From contig CAWCXJ010000004.1 in the NCBI GenBank assembly GCA_963799485.1, positions 1 through 64,000 on the forward strand: DNA of 64,000 nt. The letters run 5' to 3'. The translations under genes were made by a program, and so were the position numbers. Position 1 is the first letter of the stretch. Each line of letters opens with the position of its first letter. The notes beneath the pieces were generated by a model. That model was not told the origin of the DNA. It worked only from the letters and a program-made list of their open reading frames with translations, and did not search any database. The DNA comes from an uncultured Trueperaceae bacterium. Its GTDB lineage: Bacteria > Deinococcota > Deinococci > Deinococcales > Trueperaceae. Shown here piece by piece: positions 1-64,000 of this stretch.

Positions 1-261
1 TAAGGTATTGGCTTATACGGTGTTAGCGCGTTCCAAGCTGTGAAAAACAGGCTTTGCATGGCCCGGGCAAGCTCTGGTGCGCGGTTTGACGCTCCGCTCG
101 GAACGTAAGAATTTTTACTTCCCCGACGCCCTTAAAGCTAGAGAAGTTTTTAACAGTGCAACCGTCGCAGTGCGCCTCATAGTAGGAATACGGGGCCGTA
201 GAGCCTCGCGTTGTCACCTGTTTGGACCTGTTTAGGTAACGGCAGTGCGGAAAGGGACTCT

Positions 262-620
262 ATGGCAAAAATTACGTTTATCGACGACTCTTCGGCAACC
301 CTCGAGCTGCCCGCTTCGGTTCTCCGGGGCGAAGGGCGTACCGCGCAGATGCTCGCGCGCGGGGTCGGTGCTGAGACCAAGCTCTCCGAAGACGCGCCCA
401 ACCTCGTTTTGCTCGATGTGGTGATGACCGAACGCAACGGCTACGAATACTGCGCGCCTCAAAACGTCAGAGCGCGACCAAAACGGTTCCGGTCGTTATG
501 ATCAGCTCCAAAAGCGAAGATACCAACATCCGCTGGGATTTGCGTCAGGGTGCAGCGGACTATGTAACCAAACCCTTTACCCCTGCGACCGTTCTCGCGG
601 CGGTGCGAAAGCAGCTCTAG
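262..620 (+). pseudogene. PilH/CheY-like single-domain response regulator, frameshifted near 447
   Basis: MAKITFIDDS...LVLLDVVMTERNGYE in one frame continues in another as ILRASKRQSATKTVPVVMISSKSEDTNIRWDLRQGAADYVTKPFTPATVLAAVRKQL*; together a full receiver domain. Confidence 0.85.
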
Positions 621-621
621 G

Positions 622-921
622 ATGGCCTACGTTGCCTCCCGGCGGGCCTGTTATTTTCGCCTTGGCGAGCAGCTGCTCGCGCTCGGCAGTGAACACCTGC
701 GCCAGATTGTCGCGGTGGGCAGCGTCACCGGCGTTCCCAGAGGTCGACGAGACCAAACTCCTGGGCTCTTCAAGCCGGACGGTCGCCACCCGCGCCCGCG
801 CGGGCTTCAACCAACCGGGACAGGCACAGAGGCGGTGTCGAAAGGCCTGCTGAGCGGCGCAACCTATCCTCATACGCCCGGCGTTTACGCCGTGGGCACA
901 CACAGTGAGTTGGGCGGATGA
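622..921 (+). pseudogene. CheW-like protein, N-terminal fragment
   Basis: ACYFRLGEQLLALGSEHLRQIVAVGSVTGVPR resembles the start of CheW; similarity is lost after about 740; follows the PilH-like gene. Confidence 0.6.
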
Positions 922-1670
922 TCCGGGTTCTCGTCGTTACGGCTGACCCGGCCCAGTCGCGCGCGCTGTCGGAGGGTTTTCGCGCAGCCTTCGCCGAGCG
1001 GCTGCATTTGGAGGTCGTCGGTGCGCTCTACGCGCTGACCAGTCTAGAGCGGCACCAAGTCGATTTGATTGTGAGCAGCGAGACGCCCGAGGACATGACC
1101 GCACGCGATCTCTGTGACCTCATCAGCGACGACGCGGCGCTTCGTCAGCTGCCCTTTATCTTGCTCTCGGAAGCGGGCGGCGACCTCGTGTTGCCGGATC
1201 ATCAGCTCGTGTTGGCGGCGCAGGCGAGCCCCGCCGAAGTGCTCGCCGCCGCGTTTACCCTGCTGCTTTCTGCGGGCAAGCTCAGCGAAACCCCGCCACG
1301 CGACCCCTTTGAAAGCCGTTACGAACCTCGTGCGGTAAAGATAAGCGGAACGCTCGAGGCGCTGACCCTGTTCGACCTGGCGGTGTCGCTCGGTCAAGGG
1401 AAACGTTCGGGGCGACTTGTCGTGCTAAGCGGCGACCTCGAGGGCACGCTCTACCTTGAAGCGGGCCGCCTGATCCACGCGGCGCTCGCCGAGGCCACAG
1501 GTGAGGACGCCGTGCAGGAGATTTTTGCGCGGGTTCACCATGAACCCAAAACCCGGTTTTTGTTTGCAGACGGGTTGCCCCACAAAATGCCGAAAACCAT
1601 CCGCACCTCGCTCGACAAACTCCTGCTTCAGGTCGCCGTAAACCTCGATGAAGAGAGCGTTCCAGCTTGA
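918..1670 (+). CDS. Degenerate receiver domain + DUF4388 (PATAN) domain protein
   Basis: N-terminal REC-like fold without canonical Asp; C-terminal ISGTLEALTLFDLAVSLGQGKRSGRL...GTLYLEAGRLIHA typical of DUF4388. Confidence 0.75.
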   Translation: MIRVLVVTADPAQSRALSEGFRAAFAERLHLEVVGALYALTSLERHQVDLIVSSETPEDMTARDLCDLISDDAALRQLPFILLSEAGGDLVLPDHQLVLAAQASPAEVLAAAFTLLLSAGKLSETPPRDPFESRYEPRAVKISGTLEALTLFDLAVSLGQGKRSGRLVVLSGDLEGTLYLEAGRLIHAALAEATGEDAVQEIFARVHHEPKTRFLFADGLPHKMPKTIRTSLDKLLLQVAVNLDEESVPA

Positions 1671-1829
1671 CACCTATCAATCCGTTCTTACTTGTTTCGC
1701 AGATGCTTTAACAACCTGTGCCCTCCGGCTATCTGTCCGGTAGAGGGTGCTGGCTGCTGAACTATCTCGACGGCTCGAGTGTCGCCTGAAAACAAGCTAG
1801 GGCCGGGCCGGAGCAGGTTAAATAGACAG

Positions 1830-2054
1830 ATGATTCAAAAACGCTACTTTATCGCCCGCATTTATGCCAACTACGACGAAGCGGTAAGGACTATCGACCT
1901 TATGGGTGAACACGGTGACCCCGACAAAGCCGAACGCGAGCGTCAAGGGCTTAACCGCGCGGGCAAACTCGCTGAGAACACCAGCCTCATTGTGACGGCG
2001 GGCCGGAATTGGGCCGAGGCGGAGCAGGAACTCAAGGCCAGACTAGGCGATTAG
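1830..2054 (+). CDS. Hypothetical protein
   Basis: Open frame with protein-like composition (MIQKRYFIARIYANYDEA...); start uncertain (1779 or 1830). Confidence 0.45.
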   Translation: MIQKRYFIARIYANYDEAVRTIDLMGEHGDPDKAERERQGLNRAGKLAENTSLIVTAGRNWAEAEQELKARLGD

Positions 2055-2112
2055 TAGCGCCGGCATAAATCGCCCGCATTTACGTGCTACACTCGTTTGC
2101 GTGAGGTAAAAT

Positions 2113-2346
2113 GTGGCAACGCGAAACACCGCTTCAGCCTTTCCTGAAGAGATGCTCCGGGAAGTCAAGGTTATTGCGGCAAAACGGGGTACGTCGGTTT
2201 CGGCGATGCTGCGTGAGAAGCTCGAGGCTCTGGCCACGGACGCGAGCGACTACGAAGTGGCGCGCCGGGAGTTTATGAACGTTGCCAGTAAAGGCTTTGA
2301 GCTAGGGGCACACGGGCAAGCCGACTGGACTAGAGACGATTCATGA
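2113..2346 (+). CDS. Ribbon-helix-helix antitoxin (CopG/DUF6364-like)
   Basis: EEMLREVKVIAAKRGTSVSAMLREKL pattern; ATGA overlap with a PIN-like start. Confidence 0.7.
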   Translation: MATRNTASAFPEEMLREVKVIAAKRGTSVSAMLREKLEALATDASDYEVARREFMNVASKGFELGAHGQADWTRDDS

Positions 2347-2390
2347 GCGCTAAAGCGTTCGTCGATAGCAACGTTTTTACTTATCTTTAG
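2343..2390 (+). pseudogene. Truncated PIN/VapC toxin (15 codons)
   Basis: MSAKAFVDSNVFTYL* matches the PIN N-terminal FVDTN motif; coupled to the antitoxin stop. Confidence 0.65.
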
Positions 2391-2941
2391 TTAAACACAT
2401 TCCGGTAAATTTGCGGCAAACTCAGATAACCACCCAAGCACGGCAACGGAATATCCCCGTCGCCGGTCAGGTCTTCTTGTTGCCAGCGCCGCGCTTCGTC
2501 AACCCAAAACCGCCGCACCGCTAACCGCTCCGCCTCGACAATCAAGTACGTCTGTACGCTCGGCAAGCTTTTATACGCGGTCAGTTTTTCGCGCAGATCG
2601 GTGTTTTTCGTACTTGGCGATAGAACTTCGACCAAGATACACGGTTCGGTTTCAAAAAAAGGGTCGGGCTCGTCTTTGCCGCATACCGCCATCACGTCCG
2701 GGTAGTAAAAAACACTGGCTTCTGTGCGGAGTTTCATGCCTTCTTGATAGATACGGCACGGTTTGCTCTGTGCCAGCTGCAGAAAATGGGCGGCGATGTT
2801 CAGAGAAATGCGGTTATGGCGACTGGTGCCACCTGCCAAAGCGTAGATATAACCGTTGACATATTCATGGCGCACATCGCCTTTTTGTTCACACGCCAGG
2901 TATTCTTCAACCGACATGGTGGGCACGGAAAGCTCGAGCAT
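2387..2941 (-). CDS. Uma2 family (DUF820) endonuclease-like protein
   Basis: RHEYVNGYIYALAGGTSRHNRI, YYPDVMAVC, ILVEVLSPST motifs. Confidence 0.9.
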   Translation of the reverse strand: MLELSVPTMSVEEYLACEQKGDVRHEYVNGYIYALAGGTSRHNRISLNIAAHFLQLAQSKPCRIYQEGMKLRTEASVFYYPDVMAVCGKDEPDPFFETEPCILVEVLSPSTKNTDLREKLTAYKSLPSVQTYLIVEAERLAVRRFWVDEARRWQQEDLTGDGDIPLPCLGGYLSLPQIYRNVFN

Positions 2942-2990
2942 CCCCTATTCTAGCCGATAAGAGGGAGGGCTCGAGCTCTGGACTTTGCTT

Positions 2991-4118
2991 TTAGAGCGCA
3001 GCTTTATAGAGCTTGGTATCTTTCGACACGCTGACGTTCGTGCGTTTGTACGGCGCAACCGGGTTTAAGATATTGCGGCACTGCGGGTTGACGCAGCCGG
3101 GGCAGCGCAGCCCGTACTGGGTGCTGCACGCTTCACCTGTTTGCAGATGCTCGTGGACGATTTCGGCTAGAGCGTCCTGAAAAACCGGCAGACCGTTTAG
3201 TGCCGGAGCCCGTTTGAAGTTGGTGATGCCCGCCTTGTGCGCCACCTCGCCGTATTCGATATCGAGTTCGTGCAGCGTTTCGATGTGGTCGCTGGTAAAC
3301 GCGATTCCTACCACGAGAACGTTCCGGCGCTTTTTCTTGCCTAAGTCTTCGATGACCTTTTCCGTACTCGGCCCGAGCCAAGGCACCGGCCCCACATCCG
3401 ACTGATAGCTGATAATGTACTCGTGGCTGTACTCGAGGCGTTTCATCACCTCGTGGGTGCTCGCACCGATTTCGGCGGGGTAGGCGTCGCCCCGGTTGAT
3501 AACGTCGAGCGGGAGCGAGTGCGCGCTGAAGAGAATCAGCACGTCGTCGCGCTCGGTTTCTGAGAACCCCTCCAAACCCTGCTTTACAGTTTCCGTCATC
3601 GCTTCGATAAAACGCGGGTGCGTCGGCCAGCGGTCGATAACGCTCCACTCGAACTCGTTTTGCAAGCCGACATTTTTAGCCGCTCGCCAGAGTTCATTTA
3701 ACGACGAGCCCGTCGTCGAGCACGAAAACTGTGGGTACTGTGTAAAGGCCACGGCCCGCTTGACGCCGTCGGCTTTCATCTGCCGGAGCGCGTCCTCGCT
3801 AAACGGTTCGACGTAACGAAATGCGACGTAAAACTTGTGCGGCGCAGTCTCCGGCGACATTTTATCCAGGCGTTCACACATGCCGCGCCCCTGCTCCTCC
3901 GTCCACGCCAAGATGGGCGAGCCGCCGCCAATCTCGTCGTATTTTTGCTGGACGCTTTTGGTACGGCGTTTGGCAATATACGGGCCTAAAAACCGCTGTG
4001 CGGGGAGCTGAATAATTTCGCGGTCTTCAAATAGCTTGAGCAAAAACGGGCGAACGTCCTCGAGCGTCTTCGGGCCGCCCAGGTTCATCATCACAATTCC
4101 AGTCGGGCCTTGAGTCAT
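2991..4118 (-). CDS. hemH: Ferrochelatase, eukaryote-like with C-terminal [2Fe-2S] Cys motif
   Basis: MMNLGGP, IGGGSPI, YPQFSCSTTGSS, LFSAHSLP, WLGPST, FTSDHIETLHELD; tail CSTQYGLRCPGCVNPQC. Confidence 0.95.
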   Translation of the reverse strand: MTQGPTGIVMMNLGGPKTLEDVRPFLLKLFEDREIIQLPAQRFLGPYIAKRRTKSVQQKYDEIGGGSPILAWTEEQGRGMCERLDKMSPETAPHKFYVAFRYVEPFSEDALRQMKADGVKRAVAFTQYPQFSCSTTGSSLNELWRAAKNVGLQNEFEWSVIDRWPTHPRFIEAMTETVKQGLEGFSETERDDVLILFSAHSLPLDVINRGDAYPAEIGASTHEVMKRLEYSHEYIISYQSDVGPVPWLGPSTEKVIEDLGKKKRRNVLVVGIAFTSDHIETLHELDIEYGEVAHKAGITNFKRAPALNGLPVFQDALAEIVHEHLQTGEACSTQYGLRCPGCVNPQCRNILNPVAPYKRTNVSVSKDTKLYKAAL

Positions 4119-4178
4119 GCTGTATTTTACCTGCTGCCCCGCAGGACTTATGCCCTTTGGCAGACCAATCTTTTGGGA

Positions 4179-5117
4179 TCAAGCTGCCTCGATTTCACTT
4201 GTCCAGTCCCGCGGTTGCAAAAACGTAAGCATCTCCGCTTCGGGCGAGCCGGGTTCCGGCTGAACCTCAAACGCCCAGCGTGCGTAAGGCGGCAAAGACA
4301 TCAAGATCGCCTCGATGTGTCCACCGGTTTGCAGACCGAAGGTAGTGCCCCGGTCGTATACCAGATTGAATTCTGCGTAGCGCCCACGCCGTAAAAGCTG
4401 CCACTGCCGTTCGCGCTCGCCGTAAAACGCACTTTTACGGCGTTCTAAAATGGGTAGATAAAGCTCAGAAAGCGTCTCTACGCCGTCCTCTACGAAAGCA
4501 AAATCGGTCTCGAAGTCGTTTTGCCCGACCGGCGACAGCTCATCGAAGAAAATGCCGCCGATACCGCGCATTTCACGGCGGTGTTTGATATAGAAGTAGT
4601 CGTCGCAGGTTTTTTTGAGCGTAGCGTAGTCGCCGACCGAGTGCCGGTCGCACTGCGCCTTGAGCGTCCGGTGAAAATGCACGGCGTCTTCGGCAAAGGG
4701 ATAATTGGGCGTCATGTCCGCGCCGCCGCCGAACCACCAGACGTCGCTCTCGTCCCCTTCGTTCCCGACTTCAAAGTAGCGGTAGTTCGCGTGAAAGGCC
4801 GGGGCGTAGGGATTGCGCGGGTGAAAGACCATCGACAAACCGGTGGCAAAGTAGGGTTTGCCTGCGCTGCCGGGGTGTGAGGCGGCGAGGCTCGTCGGCA
4901 CCGCAGCGCCGTGGACGGCGGAAAAGTTGATTCCGGCGCGCTCGAGCACCTGACCGCCCTCTAAGACTCGGGCCGTGCCCCCGCCCCCACCGGGTCGTTC
5001 CCAGCTGTGTACGCCAAAATTTGCGGTAGCGTCTAGCGCCTCAAACGCTGCGATAAGCCGCGCCTGTCCTGCCTGCAAGGTCTCGACTACGCGGTTACGC
5101 CGTGAAACGGTCTTCAC
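4179..5117 (-). CDS. hemF: Oxygen-dependent coproporphyrinogen III oxidase
   Basis: HPRNPYAPAFHANYRYF, WWFGGGADMTP, RGIGGIFFD, RRGRYAEFNLVYDRGTTFGL. Confidence 0.95.
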   Translation of the reverse strand: MKTVSRRNRVVETLQAGQARLIAAFEALDATANFGVHSWERPGGGGGTARVLEGGQVLERAGINFSAVHGAAVPTSLAASHPGSAGKPYFATGLSMVFHPRNPYAPAFHANYRYFEVGNEGDESDVWWFGGGADMTPNYPFAEDAVHFHRTLKAQCDRHSVGDYATLKKTCDDYFYIKHRREMRGIGGIFFDELSPVGQNDFETDFAFVEDGVETLSELYLPILERRKSAFYGERERQWQLLRRGRYAEFNLVYDRGTTFGLQTGGHIEAILMSLPPYARWAFEVQPEPGSPEAEMLTFLQPRDWTSEIEAA

Positions 5118-5584
5118 CGCCCTGCCCCGAGGGTTTTACGGAAATGCACGAGTGTTTCACTAACCTCAAAACCCAACCGCAGATGTGCGTATTGGCTCCC
5201 TGCATTATGATTTTCCGTGTCCGAGGCGAGCTCGGTGCAGCCCTGCGCGTAAGCCCACCTCTCCGCCGCTGCCAAAAGCGCACCGCCAATACCGCGCCGC
5301 CGCGCTTTTGGCACCACAAACCACCCTTCAACGTAGGCCACGGGAGAAGACGTACACCCTTCGGCGTAAGCTCGCAAGCTCAGTTCGGTAAACCCCAGTT
5401 TCGTGGTCTCGCCGTAGATTAGAACCTCAGAGCTAAGTTGAGCACGGGCCAGTGGTGCGTGTTCTAGCAGCAGCTCGAGGTCGCGTCTATGTTCTGCCTC
5501 GCTACAAGCAGGCCAGAGGGCTGCCCGCAACAATAGCAGCTCAGGCAAGTCAGCTGCGGTCGCCTGGCGAACGGGTGAGTTCAC
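5114..5584 (-). CDS. GNAT acetyltransferase, AAC(6')-I-like
   Basis: LRAALWP, ELSLRAYAEGCTSSPVAYVEGWFV, GCTELASDTENHN...HLRLGFE...HFRK resemble chromosomal AAC(6')-Iy/Ic-type enzymes. Confidence 0.8.
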   Translation of the reverse strand: MNSPVRQATAADLPELLLLRAALWPACSEAEHRRDLELLLEHAPLARAQLSSEVLIYGETTKLGFTELSLRAYAEGCTSSPVAYVEGWFVVPKARRRGIGGALLAAAERWAYAQGCTELASDTENHNAGSQYAHLRLGFEVSETLVHFRKTLGAGR

Positions 5585-6606
5585 AGCGGAACCGGCTCCT
5601 GCGTCCGGTCAAACGCCCGCACCACGCCGAGCAGCTGCGTGACCCGCTCCGGGTCGGTCTGCCGCATGATGCCGTGGCCCAAATTGAAGATATGCGGCCC
5701 GCCCAGACCTTCACGGAGAACGCGTTCGGCTTCTGACTTCATGACATGCTCCGGGGCGAGTAAAACTGCCGGCTCGAGGTTGCCTTGCAGCACCTTGCCG
5801 GGCAGAAGCGGGCGCACCTGTGAGAGCGGCGCGCGCCAGTCCACACTGACAACTTCGCACGGCAAAGCTTTAATCTCACCGTAAAGATGCAGCGCGTCTA
5901 CGGCGATGTACAAACGGGGGACGCCGCAGTCTGCTAAAGCCTCAAAGATGCGCGTGTTATACGGTTTGGCAAATTCTCGGTAAGTGCGGGCGTCGTGCAG
6001 GCCCGCCCACGAATCGAACAGTTGAACGGCCTGGGCCCCGGCTTCTATCTGCATTTTGAGATAACGAACCGAAACTTCGGTAAGTTTTTCTAGAAGCTTG
6101 TGTGCGGTCTCGGGAGCATACCGTAAAAACTGCCGAAATTCGTCGTAATCTTTGCTGCCGCCACCCTGCACAATGTAGGTTGCCAGTGTCAGCGGCGCGC
6201 CGCCGAACCCGATTAAAGGCGCGGGACTCTCGCTGCGAATCAGCCGGATGGCTTCAGCAACGTAAGGTGCAATCTCCCCCTGTTCCGGAACGACGAGTTT
6301 GTCTACCGCGTTCTCGCTACGAACGGGATGCTTAAAAACCGGGCCGGGAGAGAAGTCGATGTCCAAACCCATCGGCGGCAAGGGCGTCATGATGTCCTGA
6401 AACAAAATCGCGGCGTCGAGTCCAAACCGGCGAATCGGTTGCAGCGTAATTTCGGCGGCTAGCTCCGGGGTACGGCACATCTCCCAAAAGGTGTACTTTT
6501 CTTTGAGGGCGCGGTATTCAGGCAAGTAGCGTCCGGCCTGGCGCATAATCCAGATGGGGGCGTGCGGGGTGTTTGCGCCGTTGGCGGCGTCTAGAAAAAG
6601 GCTCAT
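5581..6606 (-). CDS. hemE: Uroporphyrinogen decarboxylase
   Basis: PIWIMRQAGRYLPEYR, DAAILFQDI, VQLFDSWAG, LQGNLEP, HIFNLGHGI. Confidence 0.97.
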   Translation of the reverse strand: MSLFLDAANGANTPHAPIWIMRQAGRYLPEYRALKEKYTFWEMCRTPELAAEITLQPIRRFGLDAAILFQDIMTPLPPMGLDIDFSPGPVFKHPVRSENAVDKLVVPEQGEIAPYVAEAIRLIRSESPAPLIGFGGAPLTLATYIVQGGGSKDYDEFRQFLRYAPETAHKLLEKLTEVSVRYLKMQIEAGAQAVQLFDSWAGLHDARTYREFAKPYNTRIFEALADCGVPRLYIAVDALHLYGEIKALPCEVVSVDWRAPLSQVRPLLPGKVLQGNLEPAVLLAPEHVMKSEAERVLREGLGGPHIFNLGHGIMRQTDPERVTQLLGVVRAFDRTQEPVPL

Positions 6607-6842
6607 GACTCAATTCTCTCAGGTCGGCGGGCGTGCTGCATAGCGTCTCGAGCACGCTTGACGTTTACCTTACGGGTAAGCCGGTTACATATCAAATCGC
6701 TGATGGCAGCTATGCCGCGCAGGTTCGTCCGTATTAAAAAGGCTCGCCTGTGCTTCTCAGCCCCTCGGAAAAGGGACACTCTGTTCGTTGCCCTCAGGGA
6801 TAAGCCCGGCTACCGGTTTACCTGCCAACTGCTTTGGACGAC

Positions 6843-7562
6843 TTATTTCTGGACGGCGTGCCCTTCCGGCGTAAACCGGTAGCCGACACCCCAGACTGTA
6901 TGAAAATAGCTCGGTTCTGCCGGGTCGGGTTCAAAAAGTCGCCGTAAACGCACCACAAAATTATCGACCGTCCGGCTGCTCGGAAACGCGTCGTCGCCCC
7001 ACACCTCGTCCAAGATATCGTCACGGCTGACGACCTCGCCCCGCCGTTTGCTGAGGAGTCTCAAGATTTTAAGCTCGCGCTCACTTAAGGGTTCCTCTTG
7101 CCCCCCCGCAAGCGTCGCCGTCCACGTCCGAAAATCTACCTTGTGACCGCCGAAACGGAGTGCGTCGTCCTTTTCCGGCACTCTGCTATCGCCCCAGCTC
7201 TGCCGTCGCAGCATGTTTTCGACGCGGAGCAAAAATTCAGGCAGGTGAAAGGGTTTGGGCAGGTAATCATCACCCCCGGCGCGGAGTCCCTGAACCCGGT
7301 CGTCGGCTTGACCCTTGGCGCTTAAAAAAAGCACGGGCGTGGTGTCGCCGCGTCCGCGCATGGTGCGGCACACTTCGTAGCCTGAGAGGTGCGGCAGCAT
7401 CACGTCTAGAATAACCAGGTTCGGATGCTCGTTTTGCCAGCAGCGCAGGCCGCTGCTGCCATCGGGTGCGTGCAGCGTGGTGTAACCTTCGTCTTGCAGG
7501 TTGTCGGCCAAGATGTCGGCGATGGGAGTTTCGTCTTCGATAATCAAAACAGTCGGGGCCAT
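6843..7562 (-). CDS. OmpR/PhoB family response regulator
   Basis: REC domain (IIEDE, LDVMLP, KPF) and winged helix (SRTVDNFVVRLRR, TVWGVGYRF). Confidence 0.95.
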   Translation of the reverse strand: MAPTVLIIEDETPIADILADNLQDEGYTTLHAPDGSSGLRCWQNEHPNLVILDVMLPHLSGYEVCRTMRGRGDTTPVLFLSAKGQADDRVQGLRAGGDDYLPKPFHLPEFLLRVENMLRRQSWGDSRVPEKDDALRFGGHKVDFRTWTATLAGGQEEPLSERELKILRLLSKRRGEVVSRDDILDEVWGDDAFPSSRTVDNFVVRLRRLFEPDPAEPSYFHTVWGVGYRFTPEGHAVQK

Positions 7563-7563
7563 A

Positions 7564-8733
7564 TCAGCTTTCTAAAGTGCGGGACTGAGGGGGGCGTTCG
7601 GATGATGCGGGTTTAGCAACTGCAGGCCGGCTCGAGCGCCGTGGCAAGACGATAGTAAAGCGGCTGCCGCGCCCGGTTTGTACGTCGAGCGGCGCGTCGC
7701 AGCGTACCCAGCCGTTCATCGCTTCGGTCATCGAGCGCACCAGATGCAGCCCCAGCCCGACACCTGAAGTCGCGCGCGTCAGCTCATCGCCGACGCGGTA
7801 AAAGGGATCGAAGATACGAGCTTTTTCAGTTTCACTCAGGCCGATACCGGCGTCTTCGACGTGAACAAGTGCCAGATGCCTTTGCGCCTCGAGCCTCACC
7901 TTTACGGTTTTACGGGTAGCGGGGCTGTACTTTACGGCGTTGTCGAGCAGGTTGCTTAAGACAATCCCGAACGCCGCCGGGTCGAGCGAGACGTTGAGCG
8001 TGTCCGCTGGGTAGTCGACGCTGAGCTGTGCGCCGCGCGCCTCGAGCCCGCTCCGTTCGCGTTCTATCACCCCGCGCACCACGGTGCCCAGGTCGGCGGG
8101 GGTGAGGGTGTGAACTGTAGGAGAATGCTCGAGCCTTGCCGACGCCAGTATCTGCTCACTCATCGCCTCTAGGCGCGTAACTTCGCGCTCCATCCGGCCC
8201 AGATAATCGCGCTGTTTTTCAGGTTTTAGAGGCCGGTAGAGCGCTGTTTCGACGAGCAGGCGGAGCGTGCTGATGGGCGTTTTGAACTCGTGCGACATCG
8301 CGTTCAAGAAGTTTTGCTGGCGTTTTTTGAGGTCGCGTTCGGCGCGCAAGCTTATGGCGATGATGTAAAGTCCGGCCAAGATAACGAGCGCGTAAAACGG
8401 GCCTTCGAAGGCGAACATCCGCAAATGGCGCGTCTGCTCGGCACGAAAGGCACGTAGGCGCGCCGGGTCGACCGTAAAGCGTCCGCCCGTAAAGCTCAAG
8501 TGCGGATACGCCTCTATAAGCTGCGCTTGGACGGACGGTTCAGGCCGCGCACGGTAGAGCAGGCCGGCAGTCGCCGCGTCACGCTCCCAAGCAGCAACGG
8601 TGTTCTCGGTTACGCGGCCTATATAGCGCTGCTGAAAGATAATCCACCACGTGACCTGGGCGAGCAAAAAAATTACGACAACGGCAAACGCGACCCGTGT
8701 GGCACGGTGAGAGGGGATACGGGAGCGCTTCAT
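7564..8733 (-). CDS. Membrane sensor histidine kinase
   Basis: Two TM segments; H-box SHEFKTP, N-box NLLDNAVKY, G boxes DAGIG and GVGLGL. Confidence 0.95.
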   Translation of the reverse strand: MKRSRIPSHRATRVAFAVVVIFLLAQVTWWIIFQQRYIGRVTENTVAAWERDAATAGLLYRARPEPSVQAQLIEAYPHLSFTGGRFTVDPARLRAFRAEQTRHLRMFAFEGPFYALVILAGLYIIAISLRAERDLKKRQQNFLNAMSHEFKTPISTLRLLVETALYRPLKPEKQRDYLGRMEREVTRLEAMSEQILASARLEHSPTVHTLTPADLGTVVRGVIERERSGLEARGAQLSVDYPADTLNVSLDPAAFGIVLSNLLDNAVKYSPATRKTVKVRLEAQRHLALVHVEDAGIGLSETEKARIFDPFYRVGDELTRATSGVGLGLHLVRSMTEAMNGWVRCDAPLDVQTGRGSRFTIVLPRRSSRPAVAKPASSERPPQSRTLES

Positions 8734-8789
8734 AAAGCTATTTTCTCACGGTCTGCTGCTCTTGGATGTTGTCCTCAACTGCGTCGTCT

Positions 8790-9833
8790 TTAACCCAGCC
8801 AGCCTTTTTGAGCGGCCTCGAGCGCATAGTAGCTGACGACTAAAGCCGCCCCGGCCCGTTTGATCGCCGTAAAACTCTCGTGTACCGCCGCCGCTTCGTC
8901 GAGCGCGCCCACAGCTGCCGCCGCTTTAAGCGCGGCGTATTCGCCCGAAACATGATAGGCCACCAACGGCAGGTTACTCAGCTGACGCATCTGGTACAAG
9001 ATATCGAGATACGCCAGAGCCGGTTTGACCATCAGCATGTCGGCACCCTCGGCTTCGTCCAGGGCGACCTCGAGCCGCGCCTCACGCGGGTTGCGAAAGT
9101 CCATCTGATAGGTTTTGCGGTCATTGGGTGGCCTCTCAGTGTCGTCTTCGTCGGCGCTGCCTTTGGGCACCGAACCCGCCGCGTCGCGGAAGGGGCCGTA
9201 AAACGCCGAGGCGTATTTTACGGTGTAGGCCAAAATACCGGTGTTTTGAAACCCCGCCCGGTCGAGTGCGGCGCGCAGATAGCCGACGCGCCCGTCCATC
9301 ATGTCCGAAGGGGACACCATGTCGGCCCCGGCTTCGGCGTGCAGCAGCGCCATCGCTGCCAAAGCCGAAAGGCTGGGGTCGTTGTCGATTACGACGCCGC
9401 GCGCGGTTTTGTGCAGCAGCCCGCAGTGCCCGTGGTCGGTATACCCGCAGAGGCACACATCGGTCATCAACACGATGTCGTTGCCAAAAGCGCGGCGAGC
9501 GGCGCGTAAAGCCTGGGCGACGGGGCCGCTAGGGTCGTGTGCCTGTACGCCGTTTGCGTCTTTGAGTTCAGCCGGAACGACGCCGAAGAGCATCGCGGCC
9601 CGGACCCCAAGCTTGAGGCCGTGCTCCAAGTCGCGCAAAAGCAAATCCGGACTCAGCCGCGCCACCCCCGGCAGTGAATTGACGGGTTCGCTGACATTTG
9701 TCCCGGAAACCACAAAGTAGGGCATAATCAGGTCTTCAGGGCGCACGTGGGTCTGCGCTACGAGGTCGCGGAGCGCAGCCGTGGTGCGGAGCCGCCGGGG
9801 GCGCTGAATAAGGGATGCTCTGTCCTGAATCAT
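8790..9833 (-). CDS. hemB: Porphobilinogen synthase (Zn-type)
   Basis: RPRRLR, DVCLCGYTDHGHCG, SDMMDGRV, KYASAFYGPFRDA, MVKPA. Confidence 0.97.
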   Translation of the reverse strand: MIQDRASLIQRPRRLRTTAALRDLVAQTHVRPEDLIMPYFVVSGTNVSEPVNSLPGVARLSPDLLLRDLEHGLKLGVRAAMLFGVVPAELKDANGVQAHDPSGPVAQALRAARRAFGNDIVLMTDVCLCGYTDHGHCGLLHKTARGVVIDNDPSLSALAAMALLHAEAGADMVSPSDMMDGRVGYLRAALDRAGFQNTGILAYTVKYASAFYGPFRDAAGSVPKGSADEDDTERPPNDRKTYQMDFRNPREARLEVALDEAEGADMLMVKPALAYLDILYQMRQLSNLPLVAYHVSGEYAALKAAAAVGALDEAAAVHESFTAIKRAGAALVVSYYALEAAQKGWLG

Positions 9834-10525
9834 AGTTCTCCTAGGGGTGCTGGTGACGCAGCCGCAAGCACGGCCTGAACGACACCCTCGGCGTCAGGTG
9901 TCCGGGCTTTGTAAGCGTGCCAGCCGCGTTCCCGAACCGCTTGACAGGTACTCGGCCCGAGTGCGACCAGTTGCGCTCGTCCCAATGTTTCAGGAAGTGC
10001 AGCAACCGCCGAAGGGCTCGCCAATACCACGAGGTCAGCGTCTAGCTGAGTCACAGGTTGCGCGGTGGTGCGGTATAGAACGGCTTTTTCAACCGTAAAA
10101 CCCGCGCCGCTCAGTCCTGCTGAGAGTGTCGGCAAAGCCTGTTCACCGCAAGGGAGCCCGACGCGGCCCGGCGGCGAGACGCGGGCTAGAAACAGCTGCA
10201 AAAAACCTTCGGCGTGTGCCGGTTCAGCGACGAGTGAAACGGTGCCACCCGCGCTTCCCAGCTCTTCGGCGGTCTTTTGCCCGACTGCGCCGATCTTGCA
10301 AGTATCGAAAGAAAGCCCCAAAGTTGTCCACGCTTTTACGGCGGTGCGGCTGGTAAACAAGAGCCAGTCTGCGCCGAGTAACCGTTCGGCTGCCAGTTGA
10401 CTCTCTTCAGCGGGCAAAAACTCGGTTTTAACGAGCGGTTCGTGCACTACGTCAAACCCTTGTGCGCCGAGCGCAGCTGCCAAACCCTCGAGTCGCCCTT
10501 CGCTATGGGTCAACAAAATTTTCAT
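9830..10525 (-). CDS. hemD: Uroporphyrinogen-III synthase
   Basis: LLFTSRTAV, AVGQKTA, ASPSAV, LGPST motifs; between hemC and hemB. Confidence 0.85.
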   Translation of the reverse strand: MKILLTHSEGRLEGLAAALGAQGFDVVHEPLVKTEFLPAEESQLAAERLLGADWLLFTSRTAVKAWTTLGLSFDTCKIGAVGQKTAEELGSAGGTVSLVAEPAHAEGFLQLFLARVSPPGRVGLPCGEQALPTLSAGLSGAGFTVEKAVLYRTTAQPVTQLDADLVVLASPSAVAALPETLGRAQLVALGPSTCQAVRERGWHAYKARTPDAEGVVQAVLAAASPAPLGEL

Positions 10526-11432
10526 TTCGGTGCGGGTTCAGGTCGTCCCAACGCCCCGTAAGCCAGCATCGCTGCACCTTCGGACGACGGGTTTACGACC
10601 GTAACGCGTTTTCCTTCGTACCAGGCCGTAAGGTGAATTTGACCGTCGCGGAGAACCGCGTGCGCGCCGAGGGCAAGTTGGCAGCCGCCCTCCAGCATCG
10701 CCATCAGCCCGCGTTCCGCTGCGACCGCCTGGTACGCTGCCGGGTCGTGCAGGTCGGTCAAGTGTGAGGCCAGGTGGTAATCGGTCTGGCGGACTTCCAG
10801 CGCCAGTGCGCCTTGCGCCGGGGCCGGGACGAACAGTTGGGGGTCTAGAGGGATGACCGCGAGCCCCGTGAGGTCGAGCTGAAGCCTTGAGAGCCCCGCT
10901 GCTGCCAAAATTACCGCGTCGTAAGCACCTTCCCGAAGTTTACGCACCCGCGTCGGAACATTGCCGCGCAGCTCGTGCACGTTCAGGTCGCCGCGCAGGT
11001 GCAAGAGCTGCGCCCGCCGCCGCGCCGCGCTCGTCCCGACAGTCGCCCATTCTTTCAGCGGCAGTTCGGATGCGTCCGGGTCAAACGCTCCGGGCGCACG
11101 AGCAGCACGTCGCGGGGGTCGGCGCGCTCAGACACGGCGGCAAGCTCGAGCCCGGTCATCCGCGCGCTCGGCAGGTCTTTATGCGAGTGCACGGCAACGT
11201 CGGCGTAACCCTCCAGAACGGCGTCTTGCACCGCTTTGGTAAAAAAACCCTGTCCCGGCATCAGCCGAAAAGGGGTGCCGTCCGCCTGCGTGCGGTCGCC
11301 CTGCGTTTCGATAAGGACGAGTTCGGCGGCGTGACCGAGCGCCGCCAACTTCGCCTTGACCCAGTTCGCCTGCCACAGCGCAAGGTCACTTTTACGCGTG
11401 GCGATGCGGACGGGCGCGTTAGTTCGGTTCAT
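10522..11432 (-). pseudogene. hemC: Hydroxymethylbilane synthase with one 1-nt deletion near 11089 (possible sequencing error)
   Basis: IATRKSDLALWQA...AVHSHKDLP...ADPRDVL, then frame change to VGTSAARRRAQL...LRGNVPTR...PAPAQGALA...LEGGC. Confidence 0.9.
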
Positions 11433-12603
11433 AGGGAGCCTGCGTAAAAAGGTTGGTTTCGGCCAAAAACGTCTCTGCTGCTTCAAACCCGTAGGTGCGG
11501 GCGACGGCCCGAAGACCCTGCACCGGCACGCGGGCAAAGCGGTTCGCTAACCGTTCGGCCTCTTCTTGTGAAAGCTCGGGGAGGGTGTCCTGCACGGTTT
11601 GCAAATACTGCTGCCGGAGCTTTTGAATCGACGGGCCGAGTTGCCGCTCTGCCCAGTTCGTAAGCGCCAGCTCGAGCTCGCGTTGCAAAAGTGTTTCGGC
11701 CTCGGCGAGGCGACCTGTCAGCGTTTCGCGGCGGAGCTTGCCCGCGTCTTGCAGTGTGTCGATATCGAGGACGCTCAGACCGGGCAGCCCTACCACGTCG
11801 GTTTCGACGTTGCGCGGGACGCCTAAATCGACGATGAGTTTGAGATCGGGCAAGGTCTGTACAAACGTCCGGTCGACAAGGCCGCGCACCGGCGTCGCGC
11901 AGACAAGCGCGTTTACGGGCGGCGGAACCGCCAAAAAGGCTTCAAGGCTTGAGCTCCCGGCTCCCAAATGCTTGGCGAGCTGCCGCGCCCGCGGCGCGCT
12001 GCGGTTGACGATGATGAGGTCGATATTCTCCTGGCTGGCGAGCGCTTTGGCGGCGAGCGCACCCATCTCGCCGGCACCGAGAACTGCGACGGTGCCGCCA
12101 CGGGGCAGCAAGCGCGCCAACTCGGGTCGTGCAAGACTAAAAAGCGACGTGTCGAGCGGCGCGAGCGCGACCTCCCGGCGTACTTTTTTGGCAATCTTGA
12201 GGGCCGTTTGAAAGGCAAAGTTCGTCGTCGGGCCGACCGTACCGAGGGCCTGCGCCGCAGAAAACGCGCTCCGCACCTGCGCCATAATCTGGTCTTCGCC
12301 GGGATTTAGGGAATCGAGCGAAGTAGCGATGCGGGTGAGCTGCTCCAAAGCGCCGTCGCCGGTATACGCGTAGGGGCGAAAGTCGGGTGCGTGTGCTGCT
12401 AACGTCTGCCGCGCTAAGAGCGCGTCCACCCCTTTAGGCAGCGCCACCACGAGGTCGCAGCGGTTACAGGTGATGATCGGAACCCATTCGGCAAAGCCTG
12501 TTGGTGAGGGGGTTTGAGCCGCGCCGAAAGCGCTTTGCCACGCCTCGAGCGCCGCCGCGCCGCCGCGCCGGTGCGAAACCCCGATAAGTGCAAGTCGTTC
12601 CAC
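11419..12603 (-). CDS. hemA: Glutamyl-tRNA reductase
   Basis: GVSHR, TCNRC catalytic motif, SLDSLNPGEDQIMAQVR, GAGEMG, DLGVPRNV. Confidence 0.92.
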   Translation of the reverse strand: MERLALIGVSHRRGGAAALEAWQSAFGAAQTPSPTGFAEWVPIITCNRCDLVVALPKGVDALLARQTLAAHAPDFRPYAYTGDGALEQLTRIATSLDSLNPGEDQIMAQVRSAFSAAQALGTVGPTTNFAFQTALKIAKKVRREVALAPLDTSLFSLARPELARLLPRGGTVAVLGAGEMGALAAKALASQENIDLIIVNRSAPRARQLAKHLGAGSSSLEAFLAVPPPVNALVCATPVRGLVDRTFVQTLPDLKLIVDLGVPRNVETDVVGLPGLSVLDIDTLQDAGKLRRETLTGRLAEAETLLQRELELALTNWAERQLGPSIQKLRQQYLQTVQDTLPELSQEEAERLANRFARVPVQGLRAVARTYGFEAAETFLAETNLFTQAPYEPN

Positions 12604-12610
12604 ACCACTG

Positions 12611-12653
12611 ATGGTAAGCGCAACCCTTTTAGGTGAGTGTCACGAGAGTGTCA
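12611..12653 (-). promoter_or_regulatory. hemA promoter: -10 TACCAT plus tandem TGACACTC repeats
   Basis: TACCAT 7 nt before GTG; GAGTGTCA at 12635-12642 and 12646-12653 (11-bp period) over the -35 position. Confidence 0.5.
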
Positions 12654-12726
12654 GTCAAGCGAGCAATGAGCAGAAACAACGAGCAATGAGAAAAGTCCTT
12701 CACTCATTGTTTGGCACTTGACTATT

Positions 12727-13026
12727 TTATTCGCTTTCGCCGCGGATGTCGGGCATCATCGTTGCTGCGCCCGAAGGATTGGCGACGGCGTGCCGAACTT
12801 TGGCCCACGCCTCTTTGAGCGCGTGTTCTCCCGGTTCCAAAACCGTTTCGGACACGTCGGCGTAGCGGCCTACTTCGTCGGCCTTGACCGTCAGGATGTC
12901 GTTTAAGACGCGGTGCAGGGCGTTACGAACCTCGAGCCCCTCACGCAGCATGTCTTGCAGCTCAAGCACGCGCGCGACGAGTTCACTGTGGTTCATAGCC
13001 TCGAGGTCTTCTTTGGTACGCTGCAC
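12727..13026 (-). CDS. Hypothetical helical protein
   Basis: 99-aa ORF with SD GAGGGAGG before GTG. Confidence 0.65.
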   Translation of the reverse strand: MQRTKEDLEAMNHSELVARVLELQDMLREGLEVRNALHRVLNDILTVKADEVGRYADVSETVLEPGEHALKEAWAKVRHAVANPSGAATMMPDIRGESE

Positions 13027-13215
13027 GGTGGGCCTCCCTCTAGTAGCCTGACACGCCGCCCCGATTCGCGCAATCCTCTAGCTTTACGCCCTTTGGCTTT
13101 ACTCGGTAGTGCGGTAAGCAGGTCGGCTCAGGGGTCGTAAGCTCCTAACGTCCACATCTGAAAAGCTACCGCAAATATAGACGTCAAGCTGCAACTACTT
13201 GGCAAGTCCAGGCGT

Positions 13216-13401
13216 TCAAAAGAGGTAGATACTTATCAGAATAATGACAACTACAAGAACCAGACCAACCAGCAAAATCGTGTTTTTGCCACTGGGTGTC
13301 GGGCGGTTGTAAACTTCGTCGGAACCGCTTTGTACCGGGACATTGCTCTCTACGCCGGGTTTTGCAACGGGTTCGTCTTGCGTTTGTTCAGGGTCTGCCA
13401 T
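13216..13401 (-). CDS. Small single-pass membrane protein
   Basis: SD GAGGAGG; C-terminal hydrophobic helix. Confidence 0.65.
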   Translation of the reverse strand: MADPEQTQDEPVAKPGVESNVPVQSGSDEVYNRPTPSGKNTILLVGLVLVVVIILISIYLF

Positions 13402-13478
13402 GTTCGCCTCCTCGGCCTATCCTAAAGCCGTGTGCGCCTGTAAAGCTGTTACTCACCTTTCAGTAGTGGGCGCTCTAC

Positions 13479-14141
13479 TCAGCTCGAGCCGGACGACAGC
13501 AGGCTGGTGATGACATTAAGTGAAAGCGCGATAATCACAGTACCGAACAAAAACGAGAGCAGCGAATGACCGGTAACGGCCCGCCTCATCTTGTGACTGG
13601 TAAGGTCGGTGTCCGAGACGCCGAACGTTACCCCGACGGTTACGGCGACGTAAAGAAAATCGCGGTAGTCGGGCATCTCGTTGCTGTGAAAGTCGATTCC
13701 GCCGTCACCTTCGTAATAAAAAAGGCGCGCGTAGTGGAGCGTAAAAAGTGTGTGCGTAAGGCTCCACGAGAGAACGACTGCTAAAATGGCTGTTCCGGTA
13801 AGCGCAACAGCGAGAACCCCCTGCGCCTTGTTCGCTTCGACAAGTGCGGCGATCACACCCGCTAAACTAGCGACGCTCGCACAGAGAAGCAGCACGTCGA
13901 ACACGGCCCAATTGTCGTCTTGCTGTGAACAGTGCCGCCGGGTCGCTTCGGCGTCCGAGGTCATAATCAGCCATAGCGCCAACCCTAAAAAGCAGGCGAC
14001 GCCGCTGTTCCACGCCACCAGGCTGCGTAACTCGAGCGGTAGCGAACGCGGTTGAACAAAAAAAGTGACGACCGTTACTACCAACAATACCAGCAGGCGC
14101 ACACGCGCAGAAATAAGACGTGCGCGCACCTTGCCGAACAT
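13479..14141 (-). CDS. DUF1345 membrane protein
   Basis: HTLFTLHYARLFY, PDYRDFLY...GVTFGVSDT motifs. Confidence 0.85.
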   Translation of the reverse strand: MFGKVRARLISARVRLLVLLVVTVVTFFVQPRSLPLELRSLVAWNSGVACFLGLALWLIMTSDAEATRRHCSQQDDNWAVFDVLLLCASVASLAGVIAALVEANKAQGVLAVALTGTAILAVVLSWSLTHTLFTLHYARLFYYEGDGGIDFHSNEMPDYRDFLYVAVTVGVTFGVSDTDLTSHKMRRAVTGHSLLSFLFGTVIIALSLNVITSLLSSGSS

Positions 14142-14357
14142 GCCGTTATGCTACTCCCAGGCCGTAAAGCCGGGTGCAGTGGACAGTGCATGGACAGCAC
14201 ACTCGAGCCGTACAAAACCCGTTTTTACGTGTACTTCGCAAATTCGCATAATTTAACGACATTGTGCCAGCCATCTTTTTGAAGTGGTTTTACAGCGGTG
14301 CCGCCACGCCACCGGATTAAACACGCTGAAAATGCTTGAAGTTTTTGTAAGACCGGT

Positions 14358-15764
14358 CTAGCGCCAGTGAAACCCGCTCCCGCGCCAGCCGGTACGCACC
14401 GTCCGCAGCACGTCGCGGGTACGCCACGCGCGCGTCTCCTGTACGGGTCGCAAAAAACGCCATGCCTGCAGCCGTAAAATGCCGGAGAGTAAAAAGAGCG
14501 AGTGAAATCCCGTCCAGGTAAAGCCCCAGAAGGTGGGCTCGAGGCCGCTAAAAAGCACCAAGAGCGGCCCCGACACGAGCCCTCCGGCAAACCCCGCCGC
14601 ACCCGTCGCAAAGCTGTACATCGCAACAAAGGCCGTGCGGTTTTCCTTGGGCGCGCTCGCCAGCGCCAGGTTGAAGATAGCAGGGCCGATGGCACCCCAC
14701 GCTACCGCGTCGAACACGGCGCTAAACCAGATCGGCCAGAGGTGCTGTTCACTTGCTGAAATCCAGCTGAGCGGCATCGCGCTCCCGGCGACCGTCGTAC
14801 CGATAGCCAATACGACCTTGTTGCCGTAGCGGTCGGCGACGCGCCCCCACCAGTTCGTCGTAAAAAAAGCCGTAACCGACGCGATAATGCTCCATACGGC
14901 GACCTCGGTAAAACTCATCTTGAGCTGCTCTAGAAAATAGGTAAAAACAAAAGGCGCAGCAACCAAGACCGACGCCTGCCAGTAGACGCCGAAGAGCAAA
15001 AACTTGCGAAAGTTAGCGTCTTGCCACGGCGTCTTAAAGACCTCTTTGAAGTGAGGCCGTTGTTGCGTGACCGGCGGCTCGTTGTGCAACAGGAGAACCA
15101 CAACGCCCAAGAGCGCCGACACGACCCCAACGCCCAAAACGACCTGAAAGTTCAGCGGCGCGCTTACCCGGTCTAGAAACCAGCCGGCGCCTAAATTGGC
15201 AACCATCCCGACGATCCCGAGGGTGCCCGCGCGAAACCCGAAGTAACGTCCTCGCCGCGTTTCCGGGACGACACTGCCGATCCACGACGTCCAGAGCGTC
15301 GCGGTCGAAGCTTGAAAGAGGCTCGAGGCCAGCACCAGCCCGACGATAAACGCAGGTTGCCAGGGGGCCGGAACTCCTAAAAGAGGTAAAAATGCAGCGA
15401 GCAGCCAGAGCGCCCGCCCGAGAAACGCGAAAAGCGCCGTCAACGGTTTGAGCCGCCCGGCGACGCCGCCCAGATACGCGGCAAACGGACTCGCCAGCTG
15501 TGCGAGCATCGGCACGCTCATAATCAGCCCGATATCGGTTTTCGACGCGCCGAGGTGCAACATGTAGCCGATGATGACGCTGCCGGTCGTCCAGTTGAGA
15601 AAAATCTGTACAAGGCTGCCCTCGAGCACCGACAGCTTCAGCGTGCGGCGCACTGCTTTGTCGCTCAGCTCGGTGGGGCGAGACAAAGCAGGCTGCGCCG
15701 TTTTAGGGGGACGGCGAGAAATAGGCACAAGGTCTAGTGTGGGGGGTGGGGGCGGTGGAGCCAT
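14358..15764 (-). CDS. MFS transporter
   Basis: Multi-TM protein; WGRVADRYGNK motif; start placed at MAPPPP. Confidence 0.85.
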   Translation of the reverse strand: MAPPPPPPTLDLVPISRRPPKTAQPALSRPTELSDKAVRRTLKLSVLEGSLVQIFLNWTTGSVIIGYMLHLGASKTDIGLIMSVPMLAQLASPFAAYLGGVAGRLKPLTALFAFLGRALWLLAAFLPLLGVPAPWQPAFIVGLVLASSLFQASTATLWTSWIGSVVPETRRGRYFGFRAGTLGIVGMVANLGAGWFLDRVSAPLNFQVVLGVGVVSALLGVVVLLLHNEPPVTQQRPHFKEVFKTPWQDANFRKFLLFGVYWQASVLVAAPFVFTYFLEQLKMSFTEVAVWSIIASVTAFFTTNWWGRVADRYGNKVVLAIGTTVAGSAMPLSWISASEQHLWPIWFSAVFDAVAWGAIGPAIFNLALASAPKENRTAFVAMYSFATGAAGFAGGLVSGPLLVLFSGLEPTFWGFTWTGFHSLFLLSGILRLQAWRFLRPVQETRAWRTRDVLRTVRTGWRGSGFHWR

Positions 15765-16136
15765 AAGCAGGGGGTAGTGTAACGCCGAAAAAAACATTTG
15801 TACACACAAGAAGTACACAGCTCCGGGTGTGGCAACCTTCACTCGCCAAGAGACAGTTGGTACGACTGCAAAAAGTTGAGCGGGCACTGTGATTACTGAA
15901 TGCGAATCTTACCTTTGTAACTTCACAACGTACCTGCTAGACGCTATTTCGGCACCTAGACCGACTCAAAGCAGGCAGATAGTTTGTGAGATAACGTAAG
16001 CAGCACCTCCGCAGTATCGGTACCTCGGTTATTTTCCAGACAGAAAGCAGAGCGGACGCTTGGAGGGCAAGGTAATCACTGCGTACACCGCTCCGCAAAC
16101 GAGGCGCTCTCAATTTTGGAACTTCGGTGAAAGGGC

Positions 16137-16380
16137 GTGGTGCGCTCCGACTTCGCCCCGATGGGCGACATCCCGACCGGGGTCAAACTGACGAGTTATG
16201 CCAGGGAAGCGAGCGACGTTACGCCGGAGAGCTTACCGACTTTTGTCGATGACGTAGCTGCAGGACGCCAAAAACTTGACCTCGGCAGGACGTTTCAGTT
16301 AGAGGAAATTGCCGAGGCACTGCTATATGGCGAGCAATCAGGCGCGTGGCAAGCCGGTCGTCGTTATAGACGGCGACTTA
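16137..16380 (+). pseudogene. C-terminal remnant of zinc-binding dehydrogenase/quinone oxidoreductase
   Basis: RTFQLEEIAEA then frameshift to HCYMASNQARGKPVVVI; no N-terminal part found. Confidence 0.65.
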
Positions 16381-16441
16381 AGCTCCAACTAAACCTTGTA
16401 CCCCACTTTTGACCGGGTGACGGGCGGGCTATACTTACGCT

Positions 16442-17143
16442 ATGTTTGAAGTCATCCCGGCAGTCGATATTCAGCGCGGTAAAGCAGTCAGGCTTATAGA
16501 GGGCCGTTCGGAAGATGAGACGGTGTACTTCGACGACCCCCTCGAGGCTGCCCGCCTCTGGGCCGACAAGGGAGCGCCGTGGCTTCACCTCGTTGACCTC
16601 GACGCGGCGTTCGGTCACGGCGACAATCAAGACATTATCAGCAAATTGGCGCGGTCGCTCCCCTGCAAGCTCGAGGTCGGTGGCGGCGTCCGTGACGTGG
16701 AGACCGCCGAACGCCTATTGGAAAGTGTTGAACGCGTGATTATCGGCACGGCAGCGATAACTCAACCCGAGCTGTTGGACACGCTCTTATCGCGTTACGA
16801 CGCGCACCGTATCGCCGTTTCGATCGACGCTAGGGACGGCCTCGTCGCAGTACGCGGCTGGACGGAGACGAGCACCGTCGCGGCCCGTGAACTGGCGCGG
16901 CGCGTGTCCGAGCAGGGCGTGACGCACATTATCTATACCGACATCGCCCGCGACGGGACGCTTTTAGGCGTCGATCCGGAGCCCGTAAGTTTGATGCGCG
17001 CCGCGTGTCCACATACGCTCGTCGCCGGCGGCGGCGTTGCCAGTGACCGCGACTTGGAGCTTTACGAAAGCTTGGAGCTAGACGGCGCAGTCGTCGGCAA
17101 AGCGCTTTATGAAGGGCTGGTTTCGTATCCCCGAACTCCCTGA
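16442..17143 (+). CDS. hisA: ProFAR isomerase
   Basis: IPAVDIQRGKAVRL, LHLVDLD, VGGGVR, YTDIARDGTL, VGKALYEG. Confidence 0.95.
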   Translation: MFEVIPAVDIQRGKAVRLIEGRSEDETVYFDDPLEAARLWADKGAPWLHLVDLDAAFGHGDNQDIISKLARSLPCKLEVGGGVRDVETAERLLESVERVIIGTAAITQPELLDTLLSRYDAHRIAVSIDARDGLVAVRGWTETSTVAARELARRVSEQGVTHIIYTDIARDGTLLGVDPEPVSLMRAACPHTLVAGGGVASDRDLELYESLELDGAVVGKALYEGLVSYPRTP

Positions 17144-17978
17144 AGTCGAGACCGTCCGGCGTGAACTGGGGCCGTGGCTCACAGGCCGGACAATTTTAAG
17201 TGCTGAACTTGCCCAAGCGCTGCCGGGGCCGAAATATGTGGGGCTCGAGCGGGCCGCAGGGCAAGAAATTCTGGCGGTCAAACGGCGCGGGAAATTCTTG
17301 CTTTTGCCCCTCTCTGCCGGAGATGATTTGGTCATTCATCTGGGCATGACCGGCATCATCAGCCCGGAGCCTTTTGCGAAACATACGCGGGTGAAGCTCG
17401 AGCTTTCTCCCGGCCCAGACCCAACGCTCTATTTTCAAGATGTACGCCGTTTCGGGCGATTTCTGGTCGTGCCTTCTGGTCAATACGAAACGCTGCCAAC
17501 GCTCTATCAGATGGGGCCTGAACCGCTCGAGTCCGACTTCACCAACTCCGGCTTTTACGGCGCGCTGCAGGCTTCAGCTATGCCCATCAAACCGTATCTC
17601 TTAAGCCAACGTCCGGTTTCAGGTGTCGGCAATATCTACGCAGACGAAGCGCTCTGGCAAGCCCGGATTCACCCGCTCGCACCCGCAAAAACCATCTCTA
17701 AAGCCAAAGCTTACAGGCTTGCCGACGCCATCCGCGAGGTTTTAACCCGAAGCATCGCCTTTAAGGGCACAACCTTGCAGGATTACCGCACCGTAAATGG
17801 TGAGGTCGGCAGTTACGCCGCGCAGCTTCAGGTTTACGGTCGTCCCGAAACCCCTTGCCCGCGTTGCGGCAGACCGATCTCTAAAACGGTCGTCGGGGGG
17901 CGTGGTACGCACTTTTGCCCACACTGTCAGCGGTTGCCACGTCCGGTTCAAACGGCTTCAAACGCTGTAGCCGGGTAA
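17127..17978 (+). CDS. mutM: Formamidopyrimidine-DNA glycosylase, probable ATC start
   Basis: PELPEVETVRR, RRGKFL, HLGMTG, GVGNIYADE, C-terminal CPRC...CPHCQ zinc finger; codon before Pro is ATC. Confidence 0.95.
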   Translation: MPELPEVETVRRELGPWLTGRTILSAELAQALPGPKYVGLERAAGQEILAVKRRGKFLLLPLSAGDDLVIHLGMTGIISPEPFAKHTRVKLELSPGPDPTLYFQDVRRFGRFLVVPSGQYETLPTLYQMGPEPLESDFTNSGFYGALQASAMPIKPYLLSQRPVSGVGNIYADEALWQARIHPLAPAKTISKAKAYRLADAIREVLTRSIAFKGTTLQDYRTVNGEVGSYAAQLQVYGRPETPCPRCGRPISKTVVGGRGTHFCPHCQRLPRPVQTASNAVAG

Positions 17979-17987
17979 GCTGAGCTT

Positions 17988-18401
17988 ATGCATGACGTCC
18001 AGACCCAAACAGCTCAAACCCACCGCACCGACATCCAGGTGCGTTTCAACGATACCGACGCCTTAGGGCATCTAAACAACACCTCGTACGCGCTTTATTC
18101 CGAACAGGGCCGGGTGGAGTTCCTAGGCCAGTTTCGTGATGAGGGCGTCAATTTGATTTTGGCGCACATTTCGCTCGACTTTTTACGGCAGGTACGGTTT
18201 CAGGATACGGTATACGTCTTGACCCGGATTGCCAAGGTAGGCCGAACGAGCGTGACCCTGGCGCAAGAGATTTACGGTAACAATGAAGTTGCCGCGCGTT
18301 CACGTTCGGTTGTGGTGATGTTCGATTACAACACGCAGAAACCTGTACCGATCTCAGACGCGGTGCGGGCCAAGTTGGCGCCTTATCTAGATAAGCAATG
18401 A
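17988..18401 (+). CDS. Acyl-CoA thioesterase (hot-dog fold)
   Basis: VRFNDTDALGHLNN motif. Confidence 0.9.
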   Translation: MHDVQTQTAQTHRTDIQVRFNDTDALGHLNNTSYALYSEQGRVEFLGQFRDEGVNLILAHISLDFLRQVRFQDTVYVLTRIAKVGRTSVTLAQEIYGNNEVAARSRSVVVMFDYNTQKPVPISDAVRAKLAPYLDKQ

Positions 18402-18472
18402 GCGAAAAGCGATGAGCAGCGAGTTGTACAGTCTCAGCTTGTCTTGGCTTGTACAGTCTCGTCGCCTACTGC

Positions 18473-19066
18473 TCACTGCTCCAGCACTTTTTGCTCCAAC
18501 ACCTCTTGCTCCAACACCTCGAGCACCCCCTTTTCACTTAGCAGATGCGTCATCCTGACGTCGTGCGGTTCGGTCGGTAAAACCGGAACAATAAGTTCGG
18601 CTGGGACGACGCCGACGATGGGAATATCTCCGGCTTGGGCCAACAAGCGGTCGTAAAAACCTTTGCCGTATCCCAGGCGGTTGCCGGAGGTATCAAACGC
18701 TAGGCCGGGGACGAGGAGCAGCTCGAGCCTCCCCGGTTCAATCTCTACGTCTGCGGCGGGTTGCCAAAAACCGTAGGGGTGACGTTCCAAGTTCTTTGTC
18801 AGTGGATGAACCGTAAGCGTGCCGTCCGGGTGGGCTCGCGTTGCGTAAAAATGCTTGCCGCTCATCTCCGACAGGTCGATTTCACTGCCGAAAGCCAGAT
18901 AGGTCAAGACGTGTTCAGCTTGTTTGTAAAGTGGGCAGTGCCCCAACTGTTTTACGGCGTGTTCGCTTAGAACCCGGGTATCAAGCTGTGAGCGTCTGAC
19001 TTTTGCCCAGCGCCGCCACCCGGCCTTGCTCTGGGTTGTACTCCAGATTTCCCCCGGACTCACCAC
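18473..19066 (-). CDS. 5-formyltetrahydrofolate cyclo-ligase
   Basis: LVPGLAFDTSGNRLGYGKGFYDRLL, EPHDV. Confidence 0.92.
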   Translation of the reverse strand: MVSPGEIWSTTQSKAGWRRWAKVRRSQLDTRVLSEHAVKQLGHCPLYKQAEHVLTYLAFGSEIDLSEMSGKHFYATRAHPDGTLTVHPLTKNLERHPYGFWQPAADVEIEPGRLELLLVPGLAFDTSGNRLGYGKGFYDRLLAQAGDIPIVGVVPAELIVPVLPTEPHDVRMTHLLSEKGVLEVLEQEVLEQKVLEQ

Positions 19067-19189
19067 TTGTACAAGTTTACGGCAATATTCGGTAGTTTAC
19101 GGCAACATCGGCAATACGGCGATAGTCGCAAAGTCGGGTATGTTTTACGTCCGACACGGCGGCCCGCTACGTGCGGCATACTTAAGAGC

Positions 19190-19615
19190 ATGACAACTAA
19201 AACAACTACCGTGCATCACCTCGTCGGTAAACGTTTCGTCGGCGTCACCCCGGAAGGGCAACGGGTCATGATCGACGGTGAGAAAGAAGCCCAAACCGGA
19301 ATGCGCCCGATGGAACTCTTGTTAAACGCAGTCGGGGCGTGCGCCGCCTATGACGTTGTGGAGATGCTTAAAAAGCGCCGCTTGGACATCCAGGGTTACC
19401 GCATCGAACTTTCCGGCGAACGTCCCGACGCGGCGCCCGCGCCTTACACTCACATTCACGCCAGACATTTTTTTAACGTACCCGGACTCGACGAGAAAAC
19501 AGCGACGCGGTTTGTGGATTTGGCAACGAACAAATACTGTTCGGTTGCGGAGAGCCTAAAAGCCGAGGTCAGCTTCGAGGTGGTGCTCGAGACCCCCGAA
19601 CCCGAAACGGCTTAA
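19190..19615 (+). CDS. OsmC family protein
   Basis: PMELLLNAVGAC...KYCSV motifs. Confidence 0.9.
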   Translation: MTTKTTTVHHLVGKRFVGVTPEGQRVMIDGEKEAQTGMRPMELLLNAVGACAAYDVVEMLKKRRLDIQGYRIELSGERPDAAPAPYTHIHARHFFNVPGLDEKTATRFVDLATNKYCSVAESLKAEVSFEVVLETPEPETA

Positions 19616-19737
19616 AAGTTGGAGAAGGGAGAATTTGGGCCGCTCACTCTGCTTGATTCTGCCTTTTCCTTTCTCGTGTTCTGCTCGATTTCGGGACAAA
19701 ACCATAATTCTCTAAAGCGGATTTGTTAGGCTGAGCC

Positions 19738-21828
19738 ATGTCCGAGCCTGACCTGCAAGACCCACAGTTTTACTTCAACCGTGAAACGTCGTGGTTGAGG
19801 TTTAACGAACGCGTTTTAGAAGAAGCCGAAGACAGCGAAAATCCGCCCCTCGAGCGGCTTAAATTTTTAGCTATTTTCAGCACCAACCTAGACGAGTTCA
19901 TGATGATCCGTTATGCGGGCCTCAAAGAACAGGTCGCGGCGGGCATCGTTCGGCGGAGTTTCGACGGCCTGACCCCTGCCGAGCAGCTGTCTGAGCTGTC
20001 CGAAGAGCTGCACCCGCTGATTGCGCGGCACCGCAAGGTTTTACGGCACGACGTGTTGCCTGCCCTGGCGCGTCACGGCGTCTCGCTGTTACCGATTGCC
20101 AAACTTTCAGACACCGACCGCGCCGTCGTCGATGCGTACTTCGACCGCGAGCTGTTTCCGGTTTTGACGCCCTTAGCCGTCGATTCGGGCCACCCGTTTC
20201 CACGCTTGCCGAACCTGAGCTTTTCGCTGCTTTTAGAGCTGTTCGACCCGGAGGGCGAAGAGACCAAACTCGCGGTGGTGCAGGTGCCGGGCGTTTTGCC
20301 CCGCTTTTTACGGTTGCCGCCGCAGGGCGACGCCGACAAAACCTTTCGTTTCGTTTTATCCGAAGAGATTATCCGCGCCAAGGTCGGCGACCTGTTTCCG
20401 GGTTTGGAGGTCGTCTCGAGCCACGCTTTTAGACTAACCCGCAACGCCGACATCGAGATTGCCGAAGACGAGGCCGACGACCTCTTGCGGGTCATTGAAG
20501 ACGAGGTGAGAAAACGGCGCTGGGGCGACGCGGTGCGGCTCGAGGTCACCGACAAGATGCCTGCGGCGTGGTGCGACTTTCTCCGCAAAACCCTGCAACT
20601 CTCCGAGAGCGACGTTTACCGTATCGACGACCACCTAAACGTCGGCGACTTTATGGAGCTGGCGCTGCTCGACTTGTCCGAATTGCGCTACCCCGCTTTT
20701 GATACACGTTTGCCTACCGAATTTATCGGGATGTCGGACGTGTTCGGCGTCATCCGGCAGCAAGACGTGCTGATTCACAACCCGTTTCACTCGTTCGACG
20801 CGGTTTTGAACCTCATCGAACAAGCCGCCGACGACCCTAATGTGCTCGCGATTAAACAGACGCTCTACCGCGTCGGTGGGCGTTCGCCGGTCGTGGCAGC
20901 TTTGGCACGGGCTGCCGGAAACGGCAAGCTGGTCACGGCCTTGGTCGAACTCAAGGCGCGCTTCGACGAAGAGAACAACATCGTCTGGGCAAGAGAGTTG
21001 GAGCGCGCCGGGGTTCACGTCGTTTACGGTTTTGCGGGCCTTAAAACCCACTGTAAAACCCTCCTCATCGTCCGGCGTGAGGGTAAAGATATCCGCCGCT
21101 ACGTCCATTTAGGTACCGGCAACTACAACCGCACGACCAGCACCATCTATACCGACTTCGGGATGCTCTCTTGCGACGCCGATTTGGGTGCTGATCTGTC
21201 TGAACTGTTTAACTACCTCACCGGGTTTTCCAAACAGAAGTCGTGGCGTAAACTCTGGGTCGCGCCCGAAACGCTCCGCGACGAACTGATGCGGGTGATT
21301 GAGCGTGAAGAGGCGCACGCCCGCGAAGGCCGCGAGGCGCGCATCATTGCCAAGATGAACTCGCTCGTCGACCCACGGGTGATTCGCGCTCTTTACCGGG
21401 CGTCGCAAGCGGGTGTTGAAATCGACCTCATCGTGCGCGGCATCTGCTGTTTGCGCCCCGGCGTCGAGGGTGTTAGCGAACGTATCCGGGTACGGAGCAT
21501 CGTCGGGCGGTTTTTAGAGCACTCTCGAGCTTTCTTTTTCCTTAATGGCGGCGCAGAAGACCTCTACCTGGGGTCTGCGGACTGGATGCAGCGCAACCTC
21601 ACGAGGCGCGTCGAGGTCGTTTTTCCCGTCGAAGACCGCGCTGTCAAGAAAAAAGTCTTTCAGGTCTTGGAGCTGTGCCTGCAAGACAACGACAAGGCGC
21701 GCGAGCTTCACGCCGACGGCTCTTACTGCTATATCAAACGCAAAGCGGGACAGCACCGCGTCAATTCGCAAGAAAAGCTCCTAGACATCTCCGCGCGGCG
21801 GGCCGCGCGTATCAGCAGCCGCCGCTAG
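19738..21828 (+). CDS. ppk1: Polyphosphate kinase 1
   Basis: NRETSWLRFNERVL, HPFP, ELKARFDEENN, HLGTGNYN, GRFLEHSR, SADWMQRNL. Confidence 0.97.
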   Translation: MSEPDLQDPQFYFNRETSWLRFNERVLEEAEDSENPPLERLKFLAIFSTNLDEFMMIRYAGLKEQVAAGIVRRSFDGLTPAEQLSELSEELHPLIARHRKVLRHDVLPALARHGVSLLPIAKLSDTDRAVVDAYFDRELFPVLTPLAVDSGHPFPRLPNLSFSLLLELFDPEGEETKLAVVQVPGVLPRFLRLPPQGDADKTFRFVLSEEIIRAKVGDLFPGLEVVSSHAFRLTRNADIEIAEDEADDLLRVIEDEVRKRRWGDAVRLEVTDKMPAAWCDFLRKTLQLSESDVYRIDDHLNVGDFMELALLDLSELRYPAFDTRLPTEFIGMSDVFGVIRQQDVLIHNPFHSFDAVLNLIEQAADDPNVLAIKQTLYRVGGRSPVVAALARAAGNGKLVTALVELKARFDEENNIVWARELERAGVHVVYGFAGLKTHCKTLLIVRREGKDIRRYVHLGTGNYNRTTSTIYTDFGMLSCDADLGADLSELFNYLTGFSKQKSWRKLWVAPETLRDELMRVIEREEAHAREGREARIIAKMNSLVDPRVIRALYRASQAGVEIDLIVRGICCLRPGVEGVSERIRVRSIVGRFLEHSRAFFFLNGGAEDLYLGSADWMQRNLTRRVEVVFPVEDRAVKKKVFQVLELCLQDNDKARELHADGSYCYIKRKAGQHRVNSQEKLLDISARRAARISSRR

Positions 21829-21848
21829 CAGAAGTTTTTGACAGACCG

Positions 21849-22085
21849 CTAAGCCTGGAGCGAGCCTGAAGGTGTCCCGGAGGGCTCCTCATGCTGCGCC
21901 GCGTAACCTGCGTGTAGCCCCATCAAATAGGCGAGCTTGAGCATAAAGGTCAGCGTTTCGGTGTCGCCCCGTTTAACACGTTCGGCGATATATGCGTCGG
22001 TACCTTCGGGCAATTCGACCGCGCTGATTTCGTCGGCGTGTTGTTCGCGCATCTGGGCCAAAAATGTCTCGATAATTTCACTCAT
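21849..22085 (-). CDS. ddrH: DdrH-like small protein
   Basis: LPEG...GDTETLTFMLKLAYLMGLHAGYAA recalls Deinococcus DdrH (from memory, not searched). Confidence 0.55.
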   Translation of the reverse strand: MSEIIETFLAQMREQHADEISAVELPEGTDAYIAERVKRGDTETLTFMLKLAYLMGLHAGYAAQHEEPSGTPSGSLQA

Positions 22086-22349
22086 ACCGCGCTCCGTCCT
22101 CTGCTTGGCTTAATACTCGGCTTGGTTTCAATTTTACCTGCGGGTTCTAGAAGGTCAAAGCTGCTGCTAAGAACCTCGAGCCCGTCTCGCTGTCCTCAAG
22201 CTAGTCTAACCGTTTCCGCTCAACTCTTTTCCTACGTCTTTCCTGCGTCGGGCTGTTCTCCGACACGCTGTAAAAGGCTGAACTTTACGTGCTGGACGCC
22301 GTAAAGAAAGTTTCTCAAAAATAAAATGCGGCTCTCGGTGCGCAGGGGG

Positions 22350-22379
22350 TTGACACGGCGAGGCTTTTAGATATAGACT
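22350..22379 (+). promoter_or_regulatory. rRNA operon promoter
   Basis: TTGACA 22350-22355 and TAGACT 22374-22379. Confidence 0.75.
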
Positions 22380-22511
22380 TCTTTTTGCCGCTCGAAAGAG
22401 TCGGCGTGAACAATGACAAGCGAATAAGTGTGAATGAGCATCTAAAAGCGTAAGCAAATTGTAGCTTTTGGCTATGAATTGCAAGCGCGTCTTAAGTACG
22501 AATAACTTTAG

Positions 22512-25446
<2,935 letters not shown>

Positions 25447-25494
25447 AAATTGGACTCATCTTTGTTCACACTTATTTCGCTTGTCACTATTTTT

Positions 25495-25614
25495 TTCTTC
25501 GTGCTTCTAGCGGCGTGGATCCACCCGATCCCATCTCGAACTCGGAAGTTAAGCACGCCAGCGCCGATGATAGTTGGGGGGCAGCCCCCTGCAAAAGTAG
25601 GTCAGTGCGAGGAA
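25495..25614 (+). rRNA. rrf: 5S rRNA
   Basis: CCATCTCGAACTCGGAAGTTAAG, GCCGATGATAGT, AGTAGGTC; paired termini. Confidence 0.97.
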
Positions 25615-25627
25615 TTTATTTTGATAG

Positions 25628-25662
25628 AGAGGTGTTGCCCTTCGGGTAGCGCCTCTTATTTC
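25628..25662 (+). terminator. Hairpin after 5S
   Basis: AGAGGTGTTGCCC-TTC-GGGTAGCGCCTCT followed by T-rich tract. Confidence 0.6.
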
Positions 25663-25741
25663 TAGCATGTGCGGTATTTGAGGTAAGGAAACGTCTATCT
25701 CATTTTTAACTGATAGCGTTTATTGACCGATGATACCGCTC

Positions 25742-25820
<79 letters not shown>

Positions 25821-25841
25821 TAAGCCACCTTTGAGAATCTC

Positions 25842-25871
25842 AAAGAGCCACCCGGTTTTGGGTGGCTCTTT
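25842..25871. terminator. Bidirectional intrinsic terminator
   Basis: AAAGAGCCACCC-6nt-GGGTGGCTCTTT between convergent genes. Confidence 0.8.
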
Positions 25872-25907
25872 CTTGCTATAATTGTCAAAAAGCACAGAAC
25901 CGCGCTC

Positions 25908-26066
25908 TTATCGTAGAAATCTGCGGACAAGGCGCTCGAGCGTCCCTTCGCGCCGCCGACCCTTATAACGGCTGCTAGATGAGTAACGACTTTTACCCTG
26001 CCCTTTGTAACTGCGATAGGCGTTGTATCCTTGTTTGCCGAGACGGAAAAGTTTGCTGAACTTCAT
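25908..26066 (-). CDS. Small basic hypothetical protein
   Basis: 52-aa K/R/S/Y-rich ORF; TACGCT 6 nt before ATG suggests leaderless start. Confidence 0.55.
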   Translation of the reverse strand: MKFSKLFRLGKQGYNAYRSYKGQGKSRYSSSSRYKGRRREGTLERLVRRFLR

Positions 26067-26248
26067 CGTTAAAGCGTAGCGGAATAAAAGCAGTATTACC
26101 GTAAGCCGCACTTCAAGCTACAGCTTTTTGTAAAGCTGCGTTTGTCCGCTCGTCGGCTTGAGTTCTTCAGCCAGCCTGTTCAGGTGCATAAATACAGTCT
26201 TGCAGCCACCGACGGTTTGTCCGGCCGCAAGCGGTTATTTTAGAGAGA

Positions 26249-26995
26249 TTAGAACTGTACGGTAAGCCCATCCCTGGCAGTTTCAAACTCCGGTACTGTA
26301 CCCGCTCCCAGCTTGTCCAAAAACACCTGCCCCAAATGCGTGAGGACAAGGCGTTTCGAACCGAGCTCGGCAAAGTGGGCCTTCAGCGTCTGATAATCGA
26401 GGTGCTGAGGGGTGGGCTGAGCGAAGGTGTAGGCGTCGCAGATAAACAGATCCGCGCCTTGCGCAAGCTTGGGTAAGGCACCCGTCCAGACCGTATCCCC
26501 TGAATACGCGAGGATTTTGCCGCCGAGTTCAAAACGCAGGCCGGTACAAACCAAAGTCGGTGCGTGTCTGACAAGGTAAGGCGTAACGCGAACGCCCAAA
26601 ACGTCGGCGGGTCGGTCGGGGGGCAGCTCGAGCACACTCAGTTCAAAGGGCAGCTCGAGCGGTGTGCCGGGAAAAAGGGCTTCGGTAAGTCCGGGAATAT
26701 GTGCTTTAAGTCCGGGTGGCCCGGCAATGGTGAGCGGCGCGGTGCGGTGACTGACGAGGGCGGCCTCGAGCAGCAAGAACGGCAGACCGCCCACATGATC
26801 GCCGTGTAAGTGCGTCACGAAAATCAGCGGAATCTCGTCTAACGAAACGCCGAGCCTTTTCGCCGCTATCATCGAAGTCGCGCCGAAGTCGATTAAAAAG
26901 CGTGTCTCGCCGGAAACAACCGAAAAACAGGTGTTAAACCGACCGCCGCTCCCGAACGCGTCGCCACACCCCAGAAAAGTCAGTTCGGAGGTCAT
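26249..26995 (-). CDS. MBL-fold metallo-hydrolase (RNase Z/BN-like)
   Basis: FLGCGDAF, THLHGDHVGG, YSGDT, LTHL. Confidence 0.9.
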   Translation of the reverse strand: MTSELTFLGCGDAFGSGGRFNTCFSVVSGETRFLIDFGATSMIAAKRLGVSLDEIPLIFVTHLHGDHVGGLPFLLLEAALVSHRTAPLTIAGPPGLKAHIPGLTEALFPGTPLELPFELSVLELPPDRPADVLGVRVTPYLVRHAPTLVCTGLRFELGGKILAYSGDTVWTGALPKLAQGADLFICDAYTFAQPTPQHLDYQTLKAHFAELGSKRLVLTHLGQVFLDKLGAGTVPEFETARDGLTVQF

Positions 26996-27098
26996 AGCGC
27001 TACATTACCTTGCTACTTCTAAAATGTTTGGGTCAACGGTCAAGTTGGGTTGGTGAGAAGTGGCTGGTAACCTGCAACCACGCCAAACTTAAACCGAG

Positions 27099-27902
27099 CT
27101 ACCACGCCTGTTCATTTGCACTAGAAAAGCCCTGCGCCCGCCGCTCAGCCTCTAAAACGAGGTGATACGCCCGCCGTAAACTGTCTTCGGCGTCGCCTGT
27201 AGGGATAAACTCGTGCCCGACAACGCTGCTGTAGCCGCTCTCCGCGACAGCCTGAAACACTGCCGGATAGTTGATTTCCTGCGCAGGGCTCAGTTCGTGA
27301 CGTCCGGGGTTTCCGGCGGTGTGCAGATGCCCGAACGCGCCGTGGTGGTTTTGAATCGTCCGGATAAGGTCGCCCTCCATGATTTGCATATGGTAGATAT
27401 CGTAAAGAAGTTTGACGTTCGCTGAACCTGTAAGCCCTAAAACCTCGAGACCCCAACTCGTGTGGTCACACGTATAATCCGGATGGTCAATGCGGCTGTT
27501 GAGCAGCTCGAGCAAAAGCGTCACGCCCGCACTTTCGGCGAGTGGCGCGAGGCGGCGGAGTCCTTCTGCCGTAATCTCTGCGCTTTCGTCGTCCGGCTGC
27601 CCGCCCCGGTTGCCGCTAAAACAGATGAGGTTGGGAATCTGCCAGCGTTCGGCAAGTCTCAGGGATGTTTCGGTCTCCTGAACGATGCGTTCGTGATGCT
27701 CACGGCGGTTTAGGCCCTTTTCGATACTCTGGTGCGCCGGGTGCGTAGTGATTTCCAAACCCATACCTCGGGCTACCGGAAAGAGGTCTTCGCTTACCAG
27801 CTCTACGCCGTCGTAACCGATTTCGGCGGCGCGGCGCAAAAGTGTTTCAGCGTCGGTTTCGGGGGTGTAAAAACTCCACCAGGTAAATGACTGTCTGAGC
27901 AT
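27099..27902 (-). CDS. Hydroxypyruvate isomerase family TIM-barrel protein
   Basis: LELLNS, LLYDIYHMQIMEGD, HTAGNPGRHE, GHEF. Confidence 0.88.
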   Translation of the reverse strand: MLRQSFTWWSFYTPETDAETLLRRAAEIGYDGVELVSEDLFPVARGMGLEITTHPAHQSIEKGLNRREHHERIVQETETSLRLAERWQIPNLICFSGNRGGQPDDESAEITAEGLRRLAPLAESAGVTLLLELLNSRIDHPDYTCDHTSWGLEVLGLTGSANVKLLYDIYHMQIMEGDLIRTIQNHHGAFGHLHTAGNPGRHELSPAQEINYPAVFQAVAESGYSSVVGHEFIPTGDAEDSLRRAYHLVLEAERRAQGFSSANEQAW

Positions 27903-28263
27903 TAGAGACCAACCTGTTTAAGTGCGATTTGAGCTAGAACGGCTTTGACAACATCAAAGGTAAGTGAACCGCCTCTGTCTTGAATGACTTTTTTGCTTTC
28001 TGCCAGATAGTTTCATTTCTTGCTGCATCCAAGAATTCATGACCTTGCCAAGTAAGTCTTATCGCTTTGTAAACAGGCGAGCTTTTGTGGTTCAGTAATT
28101 TAGCTGCTTCAACAAGATCTGCTTCTCCTAGAGGCGAATGTGATAAGTCAGTTTTTCCTCGCTGTACCCTTGTATTTGCGGTCCACATAGTCGTCATAAG
28201 GGTTGGAGGAGATCTTTCAAGCTTAAGCATAATCTGCCTCACCAAGTCCATATCGCGCTTCAC
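27902..28263 (-). pseudogene. DUF2513 domain protein with multiple frameshifts, AT-richer
   Basis: MKRDMDLVRQIMLKLE and RLTWQGHEFLDAAR signature; GYSEEKLTYHIRL and KVIQDRGGSLTFDVVKAVLAQIALKQVGL* lie in other frames. Confidence 0.8.
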
Positions 28264-29276
28264 AGCGTAATCTCCGCAACCTCAACCGGACGTTTTTCTT
28301 TGAGGCTTTTGGTCGCTGCCAACGCCAAACGGAGCGCCTCCACTGCATCCTCAGCTCCCGGTTTCGGCTTTTCGCCTGAATTTACGGCGTCTACAAACGC
28401 CTGCATTTCGGCGCGGTAGGCGTCGCGGAAACGCTCGAGAAAGTAATAAACATAATCGCCCTGAATCCCGGCCTCGCCGTATTTCCAAACTTGGGTTGCC
28501 CGCTCCACTTCGGTGACGAGTTTGCCGCGCTCACCGTGAACTTCGATGCGGAGGTCGTAGCCGTGAACGGTGCGGCGGCTGTTTTGAATGACGCCGATAG
28601 CGCCGGAGGTGAACTCAACGGTCAAAATACTCGTGTCCACGTCGCCGTAAACGTCCAGGTACGGCGCGACCAAAACCCGCCCGAGCGCCGTCACCCGCGT
28701 CACCTCACCCACCATAAAGCGGGCGATGTCGAGGTCGTGAATCACCGAATCCACGAAGATACCGCCGGACGTTTCAACATAACTTTCCGGTGGCGGCGCC
28801 GGGTCGGACGACTGCGCGCGGAACATTTCGGGGCGGCCCAACTCGCCGGCGTGAATCGCCCGCGCCACCTCCCGAAAGCCGGCGTCGAAGCGGCGGTTGA
28901 AGCCGATTTGAAAGGGGACACCTGCTGTTTTTACGGCGTCGAGCGCGTTTTGGGTTGTTTTAAGCGCGAGCGCTACCGGTTTTTCGCAGAAGATGGCTTT
29001 GCCTGCCTCGGCTGCCGCCGTAATCTGCTCAGCGTGCAGGGTTGTCGGTGAGGCGATAAGTACGGCGTCTACACCGGGATGCCCCAGCAATTCTTCAACG
29101 CTGTCTATCACAGCCGCGCCACCGAAAGCCGCCTTTTGCGCCGCGTCAGGGTTTGCGTCCATCACCGCAACCAAGTGCGCGCCGTCGATACTGCCCGCTA
29201 AGTTGCGGGCGTGAAGTGCGCCGATACGCCCCGCGCCGAGAACACCGAAACCTAAAGAACGATTTGGATGGGTCAA
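28260..29276 (-). CDS. iolG: myo-inositol 2-dehydrogenase
   Basis: GAGRIG, FCEKP, GFNRRFD, SGGIFVDSVIHDLD, FLERFRDAY. Confidence 0.85.
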   Translation of the reverse strand: MTHPNRSLGFGVLGAGRIGALHARNLAGSIDGAHLVAVMDANPDAAQKAAFGGAAVIDSVEELLGHPGVDAVLIASPTTLHAEQITAAAEAGKAIFCEKPVALALKTTQNALDAVKTAGVPFQIGFNRRFDAGFREVARAIHAGELGRPEMFRAQSSDPAPPPESYVETSGGIFVDSVIHDLDIARFMVGEVTRVTALGRVLVAPYLDVYGDVDTSILTVEFTSGAIGVIQNSRRTVHGYDLRIEVHGERGKLVTEVERATQVWKYGEAGIQGDYVYYFLERFRDAYRAEMQAFVDAVNSGEKPKPGAEDAVEALRLALAATKSLKEKRPVEVAEITL

Positions 29277-29326
29277 AATAGAATCCTTTTATCTAAATAG
29301 AACGGTTGAGAGGATAGAGATATGCG

Positions 29327-30346
29327 TCACGCTTGAACTTTATCTTTCTCGGTAAATGTTGCAACTTGAACGGTCTGATTCGTCTCGAGCGCCCACTGCG
29401 CCGCCAACGCTAACTGAAGCGTTTTTACGGCGTCTTCAGCGTTCGGGGAGACAAGGCGATTTTCCAGCAGGCAGGTTGCAAACGCGCTGAGTTCGGCGGT
29501 ATACGCCGCTAAGAACCGCTCTTCAAAGTTTTGTGGGCCTTTTGAGACTGCGCCTTCGGTGGTGTAGCGCGTCAGGTTTAGCGGAGAGGTCATCTCGAGG
29601 TGTAATCTGCCGTATTCTCCCAAAACTTCGGCGCGAATCTCGTAACCGTAGGCCGTGTGAAGGCCCAGCTCGAGCGTTCCCAACGCCCCGTTTTCAAACC
29701 GGACGGTGGCGACCGCACTGTCAAAAAGTCCATGTTCGGCAAGTTCCGACATCTTCTGAACCGAACCCGTCGCGTGAACCTCCGCGACCTCACCGATCAA
29801 AAAACGCATCGTGTCGAGGTCGTGAACGCCTAAGTCGAGCATCAACCCGCCGGAAGTTCTGAGGAACGCTAAAGGTGGGGGAGAGGGGTCCCTGGACACC
29901 CCCCGAAAGCTCATCACTTCACCGAGTTCACCCGCCGTAAGCGCCCGTTTCGCCTCGACATAGGCCGGGTCAAAGCGGCGCTGAAAGCCTACCTGACCCT
30001 GTACCCCGGCTTCTCTAATAACCTGAGTGGCGTTTTCTGCTTCAGCCAACGTCGCTGTTAGGGGTTTTTCAACGAAGATGTGTTTCCCGGCTTCGGCTGC
30101 TCTTTGAATGAGCGCCGCGTGTGTGGGCGTCGGTGAGGTGATGATAACCGCGTCCAGTTCAGGGTCGGCGAGGGTGTCCGCGAGCGTTTTTACGGCGACA
30201 CCTAACGGGTCGGCGAGGCATGCGGCGTTTTCCGGTACCTGGTCGCAAATGGCAGTTAGCTCGAGTTCCGGCACCGCCCGTAACGCCCTTGCGTGCGTCT
30301 GCGCCATCCGTCCCGCGCCGATGAGCGCGGCTTTTACCCTACGCAT
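29327..30346 (-). CDS. Gfo/Idh/MocA oxidoreductase (second inositol dehydrogenase)
   Basis: [32 protein letters not shown]. Confidence 0.88.
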
Positions 30347-31154
30347 GTGCTTGGGTATCGCTCCGCTCGAACTCGCGGATTTCGGCCTCGAGCGCGTCGA
30401 GTTCTCGTCCGCCTGCCATCATCTCCAAGACCTGCTCGCGGGTCACGTCGGCTTTTCTAAACGTCCCGTAGCTTTGACCGCGTTTTAGGATGGTAAAGGC
30501 GTCAGCGACCGGGTAGGCGTGGTGGACGTTGTGGGTGATAAAAATCACGGCGAGCCCCTTCGCCTTGGCCTGCGCGATATAGCGCAGCACCACTGCCGCT
30601 TGCTTGACGCCCAAGGCCGAAGTCGGTTCGTCTAAAATCAAGACTTTCGCGCCAAAATAGACGGCTCTGGCAATCGCCACACACTGCCGTTCCCCGCCCG
30701 ACATCGTCCCGACCGCCTGACCGGGGTCGCGCACGTCGATACCCATCTTGTGCATCTCTTGCCGCACGGTCTCTTCCGCTGAGGTCGTGTCAAAACGCTT
30801 CAGCGGCCCCCACCCCTTCGTCGGTTCACGTCCCATAAAAAAGTTGCGGGTAACGCTCATCAGGGGTTGAATGGCGAGGTGTTGATGCACTGTAGCGATA
30901 CCCGCGTCGAGCGCGTCTTTCGGCGAGTGAAAATGCACGGCGCGGCCCTCGACCGAAATTTGTCCGCTGCTGGGTTCGTGTACCCCGGAGAGCGTTTTGA
31001 TCAGCGTGGATTTGCCCGCGCCGTTGTCTCCCAGGAGGCACATGACTTCGCCCGCTGCGACTGCCATCGAGATATCCTGGATGGCGATAACCGACCCGAA
31101 GAACTTGCAGAGGTTATCGACCTCGATAAGCGGGGGGGTACTGGAGGGAGTCAT
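30339..31154 (-). CDS. Sugar ABC transporter ATP-binding protein
   Basis: [23 protein letters not shown]. Confidence 0.95.
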
Positions 31155-32179
31155 TTGGCCTCCGTCGCGCGTCTGCGGATAAAGTTGTTGAACACGACGG
31201 CAATCAGCAGCATCGCACCTAGGAATACTTGGAACCAGTCCGTGTTAACGCCCGTAAAAAAGATACCCTGTTGTACCATCCCGAAAATGAGCGCTCCGAA
31301 CACCGCGCCGACCGCCGAACCGTATCCGCCCGTCAGCAAGCAGCCGCCGATGACCGCCGCGATAATCGCCTCGAACTCTTTGCCGGTGCCCCTGGTCACA
31401 TCGGCGGAACCAAAATCGAGAACCTGCAGCGCCGCAAAAATAGTGGCAGAAACCGCTGTACCCATAAAAAGCGCAATACGGACGCTGCCCACCGGAACGC
31501 CTGAGTTGCGGGCCGCTTCGGGGTCGCCGCCGACGCCGAAAATCCAGTTACCGGGACGCGTTTTGATCAAAATCCAGGTGGCGATAGCTGCCAAAAATAC
31601 CCACCAGTAGACCGACACCGGAATACCAAAGACGTTGCCGATAAAAAGTTGTGCGAGCGAGTCGGTTGCGGCGGCGTCTTTAAGCCCCGAAACCTGGGTG
31701 CGCCCGGTAATCAGGCGGGTCGCGCCGATAGTCAGACCGCGCAAGATAAACAAGGACGCCAGTGTGACGATAAACGACGGCAAGCGGGTGCGGTTGACGA
31801 TTACGCCGTTCATGAGTCCGACAAACAGCGCGAAGGCAAACGCGAGCAAGATCGCGGCCCACACCGGCCAGTTGTAAATAGCAACCGGAATGGCAATGAC
31901 CATCCCGGCTGCACCGATGGTCGAACCGATCGAGAGGTCGAACTCGCCGCCAATCATGAGTAAGGCGGCGGCAACGGCTAAGATACCGAGTTGGGCGGAG
32001 ACCTCGAGCCAACTCACCACGCCGCGAAAGTTGAGAAAGCCCGAATCGCCTGCAATCACGGCAAAAAATATAAACACTAAAATAGCGCCCGCAACCGCGC
32101 CGAGTTCGGGGCGGCTCAGGAGTTTGCGCAGCGGGCTGACCGCCCGCACGCGTTCGTCGGTCAGGGGTGTGGTGCTCAA
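31151..32179 (-). CDS. Sugar ABC transporter permease
   Basis: [31 protein letters not shown]. Confidence 0.95.
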
Positions 32180-32262
32180 ATAGGGCTCCTAGAGCTGTCT
32201 AGAGTCAAGTTTTACGGCGAAGGGGGCTCGAGGCCAGGTAAACCTCGAGCCCAAACCAACGT

Positions 32263-33210
32263 CTAGCGAATCCCCTCAGCGCTCAGCGCGATGACCTGCT
32301 CGGCATTTTCCGGCGTTACAAAACCGGGGCCGGTCAAGATGATGGGGTCAGCAGGCAGGAGACCGTACTGAATATAGTTCGTTAGAAACACAATCGGCAG
32401 GTAGCCTTGCAAGTATTGCTGCTGGTCGATGGCAAAGGTGATTTCATTGTCGACCAAAGCCTGCAAGATAGTCGGTGAGAGGTCGAAAATCCCGACTTGC
32501 ACATTGCCGAGCTGTCCACCTTCGCGGAGCGCTTCGATGGTGGGTTCACCGCCTAGCGGCCCGACCGCCAATACGCCGCCGACGTCAGGGTTTTGCGTAA
32601 ACGCCGCTGAAACCGCGTTACGAACTTCCGTAGGATCGCTTGAAACTGAGAGCACGTTGACCGTAGCACTGTCGCCGAGACCGTCTTGAAAGCCGTTGCA
32701 ACGCTGGTCGAGGCCGATGTTGCCGACTTCGTGATTGACGCAAACGCCGCTGGTGACACCTGCTTCAGCCATCCGCTCGCCTGCGCCCAAACCCGCTTCG
32801 TACTCGGTCTGCCCGATGTGCCGCAGCACGCCCAAGTCTTCAAAAGAATCCGAACCCGAGTTCATCGACATCACCGGAATCCCGGCGTCTACAGCGGCGC
32901 GAATCGAATCGCCCAAAGCGTCGGCGTCGGGGATGGAGACGACTAAGCCGTCGGGTTGTGAAGCGACCGCCGCGTCGATAAGTTGCGCCATCCGGGGCAT
33001 GTCGAAGGTTTCCGGGGCGCGGTACTCGACCTGAATCCCCATGTCTTCGGCGGCCTGATTGACGCCGTTACTGGCAACCGACCAGAACGGGTCGGCGGCG
33101 CTGCCGTGCGTAACAACGACGATGCGGATGTCTTGGCGTGGTTTGACATCTTGTGCGAAAGTGAAAGCAAAACCAGCGAGAAGTAATAGAGAAACAGCCA
33201 AACGCTTCAT
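32263..33210 (-). CDS. Sugar (inositol) ABC substrate-binding protein
   Basis: Signal peptide; [26 protein letters not shown]. Confidence 0.9.
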
Positions 33211-33322
33211 AAACAGGCTCCTTTGGGGCGTACGCTTTGTCCCATTTTTAACCTTAGCTAACGCTGGCGACCGGGAAGTGCGACTACGCCGATGACGATA
33301 TAGCAAACAGTGTGTCGAGAAA

Positions 33323-33379
33323 ACTATACGGTCTGGTTTGCCGTGTGTCAACGGTGCTGCCGAGGTAAGGCGCGTTACC
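33323..33379 (-). promoter_or_regulatory. Inositol operon promoter and candidate operator
   Basis: TTGACA-17-TATAGT on the minus strand; near-palindrome GGTAAGGCGCGTTACC at 33364-33379. Confidence 0.65.
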
Positions 33380-33632
33380 GCCAAACCCTGACAGCGAGAC
33401 GAAATCCGCTCCGGTCGCCTTGGCTACCGAACGCACCACCCGGTCAAACAAATTCAGGTCGGGTCGCCTACGTTTAGCTTTACGCTAGAAGCCGTCCTCG
33501 CCTGTTTGACCGGTGGCACATAAAGGGCGTGTAAAGCATTAAAAACCTGAAGTATCACCCGACCCGGCGTTTACGAGCGTAGTCGCGGTGTTTATCGCGG
33601 AGTTGTCCGGTGCTGTCCGTACCGTAAAAACC

Positions 33633-33644
33633 TGACACCTGTCA
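33633..33644. promoter_or_regulatory. Palindrome TGACA-CC-TGTCA, candidate NarL/DesR-type site
   Basis: Perfect inverted repeat about 70 nt upstream of the ABC operon linked to a DesK/DesR-like pair. Confidence 0.5.
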
Positions 33645-33710
33645 CCCTCCAAGGCTGACGCTTTGCACTAACCTCCGGTCTTTAAGAAGCGCACAGTACG
33701 CTTTAGGAGG

Positions 33711-34667
33711 TTGACTGTGGTCGTTTCGATACCGAAAAAAGCTATCGGGCCGGGAAGTACAACGGTCGCGGAAACTGCCCTGCTTAAAGTCTGCAAAAGC
33801 TACGGCAACGTTCCGGCTCTGGCGGACGTATCTTTAACGCTGCGCGCCGGCGAAGTACTGGCGCTGTTAGGGCCGAACGGAGCGGGAAAGACGACGGCGC
33901 TCAGTCTGCTGCTGGGGTTGTTACGTCCGGACAGAGGTGAGGTTCAGCTCTTCGGCAGGCCGCCGCAAGAAGCTGCGAGCCGTGAACGCGTCGGGGTGAT
34001 GTTGCAGCTCTCCGGCGTTCCGGAAACGCTGAGCGTCGCGGAGCACCTGGCGCTGTTCGCAGCTTACTATCGGCACCCCCTGCCACGGGGTGAGGTGCTG
34101 GAGCGCACCGGGCTGCTGGGCCTCGAGCACCGTTTGTACGGCAAGCTCTCGGGCGGGCAGAAGGGGAGGCTGCATCTAGCACTGGCGCTTGTCGGCAACC
34201 CCGCGCTGCTGGTTCTCGACGAACCGACGACCGGGCTCGACGTGGCCTCGCGGCGTGCACTCTGGGAGAGCGTGCGGGAGGCTGCCGCCGAGGGTAAAAC
34301 AGTTTTGTTGACGACCCACAACCTGGAGGAAGCCGACGCCCTGGCTGACCGCATCGTAGTGTTAAACGGTGGGCGCGTGGTTGCCGAAGGAACGCCCGCC
34401 GCCATCAAGCAGCAGGTCGCCGGGCAGCGGGTGCGTTGTAAAACGGTAGTGCCGTTAAAAACCGTGCGGGCGTTGCCGGGGGTGCAGCGGGCACGGCAAG
34501 GCGGTGCGCTGACCGAATTGTGGGCGACCAAGCCCGAGCCGGTCGTGCGCTTTTTGCTAGACCACGATCCGGCGCTTTCCGGCCTCGAGGTTTCCGGGGT
34601 AGGGCTCGAGGAGGCATTTCTAGCCCTGACACGAAAAGTAGAACACGAAGATGAGGTGCAGGCGTGA
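33711..34667 (+). CDS. ABC-2 exporter ATP-binding protein
   Basis: GPNGAGKTT, LSGGQ, LDEPTTGLD. Confidence 0.95.
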   Translation: MTVVVSIPKKAIGPGSTTVAETALLKVCKSYGNVPALADVSLTLRAGEVLALLGPNGAGKTTALSLLLGLLRPDRGEVQLFGRPPQEAASRERVGVMLQLSGVPETLSVAEHLALFAAYYRHPLPRGEVLERTGLLGLEHRLYGKLSGGQKGRLHLALALVGNPALLVLDEPTTGLDVASRRALWESVREAAAEGKTVLLTTHNLEEADALADRIVVLNGGRVVAEGTPAAIKQQVAGQRVRCKTVVPLKTVRALPGVQRARQGGALTELWATKPEPVVRFLLDHDPALSGLEVSGVGLEEAFLALTRKVEHEDEVQA

Positions 34668-35428
34668 CTCATACAGCGCGTATTTATCTGCTCGAGGCCA
34701 AAACAGAGATTATCAAAGTGTGGCGTTTGCCGGTCTACTCGGTCTTTACGCTCGCTTTTCCGCTGATGTTTTACCTTATCTTCGGCCTGACCTTCGGCGG
34801 CGAGTCGGCGGGGCCGGTCAATGTCGCGGCCTATATGCTCGCAACCTATGGTGCATTTGGCGTTATCGGCGCGTCACTGTTCGGTTTCGGCGTCGGGCTG
34901 GCGTCCGAACGGGGGCAGGGCTGGTTACGTCTCAAACGCGCCTCACCGATGCCGCCGGGAGCCTACTTTACGGCCAAAATCGTGATGGCTTTGGTTTTTA
35001 GCCTGCTCGTGGTGCTGGGGCTTTTCCTGCTGGGCTTCTTCCTTTTCGGGGTGCGCCTGCCCGCCTTGACCTGGACTTCTCTACTCGGCACATTGCTACT
35101 GGGCGCGTTGCCTTTTTGTGCGCTGGGGATGGCGCTCGGCTACTTGGTCGGCCCGAACTCGGCGGCGGCAGTCGTCAACCTCGTGTATCTGCCGCTGGCG
35201 TTTGCCTCGGGGCTGTGGATTCCCGTAGAACAGTTGCCGGGGTTTATGCAGCGTTTGGCCCCTTTTCTACCGCCGTACCACTACGCGCAGCTCGCCTTAG
35301 GGACGATGGGCGCGGGCCGAGGCGGGGCAGCGTGGCTTCACGTTGCCGTCTTGCTCGGTTTTACGGCGCTGTTTCTGATGGTCGCAGGGTGGGCCTACCG
35401 GCGTGACGAAGGAAAAACCTACGGTTGA
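34664..35428 (+). CDS. ABC-2 exporter permease
   Basis: About 6 TM segments; ERGQGWLRLKRASP, FASGLWIP. Confidence 0.92.
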   Translation: MTHTARIYLLEAKTEIIKVWRLPVYSVFTLAFPLMFYLIFGLTFGGESAGPVNVAAYMLATYGAFGVIGASLFGFGVGLASERGQGWLRLKRASPMPPGAYFTAKIVMALVFSLLVVLGLFLLGFFLFGVRLPALTWTSLLGTLLLGALPFCALGMALGYLVGPNSAAAVVNLVYLPLAFASGLWIPVEQLPGFMQRLAPFLPPYHYAQLALGTMGAGRGGAAWLHVAVLLGFTALFLMVAGWAYRRDEGKTYG

Positions 35429-35481
35429 GTCCATTTCATTCTGAAAGTATCCCAACACATTTAATTACTGGAGGCAAAGCC

Positions 35482-35713
35482 GTAAACTCCCCAACCGAAA
35501 ACATCGGAGCCCGCACCGGCAGCTTTGCAGGCTACCTTCGCAGCAGTTTGATCGCGGCAGTTGTCGCCCTGGTCATCTACCTAGTGATTTTCGCGCTTAC
35601 CACCGGAGGACTCGGCCTCGTCACAGGGCTTGTAATTGCAGGTTTTACCTTCCTCATCACCTTATATCATTAGTGCGGTTATCGGCGCAACAGTAAGGCG
35701 ACGCAGGCGCTAA
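35482..35713 (+). pseudogene. Small 2-TM protein, degraded
   Basis: SD GGAGG followed by GTA instead of a start codon; frameshift near 35663 restores YIISAVIGATVRRRRR*. Confidence 0.4.
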
Positions 35714-35810
35714 GAGATGGAGGACATGAAAAAAGCTGAATCCAAGAGGTTTATGACCTTGACCAACGCCTCTCTCATTCAGCCTCTGCCAAAGCTGCTG
35801 GACAGAACTA

Positions 35811-36206
35811 CTAGGCTCGCCTCGCGCCTGCCCGCCGCGTTCCGGCAAGCGCCGAGACAGCCAAGATAAATACCAGTGCGCCGACGATCCAGGCATTCCA
35901 AGCTGCCGGGAGGGTGAGATAACCGAGTACCCACGGCGCGATAAAAAGCCCCGCACCTAACAAGGCGTTGCTCCACTCTGCGATGCTGGAAGCGGGCATC
36001 GCCAGCGCCCAGATTGCTACTAAAAAGATGAGGGCACCTACCCACCAAGCGTCGGTATTATAGATACCGCTGCTTCGCAGTACCCAGGGAGAGACAAATA
36101 GCCACGCCCCTAGGAGCAGGTTAAGCCAATCTTGCCAGCGCGGTTGGTGGCGCGGGATATCTGAGGTATCCGACGTTACCGCGACTCTGTTTGACTCGTT
36201 ACTCAT
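35811..36206 (-). CDS. SPW repeat membrane protein
   Basis: LLLGAWLFVSPWVL and LLGAGLFIAPWVLG repeats. Confidence 0.85.
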   Translation of the reverse strand: MSNESNRVAVTSDTSDIPRHQPRWQDWLNLLLGAWLFVSPWVLRSSGIYNTDAWWVGALIFLVAIWALAMPASSIAEWSNALLGAGLFIAPWVLGYLTLPAAWNAWIVGALVFILAVSALAGTRRAGARRA

Positions 36207-36793
36207 AATTGTTTTCCTTTCGTGTAGAGAGTGACGCCGCTACGTCAGCGTCTCTAGCAAGAGAGCGTTTATGTTTGAATTATCCGGCAAACAGTACGTC
36301 AAACAGCTTTGACCCCCCTGGATCGACTCGAGCTTATTCACTGTGGGCTCCCGCCTCAAACTGGCCCCACAAACTGTTGCAGCTCTGCTAGAGCTAGGCC
36401 ACAGTTTGCTCCAAACCGTGACCATTTTATGTAACCTTTGCTTCAGTAAACAGGTTCAACATTTAACCGGAGACTTACAAAGTTGTTCAGGTAGCAGTAC
36501 TGAACCGTCAAACCGTATACATCGGTATGGGAGGTTTGGCATGACCACAGCGGAAAATTTGGACTGCACGGCGGTATTGGGCCGTGTAGATATAAGCAGC
36601 GCAGGTTTGGCGGTCGCTAGCACTAACACCGGCATCTTCGGCCCGGTTGAGGTTGACCTGTGTGCGGCTGAGCTGGTCGGACTCGAGCGGTCCTAAAGGT
36701 ACTGTAGGAGGTACTGTGACGCAGCCCCACCGAGCCGAACGGCTGAAAATAGCGTACGGTGTAAAATCCGGCCTTCAAGCTGCACAATAACTT

Positions 36794-37918
36794 ATGACCA
36801 CTGAGCGCATACCGAAAAAGCTGGGCCGGGAGCCTTATATCTACCTGGTCTATCTGAGCTTTCTCTTTTTTCAACCGCTTTACGAACCCGGGAACGCGCT
36901 GGACTGGGCACTTATCGCGCTTATCATCGCGCTATTTTTGCCCGTATATTTTTGGACGTGGCGAGCGCCTGGTAAACGCGCTCTCTGGGGCGTTGCGGGG
37001 ATGGCGCTCCTCGGCGGTTTATTTACGCCGCTTAACTCAGGGGCGAGCGGCCTCTATATCTACGCGGCGGCGGCGGCAGCTTTTACGGGGCCGCCGCGCT
37101 TTGCGGCGCGGGTCGTCGGCGGGATTTTTGCACTCGGACTGCTGAGCGCCGCACTTTCGGGGATCCCGTGGCCTTACTGGTTGGCAGCTTTTGCGCCTGC
37201 ACTGATTTTCGTCCCGATTATCGGCGGCGTCAACATCTTTCAGGCCGAAAAAGCACGGGCTAACGCAAAATTGCGTCTGGCACACGACGAAATCGAACGC
37301 CTCGCCAAAGTCGCCGAACGTGAACGCATCGCCCGCGATCTGCACGACCTCTTGGGGCATACGCTCTCGAGCATCACCTTAAAAAGCGAGCTGGCCTCGC
37401 GGCTGGCTCCGGTCGATCCGGTGCGGGCCGAACGCGAGATGCGCGAGGTGGCGCAGGTCTCGCGGGGAGCGCTTAAAGAAGTGCGCGAAGCGGTGAGCGG
37501 CTACCGGGCGCGCAATTTAGCAGGTGAGCTGACCCACGCGCGTAAGCTGTTGGCGGCTACCGGGGTACGGCTGGAATACTTTGCCGAACCGCTGAACTTG
37601 CCGCCCGTGCAAGCAAGCACGCTGGCTCTGGCGCTGCGCGAAGCCGTCACGAACGTCGTGCGGCACGCCCACGCGTCGGTGTGTACGGTGCGGCTTTTGC
37701 AGGTTGGGGACGAGCTGCGGCTCGAGGTCATCGATAACGGTCTCGGCAAATGTGCGCCTGACGGGGCAGGGCTTTCGGGGATGGGCGAACGCGCAGGCTT
37801 GCTCGGCGGTCGGCTCGAGGTTAAAGGCAGTGCCACGGGGACACAACTCCGGTTGACGTTGCCGCGCGGGCATACAGTGAACACGGTGCCCGAAATTCTG
37901 GAACCTCCAATCGCATGA
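36794..37918 (+). CDS. DesK-like sensor histidine kinase (HisKA_3)
   Basis: Multi-TM; ERERIARDLHDLLGHTLS, REAVTNVVRH, DNGLG. Confidence 0.93.
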   Translation: MTTERIPKKLGREPYIYLVYLSFLFFQPLYEPGNALDWALIALIIALFLPVYFWTWRAPGKRALWGVAGMALLGGLFTPLNSGASGLYIYAAAAAAFTGPPRFAARVVGGIFALGLLSAALSGIPWPYWLAAFAPALIFVPIIGGVNIFQAEKARANAKLRLAHDEIERLAKVAERERIARDLHDLLGHTLSSITLKSELASRLAPVDPVRAEREMREVAQVSRGALKEVREAVSGYRARNLAGELTHARKLLAATGVRLEYFAEPLNLPPVQASTLALALREAVTNVVRHAHASVCTVRLLQVGDELRLEVIDNGLGKCAPDGAGLSGMGERAGLLGGRLEVKGSATGTQLRLTLPRGHTVNTVPEILEPPIA

Positions 37919-38517
37919 TTCGTATCGTCATCGCCGAAGATCAGGGGATGGTGTTGGGCGCGCTGGCGGCGCTGCTCGCGCTCGAGGGCGACCTCTCGGT
38001 CGTGGCTCAAGCGCCTGACGGGGCTGAAGCCTTGGCGCTTGTCCAAGAAACCAAACCCGACGTGCTTTTGACCGATATCGAAATGCCCAAGGTGACGGGG
38101 CTCGAGCTGGCTGCTGCGGTGCGCCGCGAGTGTCCCCGAACGCGCGTTATCATCCTGACGACCTTTGCCCGTGCGGGCTACCTGCGCCGCGCGCTCGCTG
38201 CGGGCGCGGCAGGTTATTTGCTTAAAGACGCGCCTGCGACTGAGCTGGCGGCGGCGGTGCGACGTGTCCACAGTGGCGGCCGCGCCATCGACCCGGAACT
38301 CGCCGCCGAAGCGTGGGGCGAACCCGACCCTTTGACCGAACGTGAGCGGGCGTGTTTGCGGCTAGCGGGGCAGGGGCAGACCGGACCCGAAATTGCCCAA
38401 ACGCTCGGGTTATCAGTCGGGACGGTGCGTAACTACCTCTCTGAAGCCATCGGCAAACTCGGGGCCGGAAACCGGATTGAAGCGGCAAGGTTGGCGCGTG
38501 AGAAGGGCTGGCTCTAG
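37915..38517 (+). CDS. DesR-like NarL/LuxR response regulator
   Basis: IAEDQGMVLGAL, DIEMP, GTVRNYLSEAIGKL. Confidence 0.93.
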   Translation: MIRIVIAEDQGMVLGALAALLALEGDLSVVAQAPDGAEALALVQETKPDVLLTDIEMPKVTGLELAAAVRRECPRTRVIILTTFARAGYLRRALAAGAAGYLLKDAPATELAAAVRRVHSGGRAIDPELAAEAWGEPDPLTERERACLRLAGQGQTGPEIAQTLGLSVGTVRNYLSEAIGKLGAGNRIEAARLAREKGWL

Positions 38518-38698
38518 GTTGCGGCGATTTAAGTTATCCAGGATTTTGTTACGGTGGACGGGAGCCGTAAAAAGTAAGGGGCAAGCACCGGAAAGGGTTC
38601 GGAACCTGCGCGTTTAGCCTGTTGGGTGTGAGGTCAAAAGCGCTGCTTGAATTGACCGGCCTCCTGACGAGAGTTGTCTGTTGCTATTTATGCTGCAC

Positions 38699-39810
38699 TA
38701 AGTATCTCCATACTATGACTGCGAGATAGCTTTAGCGCCGAGGAGTTGAAGGGCAGCCAGCACAGCGTCCAGGAGTTGTTGTCTAGAGTTGTAGCAGCGC
38801 CTGGGCAGGAGAAAGCCTTTGAGCTTTTTCCAAACGGTCTCAATGAGGTTGAACCGAGGCGAGTAAGAGGGCTGAAACCACAGGGTAAGCCCTTGAGCTG
38901 CCCAGGCATCCTGTTCGTCTTTAATGAGATTCGCCCGGTGAAAGCCCGCGTTGTCGAGAATGACGACTGTTTCTGGGGCTAGACGCTCTGCTTCTTGCGC
39001 CAACGTTTCCAGGTACGTTTTGACATGGATTGCGTAGCAACGTTCTTCAAGCACTTGGTACGCGAGCTGCTCAGTACCTCGGGTACAGGACAAAGTGCCG
39101 ATGAGGTTGATGCGACCCGCCGCCCCCCAGTGCCTGGGAACGTTTAGGGGCTTGCCTTTGGGACGCCAACCATAACTCAAAGGCAAAGACCGGCTAAAAC
39201 CCACCTCGTCCAGGTATTTCAGGAGGATGTCACCTTGCAGGCGGATGCCATGCGCTCCTTGAAGGGCTCTTTTTTTAAGCTGTCGAACTCGGCTTGTTTA
39301 GCCGCTAGAACCTCAGCTTCAGGCTGTTTGACAGGCACGTAGCGGTGGCGTTGCCAGCTGTAGCCCATTGCGTGCAAGCACACCCGCATACTTTCGCGGT
39401 TGACTTTCGCGGTTGACTTTCGCGGTTGACTTTGAGCTTGAACGCTTCGTTCACCGCTTCAGCTAACTGTGAGGCCGTCCAACTGCGCTCCTCACTGAGC
39501 TTTTTCGTTAAGAAGCTTTTGCTCGCCTAGAGGACTCCGCTGACCGCTGCCCACCCCCTCAGTTAGGCCCTCGACCCCGCTTTGCTCCCAGCGGTTGAAG
39601 TCGCGCAACACGCTACTCACGTCCCGTGTAGCTCGCTATTTCTTCAGCTTTCAGCCCACGGTGCGACAAACGCAAAATTCTTGCTCGTAAACGTACTTTC
39701 TCGCGCAGTCCCGACTGATGCTCAATCTCACGCAACTGCTTGTCTTCTTCCTCGCTCAGCTTGATGTACCTCGCACTTGGCATCTGGCAAGCTTACTATG
39801 GAAACACTTA
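38699..39810 (-). mobile_element. IS630 family element, decayed
   Basis: TIRs CTAAGTATCTCCATA and TATGGAAACACTTAG (13/15) with TA duplication; KYLDEVGF, LDNAGFH, PSYSPRFNLIETVW; A7G slippery site near 39269-39276; N-terminal ORF from 39783 has stops. Confidence 0.9.
39391..39433. repeat. 13-bp tandem repeat x3 inside the transposase
   Basis: CTTTCGCGGTTGA repeated three times. Confidence 0.9.
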
Positions 39811-40041
39811 GAACGTGGAGGCGGGGCGGAAGACGAGTTCCTCGAGCAAATCCGGAACGACCAGCACGCGTAAAACGAGAGGTGGTGTAAAAATGGGGGG
39901 CGCAGCAGCACCCCGCCCGCTAGACCCAAGCCCAGCGCCAGTGTTGAGCCATGCTGAAAAAACGAGCGCGACGGTGAGCGTCTCGAGCCAGCCCCTTACG
40001 CCCGGAAGGATGAGTAGCGACGCGAAAATACGCGCCCTCAA
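39808..40041 (-). pseudogene. CPBP (CAAX protease-like) fragment ending at the IS
   Basis: LVVPDLLEELVFR glutamate motif; frame stops at the IS end. Confidence 0.5.
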
Positions 40042-41207
40042 GCCTTGGCTTGCCGCCGCAAAGGTTGCGCCGCCCCGTAGGTCAAACTGCGCCACACCCA
40101 CTCAACCGGGCCGAAACGAAAACGCGACAGCCACCAGCGGCTAAAAAGCACCTGTAAGGTAAAGATAACGGGCACCAGCACGAGCGCCACGCCTAAGCCC
40201 AGTTCATTGAAATAGCCGAGTCCGTAGGCGTTAAAAATCAGCGTGCCGACGACCGACTGGGTGAGGTAGTTCGTCAGCGCCATTCGTCCGGCGAAACCAA
40301 AAAACGACAGCCTTTGCTGCCACTCACGTTTCTCGAGCAACCGCGTCAAGAGTGCTAGATACACGAACATCAAGGCGGGGCCGCCGATGGCGAACGAGTA
40401 GCCGACCGCGAGCGGGTTATAGGCTCCCGTAAAAAACCAGTATGCGTACACGCCCTTAAAGACCAGCGCCACAGGCAGCGCCGTAATCAAGACGCCGTAC
40501 CACGTCCGGCGGTGGGGCCGCTCGAAAAGCCCGCGCCGCCCTGCCAGCAAACCGAGCAAAAAGAGCCACAACACGGTCGGTAAAAAGTTCGGCAGGTTGA
40601 GAATTTCGCGCCCGGCCAGCTGCAGTTGATACTGTACGACTCCCAGATACGTCCCGCGCTCAAATACCTGATTAAACGTGTTCAGATTAAGCCAAGACGC
40701 ACGTCCGGCAAAACCCAGACTAAAAGGTGTCAGATAGGCGAGCACGGAAAGGGCGAAAAAGGCGAGTGCAGCAGCGACCAGCACCCGACTTTTTTGAAAG
40801 GCGAAGAGCGTCAGCACAAAACCGCCGACTGCGTAGGTCAGCAAGATGTCGCCGTACCAGATAAGAACGGCGTGAACGAGGCCGATACCGAGCAGGACCG
40901 TCAGGCGGCGGCGAAAACGGGGCAAGGCGACCGGCCCGCGCCGGAGTTGCAAGGCTAGCCCCAAACCGAACAAAAACGAAAAGAGCGAGTAAAACGCACC
41001 CTGGGCGAACACGCGTACAAAGCCCTCGAGCCCCCGTTCAAAGGCGTTTTGGGCCGCCGTTACGCCGAAATAGCCGTACGCCCCGCTAAAAAAGAGCATG
41101 TTCACCAAAAAGATACCCAAAAGTGCAACCCCGCGCAAAATATCGATGGTGATGAGGCGGGCTTCGGGTGGTGTGGGCGCGTCGGTCGGAGCGGCAGTTT
41201 GTCTCAC
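40038..41207 (-). CDS. DUF418 membrane protein
   Basis: IDILRGVALLGI, WYGDIL, GRMALTNYLTQS, FGPVEWVWRSLTY. Confidence 0.9.
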   Translation of the reverse strand: MRQTAAPTDAPTPPEARLITIDILRGVALLGIFLVNMLFFSGAYGYFGVTAAQNAFERGLEGFVRVFAQGAFYSLFSFLFGLGLALQLRRGPVALPRFRRRLTVLLGIGLVHAVLIWYGDILLTYAVGGFVLTLFAFQKSRVLVAAALAFFALSVLAYLTPFSLGFAGRASWLNLNTFNQVFERGTYLGVVQYQLQLAGREILNLPNFLPTVLWLFLLGLLAGRRGLFERPHRRTWYGVLITALPVALVFKGVYAYWFFTGAYNPLAVGYSFAIGGPALMFVYLALLTRLLEKREWQQRLSFFGFAGRMALTNYLTQSVVGTLIFNAYGLGYFNELGLGVALVLVPVIFTLQVLFSRWWLSRFRFGPVEWVWRSLTYGAAQPLRRQAKA

Positions 41208-41238
41208 TCTGCTAGTGTATCCGGCGCAGATGTGTGCG

Positions 41239-41718
41239 TTATTGGCGGGTTACGCGTATGAGCTTTGAGCAAAACGGTTGCGGCGGGGTGAAATCTCGCT
41301 CGAAGAGTGTAAAAAGGGGCTCGAGCCTCAGTCTGTCGAACGCGTTGCTAAAGGCGTCTATATCGTCTTTTTCGTGAACAGCGACCAGCGCGCGGGTAAA
41401 AGTTTTGCGGTTTAGCCTTTCCAGTACCGCCGCGGTCAACGCGTGCGGCAAGTTGGACAAAATGATATCGACCGCGAGCGCTGCCAAAGCAGCCAGCGCG
41501 TCGCCCGAAATGACTTTTGCCTCCGGAAAACGGACACGTAAGCTTCTAGCGAGTTCCGCGTCGAGCTCGACCAGTGTCAGTGTACAAGGCGGCAGAACTC
41601 CGGCAACTGTACCGCCGCCGCTGCCCAGCTCGAGCACCCGGTCAGCCGGCCTTATCGCGGCAGCTGAGGCGAGTGCGCGCAGCTTTTCCGGGTTCGTTAA
41701 GAAGTGCTGTTCCATCAC
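41239..41718 (-). CDS. Short KsgA/Erm-like SAM-dependent methyltransferase
   Basis: QHFL, VLELGSGGG, VELD, GDAL, SNLPH; lacks C-terminal domain. Confidence 0.7.
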   Translation of the reverse strand: MMEQHFLTNPEKLRALASAAAIRPADRVLELGSGGGTVAGVLPPCTLTLVELDAELARSLRVRFPEAKVISGDALAALAALAVDIILSNLPHALTAAVLERLNRKTFTRALVAVHEKDDIDAFSNAFDRLRLEPLFTLFERDFTPPQPFCSKLIRVTRQ

Positions 41719-41779
41719 GCGCTAAAAAACGCGCCGACCTGAGCCGACGCGTCTTTGTAGTCAGGTTTTGCCGTAAAAT

Positions 41780-42271
41780 CTAGCGTTTGCCGAGAAACCG
41801 TTTGGCGGCGAACGCGGCCAGTCCGGCCATCGCCATTTTACCGCCCGTGCTGTTTAAGGGGCTGTTCGGGCCGAGCAAGCTCTCGATCAGATCGGGGTCT
41901 TGTTTCGACGCTTGCCGGGTCATCCGGCCCAGTTCGCGGGGTTTAGCAGCTTGATCCAGGTCTTGACCGTCGCGGTAGCCCTGAAAGCTGCGGCTGTCGT
42001 CGCGGTTTGCTTCTTGGTAACGGCGCGCCAGCTCGCGGCGTTCGTCGGGCGACATCTTGCTAAACGCCCGCTCGTATTCCGATTCGGCCTCGGGGTCGTT
42101 TGAATCGTCGAAGTCGCTGTCGTCTTGGTTCTGCATCATCTCGCGGTAACGGCGCGCAGCCTCCTCATCGGAAATCGAGTCCGGGTTTTCGCGGTAGCGG
42201 CGCTCGAAGTCGCGATAGTCTTGCTGGCGGCCTTCGTCTTGACCAAAAAAGTCGTTGAGTTTGTCGAACAC
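41780..42271 (-). CDS. Hypothetical hydrophilic protein
   Basis: 163-aa ORF, SD GGAGG, amphipathic C-terminal helix. Confidence 0.7.
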   Translation of the reverse strand: MFDKLNDFFGQDEGRQQDYRDFERRYRENPDSISDEEAARRYREMMQNQDDSDFDDSNDPEAESEYERAFSKMSPDERRELARRYQEANRDDSRSFQGYRDGQDLDQAAKPRELGRMTRQASKQDPDLIESLLGPNSPLNSTGGKMAMAGLAAFAAKRFLGKR

Positions 42272-42460
42272 AGTTAGCCTCCGTTTCGTTCAGAACACAG
42301 CCTAGCACCACGTTACATAGAACATTAGAGCGTGGCTCGCCATTGGAAGTTTGTACACATTTAGTCAATTCTATGCGTGTTCAGTCTCTCCGCTTGTCTA
42401 CAGGTCTACCTGCAAAAAGTGTGCTCAAAAGTTGAGTTGACAGCACTTAGTTGACAGCAC

Positions 42461-43205
42461 TTAAGGTGCGCCGAACCCGTATTTGCTGAGCACGGCTTGA
42501 CCTTGACTCGAGCGCACCAGGTCGACGAACGCCTGGGCAAGTTTGGGTTGCGTGCTGTCTGCCAGTGTCACAACCGCATAGGTGCCGAGTACGTTAAGCG
42601 GTTCGGGAACCGGGATAATCCTGACATTTTCAGCGAGCGCCGCATCGGTTGCGTAGACGATAGCGGCGTCCGCCTCACCGAGTTCGACCTTGAGGGCGAC
42701 CTGCCGCACGTTCGACTCTTCCGAAACGAGGTTGTCCAACACCCGGTCTGAAAAATTTGCGCCGTAAACCCGGTTCATCTTTTTCAGTGCTTCGCGTGCG
42801 TAGTTGCCGACCGGAACCTCGGGCGCGGCGAGAACGAGCAGCACACCGGGTTCGGCGAGTTGCGCCAGCCGGGTGATGTTGCTGTCTTTTACGGTAATTA
42901 CGACCAGACGGTTGGTGGCAAAAACTGACGGTGTGTTTGCCGCGAGCCCTGCGTCTATAGCGACCTGCAGCTGGTCTTCGTCGGCGCTGGCGAACACGTC
43001 GGCGGGTGCGCCCTGAACAATCTGTGTGGCAAGGGTCGAGGAACCGTCGAAATTCAGGAGTACCTCGGCTCCGCCGCGCTGCGTTTCAAAAACCATCTGC
43101 GATTTCTTCAAATGCTTCGGTGAGGCTCGAGGCGGCGAACACCGTCAGGGTTTGAGCGGTGGCGAGTGGACTCATCAGTAGTATCAAGAGTGTAGAAGTT
43201 CTCAT
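42461..43205 (-). pseudogene. modA: Molybdate-binding protein, +1 in a T-run near 43090 (possible sequencing error)
   Basis: Signal peptide and LTVFAASSLTEAF, then frame change to NFDGSSTLATQI...ADVFASA, VPVGNYA, VYATDA. Confidence 0.88.
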
Positions 43206-43216
43206 CGGGCTTTCGT

Positions 43217-45013
43217 CTAACGCACCATGTCCGGGATGCCGGTCAGGTAATCTTCACCGGGGTTGGTAAAGGTGTTTTGTTCCCACGCATACTGCCGGTC
43301 GTGGAGTTCACGGTAACGCCCGCCTTTTTTCAGGGGCTGGGCGTGCGTTCCCCGCCCGACGATTTTACCTGCTTCCAAGACCAAAATCTGGGCGGCGCTG
43401 CGAATGGTCGAAAGCCGGTGGGCAATCACAAACGCTGTGCGCCCCCGCTGAAGTTGCGCCAAGCCTTCCTGAATCATTCCTTCGCTCTCGCTGTCCAAAC
43501 TGCTCGTCGCCTCGTCCAGGATTAAAGTGCGTGGGTCGGCCAGGAGCGCCCGCGCGATGGCGACACGTTGCCGCTGCCCGCCCGAAAGCTTGACGCCGCG
43601 TTCACCGACAATGGTGTCGTAGCCGCTTGGAAACCCCCGGATAAAGCCGTCGGCGTTGGCGAGGCGGCTCGCTGTTTCGACCTCTTCTTCGGTCGCGTCA
43701 GGACGAGCGAAGCGGATGTTGTCGACCACGGTACCGCCAAACAAAAAGTTTTCTTGCACCACCCCGAGCTGCTTGCGGTAGTCGCCCAGCTTAATGTCTT
43801 GCAAATCGTATCCGTCGACCGTGACACGGCCTGCGTCGGGGCGGTGAAACGCCATCGTCAGGCGCACCAGGGTGCTTTTGCCCGAACCCGACGAACCGAC
43901 CAGCGCGGTCGTCGTTCCGGCGGGTGCGCGGAGTGAGATACCCTTAAGTACAGGGGTACCGGGTTCGTAGGCGAAGCTTACGTCGTCTAGTACGACCTCA
44001 CCCTTGACTCTGGTGAGGGGAGCCCCGGCCTCGTCCTCATCGTCTTCAGTGGTCATCGCCATAAGTTCCCGGATACGGTCGAGTCCCGCAAACGCCTCGC
44101 TGACCTGCGTCCCGATCAAGGCGATTTGAATCACAGGCGCAGCCAAAACGGTCACGAACGCGACGTACATGATCAGCTCGCCCAAGGTCATCGCGTCCGC
44201 TAAAATAGCTCGTCCACCGAACAAAATCATCAAGACGCCGACCGCGCCGATAATCACCGTGGCAAACACGGTGATCGCCGAAGTGCCGGTGATCGAGCGT
44301 TTGACGTTGGCAAAAAGCCGCTCAACCCCCTCGCCGAATACATGCTGCTCTCTTTCTTCCATCCGGTACGCCTTGATGATGCGAATCCCGCCCAGCGTTT
44401 CAGTGAGACGGCCCGTGACCTCGGCGTTAATCGCCCCGCGTTCGCGGAAGATAGGCCGCAGTTTTGAAAAAGCCAGTGCCATCGCTCCACCGAAAAGCAG
44501 CAAAAAGACCAAAATAGCGACTGTGAGCTGCCAGTTGAGGTAAAAAAGCACCCCGAGTGCCAGCACTGCCGTCAAGATACCGCCCACGAGCTGAACGATG
44601 CCCGTCCCGATAAGGTTGCGGACGCCCTCGGCGTCGGTCATGATGCGCGAAATCAGGACGCCCGTCTGGGTCCCGTCGAAAAAACGAATCGGCAGCCGCG
44701 TGACGCACTCCTGCACGCGCCGCCGCATCTCCATGATGGCCCCCTGCGCCGCTACGCTGACGACCTGTGAAAGCGAATAAGTCGTCACGGCCTGAACGAC
44801 AGTTGCAGCGCCTACGGCGAGTACCAGAGGTACAAGCAGCCCGGCTTGACCTTTGCCGATAACGTTGTCGATCAAAAACTTTGAGCTCGCAGGCAACACA
44901 AACCCCGCCAAGCGGTTGACGATCATCAGGGCGAAGCCGATCCCTAAACCTTTACGGTAGCTCCAAGGCAGGCTTTTCGCCTCCTGCCGGACCTCTGCGC
45001 GGGGCCTTTTCAT
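43217..45013 (-). CDS. ABC exporter, fused TMD-NBD
   Basis: TM domain; GSSGSGKST, LSGGQRQR, LILDEATSSLD. Confidence 0.92.
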   Translation of the reverse strand: MKRPRAEVRQEAKSLPWSYRKGLGIGFALMIVNRLAGFVLPASSKFLIDNVIGKGQAGLLVPLVLAVGAATVVQAVTTYSLSQVVSVAAQGAIMEMRRRVQECVTRLPIRFFDGTQTGVLISRIMTDAEGVRNLIGTGIVQLVGGILTAVLALGVLFYLNWQLTVAILVFLLLFGGAMALAFSKLRPIFRERGAINAEVTGRLTETLGGIRIIKAYRMEEREQHVFGEGVERLFANVKRSITGTSAITVFATVIIGAVGVLMILFGGRAILADAMTLGELIMYVAFVTVLAAPVIQIALIGTQVSEAFAGLDRIRELMAMTTEDDEDEAGAPLTRVKGEVVLDDVSFAYEPGTPVLKGISLRAPAGTTTALVGSSGSGKSTLVRLTMAFHRPDAGRVTVDGYDLQDIKLGDYRKQLGVVQENFLFGGTVVDNIRFARPDATEEEVETASRLANADGFIRGFPSGYDTIVGERGVKLSGGQRQRVAIARALLADPRTLILDEATSSLDSESEGMIQEGLAQLQRGRTAFVIAHRLSTIRSAAQILVLEAGKIVGRGTHAQPLKKGGRYRELHDRQYAWEQNTFTNPGEDYLTGIPDMVR

Positions 45014-45261
45014 AAAGCTCGTTTCATGAAGTCATCCTAGTCTCCCGCAGCGCCTTTACGCTAACGCACCGAGACACGCGCGGTTCTGGGGCCGGTTGAT
45101 TTATGGTTCGTCATCAGCTGTCAAGCAGGTATTGGTACAGTGACGAGGACACTAGGACACTCGGGTGCGCCAGAGCAAACCAGCAACTTCGGGCAAGCTC
45201 ATGATAGAAAAGACCACTACGCCGCAGCCTTTGGGATTGAACGCAGTGGTGGCGGCTGCGC

Positions 45262-45822
45262 TCAGCGGATACCGGGTGGTACCTGCGTTGGTGGCGGTTC
45301 GGGCAGGTTGCGCGGTTCGGGTACGCCCTCGAGCCGCTTCAGTACCCCGTTTTCGTTACAACCGACGAAAAACGGACACCGCAGACACTCCGACCAGACG
45401 CGCGGGTGCAGCTCTTTGGTCTTATCGATCAGCCTGAAGCCGCAGCGTTCAAAAAAACCTACCGAATACGTCCAGGCAAAGAGCGTCGGCACGCCGATAC
45501 GCCGCGCTTCAGCTTCGCAGGCCGCGACCAGTTCACGCCCAACGCCTTTAGACTGCACCCCGGGCCGCACCGCCAGACCGCGCACTTCGGCGACGTCGCC
45601 CCAGAGAATATGGAGCGCGCCGCACCCGGCAAACTGCCCGTCAATCTCGGCGACGAAAAAATCGCGCAGGTTCTCGAAGATGTTTTGCATCGGTCTGACC
45701 AGCATCTTGCCCTGCCCCGCCCAGTAGCCGATGGTTTCAAAGATGTCGGTCACGTCTTCGGCTTTTGCGGGCCGCACCGTTACCTGGACATGGGCCACAG
45801 TCGATATGTCAGTCGTCGCCAC
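45262..45822 (-). CDS. argA: Short GNAT N-acetylglutamate synthase
   Basis: IFENLRDF, GCGALHILWGDVAEVRGLAV, VWSECLRCP; directly after argH. Confidence 0.8.
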   Translation of the reverse strand: MATTDISTVAHVQVTVRPAKAEDVTDIFETIGYWAGQGKMLVRPMQNIFENLRDFFVAEIDGQFAGCGALHILWGDVAEVRGLAVRPGVQSKGVGRELVAACEAEARRIGVPTLFAWTYSVGFFERCGFRLIDKTKELHPRVWSECLRCPFFVGCNENGVLKRLEGVPEPRNLPEPPPTQVPPGIR

Positions 45823-47197
45823 GCAACATCTCCTCAGCCGCTCGAAGCTGCCTTTCGACCTGAGCCAGCGCGGTGCCGCCGTAGCTCGAGCGCGCGTTGA
45901 CGACGGTCTCGAGCCTTAAAACTTCAAACACATCATTACCGATAAGTGCCGACACGTTTTGCATCTCTGCCAGACTCAGTGCCTGCAAATCTTTACCCTC
46001 TTGCACCCCGAGCGCGACAAGCTTGCCGACAACTTCGTGCGCTTCACGAAAGGGGAGGCCTTTTTGGGCAAGATAATCAGCGAGGTCGGTGGCGTTCGAG
46101 TAGGCGCGGCCCGCGGCGTGGTACATCCGCGCTTCGTTCACCGTGAGTTTCGGCAACAGGTCGGCGGTTAAACGCAAGCAGACGCGGAGGGTGTCGGCGG
46201 CGTCGAACGCGCCCTCTTTGTCTTCTTGCAGGTCTTTGTTGTAAGCGAGCGGTAGCCCCTTGAGCGTCGTTAAAAGGCCCAGAAGATGCCCGTAAACGCG
46301 CCCGGTTTTGCCACGCGTCAACTCGGACACGTCCGGGTTCTTTTTCTGCGGCATGATGCTCGAGCCCGTGGTATGCGAGTCCGGCAGCGTGACAAAACCG
46401 AACTCTTGCGACGACCACAAGATGAGTTCTTCGGAAAGTCTCGAGAGGTGCATCATCACGAGGCTGGCGGCGCTCAAGAATTCTACGACAAAATCGCGGT
46501 CGGAAACCGCGTCGAGTGAGTTGCGGGCGGGCCGGTCGAAGCCCAAAAGTTCGGCGGTGCGCGCCCGGTCGATAGGGAACCCTGTTCCGGCGAGTGCTCC
46601 GGCCCCGAGCGGCGAGACGTTCAGGCGTTTAAGCGAGTCTTGCAACCTTTCGGCGTCGCGTGAAAACATCTCGAAGTAGGCCAAAAGATGATGCGACAAA
46701 AGCACGGGTTGGGCGACCTGCAGGTGGGTGTAGCCCGGCATGATGACGCCCAGATGTGTGTCGGCAGCCGCTACGAAAGCGGCGCGCAGGTCGTGTAACA
46801 AGCCGACAAGCGCGTGCGTTTCGCCCCTGAGCCAGAGCCGAAAGTCGGTTGCCACCTGGTCGTTGCGGCTGCGGGCGGTGTGGAGCTTGCCGCCGACCGG
46901 CCCGACGCGCTCCGTGAGGGCGGCCTCGAGGTTCATGTGCACGTCTTCGAGTTCGGTGCGCCACGCAAACGTACCGGCTGCGACCTCTTGTTCAAGCTCT
47001 GCTAATCCGGCAACGAGCTGTGCGGCCTCATCTTCGCTCAAAATGCCCGCTTCACCCAACATCATCGCGTGCGCGGTAGACCCCCAAATGTCTTGCAAAG
47101 CCAAGCGTTTGTCGAAACTGACTGAGGCGTTAAACTGCTCGACTAACGTGTCGGTACTCTCGGCGAAGCGTCCGCCCCACATGCGTTTTTGCGTCAC
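45809..47197 (-). CDS. argH: Argininosuccinate lyase
   Basis: WGGRF, HTARSRNDQ, PGYTHLQ, GSSIMPQKKNPD, YNKDLQEDK. Confidence 0.98.
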   Translation of the reverse strand: MTQKRMWGGRFAESTDTLVEQFNASVSFDKRLALQDIWGSTAHAMMLGEAGILSEDEAAQLVAGLAELEQEVAAGTFAWRTELEDVHMNLEAALTERVGPVGGKLHTARSRNDQVATDFRLWLRGETHALVGLLHDLRAAFVAAADTHLGVIMPGYTHLQVAQPVLLSHHLLAYFEMFSRDAERLQDSLKRLNVSPLGAGALAGTGFPIDRARTAELLGFDRPARNSLDAVSDRDFVVEFLSAASLVMMHLSRLSEELILWSSQEFGFVTLPDSHTTGSSIMPQKKNPDVSELTRGKTGRVYGHLLGLLTTLKGLPLAYNKDLQEDKEGAFDAADTLRVCLRLTADLLPKLTVNEARMYHAAGRAYSNATDLADYLAQKGLPFREAHEVVGKLVALGVQEGKDLQALSLAEMQNVSALIGNDVFEVLRLETVVNARSSYGGTALAQVERQLRAAEEMLRGDD

Positions 47198-47224
47198 CTG
47201 CAGCCTGCTTTCATCTAGTTCGCA

Positions 47225-47587
47225 TCAGAGCTCATAGGGAAGCCGAATATCGGGTAGCCCGAGCTCGAACCCTTTTGCGTCTCGAGTAACGAACAAACAC
47301 CCCTCCGCCCTAGCGGTGGCGTAGACAACCGCGTCGGGTAGTTTAAGTCGGTAACGTCTTCTTAAAGAGACGCCGAGCGTAGCAACTTCTGTTGATAAAG
47401 CTACCGTCCGAAAGTAATTAAAAAACTTTTGCACCGAGGCTTTATCTTCTTGGTTGACACCGACCATAATCTCCATCCAAGTGATTACGCTGATAAGCGG
47501 CTCGGTGTAAGTCTCGAGCTCCCGGCGCGCTTCGTCAACCCCGTTCAAATGGTCAATCAAGATGTTCGTATCTAATACAGCTTTCAT
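47225..47587 (-). CDS. VapC/PIN toxin
   Basis: VLDTNILID, SVITWME, LKLPDA, VTRD. Confidence 0.9.
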   Translation of the reverse strand: MKAVLDTNILIDHLNGVDEARRELETYTEPLISVITWMEIMVGVNQEDKASVQKFFNYFRTVALSTEVATLGVSLRRRYRLKLPDAVVYATARAEGCLFVTRDAKGFELGLPDIRLPYEL

Positions 47588-47621
47588 ATAAGGTTTACCG
47601 CAGTTCGGTCGGTGGCGCTGT

Positions 47622-47840
47622 TCACTCCCATTCTTCACGCAGACGGCGCTGATATATCACGCCGTCTACCGCTCGGCCTTGCCACAAACCAAACGACTCG
47701 GATAAGTTGCTCGTTTGCCGCTGAGCTAGATATTCTGCAACCGCTTCGCGGATCAGCGCCGCCCGTGAGCTTCCCCGTGCCTCGCCAAGCTTTGCAAGTG
47801 CGTCAAGCTGTTCTTGCGGCAAATCTACCAGTGTTCTCAT
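47622..47840 (-). CDS. CopG/RHH antitoxin
   Basis: MRTLVDLP...SRAALIREAVAEYL...FGLW...LREEW. Confidence 0.88.
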   Translation of the reverse strand: MRTLVDLPQEQLDALAKLGEARGSSRAALIREAVAEYLAQRQTSNLSESFGLWQGRAVDGVIYQRRLREEWE

Positions 47841-47846
47841 CAGCTG

Positions 47847-47869
47847 AGTATATCACCAAAGTATATCAC
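47847..47869 (-). promoter_or_regulatory. TA promoter/operator
   Basis: TATACT 6 nt before ATG within the direct repeat AGTATATCACC x2. Confidence 0.55.
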
Positions 47870-48336
47870 CCTTGCCGCTGCCACACGCCACCGACCCGTT
47901 TGGAGAGCTCGAGCGGCGCTTCTAGGTCTCTGGGACGGTAGCCCATCCGGGTGTAGTAAGGCAAAAGGTCGATTTGTGCACCTGTGAGCGTCAAGCGCAG
48001 TTCGGGGATATTGTGCTGGATGGCAAGCGCCTCGAGCCGCGTCGTCAGCCAGCGTCCGAACCCTTGACCCCGGTATTCCGGCAGCGTCGCCAAACGCCCG
48101 ACTTCCCAGCCGTAAGGAGCTTCACGCCAGCGCAGCGCGCTGATAAACGTTCCGGCACAAATAAAAGAGAGGGTGCCGCCGTCCCCGAGCCACTGCTGCA
48201 CCCGCGCCTCGTCTTCGGCGGGGTCGCTCCAAGCTGTTTGATAAAGCTCTGCGAGCGCCGCAGCGTCGGCGTCGGTTGCAGTATGCAGTTTGGCGGGTTG
48301 GTTTAGCGGCTGTGCCTGAGTCTCTTGTACCATCAT
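47866..48336 (-). CDS. GNAT acetyltransferase
   Basis: [21 protein letters not shown]. Confidence 0.85.
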
Positions 48337-49589
48337 TCGCTGTACTGAGGAATCTTGATGGGGGGCGTTTTGGTTTCGGCGTCGAGTTGCGCGGCAATCC
48401 GTAGTCTAAGCGCATTTAGTTTGATAAAGCCGTCGGCGTCGGCCTGATTGTACACGTTGTCTTCTTCAAAGGTCACCACGTCCTGACGGTAGAACGAGTT
48501 GGGTGATTTGCGCCCGGTAATCGTAACGCTGCCTTTGTACAGCTCGAGCCTCGCGGTTCCCGTAACCGGTTTTTGAATGTCGTCCATCAAGTTTTGCAGT
48601 AGGGCGCGTTCGGGCGCAAACCAGAAACCGTTATAGATAGTTGCAGCGTATTTGGGCATCAGTTCGTCGCGGAGCTGCATCACTTGCCGGTCTAAAGTCA
48701 GCGATTCGACGGCCTTGTGGGCGTGAAAGAGGAGCGTCCCACCGGGGGTTTCGTAGCAGCCGCGCGACTTCATCCCGACAAACCGGTTTTCCACGATATC
48801 GGCGCGCCCGACGCCGTGTTTGCCGCCGAGTGCGTTGGTGCGTTCTAAAAGTTCAACCGCTCCCAACCGCTCGCCGTTGATGGCGACCGGGTTGCCCGCT
48901 TCAAACTCAACCTCGACGGTTTCCGGCGTGTCCGGCGCGTCTTGCGGGTCGGTCGTGAGCCGCCACATGTTTTTCGGCGGCGCGGCCCACGGGTCTTCTA
49001 AAATGCCGCCCTCATACGAGATGTGATACAAATTCGCGTCCATGGAGTATGGTTTTTCTTTCGTCACACCCACTGGAATCCCGTGTTCCTGGGCGTAACG
49101 CACGCAGTCTTCACGGCCCCGAAGCGTCCACTCGCGCCACGGTGCAATGACCCGGATGTCGGGCTTGAGCGCGTAAGCGGAGAGTTCAAAACGCACCTGG
49201 TCGTTGCCCTTGCCGGTCGCGCCGTGCGCTACGGCGTCGGCTCCCTCACTCTCGGCAATTTCAACCATCTTTTGCGCGATTAAAGGGCGGGCGAACGAGG
49301 TGCCGAGCAGATAGTAGCCTTCGTAGAGCGCACCTGAACGAAGCACCGGAAAAACGAAATCTTGGACGAACTCGCGCCGCAAATCGGCAGTGTAGGCGCT
49401 TACCGCGCCCGTTTGCAGGGCTTTCTCTTTCGCTCCGGCGACCTCTTCACCCTGACCGATGTCGGCGGTAAAGGCGACGACCTCGGCGTTATAGGTGTCT
49501 CTAAGCCAACGCAAGATGACCGAGGTGTCGAGGCCGCCGGAGTAGGCGAGTACGACTTTTTTGACGTCTGGGGTTCGGGTGGGCGGCAT
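48333..49589 (-). CDS. argG: Argininosuccinate synthase
   Basis: [43 protein letters not shown]. Confidence 0.98.
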
Positions 49590-49631
49590 ACGGTTCTCCT
49601 AAAATAAGGGGTAGGGCGGGGGCAAGGCAAC

Positions 49632-49686
49632 AAAAATCCTCACCCGAAAGGGGCGCAAGGCGGTTCCGCTCGCTTTTAAGAGCGGA
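49632..49686 (-). terminator. Attenuator hairpins upstream of argG
   Basis: TCCGCTC/GAGCGGA stem, then CCTTGCGCCCC-TTTC-GGGTGAGG-ATTTTT. Confidence 0.6.
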
Positions 49687-49688
49687 CG

Positions 49689-49727
49689 TTAGCGTCGGAC
49701 GCGGCGGGTAAGGGATGCTGTCAGCAT
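49689..49727 (-). CDS. Arg-rich leader peptide MLTASLTRRVRR
   Basis: ATG CTG ACA GCA TCC CTT ACC CGC CGC GTC CGA CGC TAA, ending 100 nt upstream of argG. Confidence 0.7.
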   Translation of the reverse strand: MLTASLTRRVRR

Positions 49728-49741
49728 AATTGAGCGCAGAT

Positions 49742-49775
49742 TGCAGGTTTATGCAAGGTCTGCAATAACTTTGCA
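49742..49775 (-). promoter_or_regulatory. Candidate ARG boxes
   Basis: TGCATAAACCTGCA and adjacent imperfect TGCAAAGTTATTGCA. Confidence 0.5.
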
Positions 49776-49854
49776 AACTCTAGCATGTGTCCGGAGGTGG
49801 GTCAAGCGTGACGAGGTGCGTTTTACGGTGATCATTTGCAGGTAGCATGGCAGG

Positions 49855-50799
49855 GTGAAGGTGCGGCGCAGTGCTTGGATAATCCTCTGGAGTTTTTTGG
49901 GGCTAGGTGCGGGACTGTTTGTTAGCTGGCGTGCGTCGCTGCTGCTTTGGCCTCTAGCACTCGTCCTGATAGCGGTGTGGCTGGCGCGTTGGCCGAGGCC
50001 GGGGGTGTGGCTACTGGCTGCGACGTTTGGCGTTATGTCGGTAAGTCCGTTTGTCGGCGACCTCGAGCAACAATCTCCCGCGCCCCACATGCGCGAGACC
50101 GCGAGCACCCGGCGAGACGCGCAGACCTGGGACGGGGTGCAAACACTGTCGGTTCGTAACAGTGCCGGCGACATCACCGTGACGGGCGGCGGAACTTGGC
50201 GACTCCGGGCGCGCTACCGCTGGGGCACAGCGGTGCGCGGTTTACCCGATAGACTTTTGATCTCGGAGCGCGGCAAAACACTGGATTTTACGGGACTCGA
50301 GCCCAGCTGGTCGCAAGCACCCTTGCGCGGGACCGAAGCGCAACTTCGGGCAACGGTACCGCGCCGCCTCAACCTGTTAGTCGACGCCCGTAGCAGCGAC
50401 GTAACGGCCCAAACCCTGGCCTCGGCAAACGTCGAGACTAACCTGGGCGACGTCACCCTCAGCGGTATTGCAGGCGCGGCAGTCGCCCTGACCGACGTCG
50501 GTAACGTCTTTATAACCGATGCCGGCGGGGCGGTCGAGGCCGAAACCCTGATAGGCGACATCTGGCTCGAACCCCGCGCTTCAACAGCGCCGATTTTAGC
50601 CAAGGCGGACGTCGGCAATATCGCTCTGGTCTTGCCACCCGGTACGAACGCCCGTATTACGGCGACCTCGACCTCACGGGAGCTGCCGGAAAACTTCAGA
50701 CGGGTGTCCCCGACGAGAGGAGAACTCGTGCTAGGCAAGGGCTCGAGGCTGATTGTCCTCACGACCCGTATTGGCAAGATCAGACTTGTCCAGCGCTAA
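49855..50799 (+). CDS. Membrane-anchored DUF4097-like beta-repeat protein
   Basis: N-terminal TMs; repeated T..GDV/GNV/GDI strands. Confidence 0.7.
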   Translation: MKVRRSAWIILWSFLGLGAGLFVSWRASLLLWPLALVLIAVWLARWPRPGVWLLAATFGVMSVSPFVGDLEQQSPAPHMRETASTRRDAQTWDGVQTLSVRNSAGDITVTGGGTWRLRARYRWGTAVRGLPDRLLISERGKTLDFTGLEPSWSQAPLRGTEAQLRATVPRRLNLLVDARSSDVTAQTLASANVETNLGDVTLSGIAGAAVALTDVGNVFITDAGGAVEAETLIGDIWLEPRASTAPILAKADVGNIALVLPPGTNARITATSTSRELPENFRRVSPTRGELVLGKGSRLIVLTTRIGKIRLVQR

Positions 50800-51665
50800 T
50801 CGGTACTCGCGGTGATGGGCTCACGCACCGGCAGACTCGCTGCGAGCGCCGCCCCTAAAATAAGCGCGCCGCCCAAAAGCCCCCACGTGCCGAGGCGTTC
50901 ACCGAACAAAAGTGCACCCAAAAGCGCCGCGACGACCGGCTCGACGCTGGCAACCAACACCGCCCGTGACGCCTCGACGCGTTTTAGACCGGCGTAGTAG
51001 AGGCCGTAAGCCGCGTAGGTCGACAGTGCTGCAAGCAGCAGCAAAAATCCCCATACCGCCGGGCTTTTGGCCGAAAAATCTACGAACAGCAATAGTCCCA
51101 GCGCCCCGAACGGCATTACGAACGCGTTGATCGTGACTGGGCTGTAGCGCGCGAGCGCCCATTTGCCGAACAGATAGTAACTGCTATAACTTAGCGCCGC
51201 CGTAAGCCCCCATAACAGAGCGGGCGCTGAGACATTGACGCCCGCGCCGCCGCCCCTGGATACGAGCACCACGCCCGTGAGCGTGAGAGTCAGCAGGCCG
51301 AGTTTACGGCGCGTTAGCCCTTCACGCAAAAAGAACCACGCGGCTACGGCGACAAACGCCGGGGCGCTGTAGAGCAAAATCGACGCCAGACTGACGCCGC
51401 CGTACTGCACCGCAAACGTATAAGACGCGTAAAAAAGCGTGATGCCGACGAGCGAAAAGGCGGCGAAAACGAGCAAATCGCGTCTTCGCGCTACCTTGAG
51501 CTGCCGGGTCGAAGCGGCGTGGGCGAGAAACATCCCGCCTGCAAATAGCGCCCGCCAGAAGGCCAGCTCGAGCGGCCCTACCCCCGCTGCCAAAATGTTG
51601 TAAGAAAAGACGCCGATAAGCCCCCAGAGCACCGCCGCCGTAAAAATAAGCAGGTAACCTTTCAC
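50796..51665 (-). CDS. EamA/DMT transporter
   Basis: About 10 TMs; AAVLWG, LLYSAPAFV, SVEPVVA. Confidence 0.92.
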   Translation of the reverse strand: MKGYLLIFTAAVLWGLIGVFSYNILAAGVGPLELAFWRALFAGGMFLAHAASTRQLKVARRRDLLVFAAFSLVGITLFYASYTFAVQYGGVSLASILLYSAPAFVAVAAWFFLREGLTRRKLGLLTLTLTGVVLVSRGGGAGVNVSAPALLWGLTAALSYSSYYLFGKWALARYSPVTINAFVMPFGALGLLLFVDFSAKSPAVWGFLLLLAALSTYAAYGLYYAGLKRVEASRAVLVASVEPVVAALLGALLFGERLGTWGLLGGALILGAALAASLPVREPITASTD

Positions 51666-51693
51666 CTGCTAGAGCATACCGTGACGGGTTGGA

Positions 51694-51978
51694 CTAGCCG
51701 ACGGTAACTTTGCTCTTGTCGAACGCCAGGTGTCCGGCAATCTCTTTGGCCGCCTCTTTCGGTTCCGGATACGACCAGGCGGCGTCGTGAACTTCCTCGC
51801 TACCAACCGTCAGGTTGTAGTACGCCGCCTTGCCTTTCCACGGACAGGTGTAGGGCGTGGGGCTGTCTGAAAACAAGTCCATCCGGACGCTCTCACGCGG
51901 GAAGTAGTGGTTTCCCTCGACGACGATGGTCTGGTCGCTGTCGGCTAGCACGGTTCCTTGATATTCGGCTTTAGGCAT
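51694..51978 (-). CDS. DUF427 protein
   Basis: VEGNHYFP, CPWKGKAAYY, AAWSYPEPK. Confidence 0.92.
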   Translation of the reverse strand: MPKAEYQGTVLADSDQTIVVEGNHYFPRESVRMDLFSDSPTPYTCPWKGKAAYYNLTVGSEEVHDAAWSYPEPKEAAKEIAGHLAFDKSKVTVG

Positions 51979-52034
51979 TTTTTCCTCCTGCCTGCAAGGC
52001 TACTATGCCCGCGAACTTGTTACCGCAGGGTTTC

Positions 52035-54164
52035 TTACGCTTTGCGGTCGGTTTTCCGGGGCGCACCGCGGCGAAGCTCGAGCCCCCGCTGCTCAGTCCG
52101 GTAGGACGTTCCCTCGATAATCACGGCGACGGTGTTAAGGATATAGATTCCGACAAGAACGAGGTAGAGCGTCAGAGGTGAGGTGGGCTCGCGGCCGAAC
52201 AGCGACAAGGCTGCTGCACCCAAAATGGCCCACGGCACGAGCAGAAAAATCCCCCACATCTCGTCGGCGAGGCCTGTTCCGGGGAAGAGGAGCGCTGACA
52301 GCTGATAAACCCGGCTGCGCGGCGCATCATAGGCGCTACGCGGGCGCGGGACGAACAAAAAGGTGAGGTGAACGAGTGCGACGAGCAAAAATGCGAGTTG
52401 CAAAATGCGCCAGAGGACGAGGCTGAAACCGTAGGGCGGGGCGCTCAGGGCGCGTTGCGGATTGGTAAAAATGTCTGTCAGCGCCGTTTGCCAGCTTCCC
52501 GAAGCGACGCTAAAGTCGTTTGGTGTCGGCAGGGCGAGAGCGGGGCGTGCGGGTCTGTACTCTGCCTGAAAGGGGAGCAGCGCCCGGTCGCCGGTGTTGT
52601 AGCGAGCGGCGGGCAAATTGGGTAGGAGCGCCAGCGCACGCCTGTAAAACGCTTTGTTTTCGGTTAAAACGCCCAGATTGTTAAGTGCGGGTGCGTAATT
52701 CCCGGCACCGCGTAAAAGGGCTTCGGCTTGGGCGTCTCCCAAAATCTGCTGCGCCGTACCCCGGATAAAAGCCGCACGTGGGCCGCTGAGGTCTGTAGTT
52801 GATTCATCCAGATAGGCTTGCGCGGCCCGGTTTGCGAGGGTGCCGGAGCCGATAACCCGCGTGGGTAGTTCGCCGCGTTCGGCCCAGCTGCCGAGCACCG
52901 CCGCGCCGAGAGTCAGCGCCAGCAACAGGAGCAGTACGAGCTTTTCACTCAGCGTGTCGTAATGCAGGGCAAACCAGGGCAAGCGACCGCCGTTACGGTC
53001 GCTGCTATGGTCACTGCGGCGGGCGCGGGCGTATTTGGCGAGCAGCGTCAGGTGCAGCGCAAAAAAGGCGATGAGCAGGGCAGGGACGAGCTTCCAGCCG
53101 GCGCGGGCCAGCGTTAAGCCGAGGCGCTCCAGTACATTTTCGCCGGAGCCTGGCTCGCGGGCGGCGCGGTTTTCCCAGAGCGCGGCCTCATCCGGTGGGC
53201 CGACGCGCCGGAGGAGCGCAGCGTAGCCTCCAAACGCCTCGGTTGCCCCCGGTACGCGCGGGGCAGCGAGCCATAACCGCTCGGCCCAAAATCCGGCGCT
53301 GAGGTCGTCGTTTTTCGCCAGTGCGTTTTGCAGCGGCGCGAGCGGAAAGTTGTAAGCAGCTGCCAGCACCCCATCGGTCAGCAACCTCGGGTCGTACCCT
53401 CTTGCCGCAAAGTCTCCGAGCGCTTTACCGAACGCGTCCTCGGCGAGTGCCCGCTCTTCCTGAGCTGCCAAGACGGTCGCAAGTCCGGCGAGGTCGTAAA
53501 AGGTCGTGGCTACCTGGACGGCTTTTGTAAAGGCCGCCCGCGCGGTTTCCGGGTTGCGTTGGTTGAGTCCTTGCCGCAGGTAAAGCCACGGGTTCGTCGG
53601 GTCTCGGCGTAGCCGCGCGGCTACGTCCGGGACGTTCGCCTCGGCGCGGAGGTAACCGAATGTTTTGGGGTCGATACCAAACCTGACCGGCTCCTGCAGC
53701 GCGCCGCCCCGCAGGGTAAAACGCTCTAAAAGTGTGTCCGAATGCCGTACGATAATTCCTGTAGTCTCGTCGTCAACACGTTCTAGACGGGCAACCGGCC
53801 CGGAGACGGTAAAGCGTTCCAGAATCGTTCCGGTTTGCGGCTCCAGCTCAAGCACACTGTTCCCGTGCCCGAGATAAAGTTGCGGTTCGGCTCCCGCCGT
53901 CTGCTGAAGGAAAGATTGTGACGTGGAACCGCTCCCTTCGGGAAACGTCAGTGTCCAGAGCTGCTCGTCGCCTTGGGTCGCGCTGACGCCGTTGACCGTG
54001 CGCGCCACCTGGAGCGTAGCTGTTGCGGACGGTTCTGCTGCCGGCGTCATAGTTCTGAGTTGTACGCTCTGTGCGTGTGTGTAGCCGAGGAGCACACAGC
54101 AGGTCATTACCAAGCTCGCGGATCGTCGCCACAGTAACGAGGTCGGCTGGAAGATGAGCTGCAT
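52035..54164 (-). CDS. Large membrane protein with TPR-like segments
   Basis: Signal-like N-terminus, several TMs, ALNNLGV...ARYN TPR-like motif. Confidence 0.75.
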   Translation of the reverse strand: MQLIFQPTSLLWRRSASLVMTCCVLLGYTHAQSVQLRTMTPAAEPSATATLQVARTVNGVSATQGDEQLWTLTFPEGSGSTSQSFLQQTAGAEPQLYLGHGNSVLELEPQTGTILERFTVSGPVARLERVDDETTGIIVRHSDTLLERFTLRGGALQEPVRFGIDPKTFGYLRAEANVPDVAARLRRDPTNPWLYLRQGLNQRNPETARAAFTKAVQVATTFYDLAGLATVLAAQEERALAEDAFGKALGDFAARGYDPRLLTDGVLAAAYNFPLAPLQNALAKNDDLSAGFWAERLWLAAPRVPGATEAFGGYAALLRRVGPPDEAALWENRAAREPGSGENVLERLGLTLARAGWKLVPALLIAFFALHLTLLAKYARARRSDHSSDRNGGRLPWFALHYDTLSEKLVLLLLLALTLGAAVLGSWAERGELPTRVIGSGTLANRAAQAYLDESTTDLSGPRAAFIRGTAQQILGDAQAEALLRGAGNYAPALNNLGVLTENKAFYRRALALLPNLPAARYNTGDRALLPFQAEYRPARPALALPTPNDFSVASGSWQTALTDIFTNPQRALSAPPYGFSLVLWRILQLAFLLVALVHLTFLFVPRPRSAYDAPRSRVYQLSALLFPGTGLADEMWGIFLLVPWAILGAAALSLFGREPTSPLTLYLVLVGIYILNTVAVIIEGTSYRTEQRGLELRRGAPRKTDRKA

Positions 54165-54367
54165 AGCTGTATTATATGCATCCGATTACGTGCACCCGTT
54201 TTAGAGCTTGAACTTCAGGGTGAGGGGTAGGTAGAGCTTTTCGGCCTCGAGCCCCGTCCAGCCAATAAAAGGGTGGCGTAAGGTTGTAGTATTTTCCACG
54301 CACCACGCGCGCAAAAGTAAAAAAGCGTGCCCTTCCCGGGGGCTATGTTCCCGTTATACTAGGTTTT

Positions 54368-55063
54368 GTGGAGATTATTCCCTGGGCCGCTCTCGCCGCA
54401 CCCTTTTCGGCTGCGGACTTATGCTGGCGCGTCGTCAAGCTTTCGCCCGATCGCCTGAGCGCGCAGGTGCGCCCGCAACTCCGGGCAGAGGCGGTCAATG
54501 CCCGGTTTAACGCGGTTCTTGGCGTCGGCGGCTGGTCGCAGAGTTTCGCCGCGCTCGGTGAACGCGGGCTGGTTTGCACGCTCGGCATTGCGAGCGTTTC
54601 CAAAGCTGCGGTCGCACCCTACACCGCCGAAACCGACCTGAACGGCACCGCTGAAGACGCCCTTGCCGCTGCTGCCATGCTCTTCGGCCTGCGTCCGGCA
54701 GTTGTACTAGACGAGCTGCCGTGGGTCGACTACGACCCCGAGCAGCAGCAGCCCCTTTACGAACCCAATCTAGCTGGTGCAGAAGAGGTCGATGCGGCTT
54801 CGGTTACAACCCGGCCCGAACCGGCGCAACCCACGGCCCAGCCAGCCTCCCCAGCGGAAGCCCAGCCCGCCGCTCAACCTGCCGCCAAATCTGCTGGTCA
54901 GCAAGCCATCGACAAGCTCGTCGACCGCCTCAAAGCTGACGGCAAGGGGCTCGGTGCGGCAAAGCTGCTTAACGCCTACGGAGGCTACGGGAGTGACCCG
55001 AACGCGGCCAGAGAACTCTACGCCAAACTCAGAGAATTGCTGCGCGAGGGTTCTGCACCGTGA
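54368..55063 (+). CDS. Rad52/Rad22-family (DdrA-paralog-like) protein
   Basis: LAAPF...WRV...AVNARFNAVLGVGGWS N-domain; P/A/Q linker; helical C-domain. Confidence 0.65.
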   Translation: MEIIPWAALAAPFSAADLCWRVVKLSPDRLSAQVRPQLRAEAVNARFNAVLGVGGWSQSFAALGERGLVCTLGIASVSKAAVAPYTAETDLNGTAEDALAAAAMLFGLRPAVVLDELPWVDYDPEQQQPLYEPNLAGAEEVDAASVTTRPEPAQPTAQPASPAEAQPAAQPAAKSAGQQAIDKLVDRLKADGKGLGAAKLLNAYGGYGSDPNAARELYAKLRELLREGSAP

Positions 55064-55136
55064 GACGTCCCATGAAAGAAGTACTGTGAGAAAAGTACCG
55101 AGGAAAGTACTGTGAGCGAAACCCTGTGAGAGCAGG

Positions 55137-55916
55137 ATGACGGGCGCACACGACGCCGCACCGGGAACACACAGGATTCTCGCGCTCGGCGATGTTCACG
55201 GGCAGTGGGCCGAGCTGTGGGGTGCGCTTCGGGCAGCAGGTATGGCAAGCGACGTAGGCGAACCGACTGTGCCGGTTTTGGAAAACGCTGCCGAAATCAT
55301 CTTGATCGGCGACCTGGTGCATTACAAAGACGCGGCAAGTTACGCTTACGCGGTCGGTGAAGAAGTTTTCGACGCGGGCAACCCGAAGCAGCTGCGGCGG
55401 GCAGCCAAGGCGCAAATCCGCGAACTCTACCGTTTTAAGGATTACATGGAACGCGCCGGGGGTTGCGTCAGCGTGATTTTGGGCAACCACGATGAGGCGG
55501 CCCTGACGCACGAATATACCCTGGCACTGCGCGGCGGCTTGGAGCATAACGAATTCGACCCTGCCAAGGGCGGGTTGCCCCTCCCCGACGATTTAAGGGC
55601 GTGGATGGCAAGTTTTCCCCGTCAGAAAATCCTCGGCAATATTCAGTTTGCCCACGCCGGGCCGCTACCGGGGATGCAGTACTACGACGACTTCTTTTAT
55701 CATGACCCCGATACCAAGGGGTGGTGGCGTGACAAACCCGAGCTGGCGCAACAGTCGGGTTACCGTTTCGGGGTTTACGGGCACACGGTTATGTCTGAAG
55801 GCATTTTGCTCGATAAAGCGAACATGTTTGCGATGGTCGACGCGCTCGCCAAACGGCAATACCTCGAGCTCCAGCTCCAGGGCGGCGACCTCTACGCTGA
55901 AATTAAGACCTTCTAG
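55137..55916 (+). CDS. Calcineurin-like metallophosphoesterase
   Basis: GDVHG, GDLV, GNHD, HAG, GHT motifs. Confidence 0.9.
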   Translation: MTGAHDAAPGTHRILALGDVHGQWAELWGALRAAGMASDVGEPTVPVLENAAEIILIGDLVHYKDAASYAYAVGEEVFDAGNPKQLRRAAKAQIRELYRFKDYMERAGGCVSVILGNHDEAALTHEYTLALRGGLEHNEFDPAKGGLPLPDDLRAWMASFPRQKILGNIQFAHAGPLPGMQYYDDFFYHDPDTKGWWRDKPELAQQSGYRFGVYGHTVMSEGILLDKANMFAMVDALAKRQYLELQLQGGDLYAEIKTF

Positions 55917-55917
55917 C

Positions 55918-56454
55918 GTGCCGGGCAGGGTTTCGGCAGTTAGTCTCAGCGCAGCCCACACATTTAGTAAAGCACCGGCATCGGTTATTAAACTCGTCGC
56001 CGGACTCGGCGTCTCCGGCGACGCACACGCAGGTCAGGTGGTACAACACCGTTCGCGTGTTCGCGCCGATCCTACTCAGCCCAATTTACGGCAAGTTCAT
56101 CTAATCCACGAAGAGCTTTTTGCGATGTTGGCGTACAAAGGCTCTGCCGTAAAGCCTGGAGAACTCGGCGAAAACATCACCACAAAAAGGCTTTATCTGC
56201 CAGCGCTGCCGACTGGGACGCGGTTACATATCGGTGAGGCGGTTCTCGAGGTTACCGGCCTCCGAAACCCGTGCGCGCAGATAGACGGGTTTCAAAAGGG
56301 ATTACTGGGAGCTGTTTTAGCTTGCAACGCCGAAGGTAAGTTCCGCAAAGCCGGAATTATGAGCGTCGTGCTGGCGGGTGGCGAAGTAAGCCCGGGGGAC
56401 GACATCGGGCTCGAGCTGCCGCCGGAACCGTGGGCAAAGCTGAAGCGGGTTTAG
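55918..56454 (+). CDS. MOSC domain protein
   Basis: GDAH, RQVHLI, GENITT, TGLRNPCAQID. Confidence 0.88.
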   Translation: MPGRVSAVSLSAAHTFSKAPASVIKLVAGLGVSGDAHAGQVVQHRSRVRADPTQPNLRQVHLIHEELFAMLAYKGSAVKPGELGENITTKRLYLPALPTGTRLHIGEAVLEVTGLRNPCAQIDGFQKGLLGAVLACNAEGKFRKAGIMSVVLAGGEVSPGDDIGLELPPEPWAKLKRV

Positions 56455-56864
56455 CTCGCGGTTTTGAGCGTGCGTACACCGCGTAGAGGCCACTGCAGGG
56501 GTTGCTGCCCGGATTCTTGTACGTAGTAAAATAGTGCGGACTTCGCTTAATTCGTTCATACGAACAAACAAGCCGAGGCTAGCGAACGGGAATGATACGG
56601 AGGTTCTTAATACCGTAAACGAACCTTGGGGTCTCCACGCCTTGACCAACCGGTTTGTATCCGAAGATAGGCTTTTACGAGTAATTCGTACCGGACTATA
56701 AAACTCTGTTTGTCGCCTGTGTATTTTGTGTCGTATACTGGCCCCAGTGCCTACGCGAAGGATGAAGTTTCCTTTACATAACCCTGGTTTAGTGCCGGGG
56801 TTTCGCCTGCTAGGATGCGCCCTATGATGTGCGTTTCCCCTCTTTTCAGATTCTCAGGTGCTAG

Positions 56865-57224
56865 ATGAACGCACTGCTCTTGTGGTTTATGCTCGTCCAA
56901 ACACTGACCGGTGGACACGAGATGGTTCCCGGTACCGTCGTAACCCTGGCTGCGCCCGACCTCGTTCCGGTCTACAGCTCAGCAGTCCTGAAGCAGCAGA
57001 AACTCGTTTTTAACGTAACGCTCGAGCCTGAAACCGAGGTTCGAGTGCTGATTATTCCGCCGGGTGGCGAGGCAGCCGCGAGCGAAGCCCCCTACGGTCG
57101 TATCGGGCCTACCGGCGACGATATTTTTGTGCAGTTCAGTGGCGCAGCCAAGGCGGTTTCGTTACGCAAGTGGTTAGCCGAAGAATACGACGTCGAGCTT
57201 ATGTTCAAGCCTTCCGGAAACTGA
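56865..57224 (+). CDS. Hypothetical exported protein
   Basis: 119-aa ORF with hydrophobic N-terminus, 7 nt before the regulator gene. Confidence 0.6.
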   Translation: MNALLLWFMLVQTLTGGHEMVPGTVVTLAAPDLVPVYSSAVLKQQKLVFNVTLEPETEVRVLIIPPGGEAAASEAPYGRIGPTGDDIFVQFSGAAKAVSLRKWLAEEYDVELMFKPSGN

Positions 57225-57231
57225 GGGAACT

Positions 57232-57960
57232 GTGCCTGTAGACGATCCTAAAGACAATCCCGAAAACACCCCGCGAGCGGCCCCGAACGCGCTCCTTGAA
57301 AAACACATCTTGATCGTCGAAGACGACGTAGATATCAGCCGCTTGTTAAGTCTCGAGCTTTCCGAAGCAGGGTTCAAGGTGACGGCGTGCGACACCGGGA
57401 TGCGCGGCCTCGCGGCAGCTAGAGAAGAGGAGCCCGACCTTATCGTCCTCGACCTGGGCCTCCCCGACATCAGCGGAGCCGAAATCGCCCGGCGGGTGCG
57501 TAAAACCAGCACCACACCCATCGTGATTCTGACCGCCGCCGACGACGTAACGACCAAGGTCGATATGCTCAACGCCGGGGCCGACGATTACCTTGCCAAA
57601 CCCTTTCACGCCGAAGAACTACTCGCGCGTATTCGCGTTCAGCTTCGGCACCAAAACGCCGGTTCCGCGCAGACCGTCGGCGATTTGCTCCTCGATACGC
57701 ACCGCCGTCAGCTCTACTGGGAAAAACAAGAAGTCCGTCTCTCACCCCGTGAATTCGACCTTATCGTCTATCTTTGTGGCGCACCCGGACGCGTTTACAC
57801 TCGCCTGGAAATCGAGCAAAACGTTTGGGGTGAAGAGCTGCCGCCGTCGTCGAACGTCGTCGACGTACATATCGCCAACATCCGCGCGAAACTCCGTGAA
57901 GTCGGGGGTTACGGCCTGATTCGCACCGTGCGCGGTATCGGTTACGCGATTAAAAGCTAG
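57232..57960 (+). CDS. OmpR family response regulator
   Basis: VEDD, LDLGLPD, KPF, SNVVDVHIANIRAKL, RTVRGIGY. Confidence 0.95.
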   Translation: MPVDDPKDNPENTPRAAPNALLEKHILIVEDDVDISRLLSLELSEAGFKVTACDTGMRGLAAAREEEPDLIVLDLGLPDISGAEIARRVRKTSTTPIVILTAADDVTTKVDMLNAGADDYLAKPFHAEELLARIRVQLRHQNAGSAQTVGDLLLDTHRRQLYWEKQEVRLSPREFDLIVYLCGAPGRVYTRLEIEQNVWGEELPPSSNVVDVHIANIRAKLREVGGYGLIRTVRGIGYAIKS

Positions 57961-58221
57961 TTGGGCTGACGCGCTGAACGCAAAAAGCAAGCACTAGGAA
58001 CCAAGCGTTGAAGTGTTGATCCGCTTAAAGTTTGCTTAGGCGTTCATCAGCTAGACATCGAGGTCGTTTTGGTGAGCCGTAGTCGCAACCTGTTCGGGTA
58101 TTTACAATGACTATCGACACAATATTTATTCGCAATTTATTCGCAGCCTTACCAACGAGCATGACAGCGTCGGTAAGTTCTCATTAAGCTCGGCTTAAGT
58201 CTCATGTGGCAAGCTCATTTT

Positions 58222-59616
58222 ATGGTTAAACGGCGCGGTATCGCGCTCCGGTGGCGGATTGCAATCTTTAGCAGTCTGGCGATCGCGTTTCTCAGTTTGT
58301 TGGCGTCGGTAGCAGCTTACGCGGTGGTGCGCTCGAGCCTCGTCGGGGATTTGCAGCGCGCGCTTAAAGCCGATGTTGCGCGGGTTGCCGCTGCTTACAC
58401 GACCTCTCAAGAAGAGGTAGCCTCGAGCGCGACACCTGCACGAGTAGGCTCACCAGCTACCGGTTCACCAGCCCAGCTTGGTGCCAGCGATCTGCAGAGC
58501 GTGGCGACGGGTGGTGTAATTATTCAGCTTTATACGAGTACAGGCGAGCGCTTGGCTGCCTCGAACGACGCGACCGCACCCCGCTCCCCGTCGCTGCCTG
58601 TCGCAGTTGTAACGGCGGCCCTGACAGAGCCGCAGACGTGGCGGGGCGAACTCGCAGGTAGTCCGGTGCAGGCGGCGCTAGCACCTGCAAGTCTTGGGGT
58701 CGTCGCCGTGCTCGCCCCGGCAGGCTACATCGGGGCGGCGCTCGGGCAGCTTGCCAGAGTTCTGGCACTCGCTGCGCTTGTCCTGGTGGTTCTAAGTATC
58801 GTACTCGGTTACCTCGTCGCAGCGGCGGCGGCGCGCCCGGTGACGCAGCTCGCCAACGCTGCCGCGCAGCTCGACCCGGGCCAGCTGACGCCGATCAGCT
58901 ACTACGGCCCCGACGATGAGGTCGGCAAGCTGAGCGCTGTTCTCAACGACCTCATCGAACGTCTCAAGCTCTCCGTCGAGGCGCAGCGTACTTTCTTAGC
59001 TGAAACCAGCCACGAACTCCGTACGCCGCTTACGAGCTTGCAAGGGTTTCTAGACCGTTCGGTACGGCGCTCGCCGCCTTCGATGCGGGGGGAACTCGAG
59101 GACGCCCAGCGCATCGCCCGTTCGATGTCACGGCTCGTTTCCGACCTTTTACAACTTACGCGGGGTCAACTCGTGCGTGAATACACGCCGCACCTCTTAG
59201 ACCCTATGACTGACATTCTCAGACCCGTCGCGGAGGAGTTTCCGGGGGTGAGGCTCGAGGCCAAGCCCGGTCAACTCCTGCTCGGCGATCCCGACCGGCT
59301 TAAACAGCTCGTCCGCAATTTGACCGCAAACGCCGTGCGTGCGGCAGACAACCCGCGTAAAGTTACGCTGGGTCTCGTGACAACCGGTGCCCACGTCGTT
59401 CTGTTGGTACGTGACCGTGGCCCCGGTATCCCCGAGGAGCTTTTGCCGCATATTTTCGAAAAGTTTCATAAAGGGGTCGGCGGCGGTGCGGGCCTCGGTC
59501 TAGCGATTGCCAAACAGATTGCCGACGCGCATAGCGGCACGCTCACAGTCGAAAGCTTTAAGGGGCGCGGGACGACCTTCCGCGTTACTTTGCCCGCCGT
59601 TGAAGAGGACGACTAG
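58222..59616 (+). CDS. HAMP sensor histidine kinase
   Basis: Two TMs, HAMP, SHELRTPL, NLTANA, DRGPG, GAGLGL; start 58204 or 58222. Confidence 0.93.
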   Translation: MVKRRGIALRWRIAIFSSLAIAFLSLLASVAAYAVVRSSLVGDLQRALKADVARVAAAYTTSQEEVASSATPARVGSPATGSPAQLGASDLQSVATGGVIIQLYTSTGERLAASNDATAPRSPSLPVAVVTAALTEPQTWRGELAGSPVQAALAPASLGVVAVLAPAGYIGAALGQLARVLALAALVLVVLSIVLGYLVAAAAARPVTQLANAAAQLDPGQLTPISYYGPDDEVGKLSAVLNDLIERLKLSVEAQRTFLAETSHELRTPLTSLQGFLDRSVRRSPPSMRGELEDAQRIARSMSRLVSDLLQLTRGQLVREYTPHLLDPMTDILRPVAEEFPGVRLEAKPGQLLLGDPDRLKQLVRNLTANAVRAADNPRKVTLGLVTTGAHVVLLVRDRGPGIPEELLPHIFEKFHKGVGGGAGLGLAIAKQIADAHSGTLTVESFKGRGTTFRVTLPAVEEDD

Positions 59617-59629
59617 CTCAGCCTACGCA

Positions 59630-60178
59630 TTAGAGTTTAGGCAACGTTACGCCGCGCTGTCCCTGATACTTGCCGTTACGTGACCTGTAGCTGACTTCAG
59701 GTTTGTCGCCCTGAAAAAAGAGCAGTTGTACGATGCCTTCGTCCGCGTAAACTTTGGCAGGGAGCGGGGTCGTGTTCGACAGCTCGAGCGTTACGTGTCC
59801 CTCCCAACCGGGCTCTAAGGGGGTCACGTTCGCAACGATGCCGCAGCGTGCATAACTCGACTTGCCGAGTGCCACGACCATCACGTCTTCGGGTACGCGC
59901 AGATACTCGACCGAGCGCGTCAGCACAAACGAGTTGGGCGGGATGATGCAGGTTTCTCCCTCCGCCTCGACGAGCCCGCGCAGATCGAAGTTTTTGGGGT
60001 CGACCACGGTGTTGAAAACATTGACGAAGATGCGCCATTCAGGGGCGGCGCGCAGGTCGTAACCAAACGACGACAGCCCGTATGAGATGACGCCTTGCCG
60101 CACCAGACGATCCTCAAAAGGCTCGATCATGCCTTTGTGCGCTTCTTGCCGAATCCACCAGTCGGGTTTGATACTCAT
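59630..60178 (-). CDS. dcd: dCTP deaminase
   Basis: [38 protein letters not shown]. Confidence 0.96.
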
Positions 60179-60210
60179 GCGCTGAAGTTTACCCCGGATT
60201 TGGCGACGCG

Positions 60211-60765
60211 CTAAGGTGCCGTAAAAGAAACACCCAGTGAAACATCAAAAGCTTGACCGAGTTCGGGAAAAAACAGCGGGCGGTGGGTGTAGACGAGAAT
60301 CAAGGACGTTTCGGCTGAGAGCTGATAACTGAGCGCGGCGCTGAGCGCAACGCCGAACGACCCCGCCACGTAGCTGAGGCCCGTCCCGGCGTAGCTGCGA
60401 AAACCGAACACGTCGTCAGCGCCGGGTAAAAAGCTGTACCAGCCACCCATATCGAGCGTCAGGTCGCCGTCGAAAGCAAAAACCGCGTAAAAGGCGGCGG
60501 TCTCGGTCAGCGGCTGAATCCCGCGAAAGCCGATACGCAGGTGCGGCAAAAGTCCTTCGGCGCTGGGTCTGTAACCGAGACCCGACTCGAGCCACAAGCT
60601 AGGGGGCATCGGCTCCGGTTCGGGTGAGGACGTTTGCTGTGCTGATGTTGGACTCTGTGACGATGTTTGACTCGCCGCCGTTTGTGCCGATTCTTGCGCG
60701 TGTGCTGTCCCTGTCAGGTTTCCGGCAAGGCTGAGGCAAATGAAGACAAAGAGGGTAGCGCGCAT
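60211..60765 (-). CDS. Exported protein, possible small beta-barrel
   Basis: Signal peptide, S/T/Q linker, amphipathic strands ending VSLGVSF. Confidence 0.6.
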
Positions 60766-60812
60766 AAAGGCAGTCTACCGCAGAGACATCACTGCGGCGT
60801 TATAGTCGGGTT

Positions 60813-62648
60813 ATGACGTTGCAACCGCCGCCCGTAAGCAAAAAAGAGCTGGTACGGCAGCTGAGTGAAGCCGCGAGACTCCTCGAGCTGCTCGGCGCGG
60901 ACGGCTACCGGGTCAACGCTTACGCGGGCGCGGCGCGGCAACTCGACGCGTTTTCCGGCGATTTTACCGAGCTGTTCAGTGCGCGGCGGCTTGCCAGTCT
61001 GCGCGGTATCGGCGACGGGTTGGCGAGTGAGATGTACGCGCTAAGGACGCAGCCCCGGCTTGCTGTGCTGGACGAACTTTACACCCAGATTCCGGAGGGC
61101 GTCCGTGGGCTTTTGCGTATCTCGGGTCTGGGGCCGAAAAAGGTGCGTCTACTCTGGCTTGACGGGATTGAGAATATCACCGAACTCGTCGCAGCCGTAG
61201 AAGACGGACGCGTTGCCAAGCTCAAAGGTTTCGGGACTAAAAGCGCACGAACGATTTTGGAAGCTGCCAAGTTTGCCCTGCGCGCTTCGGCGCGGCTCCG
61301 GCTCGATGAGGCCGAGATGCTGGCTGCAGCGTTTACCGAAGCCTTTACGCAGACGTTCCCGGCAGCGACTCTCACGTGGGTCGGAGAACTGCGGCGGAGC
61401 CTCGAGACCGTCGGAGAACTGCGCGCCCTCGTCGTCGGCGTTACGGCAGAAGCGTTGGAAAAGGAACTCGAGACCTTTGGCGGCGAAAGCGAAGCAACCG
61501 AGACCGGCTTTAGCGTGACCTTTGCCGAAAGAACGCTCGAGCTTATCCCTACCCACGCCTCCGCGCTGGGAACGGCGCTGGCACTTACGACCGGCGACGA
61601 AGCGTTTACTGCGGCGCTTCAGGAACGCGCTGCAGAGAAGGGCTTGCGGCTTACGCGGGTGGGGCTGCTTAAGGCTGAAGAACGCCTTGCGACCCCCTCT
61701 GAAACCGACGTGTTTGAGTTTCTCGAGCTGCCTTATACGCCACCCGAACGCCGGGACGTGCCGCTCGGCTCGGCTACCGAAAACCTGATTACGCTCAGAG
61801 ATTTGCGTGGGCTGGTGCATAACCACTCGAGCTGGTCGGACGGGGCTGCGCCGCTCCGCGAAATGGTAGAAAAGGCGCGCGCCCTCGGCTACGCCTACCT
61901 GGCGATGGCCGACCATTCCAAAACGTCGTACTACGCCAACGGCTTAAGTATTGAGCGGGTGTTTGCTCAGGCAAAAGAGATCAGGGCCATTCAAGAAGAG
62001 CTGAAGCGTGAGGGCTCGGCGTTTCGGGTGCTGCACGGGCTCGAGGTCGATATCATGCCGGACGGTACACTCGACTATCCCGACGAGGTGCTCGCCACCC
62101 TCGATTACGCTGTCGTCAGCGTGCATCAGCACTTTACGCTGGGTAAAGCCAAGCAAACAGAGCGCATCGTCCGCGCCGTACAAAACCCCTACGCGCACAT
62201 CTTGGCGCATATGACGGGCCGCTTGCTGCTCCACCGCCCGAGCTACGAAGTCGACGTCGAGGCGGTTTTACGCGCGTGTGCCGAGACAGGTACATTTGTC
62301 GAGCTCAACGCCAGCCCCTATCGCCTCGACCTCGACTGGCGGCTGGTGATCCGCGCCCGCGAACTCGGCTGCCGCTTTTCAATCGACCCCGACGCACACC
62401 ACCCGGACGGTTACAAAGACCTCCGCTACGGCGTTATGATGGCCCGTAAAGCCGGTTTGACGGCCCTGGACGTGGTAAACACTGCGCCTACAGCCGAGGC
62501 TTTCCTGACGCGCCTCGCGGCTCAGCCCGACCTGCTCGGTTCGTTTTCCGTAGCTGCATCAGAACGTGTTGACACCCTCTTAGGTGCGTGCTACCCTGCG
62601 TATTCGGACGCGGACGAGAGTACGCGTGTTCGAACCGACGAAGACTAG
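60813..62648 (+). CDS. polX: DNA polymerase X / PHP protein, non-canonical
   Basis: HhH motifs GIG, GLGPKK, GFGTKS; PHP motifs HNHS, DHS, LEVDI, SVH, DAHH. Confidence 0.92.
   Translation: MTLQPPPVSKKELVRQLSEAARLLELLGADGYRVNAYAGAARQLDAFSGDFTELFSARRLASLRGIGDGLASEMYALRTQPRLAVLDELYTQIPEGVRGLLRISGLGPKKVRLLWLDGIENITELVAAVEDGRVAKLKGFGTKSARTILEAAKFALRASARLRLDEAEMLAAAFTEAFTQTFPAATLTWVGELRRSLETVGELRALVVGVTAEALEKELETFGGESEATETGFSVTFAERTLELIPTHASALGTALALTTGDEAFTAALQERAAEKGLRLTRVGLLKAEERLATPSETDVFEFLELPYTPPERRDVPLGSATENLITLRDLRGLVHNHSSWSDGAAPLREMVEKARALGYAYLAMADHSKTSYYANGLSIERVFAQAKEIRAIQEELKREGSAFRVLHGLEVDIMPDGTLDYPDEVLATLDYAVVSVHQHFTLGKAKQTERIVRAVQNPYAHILAHMTGRLLLHRPSYEVDVEAVLRACAETGTFVELNASPYRLDLDWRLVIRARELGCRFSIDPDAHHPDGYKDLRYGVMMARKAGLTALDVVNTAPTAEAFLTRLAAQPDLLGSFSVAASERVDTLLGACYPAYSDADESTRVRTDED
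62569..62597 (+). promoter_or_regulatory. tRNA-tuf operon promoter
   Basis: TTGACA-17-TACCCT with extended TG, inside the polX tail. Confidence 0.65.
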
Positions 62649-62724
<76 letters not shown>

Positions 62725-62789
62725 GGTTTTTAGAGGTATCATCTGTAATTTACTTACAGATGTGACTGTAAAAATCGTTTTCAGGGTAC

Positions 62790-62874
62790 GGGTAGGTGCC
62801 CGAGTGGTTAAAGGGGACGGACTGTAAATCCGTTGGCTACGCCTACGCTGGTTCAAATCCAGCCCTACCCACCA
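62790..62874 (+). tRNA. tRNA-Tyr(GTA)
   Basis: Long variable arm, loop CTGTAAA, CCA. Confidence 0.96.
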
Positions 62875-62925
62875 CACTAGCGGTATCATCGGCTGGAACT
62901 GTTTCACAGATGATACCTTTGATAT

Positions 62926-63001
<76 letters not shown>

Positions 63002-63092
63002 GAAGTTTAGGCTACCGTGAATCGGCTCCGCCGACTCACGGCAAGTAGTGAAAACTGCTGCTTATACTTTCTTGGATACCAGGCTCGGTTAG

Positions 63093-63167
<75 letters not shown>

Positions 63168-63271
63168 ACGTCGAGCAAGCTCAAAGTGTGACCAGACCCG
63201 CAGCTGTCGGGCTGGTTGATTTCGACTGTTGCATATTCAGTATATGCCTCAGACTGAAGAGAGGAAAAAGT

Positions 63272-64000
63272 ATGGCAAAAGCGACTTTTACGAGAACGAA
63301 ACCGCACGTCAATATCGGCACGGTAGGGCACGTCGACCACGGCAAGACGACGTTAACGGCAGCGATTACGTTTACGGCAGCAGCAGCCGACCCTACGATT
63401 GAGACCTTGAGCTACGACATGATCGACAAAGCGCCGGAAGAGAAAGCGCGCGGGATCACCATCAACACCTCGCACGTCGAATACCAGACGGCGGCGCGGC
63501 ACTATAGCCACGTCGACTGCCCCGGACACGCCGACTACGTGAAGAACATGATTACCGGCGCGGCGCAGATGGACGGTGCGATCCTGGTGGTCTCGGCTGC
63601 CGACGGCCCGATGCCGCAAACCAGAGAACATATCCTCTTAGCCCGTCAGGTGGGTGTGCCGTACATCGTCGTGTTCATGAATAAAACCGACATGGTCGAC
63701 GACGAAGAGCTCTTGGAACTCGTCGAGATGGAAGTCCGGGAACTGTTGTCCTCCTACGAGTTTCCCGGCGACGATATTCCTGTCATCAAGGGCTCGGCCT
63801 TAAAAGCCTTGGACGCCCTGACCGCCAACCCCAATACCCAACGCGGTGAAAACGAATGGGTCGATCATATCTGGGAACTCCTGGACGCGGTCGACTCGTA
63901 CATCCCCACCCCCGAACGCGACATCGACCGTCCTTTCTTGATGCCGGTCGAAGACGTCTTTACCATTACCGGACGCGGCACCGTGGCGACGGGCCGGGTC
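63272..64000 (+). CDS. tuf: Elongation factor Tu (partial, runs off window)
   Basis: [42 protein letters not shown]. Confidence 0.99.

Follow-up and report, generated by a model that had tools for sequence, protein, structure and literature searches.

The non-palindromic heptamer CCGTAAA is hyper-abundant on both strands of this Truepera chromosome, where it behaves as a stand-alone DNA word confined to one clade. It resembles the tags by which Neisseria and Haemophilus recognise their own DNA during uptake, and we tentatively read it as a possible lineage-specific self-DNA word, of the DNA-uptake type, for natural transformation. To our knowledge, such self tags have never been described in the phylum Deinococcota.

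Abundance in the window and the genome

An exact scan of the window (the whole 64,000-nucleotide stretch analysed) located 64 copies, 30 on the forward and 34 on the reverse strand (Table 1). The initial annotation had counted slightly too few, about 59 (about 30 CCGTAAA and 29 TTTACGG), but all 12 of its example coordinates were recovered in the implied orientations, its two inverted pairs (4420(+)/4434(-) and 9196(+)/9217(-)) are both convergent, and its expectation of roughly 5-6 copies from composition agrees with the ~5.8 that we computed from letter frequencies. All but one of the copies (63 of 64) lie within 1636-62450, the remaining one being at 63371. Across 100 dinucleotide-preserving shuffles, the window gave 9.46 ± 2.99 copies, with a maximum of 16, and the excess is stronger than first noted.

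Genome-wide, the 3.655 Mb host genome (G000) carries 3,274 copies (1,667 and 1,607 on the two strands), or 0.9 per kb. The density of the DUS of Neisseriaceae and the USS of Pasteurellaceae is close to this value. The excess persisted under Markov models (9.9x order-0, 4.5x order-2 and 3.4x order-3 expectation), the word ranked first of 420 same-letter words (median 264 copies), and it was 7.7x as frequent as its reversed control, AAATGCC (424 copies). G000 has a general bias towards A-runs (AAAAA at 5.6x) and CG-containing words; after discounting this preference, the word-specific excess is about 3.4-8x. Copies are not evenly spaced, with over-dispersed counts per 50 kb (mean 45, variance 162).

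Table 1. Copies of CCGTAAA (all exact matches) and two regions free of the word, in window coordinates
Feature	Position	Strand	Remark
copy	1636..1642	+	
copy	4389..4395	+	in hemF ORF
copy	4420..4426	+	convergent with 4434
copy	4434..4440	-	TTTACGG on +; convergent with 4420
copy	5135..5141	-	
copy	5879..5885	+	
copy	6121..6127	+	
copy	6942..6948	+	
copy	7901..7907	-	
copy	7909..7915	-	
copy	7931..7937	-	
copy	8472..8478	+	
copy	8487..8493	+	
copy	8867..8873	+	
copy	9196..9202	+	convergent with 9217
copy	9217..9223	-	convergent with 9196
copy	10093..10099	+	
copy	10335..10341	-	
copy	11912..11918	-	
copy	14162..14168	+	
copy	14472..14478	+	
copy	17554..17560	-	
copy	17791..17797	+	
copy	17833..17839	-	
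copy	18182..18188	-	
copy	18271..18277	-	
copy	18951..18957	-	
copy	19076..19082	-	
copy	19096..19102	-	
copy	20040..20046	-	
copy	20307..20313	-	
copy	21023..21029	-	
copy	22299..22305	+	final one ahead of rRNA genes
23S + 5S rRNA genes	22512..25613	+	CCGTAAA-free
copy	27174..27180	+	
copy	28381..28387	-	
copy	28645..28651	+	
copy	28930..28936	-	
copy	29424..29430	-	
copy	30189..30195	-	
copy	31252..31258	+	
copy	32211..32217	-	
copy	33622..33628	+	
copy	34967..34973	-	
copy	35360..35366	-	
copy	35480..35486	+	
copy	37082..37088	-	
copy	38565..38571	+	final one ahead of IS remnant
IS630-type (DDE_3) transposase remnant	38713..39204	-	CCGTAAA-free
copy	40427..40433	+	
copy	41771..41777	+	
copy	42762..42768	+	
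copy	42888..42894	-	
copy	44951..44957	-	
copy	46290..46296	+	
copy	49822..49828	-	
copy	50287..50293	-	
copy	51303..51309	-	
copy	51638..51644	+	
copy	55774..55780	-	
copy	56085..56091	-	
copy	56147..56153	+	
copy	56613..56619	+	
copy	60219..60225	+	
copy	62444..62450	+	
copy	63371..63377	-	outside 1636-62450 range

A strand-symmetric word acting at the DNA level

The word has legal codon contexts (TTT-ACG, TTA-CGG and TAC-GG), through which codon usage or a frequent dipeptide might produce an excess. G000 contains 2,617 coding sites, compared with 702 ± 18 after shuffling synonymous codons and 502 ± 26 after shuffling codon order, both 3.7-5.2 fold below the observed count. Enrichment was found in all five stop-free frames (517, 389, 557, 662 and 492 sites against nulls of 71, 91, 310, 202 and 27), on both gene strands, rather than for one dipeptide in one frame. 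As the initial annotation had noted, the word occurs in genes and spacers alike (coding 0.87/kb, intergenic 0.95/kb), and species with orthologous proteins lack it. As the codon-aware nulls fall short, the signal therefore acts at the DNA level, and a codon-usage or dipeptide artefact is ruled out. Flank information is limited to positions -2/-1/+1, with a weakly extended form cgCCGTAAAa, and CCGTAAA is therefore no part of a longer repeat but a stand-alone word.

Both strands are used equally, with a forward fraction of 0.42-0.56 in the nine contigs longer than 200 kb and 0.41-0.59 in every one of 36 windows (200 kb each). Strand counts in 400-kb blocks taken from other chromosomes were 183/160 and 93/85. 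The contrast first drawn with strand-skewed Chi and KOPS motifs, and the likeness to DUS and USS in symmetry and density, both hold. These counts bear on a Chi-like role, in which the word would be a signal for an AddAB-type helicase-nuclease in double-strand-break repair. Chi sites (RecBCD/AddAB) resemble CCGTAAA in being asymmetric core-genome words of 5-8 letters that are over-represented and particular to a lineage. A 952-aa AddA-like protein that combines a UvrD helicase with a PD-(D/E)XK nuclease is encoded in G000, where a 772-aa partner lies upstream of it, and counterparts were found in all five congeners searched. However, every Chi known to us is strongly co-oriented with replication (~70-80%), whereas the skew of CCGTAAA is at most 59:41 in every contig, 200-kb window and 400-kb chromosome block; known Chi words are also G-rich, unlike CCGTAAA, which is denser than most 7-8-mer Chi sites. 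The AddA-like gene is just as present in motif-poor congeners, and RecC was not found in the nine genomes searched. Skew could be missing if breaks were random in desiccation- and radiation-exposed bacteria rather than tied to replication forks, and GC skew is almost absent (about ±0.01), leaving little of one force that helps to orient Chi in other genomes. We regard a Chi-like role as rather improbable.

The word is scarce in rRNA and mobile DNA. The absence from rRNA and IS630 sequences recorded by the initial annotation was borne out, with no copies in the 23S/5S genes (22512-25613) or between 38572 and 40426, the interval holding the transposase remnant. Genome-wide, contigs C2 and C3 carry just 0.25-0.27 copies per kb, and five of the seven longest blocks free of the word (11-24 kb) contain mobile-element genes, namely transposases, integrases, RepB/RusA/ParB or a T4SS coupling protein. 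Another word, the palindrome CTCGAG, is hyper-abundant, with a family-wide excess in Trueperaceae.

Clade restriction and conservation of sites

Only one Truepera clade shows the enrichment. Counts of the word and its control were 3274/424 in G000, 3405/430 in the sister species G005 and 2005/474 in G001; a split with 100% support places these three motif-rich species on the same side. The counts were 603/264 in G003 and 407/283 in G004, and the ratio was mostly near or below 1 in the other 35 genera sampled. For G002, enrichment was 2.3x by composition, yet 6.3x by the reversed control.

Among G000 sites aligned to G005, 156 of 278 retained the exact word (56.1%), compared with 31.2% for 419 matched words of the same composition. 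In motif-poor G002, 9 of 205 aligned sites were shared (4.4% versus 10.5% for matched words), the remaining counterparts differing by 1-6 point changes over several positions. Orthologous differences affect all seven positions, the commonest being transitions (position 4 T/C, position 6 A/G and position 2 C/T). These alignments show that sites arise in place through point substitution and are then kept.

A functionless mutational sink, in which copies are readily created and seldom lost as a neutral by-product of context-dependent mutation or repair bias, would equally be expected to give excess site conservation. The transitions, the mild enrichment of several one-mismatch neighbours (1.5-2x, order-1/2 models) and the genome-wide preference for A-runs and CG-containing words fit such a sink. 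However, no one-mismatch neighbour is strongly depleted (CTGTAAA 0.86-1.4, CCATAAA 1.5-1.8), and since differences occur at all seven positions, no single base-change rule accounts for a 7-letter target. A Vsr endonuclease was not found, C5 methylases are absent outside motif-poor contigs C2 and C3, and resident mobile DNA carries the CTCGAG excess but lacks CCGTAAA. We judge a sink quite unlikely; a sister genus of similar G+C also drives a wholly different word.

This word, AAGAGGT/ACCTCTT, is present at 5,851-6,319 copies (8-10x control) in all three sampled genomes of the other Trueperaceae genus. It is alike in family, length, density (1.3-1.4/kb), equal use of strands and stand-alone anatomy (one weak flanking base), but unrelated in sequence. 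In Truepera genomes AAGAGGT reaches only ~3x, and CCGTAAA only ~1.5-2x in the AAGAGGT genus.

Candidate functions and comparison with known systems

We propose that a process acting on DNA, not proteins, drives the word to ~1 copy per kb of native chromosome, most likely biased DNA uptake in natural transformation, as with DUS and USS. On the competence pilus, a surface receptor, perhaps a ComZ-type tip pilin with adjoining minor pilins, would favour fragments bearing CCGTAAA. Such fragments from dead kin would more often be imported and recombined, and word-creating point mutations would therefore spread, while word-destroying ones would be replaced. Most recombination-sized pieces of the core genome would end up with the word, and recently acquired mobile DNA would be without it. 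Lineage specificity, mobile-DNA depletion, in-place origin and site conservation speak for the uptake signal raised by the initial annotation, which we consider a credible, if tentative, candidate function from sequence.

G000 encodes a full transformation toolkit, including a ComZ-type pilus-tip protein of 722 aa with a rare pilin-plus-beta-solenoid architecture, which sits among minor pilins in a cluster adjoining scpB. The Thermus thermophilus receptor ComZ/PilA2 has the same architecture, although sequence similarity between the two proteins is not detectable. Thermus PilA-ComZ loci are likewise reported to include a chromosome-segregation gene. Thermus ComZ differs in binding DNA without sequence preference. 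Uptake in Thermus is unselective, and no hyper-abundant word is known to us from that genus. A ComZ-family protein was found in G002 and not in G001 (100% complete, CCGTAAA 4.2x), so that its detection does not track enrichment cleanly. Natural competence in Truepera was not found documented in the papers searched; competence, word-biased uptake and the receptor role are inferred.

Like CCGTAAA, DUS (receptor ComP) and USS (predicted receptor ComN) are short non-palindromic words at ~1 per kb, equal on both strands, in genes and spacers, avoiding the stop-reading frame, lineage-variable, scarce in foreign DNA and of point-mutation origin, and their hosts share with G000 a transformation machinery that includes minor pilins. 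CCGTAAA differs in its host phylum, in its 7 bp core (~10 with weak flanks, compared with 9-12 bp), and in its candidate receptor, a ComZ-type tip pilin rather than ComP or ComN. DUS dialects differ by 1-3 bases, whereas CCGTAAA and AAGAGGT of related genera are unrelated. About half of DUS/USS are reported to be located in terminators (10.1101/2025.10.24.684340), whereas CCGTAAA is enriched neither in terminators nor in inverted pairs: neighbours within 120 bp (110 convergent, 102 divergent, 302 direct) showed no favoured inversion and no preferred spacing.

Alternatively, CCGTAAA may be recognised by a DNA methyltransferase or some other protein bound to the chromosome, its abundance being maintained because selection favours chromosome structure, repair or recombination that depends on methylation, in analogy with HIP1. 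Enzymes of types IIL, ISP and III typically target non-palindromic 6-7-mers; an MmeI-family enzyme and a type III-like Mod are both encoded in G000, PF02384 matches number 6, 11 and 10 in the motif-rich genomes versus 2, 3 and 2 in G002-G004, and palindromic CTCGAG occurs in the same family. However, restriction targets are usually avoided rather than enriched, C5 methylases are confined to contigs C2 and C3, and none of four methyltransferases tested for orthologues (a set outside which lie Dam-type enzymes (PF02086), other classes and a 528-aa HsdM at C7:552718-554304) is common to all three motif-rich species, leaving no cognate methylase found among them. In G005, G001 and G003, matches to the MmeI-family gene are only partial (31-37%); a type ISP enzyme with 81% identity between G005 and G001 has no tblastn match in G000; for the Mod, the G001 orthologue is interrupted and the query used found none in G005; and a 761-aa HsdM-like gene has 27-29% matches only. 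The methylation-linked option of the initial annotation gained no support, and the data spoke neither for nor against its nucleoid-protein option; we consider a methyltransferase or bound-protein site unlikely.

HIP1 (GCGATCGC, cyanobacteria), the other hyper-abundant word known, is reported to be conserved between genomes and recognised by orphan methylases (PMC5861425; PMC4390886; PMC13756078), and to aid transformation in a methylation-dependent manner (10.1101/2024.09.10.611283). What HIP1 does is still under debate, and links to transformation have been drawn. Like CCGTAAA, HIP1 occurs in genes and spacers at sites conserved beyond matched controls, but it is a phylum-wide palindrome with known cognate methylases, whereas CCGTAAA is asymmetric and belongs to one clade. 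The family-wide CTCGAG excess is the closer parallel to HIP1.

Abundance and anatomy of CCGTAAA

The initial annotation had described the heptamer CCGTAAA (TTTACGG on the opposite strand) as iterated on both strands of the window, and counting bears this out: there are 64 exact copies (30 forward and 34 reverse), where dinucleotide-preserving shuffles give an expectation of 9.46 ± 2.99 and a maximum of 16. The range originally assigned to the word contains 63 of the 64 copies, and all of the example coordinates and inverted pairs first listed are found in the window. The reported absence of the word from rRNA and IS630 also holds, with zero copies in the 23S and 5S genes and zero in the span holding an IS630-type DDE_3 remnant. 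The rRNA genes have no 16S gene upstream and are preceded by polyphosphate kinase, indicating a split rRNA operon.

The window makes up the initial 64 kb of contig C4 of the genome studied (G000; 3.655 Mb, 15 contigs, 59% G+C). Across this whole assembly, CCGTAAA occurs 3,274 times (1,667 forward and 1,607 reverse), or 0.9 per kb. The size of the excess varies with the null, being 9.9-fold with an order-0, 4.5-fold with an order-2 and 3.4-fold with an order-3 Markov model, and 7.7-fold relative to the reversed word AAATGCC. CCGTAAA ranks first among 420 words of the same letters, at 12 times their median; the second, CGTAAAC (1,692 copies), has six letters in common with it, offset by one base. 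The one word of G000 that outscores it is the palindrome CTCGAG. Runs of A5/T5 are 5.6-fold over composition genome-wide despite the 59% G+C, and composition-based estimates are thus inflated for any word ending in AAA.

Using a set of 3,039 genes (82% coding) from a crude codon-usage gene caller, we placed 2,617 sites in coding DNA (0.87/kb) and 624 in intergenic DNA (0.95/kb), with 38 sites straddling a gene boundary and a few double-counted at gene overlaps. The word is enriched on both gene strands in each of the five frames without an in-frame TAA, with 517, 389, 557, 662 and 492 sites observed vs 71, 91, 310, 202 and 27 in a synonymous-codon shuffle. In total, the coding sites compare with 702 ± 18 after synonymous shuffling and 502 ± 26 after shuffling codon order (20 shuffles each). 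The enrichment therefore survives codon-aware nulls and does not reduce to one dipeptide in one frame, an explanation that the initial annotation had raised; the frame counts and both shuffles rule out an artefact of codon usage or dipeptides, and place the signal in the DNA rather than in the proteins.

In a flank logo built from the 3,274 sites, preferences are weak and confined to −2 (C 0.50), −1 (G 0.54) and +1 (A 0.47), so the word stands alone. Together with orthologous alignments, in which sites differ by point changes and not insertions, the logo rules out that CCGTAAA lies inside a longer repeat or mobile element. The 10-mer CGCCGTAAAA has 540 copies in G000, vs 24 for its reversed control. 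Of the neighbouring sites no more than 120 bp apart, 302 pairs are direct, 110 convergent and 102 divergent; inverted spacing shows no preference, and among direct pairs the preferred distances are largely multiples of three, which location within genes would produce.

Strand balance, motif-free DNA and methylation

Forward and reverse counts are similar on each G000 contig, the forward fraction being 0.42–0.56 on the nine contigs above 200 kb and 0.41–0.59 in all 36 windows of 200 kb. Contiguous 400-kb blocks from the chromosomes of two congeners gave 183/160 (G005) and 93/85 (G001), and thus strand skew of the KOPS or Chi type is seen in none of these samples. The GC skew of G000 is about ±0.01, too weak for replichores to be mapped from it, a caveat on the strand symmetry.

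These counts bear on a Chi-like role, in which an AddAB-type helicase-nuclease would read the word. G000 encodes an AddA-like protein of 952 aa, combining UvrD helicase and PD-(D/E)XK, next to a 772-aa partner upstream; this helicase-nuclease is conserved in all congeners, so a Chi-type machine exists; RecC was not found among nine genomes searched. However, co-orientation with replication is absent, the 400-kb blocks and 200-kb windows being balanced. To our knowledge a Chi without skew would have no precedent, though randomly placed breaks could conceivably allow one. On balance, we regard this role as improbable.

The density of CCGTAAA is uneven, with 0.25–0.27/kb on contigs C2 and C3 and motif-free blocks of 11–24 kb. 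Of the seven longest motif-free blocks in G000, five contain mobile-element genes: several transposases; a phage integrase and a Mutator transposase; a phage integrase amid unknown genes; RepB primase, RusA and ParB; and a T4SS coupling protein with a transposase. The two non-mobile blocks hold accessory metabolism genes at 66% G+C, and LptF/G and peptidase genes, respectively. Along with the empty IS630 remnant and the low density of C2 and C3, this shows depletion in mobile DNA, a check that the initial annotation had listed. The motif-free blocks retain an excess of CTCGAG (0.95–2.75/kb), a family-wide word, and so look like DNA of other Trueperaceae; whole low-density contigs could alternatively be binning contaminants. 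C2 (88 kb) and C3 (53 kb) hold all three C5 DNA methylase matches in the assembly, and C2 carries RepB, ParB and RusA genes and many transposases. Both contigs may be plasmids, prophages or a related organism's DNA binned in (contamination estimate 4.6%).

CTCGAG, often as GCTCGAGC, is the most over-represented word of G000 (7,252 sites, 6.2-fold by composition). Most of the top Trueperaceae loci show it at about 3–10 times the level expected by composition, and it is enriched in all four congener blocks, with 599–919 sites per 400 kb in the blocks of G000, G005, G001, G002 and G090 (another Trueperaceae genome). It is a family-wide, HIP1-like iterated palindrome, and the literature searched yielded no paper that connects it with Trueperaceae. 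A connection between CCGTAAA and CTCGAG was rejected, their counts per 50 kb being uncorrelated (r = 0.04).

CCGTAAA itself could be a HIP1-like or methylation-linked motif, which we consider unlikely. HIP1-type words are palindromic, as is CTCGAG of the same genome, whereas CCGTAAA is asymmetric. Candidate methyltransferases exist: G000 encodes an MmeI-family enzyme, two HsdM-like genes and a type III-like Mod, and a type ISP enzyme is common to G005 and G001. Four methyltransferases were compared by orthology (the MmeI-family enzyme, the type ISP enzyme, the Mod and, of the HsdM-like genes, that of 761 aa rather than that of 528 aa), and none of these four is common to G000, G005 and G001, the three motif-rich species. 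PF02384 matches number 6, 11 and 10 in the motif-rich genomes vs 2, 3 and 2 in G002–G004; the PF01555 counts cover a sample without G005. The MmeI-family protein is a type IIL restriction-modification enzyme of 979 aa, and the Mod (1,084 aa) has a helicase-type Res neighbour. The G001 orthologue of this Mod matches at 81–86% in two frames. The central 250 residues find no match, so that either the specificity domain has been exchanged or the gene is broken, perhaps. We rejected a drive by VSP-type repair: G000 lacks Vsr, its C5 methylases occur solely on the motif-poor C2 and C3, and the T-for-C neighbour words CTGTAAA and CCATAAA show no depletion in G000.

Coordinates of features in the window, elsewhere in G000 and in related genomes
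Feature	Location	Positions
Range first reported for CCGTAAA	window	1636..62450
CCGTAAA copy outside that range	window	63371
160-aa ORF, porphobilinogen deaminase match	window, minus strand	10522-11004
Neighbouring ORF	window	11055-11537
Polyphosphate kinase	window	19738-21828
23S, 5S rRNA and tRNA	window	22512-25816
23S/5S genes, zero copies	window	22512-25613
Span with zero copies	window	38572-40426
IS630-type DDE_3 remnant	window	38713-39204
Type III-like Mod	G000 C4	103697-106951
MmeI-family enzyme	G000 C5	165411-168350
Four pilin signals, adjoining scpB	G000 C5	83.7-88.1 kb
722-aa DUF4900 protein	G000 C5	84875-87043
ComEC and adjacent ComEA	G000 C7	108-893 and 1522-1689
AAGAGGT block (L181-L200)	G090 C1	1700001-2100000
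Block with GGATTGAAAC-type words (L138-L157)	G002 C1	100001-500000

Relatives, site turnover and a second heptamer

The nearest named records to the HemB of the window are Truepera sp. assemblies (82–84% amino-acid identity), followed by Trueperaceae. The window also encodes PolX with a PHP domain, Uma2 and 23S–5S genes without an upstream 16S, traits which we take to fit Deinococcota. The 160-aa ORF on the minus strand matches porphobilinogen deaminase only at domain positions 131–205 and in the C-terminal domain; the ORF next to it may contain the missing N-terminal half. A frameshift, or an error in the assembly, may have split hemC.

We compared CCGTAAA with its reversed control in six genomes of the genus. 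At 68% G+C, G002 has an excess by composition of just 2.3-fold (47 vs 20 in 400 kb). In 75 genomes from 35 other genera of the family the ratio is mostly about 1 or less, and a few reach 2–4-fold (507/120 in G030, and about 2-fold in genera g4, g37 and g40). A tree of hemH, hemE, hemB and hemA, built from the seven taxa with all four genes (G004 and five other loci were excluded for missing genes), separates G000, G005 and G001 from the rest by a split that has 100% support; G003 falls outside them and G002 is more basal.

Counts of CCGTAAA and its reversed control in six genomes of the genus, and conservation of sites between G000 and three congeners
Genome	CCGTAAA / control	Ratio	Nucleotide identity to G000	G000 sites exact there	Control words	Sites shared with G000
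G005	3405 / 430	7.9x	81.5%	156/278 (56.1%)	31.2%	156/258
G000	3274 / 424	7.7x				
G002	371 / 59	6.3x	72.7%	9/205 (4.4%)	10.5%	9/25
G001	2005 / 474	4.2x	78.9%	65/233 (27.9%)	23.0%	65/112 (58%)
G003	603 / 264	2.3x				
G004	407 / 283	1.4x				

To follow individual sites, 400-kb blocks of three congeners were aligned to G000 with blastn (best HSPs without overlap, 300 bp or longer), using 419 same-composition words as the conservation control; in the G005 comparison, those containing CpG were conserved at 34.0%. Orthologous positions that lack the word differ by 1 to 5 point changes in G005 and by 1 to 6 in G002. Single differences fall at all seven positions, most commonly at position 4 (T/C), 6 (A/G) and 2 (C/T or C/G). 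Substitutions therefore create the sites in situ, for the most part since the divergence from G002, and existing sites are then kept at a higher rate than matched words. Polarising gains and losses among three species, over 30 kb of common alignment, gave 43 sites, too few for a conclusion: 11 in G000 only, 8 in G005 only, 1 in G001 only, 9 in G000 and G005, 6 in G000 and G001, 1 in G005 and G001, and 7 in all three.

A k-mer scan of two Trueperaceae loci without CCGTAAA (L005 and L007) revealed a second word, AAGAGGT, with 25 and 40 copies in 21 kb. Three of three genomes sampled from genus g40 contain 6,319, 5,851 and 6,219 copies vs 678, 713 and 645 of the control, equally on both strands, a density of 1.3–1.4/kb and 8–10 times the control. 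Outside g40 the ratio is at most 4.7-fold across the family (766/225 in G000). In the 400-kb block of G090, one of the AAGAGGT-rich genomes, no heptamer outranks AAGAGGT (259 + 261 copies, control 52). Apart from a weak preference at +1 (C 0.52) it stands alone, and the block has CCGTAAA near baseline (50 vs 34). Unrelated private heptamers of identical anatomy in two genera favour a retargetable sequence-reading system over a peculiarity of one word. Among other words, ACTCATTGCT has 22 copies in 400 kb of G090 vs 0.4 expected and CTCATTGCT has 76 in G000 vs 45 expected, a further short word, or small repeat, that the two have in common; words of the GGATTGAAAC type number 44 in the 400-kb block of G002 and are probably a CRISPR repeat array.

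The word could instead be a neutral mutational sink, readily entered and seldom left, and excess conservation would be expected here too. Under this reading it is hard to account for differences at each of the seven positions, for the other word of a sister genus, and for resident mobile DNA being spared, and we give it little credence.

A possible uptake signal and its candidate receptor

As far as sequence allows a test, the imprint of CCGTAAA mostly matches the genomic signature of the uptake sequences of Neisseriaceae (DUS) and Pasteurellaceae (USS). Like these, it occurs about once per kb (3.4–9.9-fold enriched by four nulls), equally on both strands and in genes, in all open frames, as well as spacers; it is scarce in recently acquired or mobile DNA, and it is lineage-specific, being common to close relatives while other lineages have other words. 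Unlike them, it lacks frequent terminator-forming inverted pairs (typical but not strictly defining), has seven invariant positions with weak −2, −1 and +1 rather than a core of 9–12 bp, is over-dispersed in its spacing and belongs to the phylum Deinococcota; the two Trueperaceae words are also unrelated, unlike DUS dialects. We tentatively read CCGTAAA as a DNA uptake tag.

Deinococcota are known for transformation that is efficient but unselective, and we know of self-DNA-selective uptake in two proteobacterial families only. The same genomic imprint is now found in a distant phylum. The two unrelated words and the gradient of enrichment in sister species offer a natural series for the birth, amplification and loss of a tag and for its reader protein. 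Even as a repair or chromosome-structure signal, CCGTAAA would be a strong, clean marker of native vs foreign DNA in these genomes, usable for island detection and for bin checks of Trueperaceae metagenome assemblies. In the preprint 10.1101/2025.10.24.684340, the term uptake-enhancing sequences covers DUS in Neisseriaceae and USS in Pasteurellaceae. In the literature searched, we found no description of CCGTAAA or of any hyper-abundant Trueperaceae word, including in work on Truepera competence and on Deinococcus and Thermus uptake sequences; the full-text matches to CCGTAAA, among those listed, are apparently primers, probes and decoy oligonucleotides.

G000 encodes ComEC, an adjacent ComEA, DprA and a PilQ-type secretin, and four N-terminal-methylation pilin signals are clustered on C5. 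The machinery for transformation is thus present; such genes are widespread and do not prove competence. Inside the pilin cluster lies a 722-aa DUF4900 protein, whose family relatives sometimes carry PilX_N. A sequence search with it against solved structures gave no match at E ≤ 1. Its AlphaFold model (33-sequence alignment, pLDDT 79.7, pTM 0.75) has a long N-terminal helix and a β-rich body, and at E ≤ 0.001 Foldseek matched it solely to three Thermus ComZ chains (6QVI, E 4e-6 to 1e-5), the next match being at E 0.16; global TM is low (0.20–0.28). The predicted fold has the architecture that the ComZ report describes (PMC6561018), where ComZ is stated to bind DNA independent of sequence.

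This ComZ-like putative tip pilin and three minor pilins form a candidate receptor set in G000, whose specificity for CCGTAAA is hypothetical. More speculatively, and with considerable doubt, Trueperaceae may have evolved sequence-selective uptake at least twice, with a private heptamer per genus (CCGTAAA in a Truepera clade, AAGAGGT in another genus) read by a fast-evolving ComZ-type pilus-tip receptor. If so, no uptake-sequence system would have been known before beyond Proteobacteria, and the receptor class would be other than ComP and ComN. Whether presence of the ComZ family tracks enrichment across the six genus genomes was considered and not relied on, the pattern being suggestive by reversed-word ratio and failing by composition. 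Neither this query nor the Pfam model recovered a counterpart of the 722-aa protein from G001 or G003. Where present, it diverges fast, with identities of 52% in G005, 43–54% in G002 and 36% for a fragment in G004.
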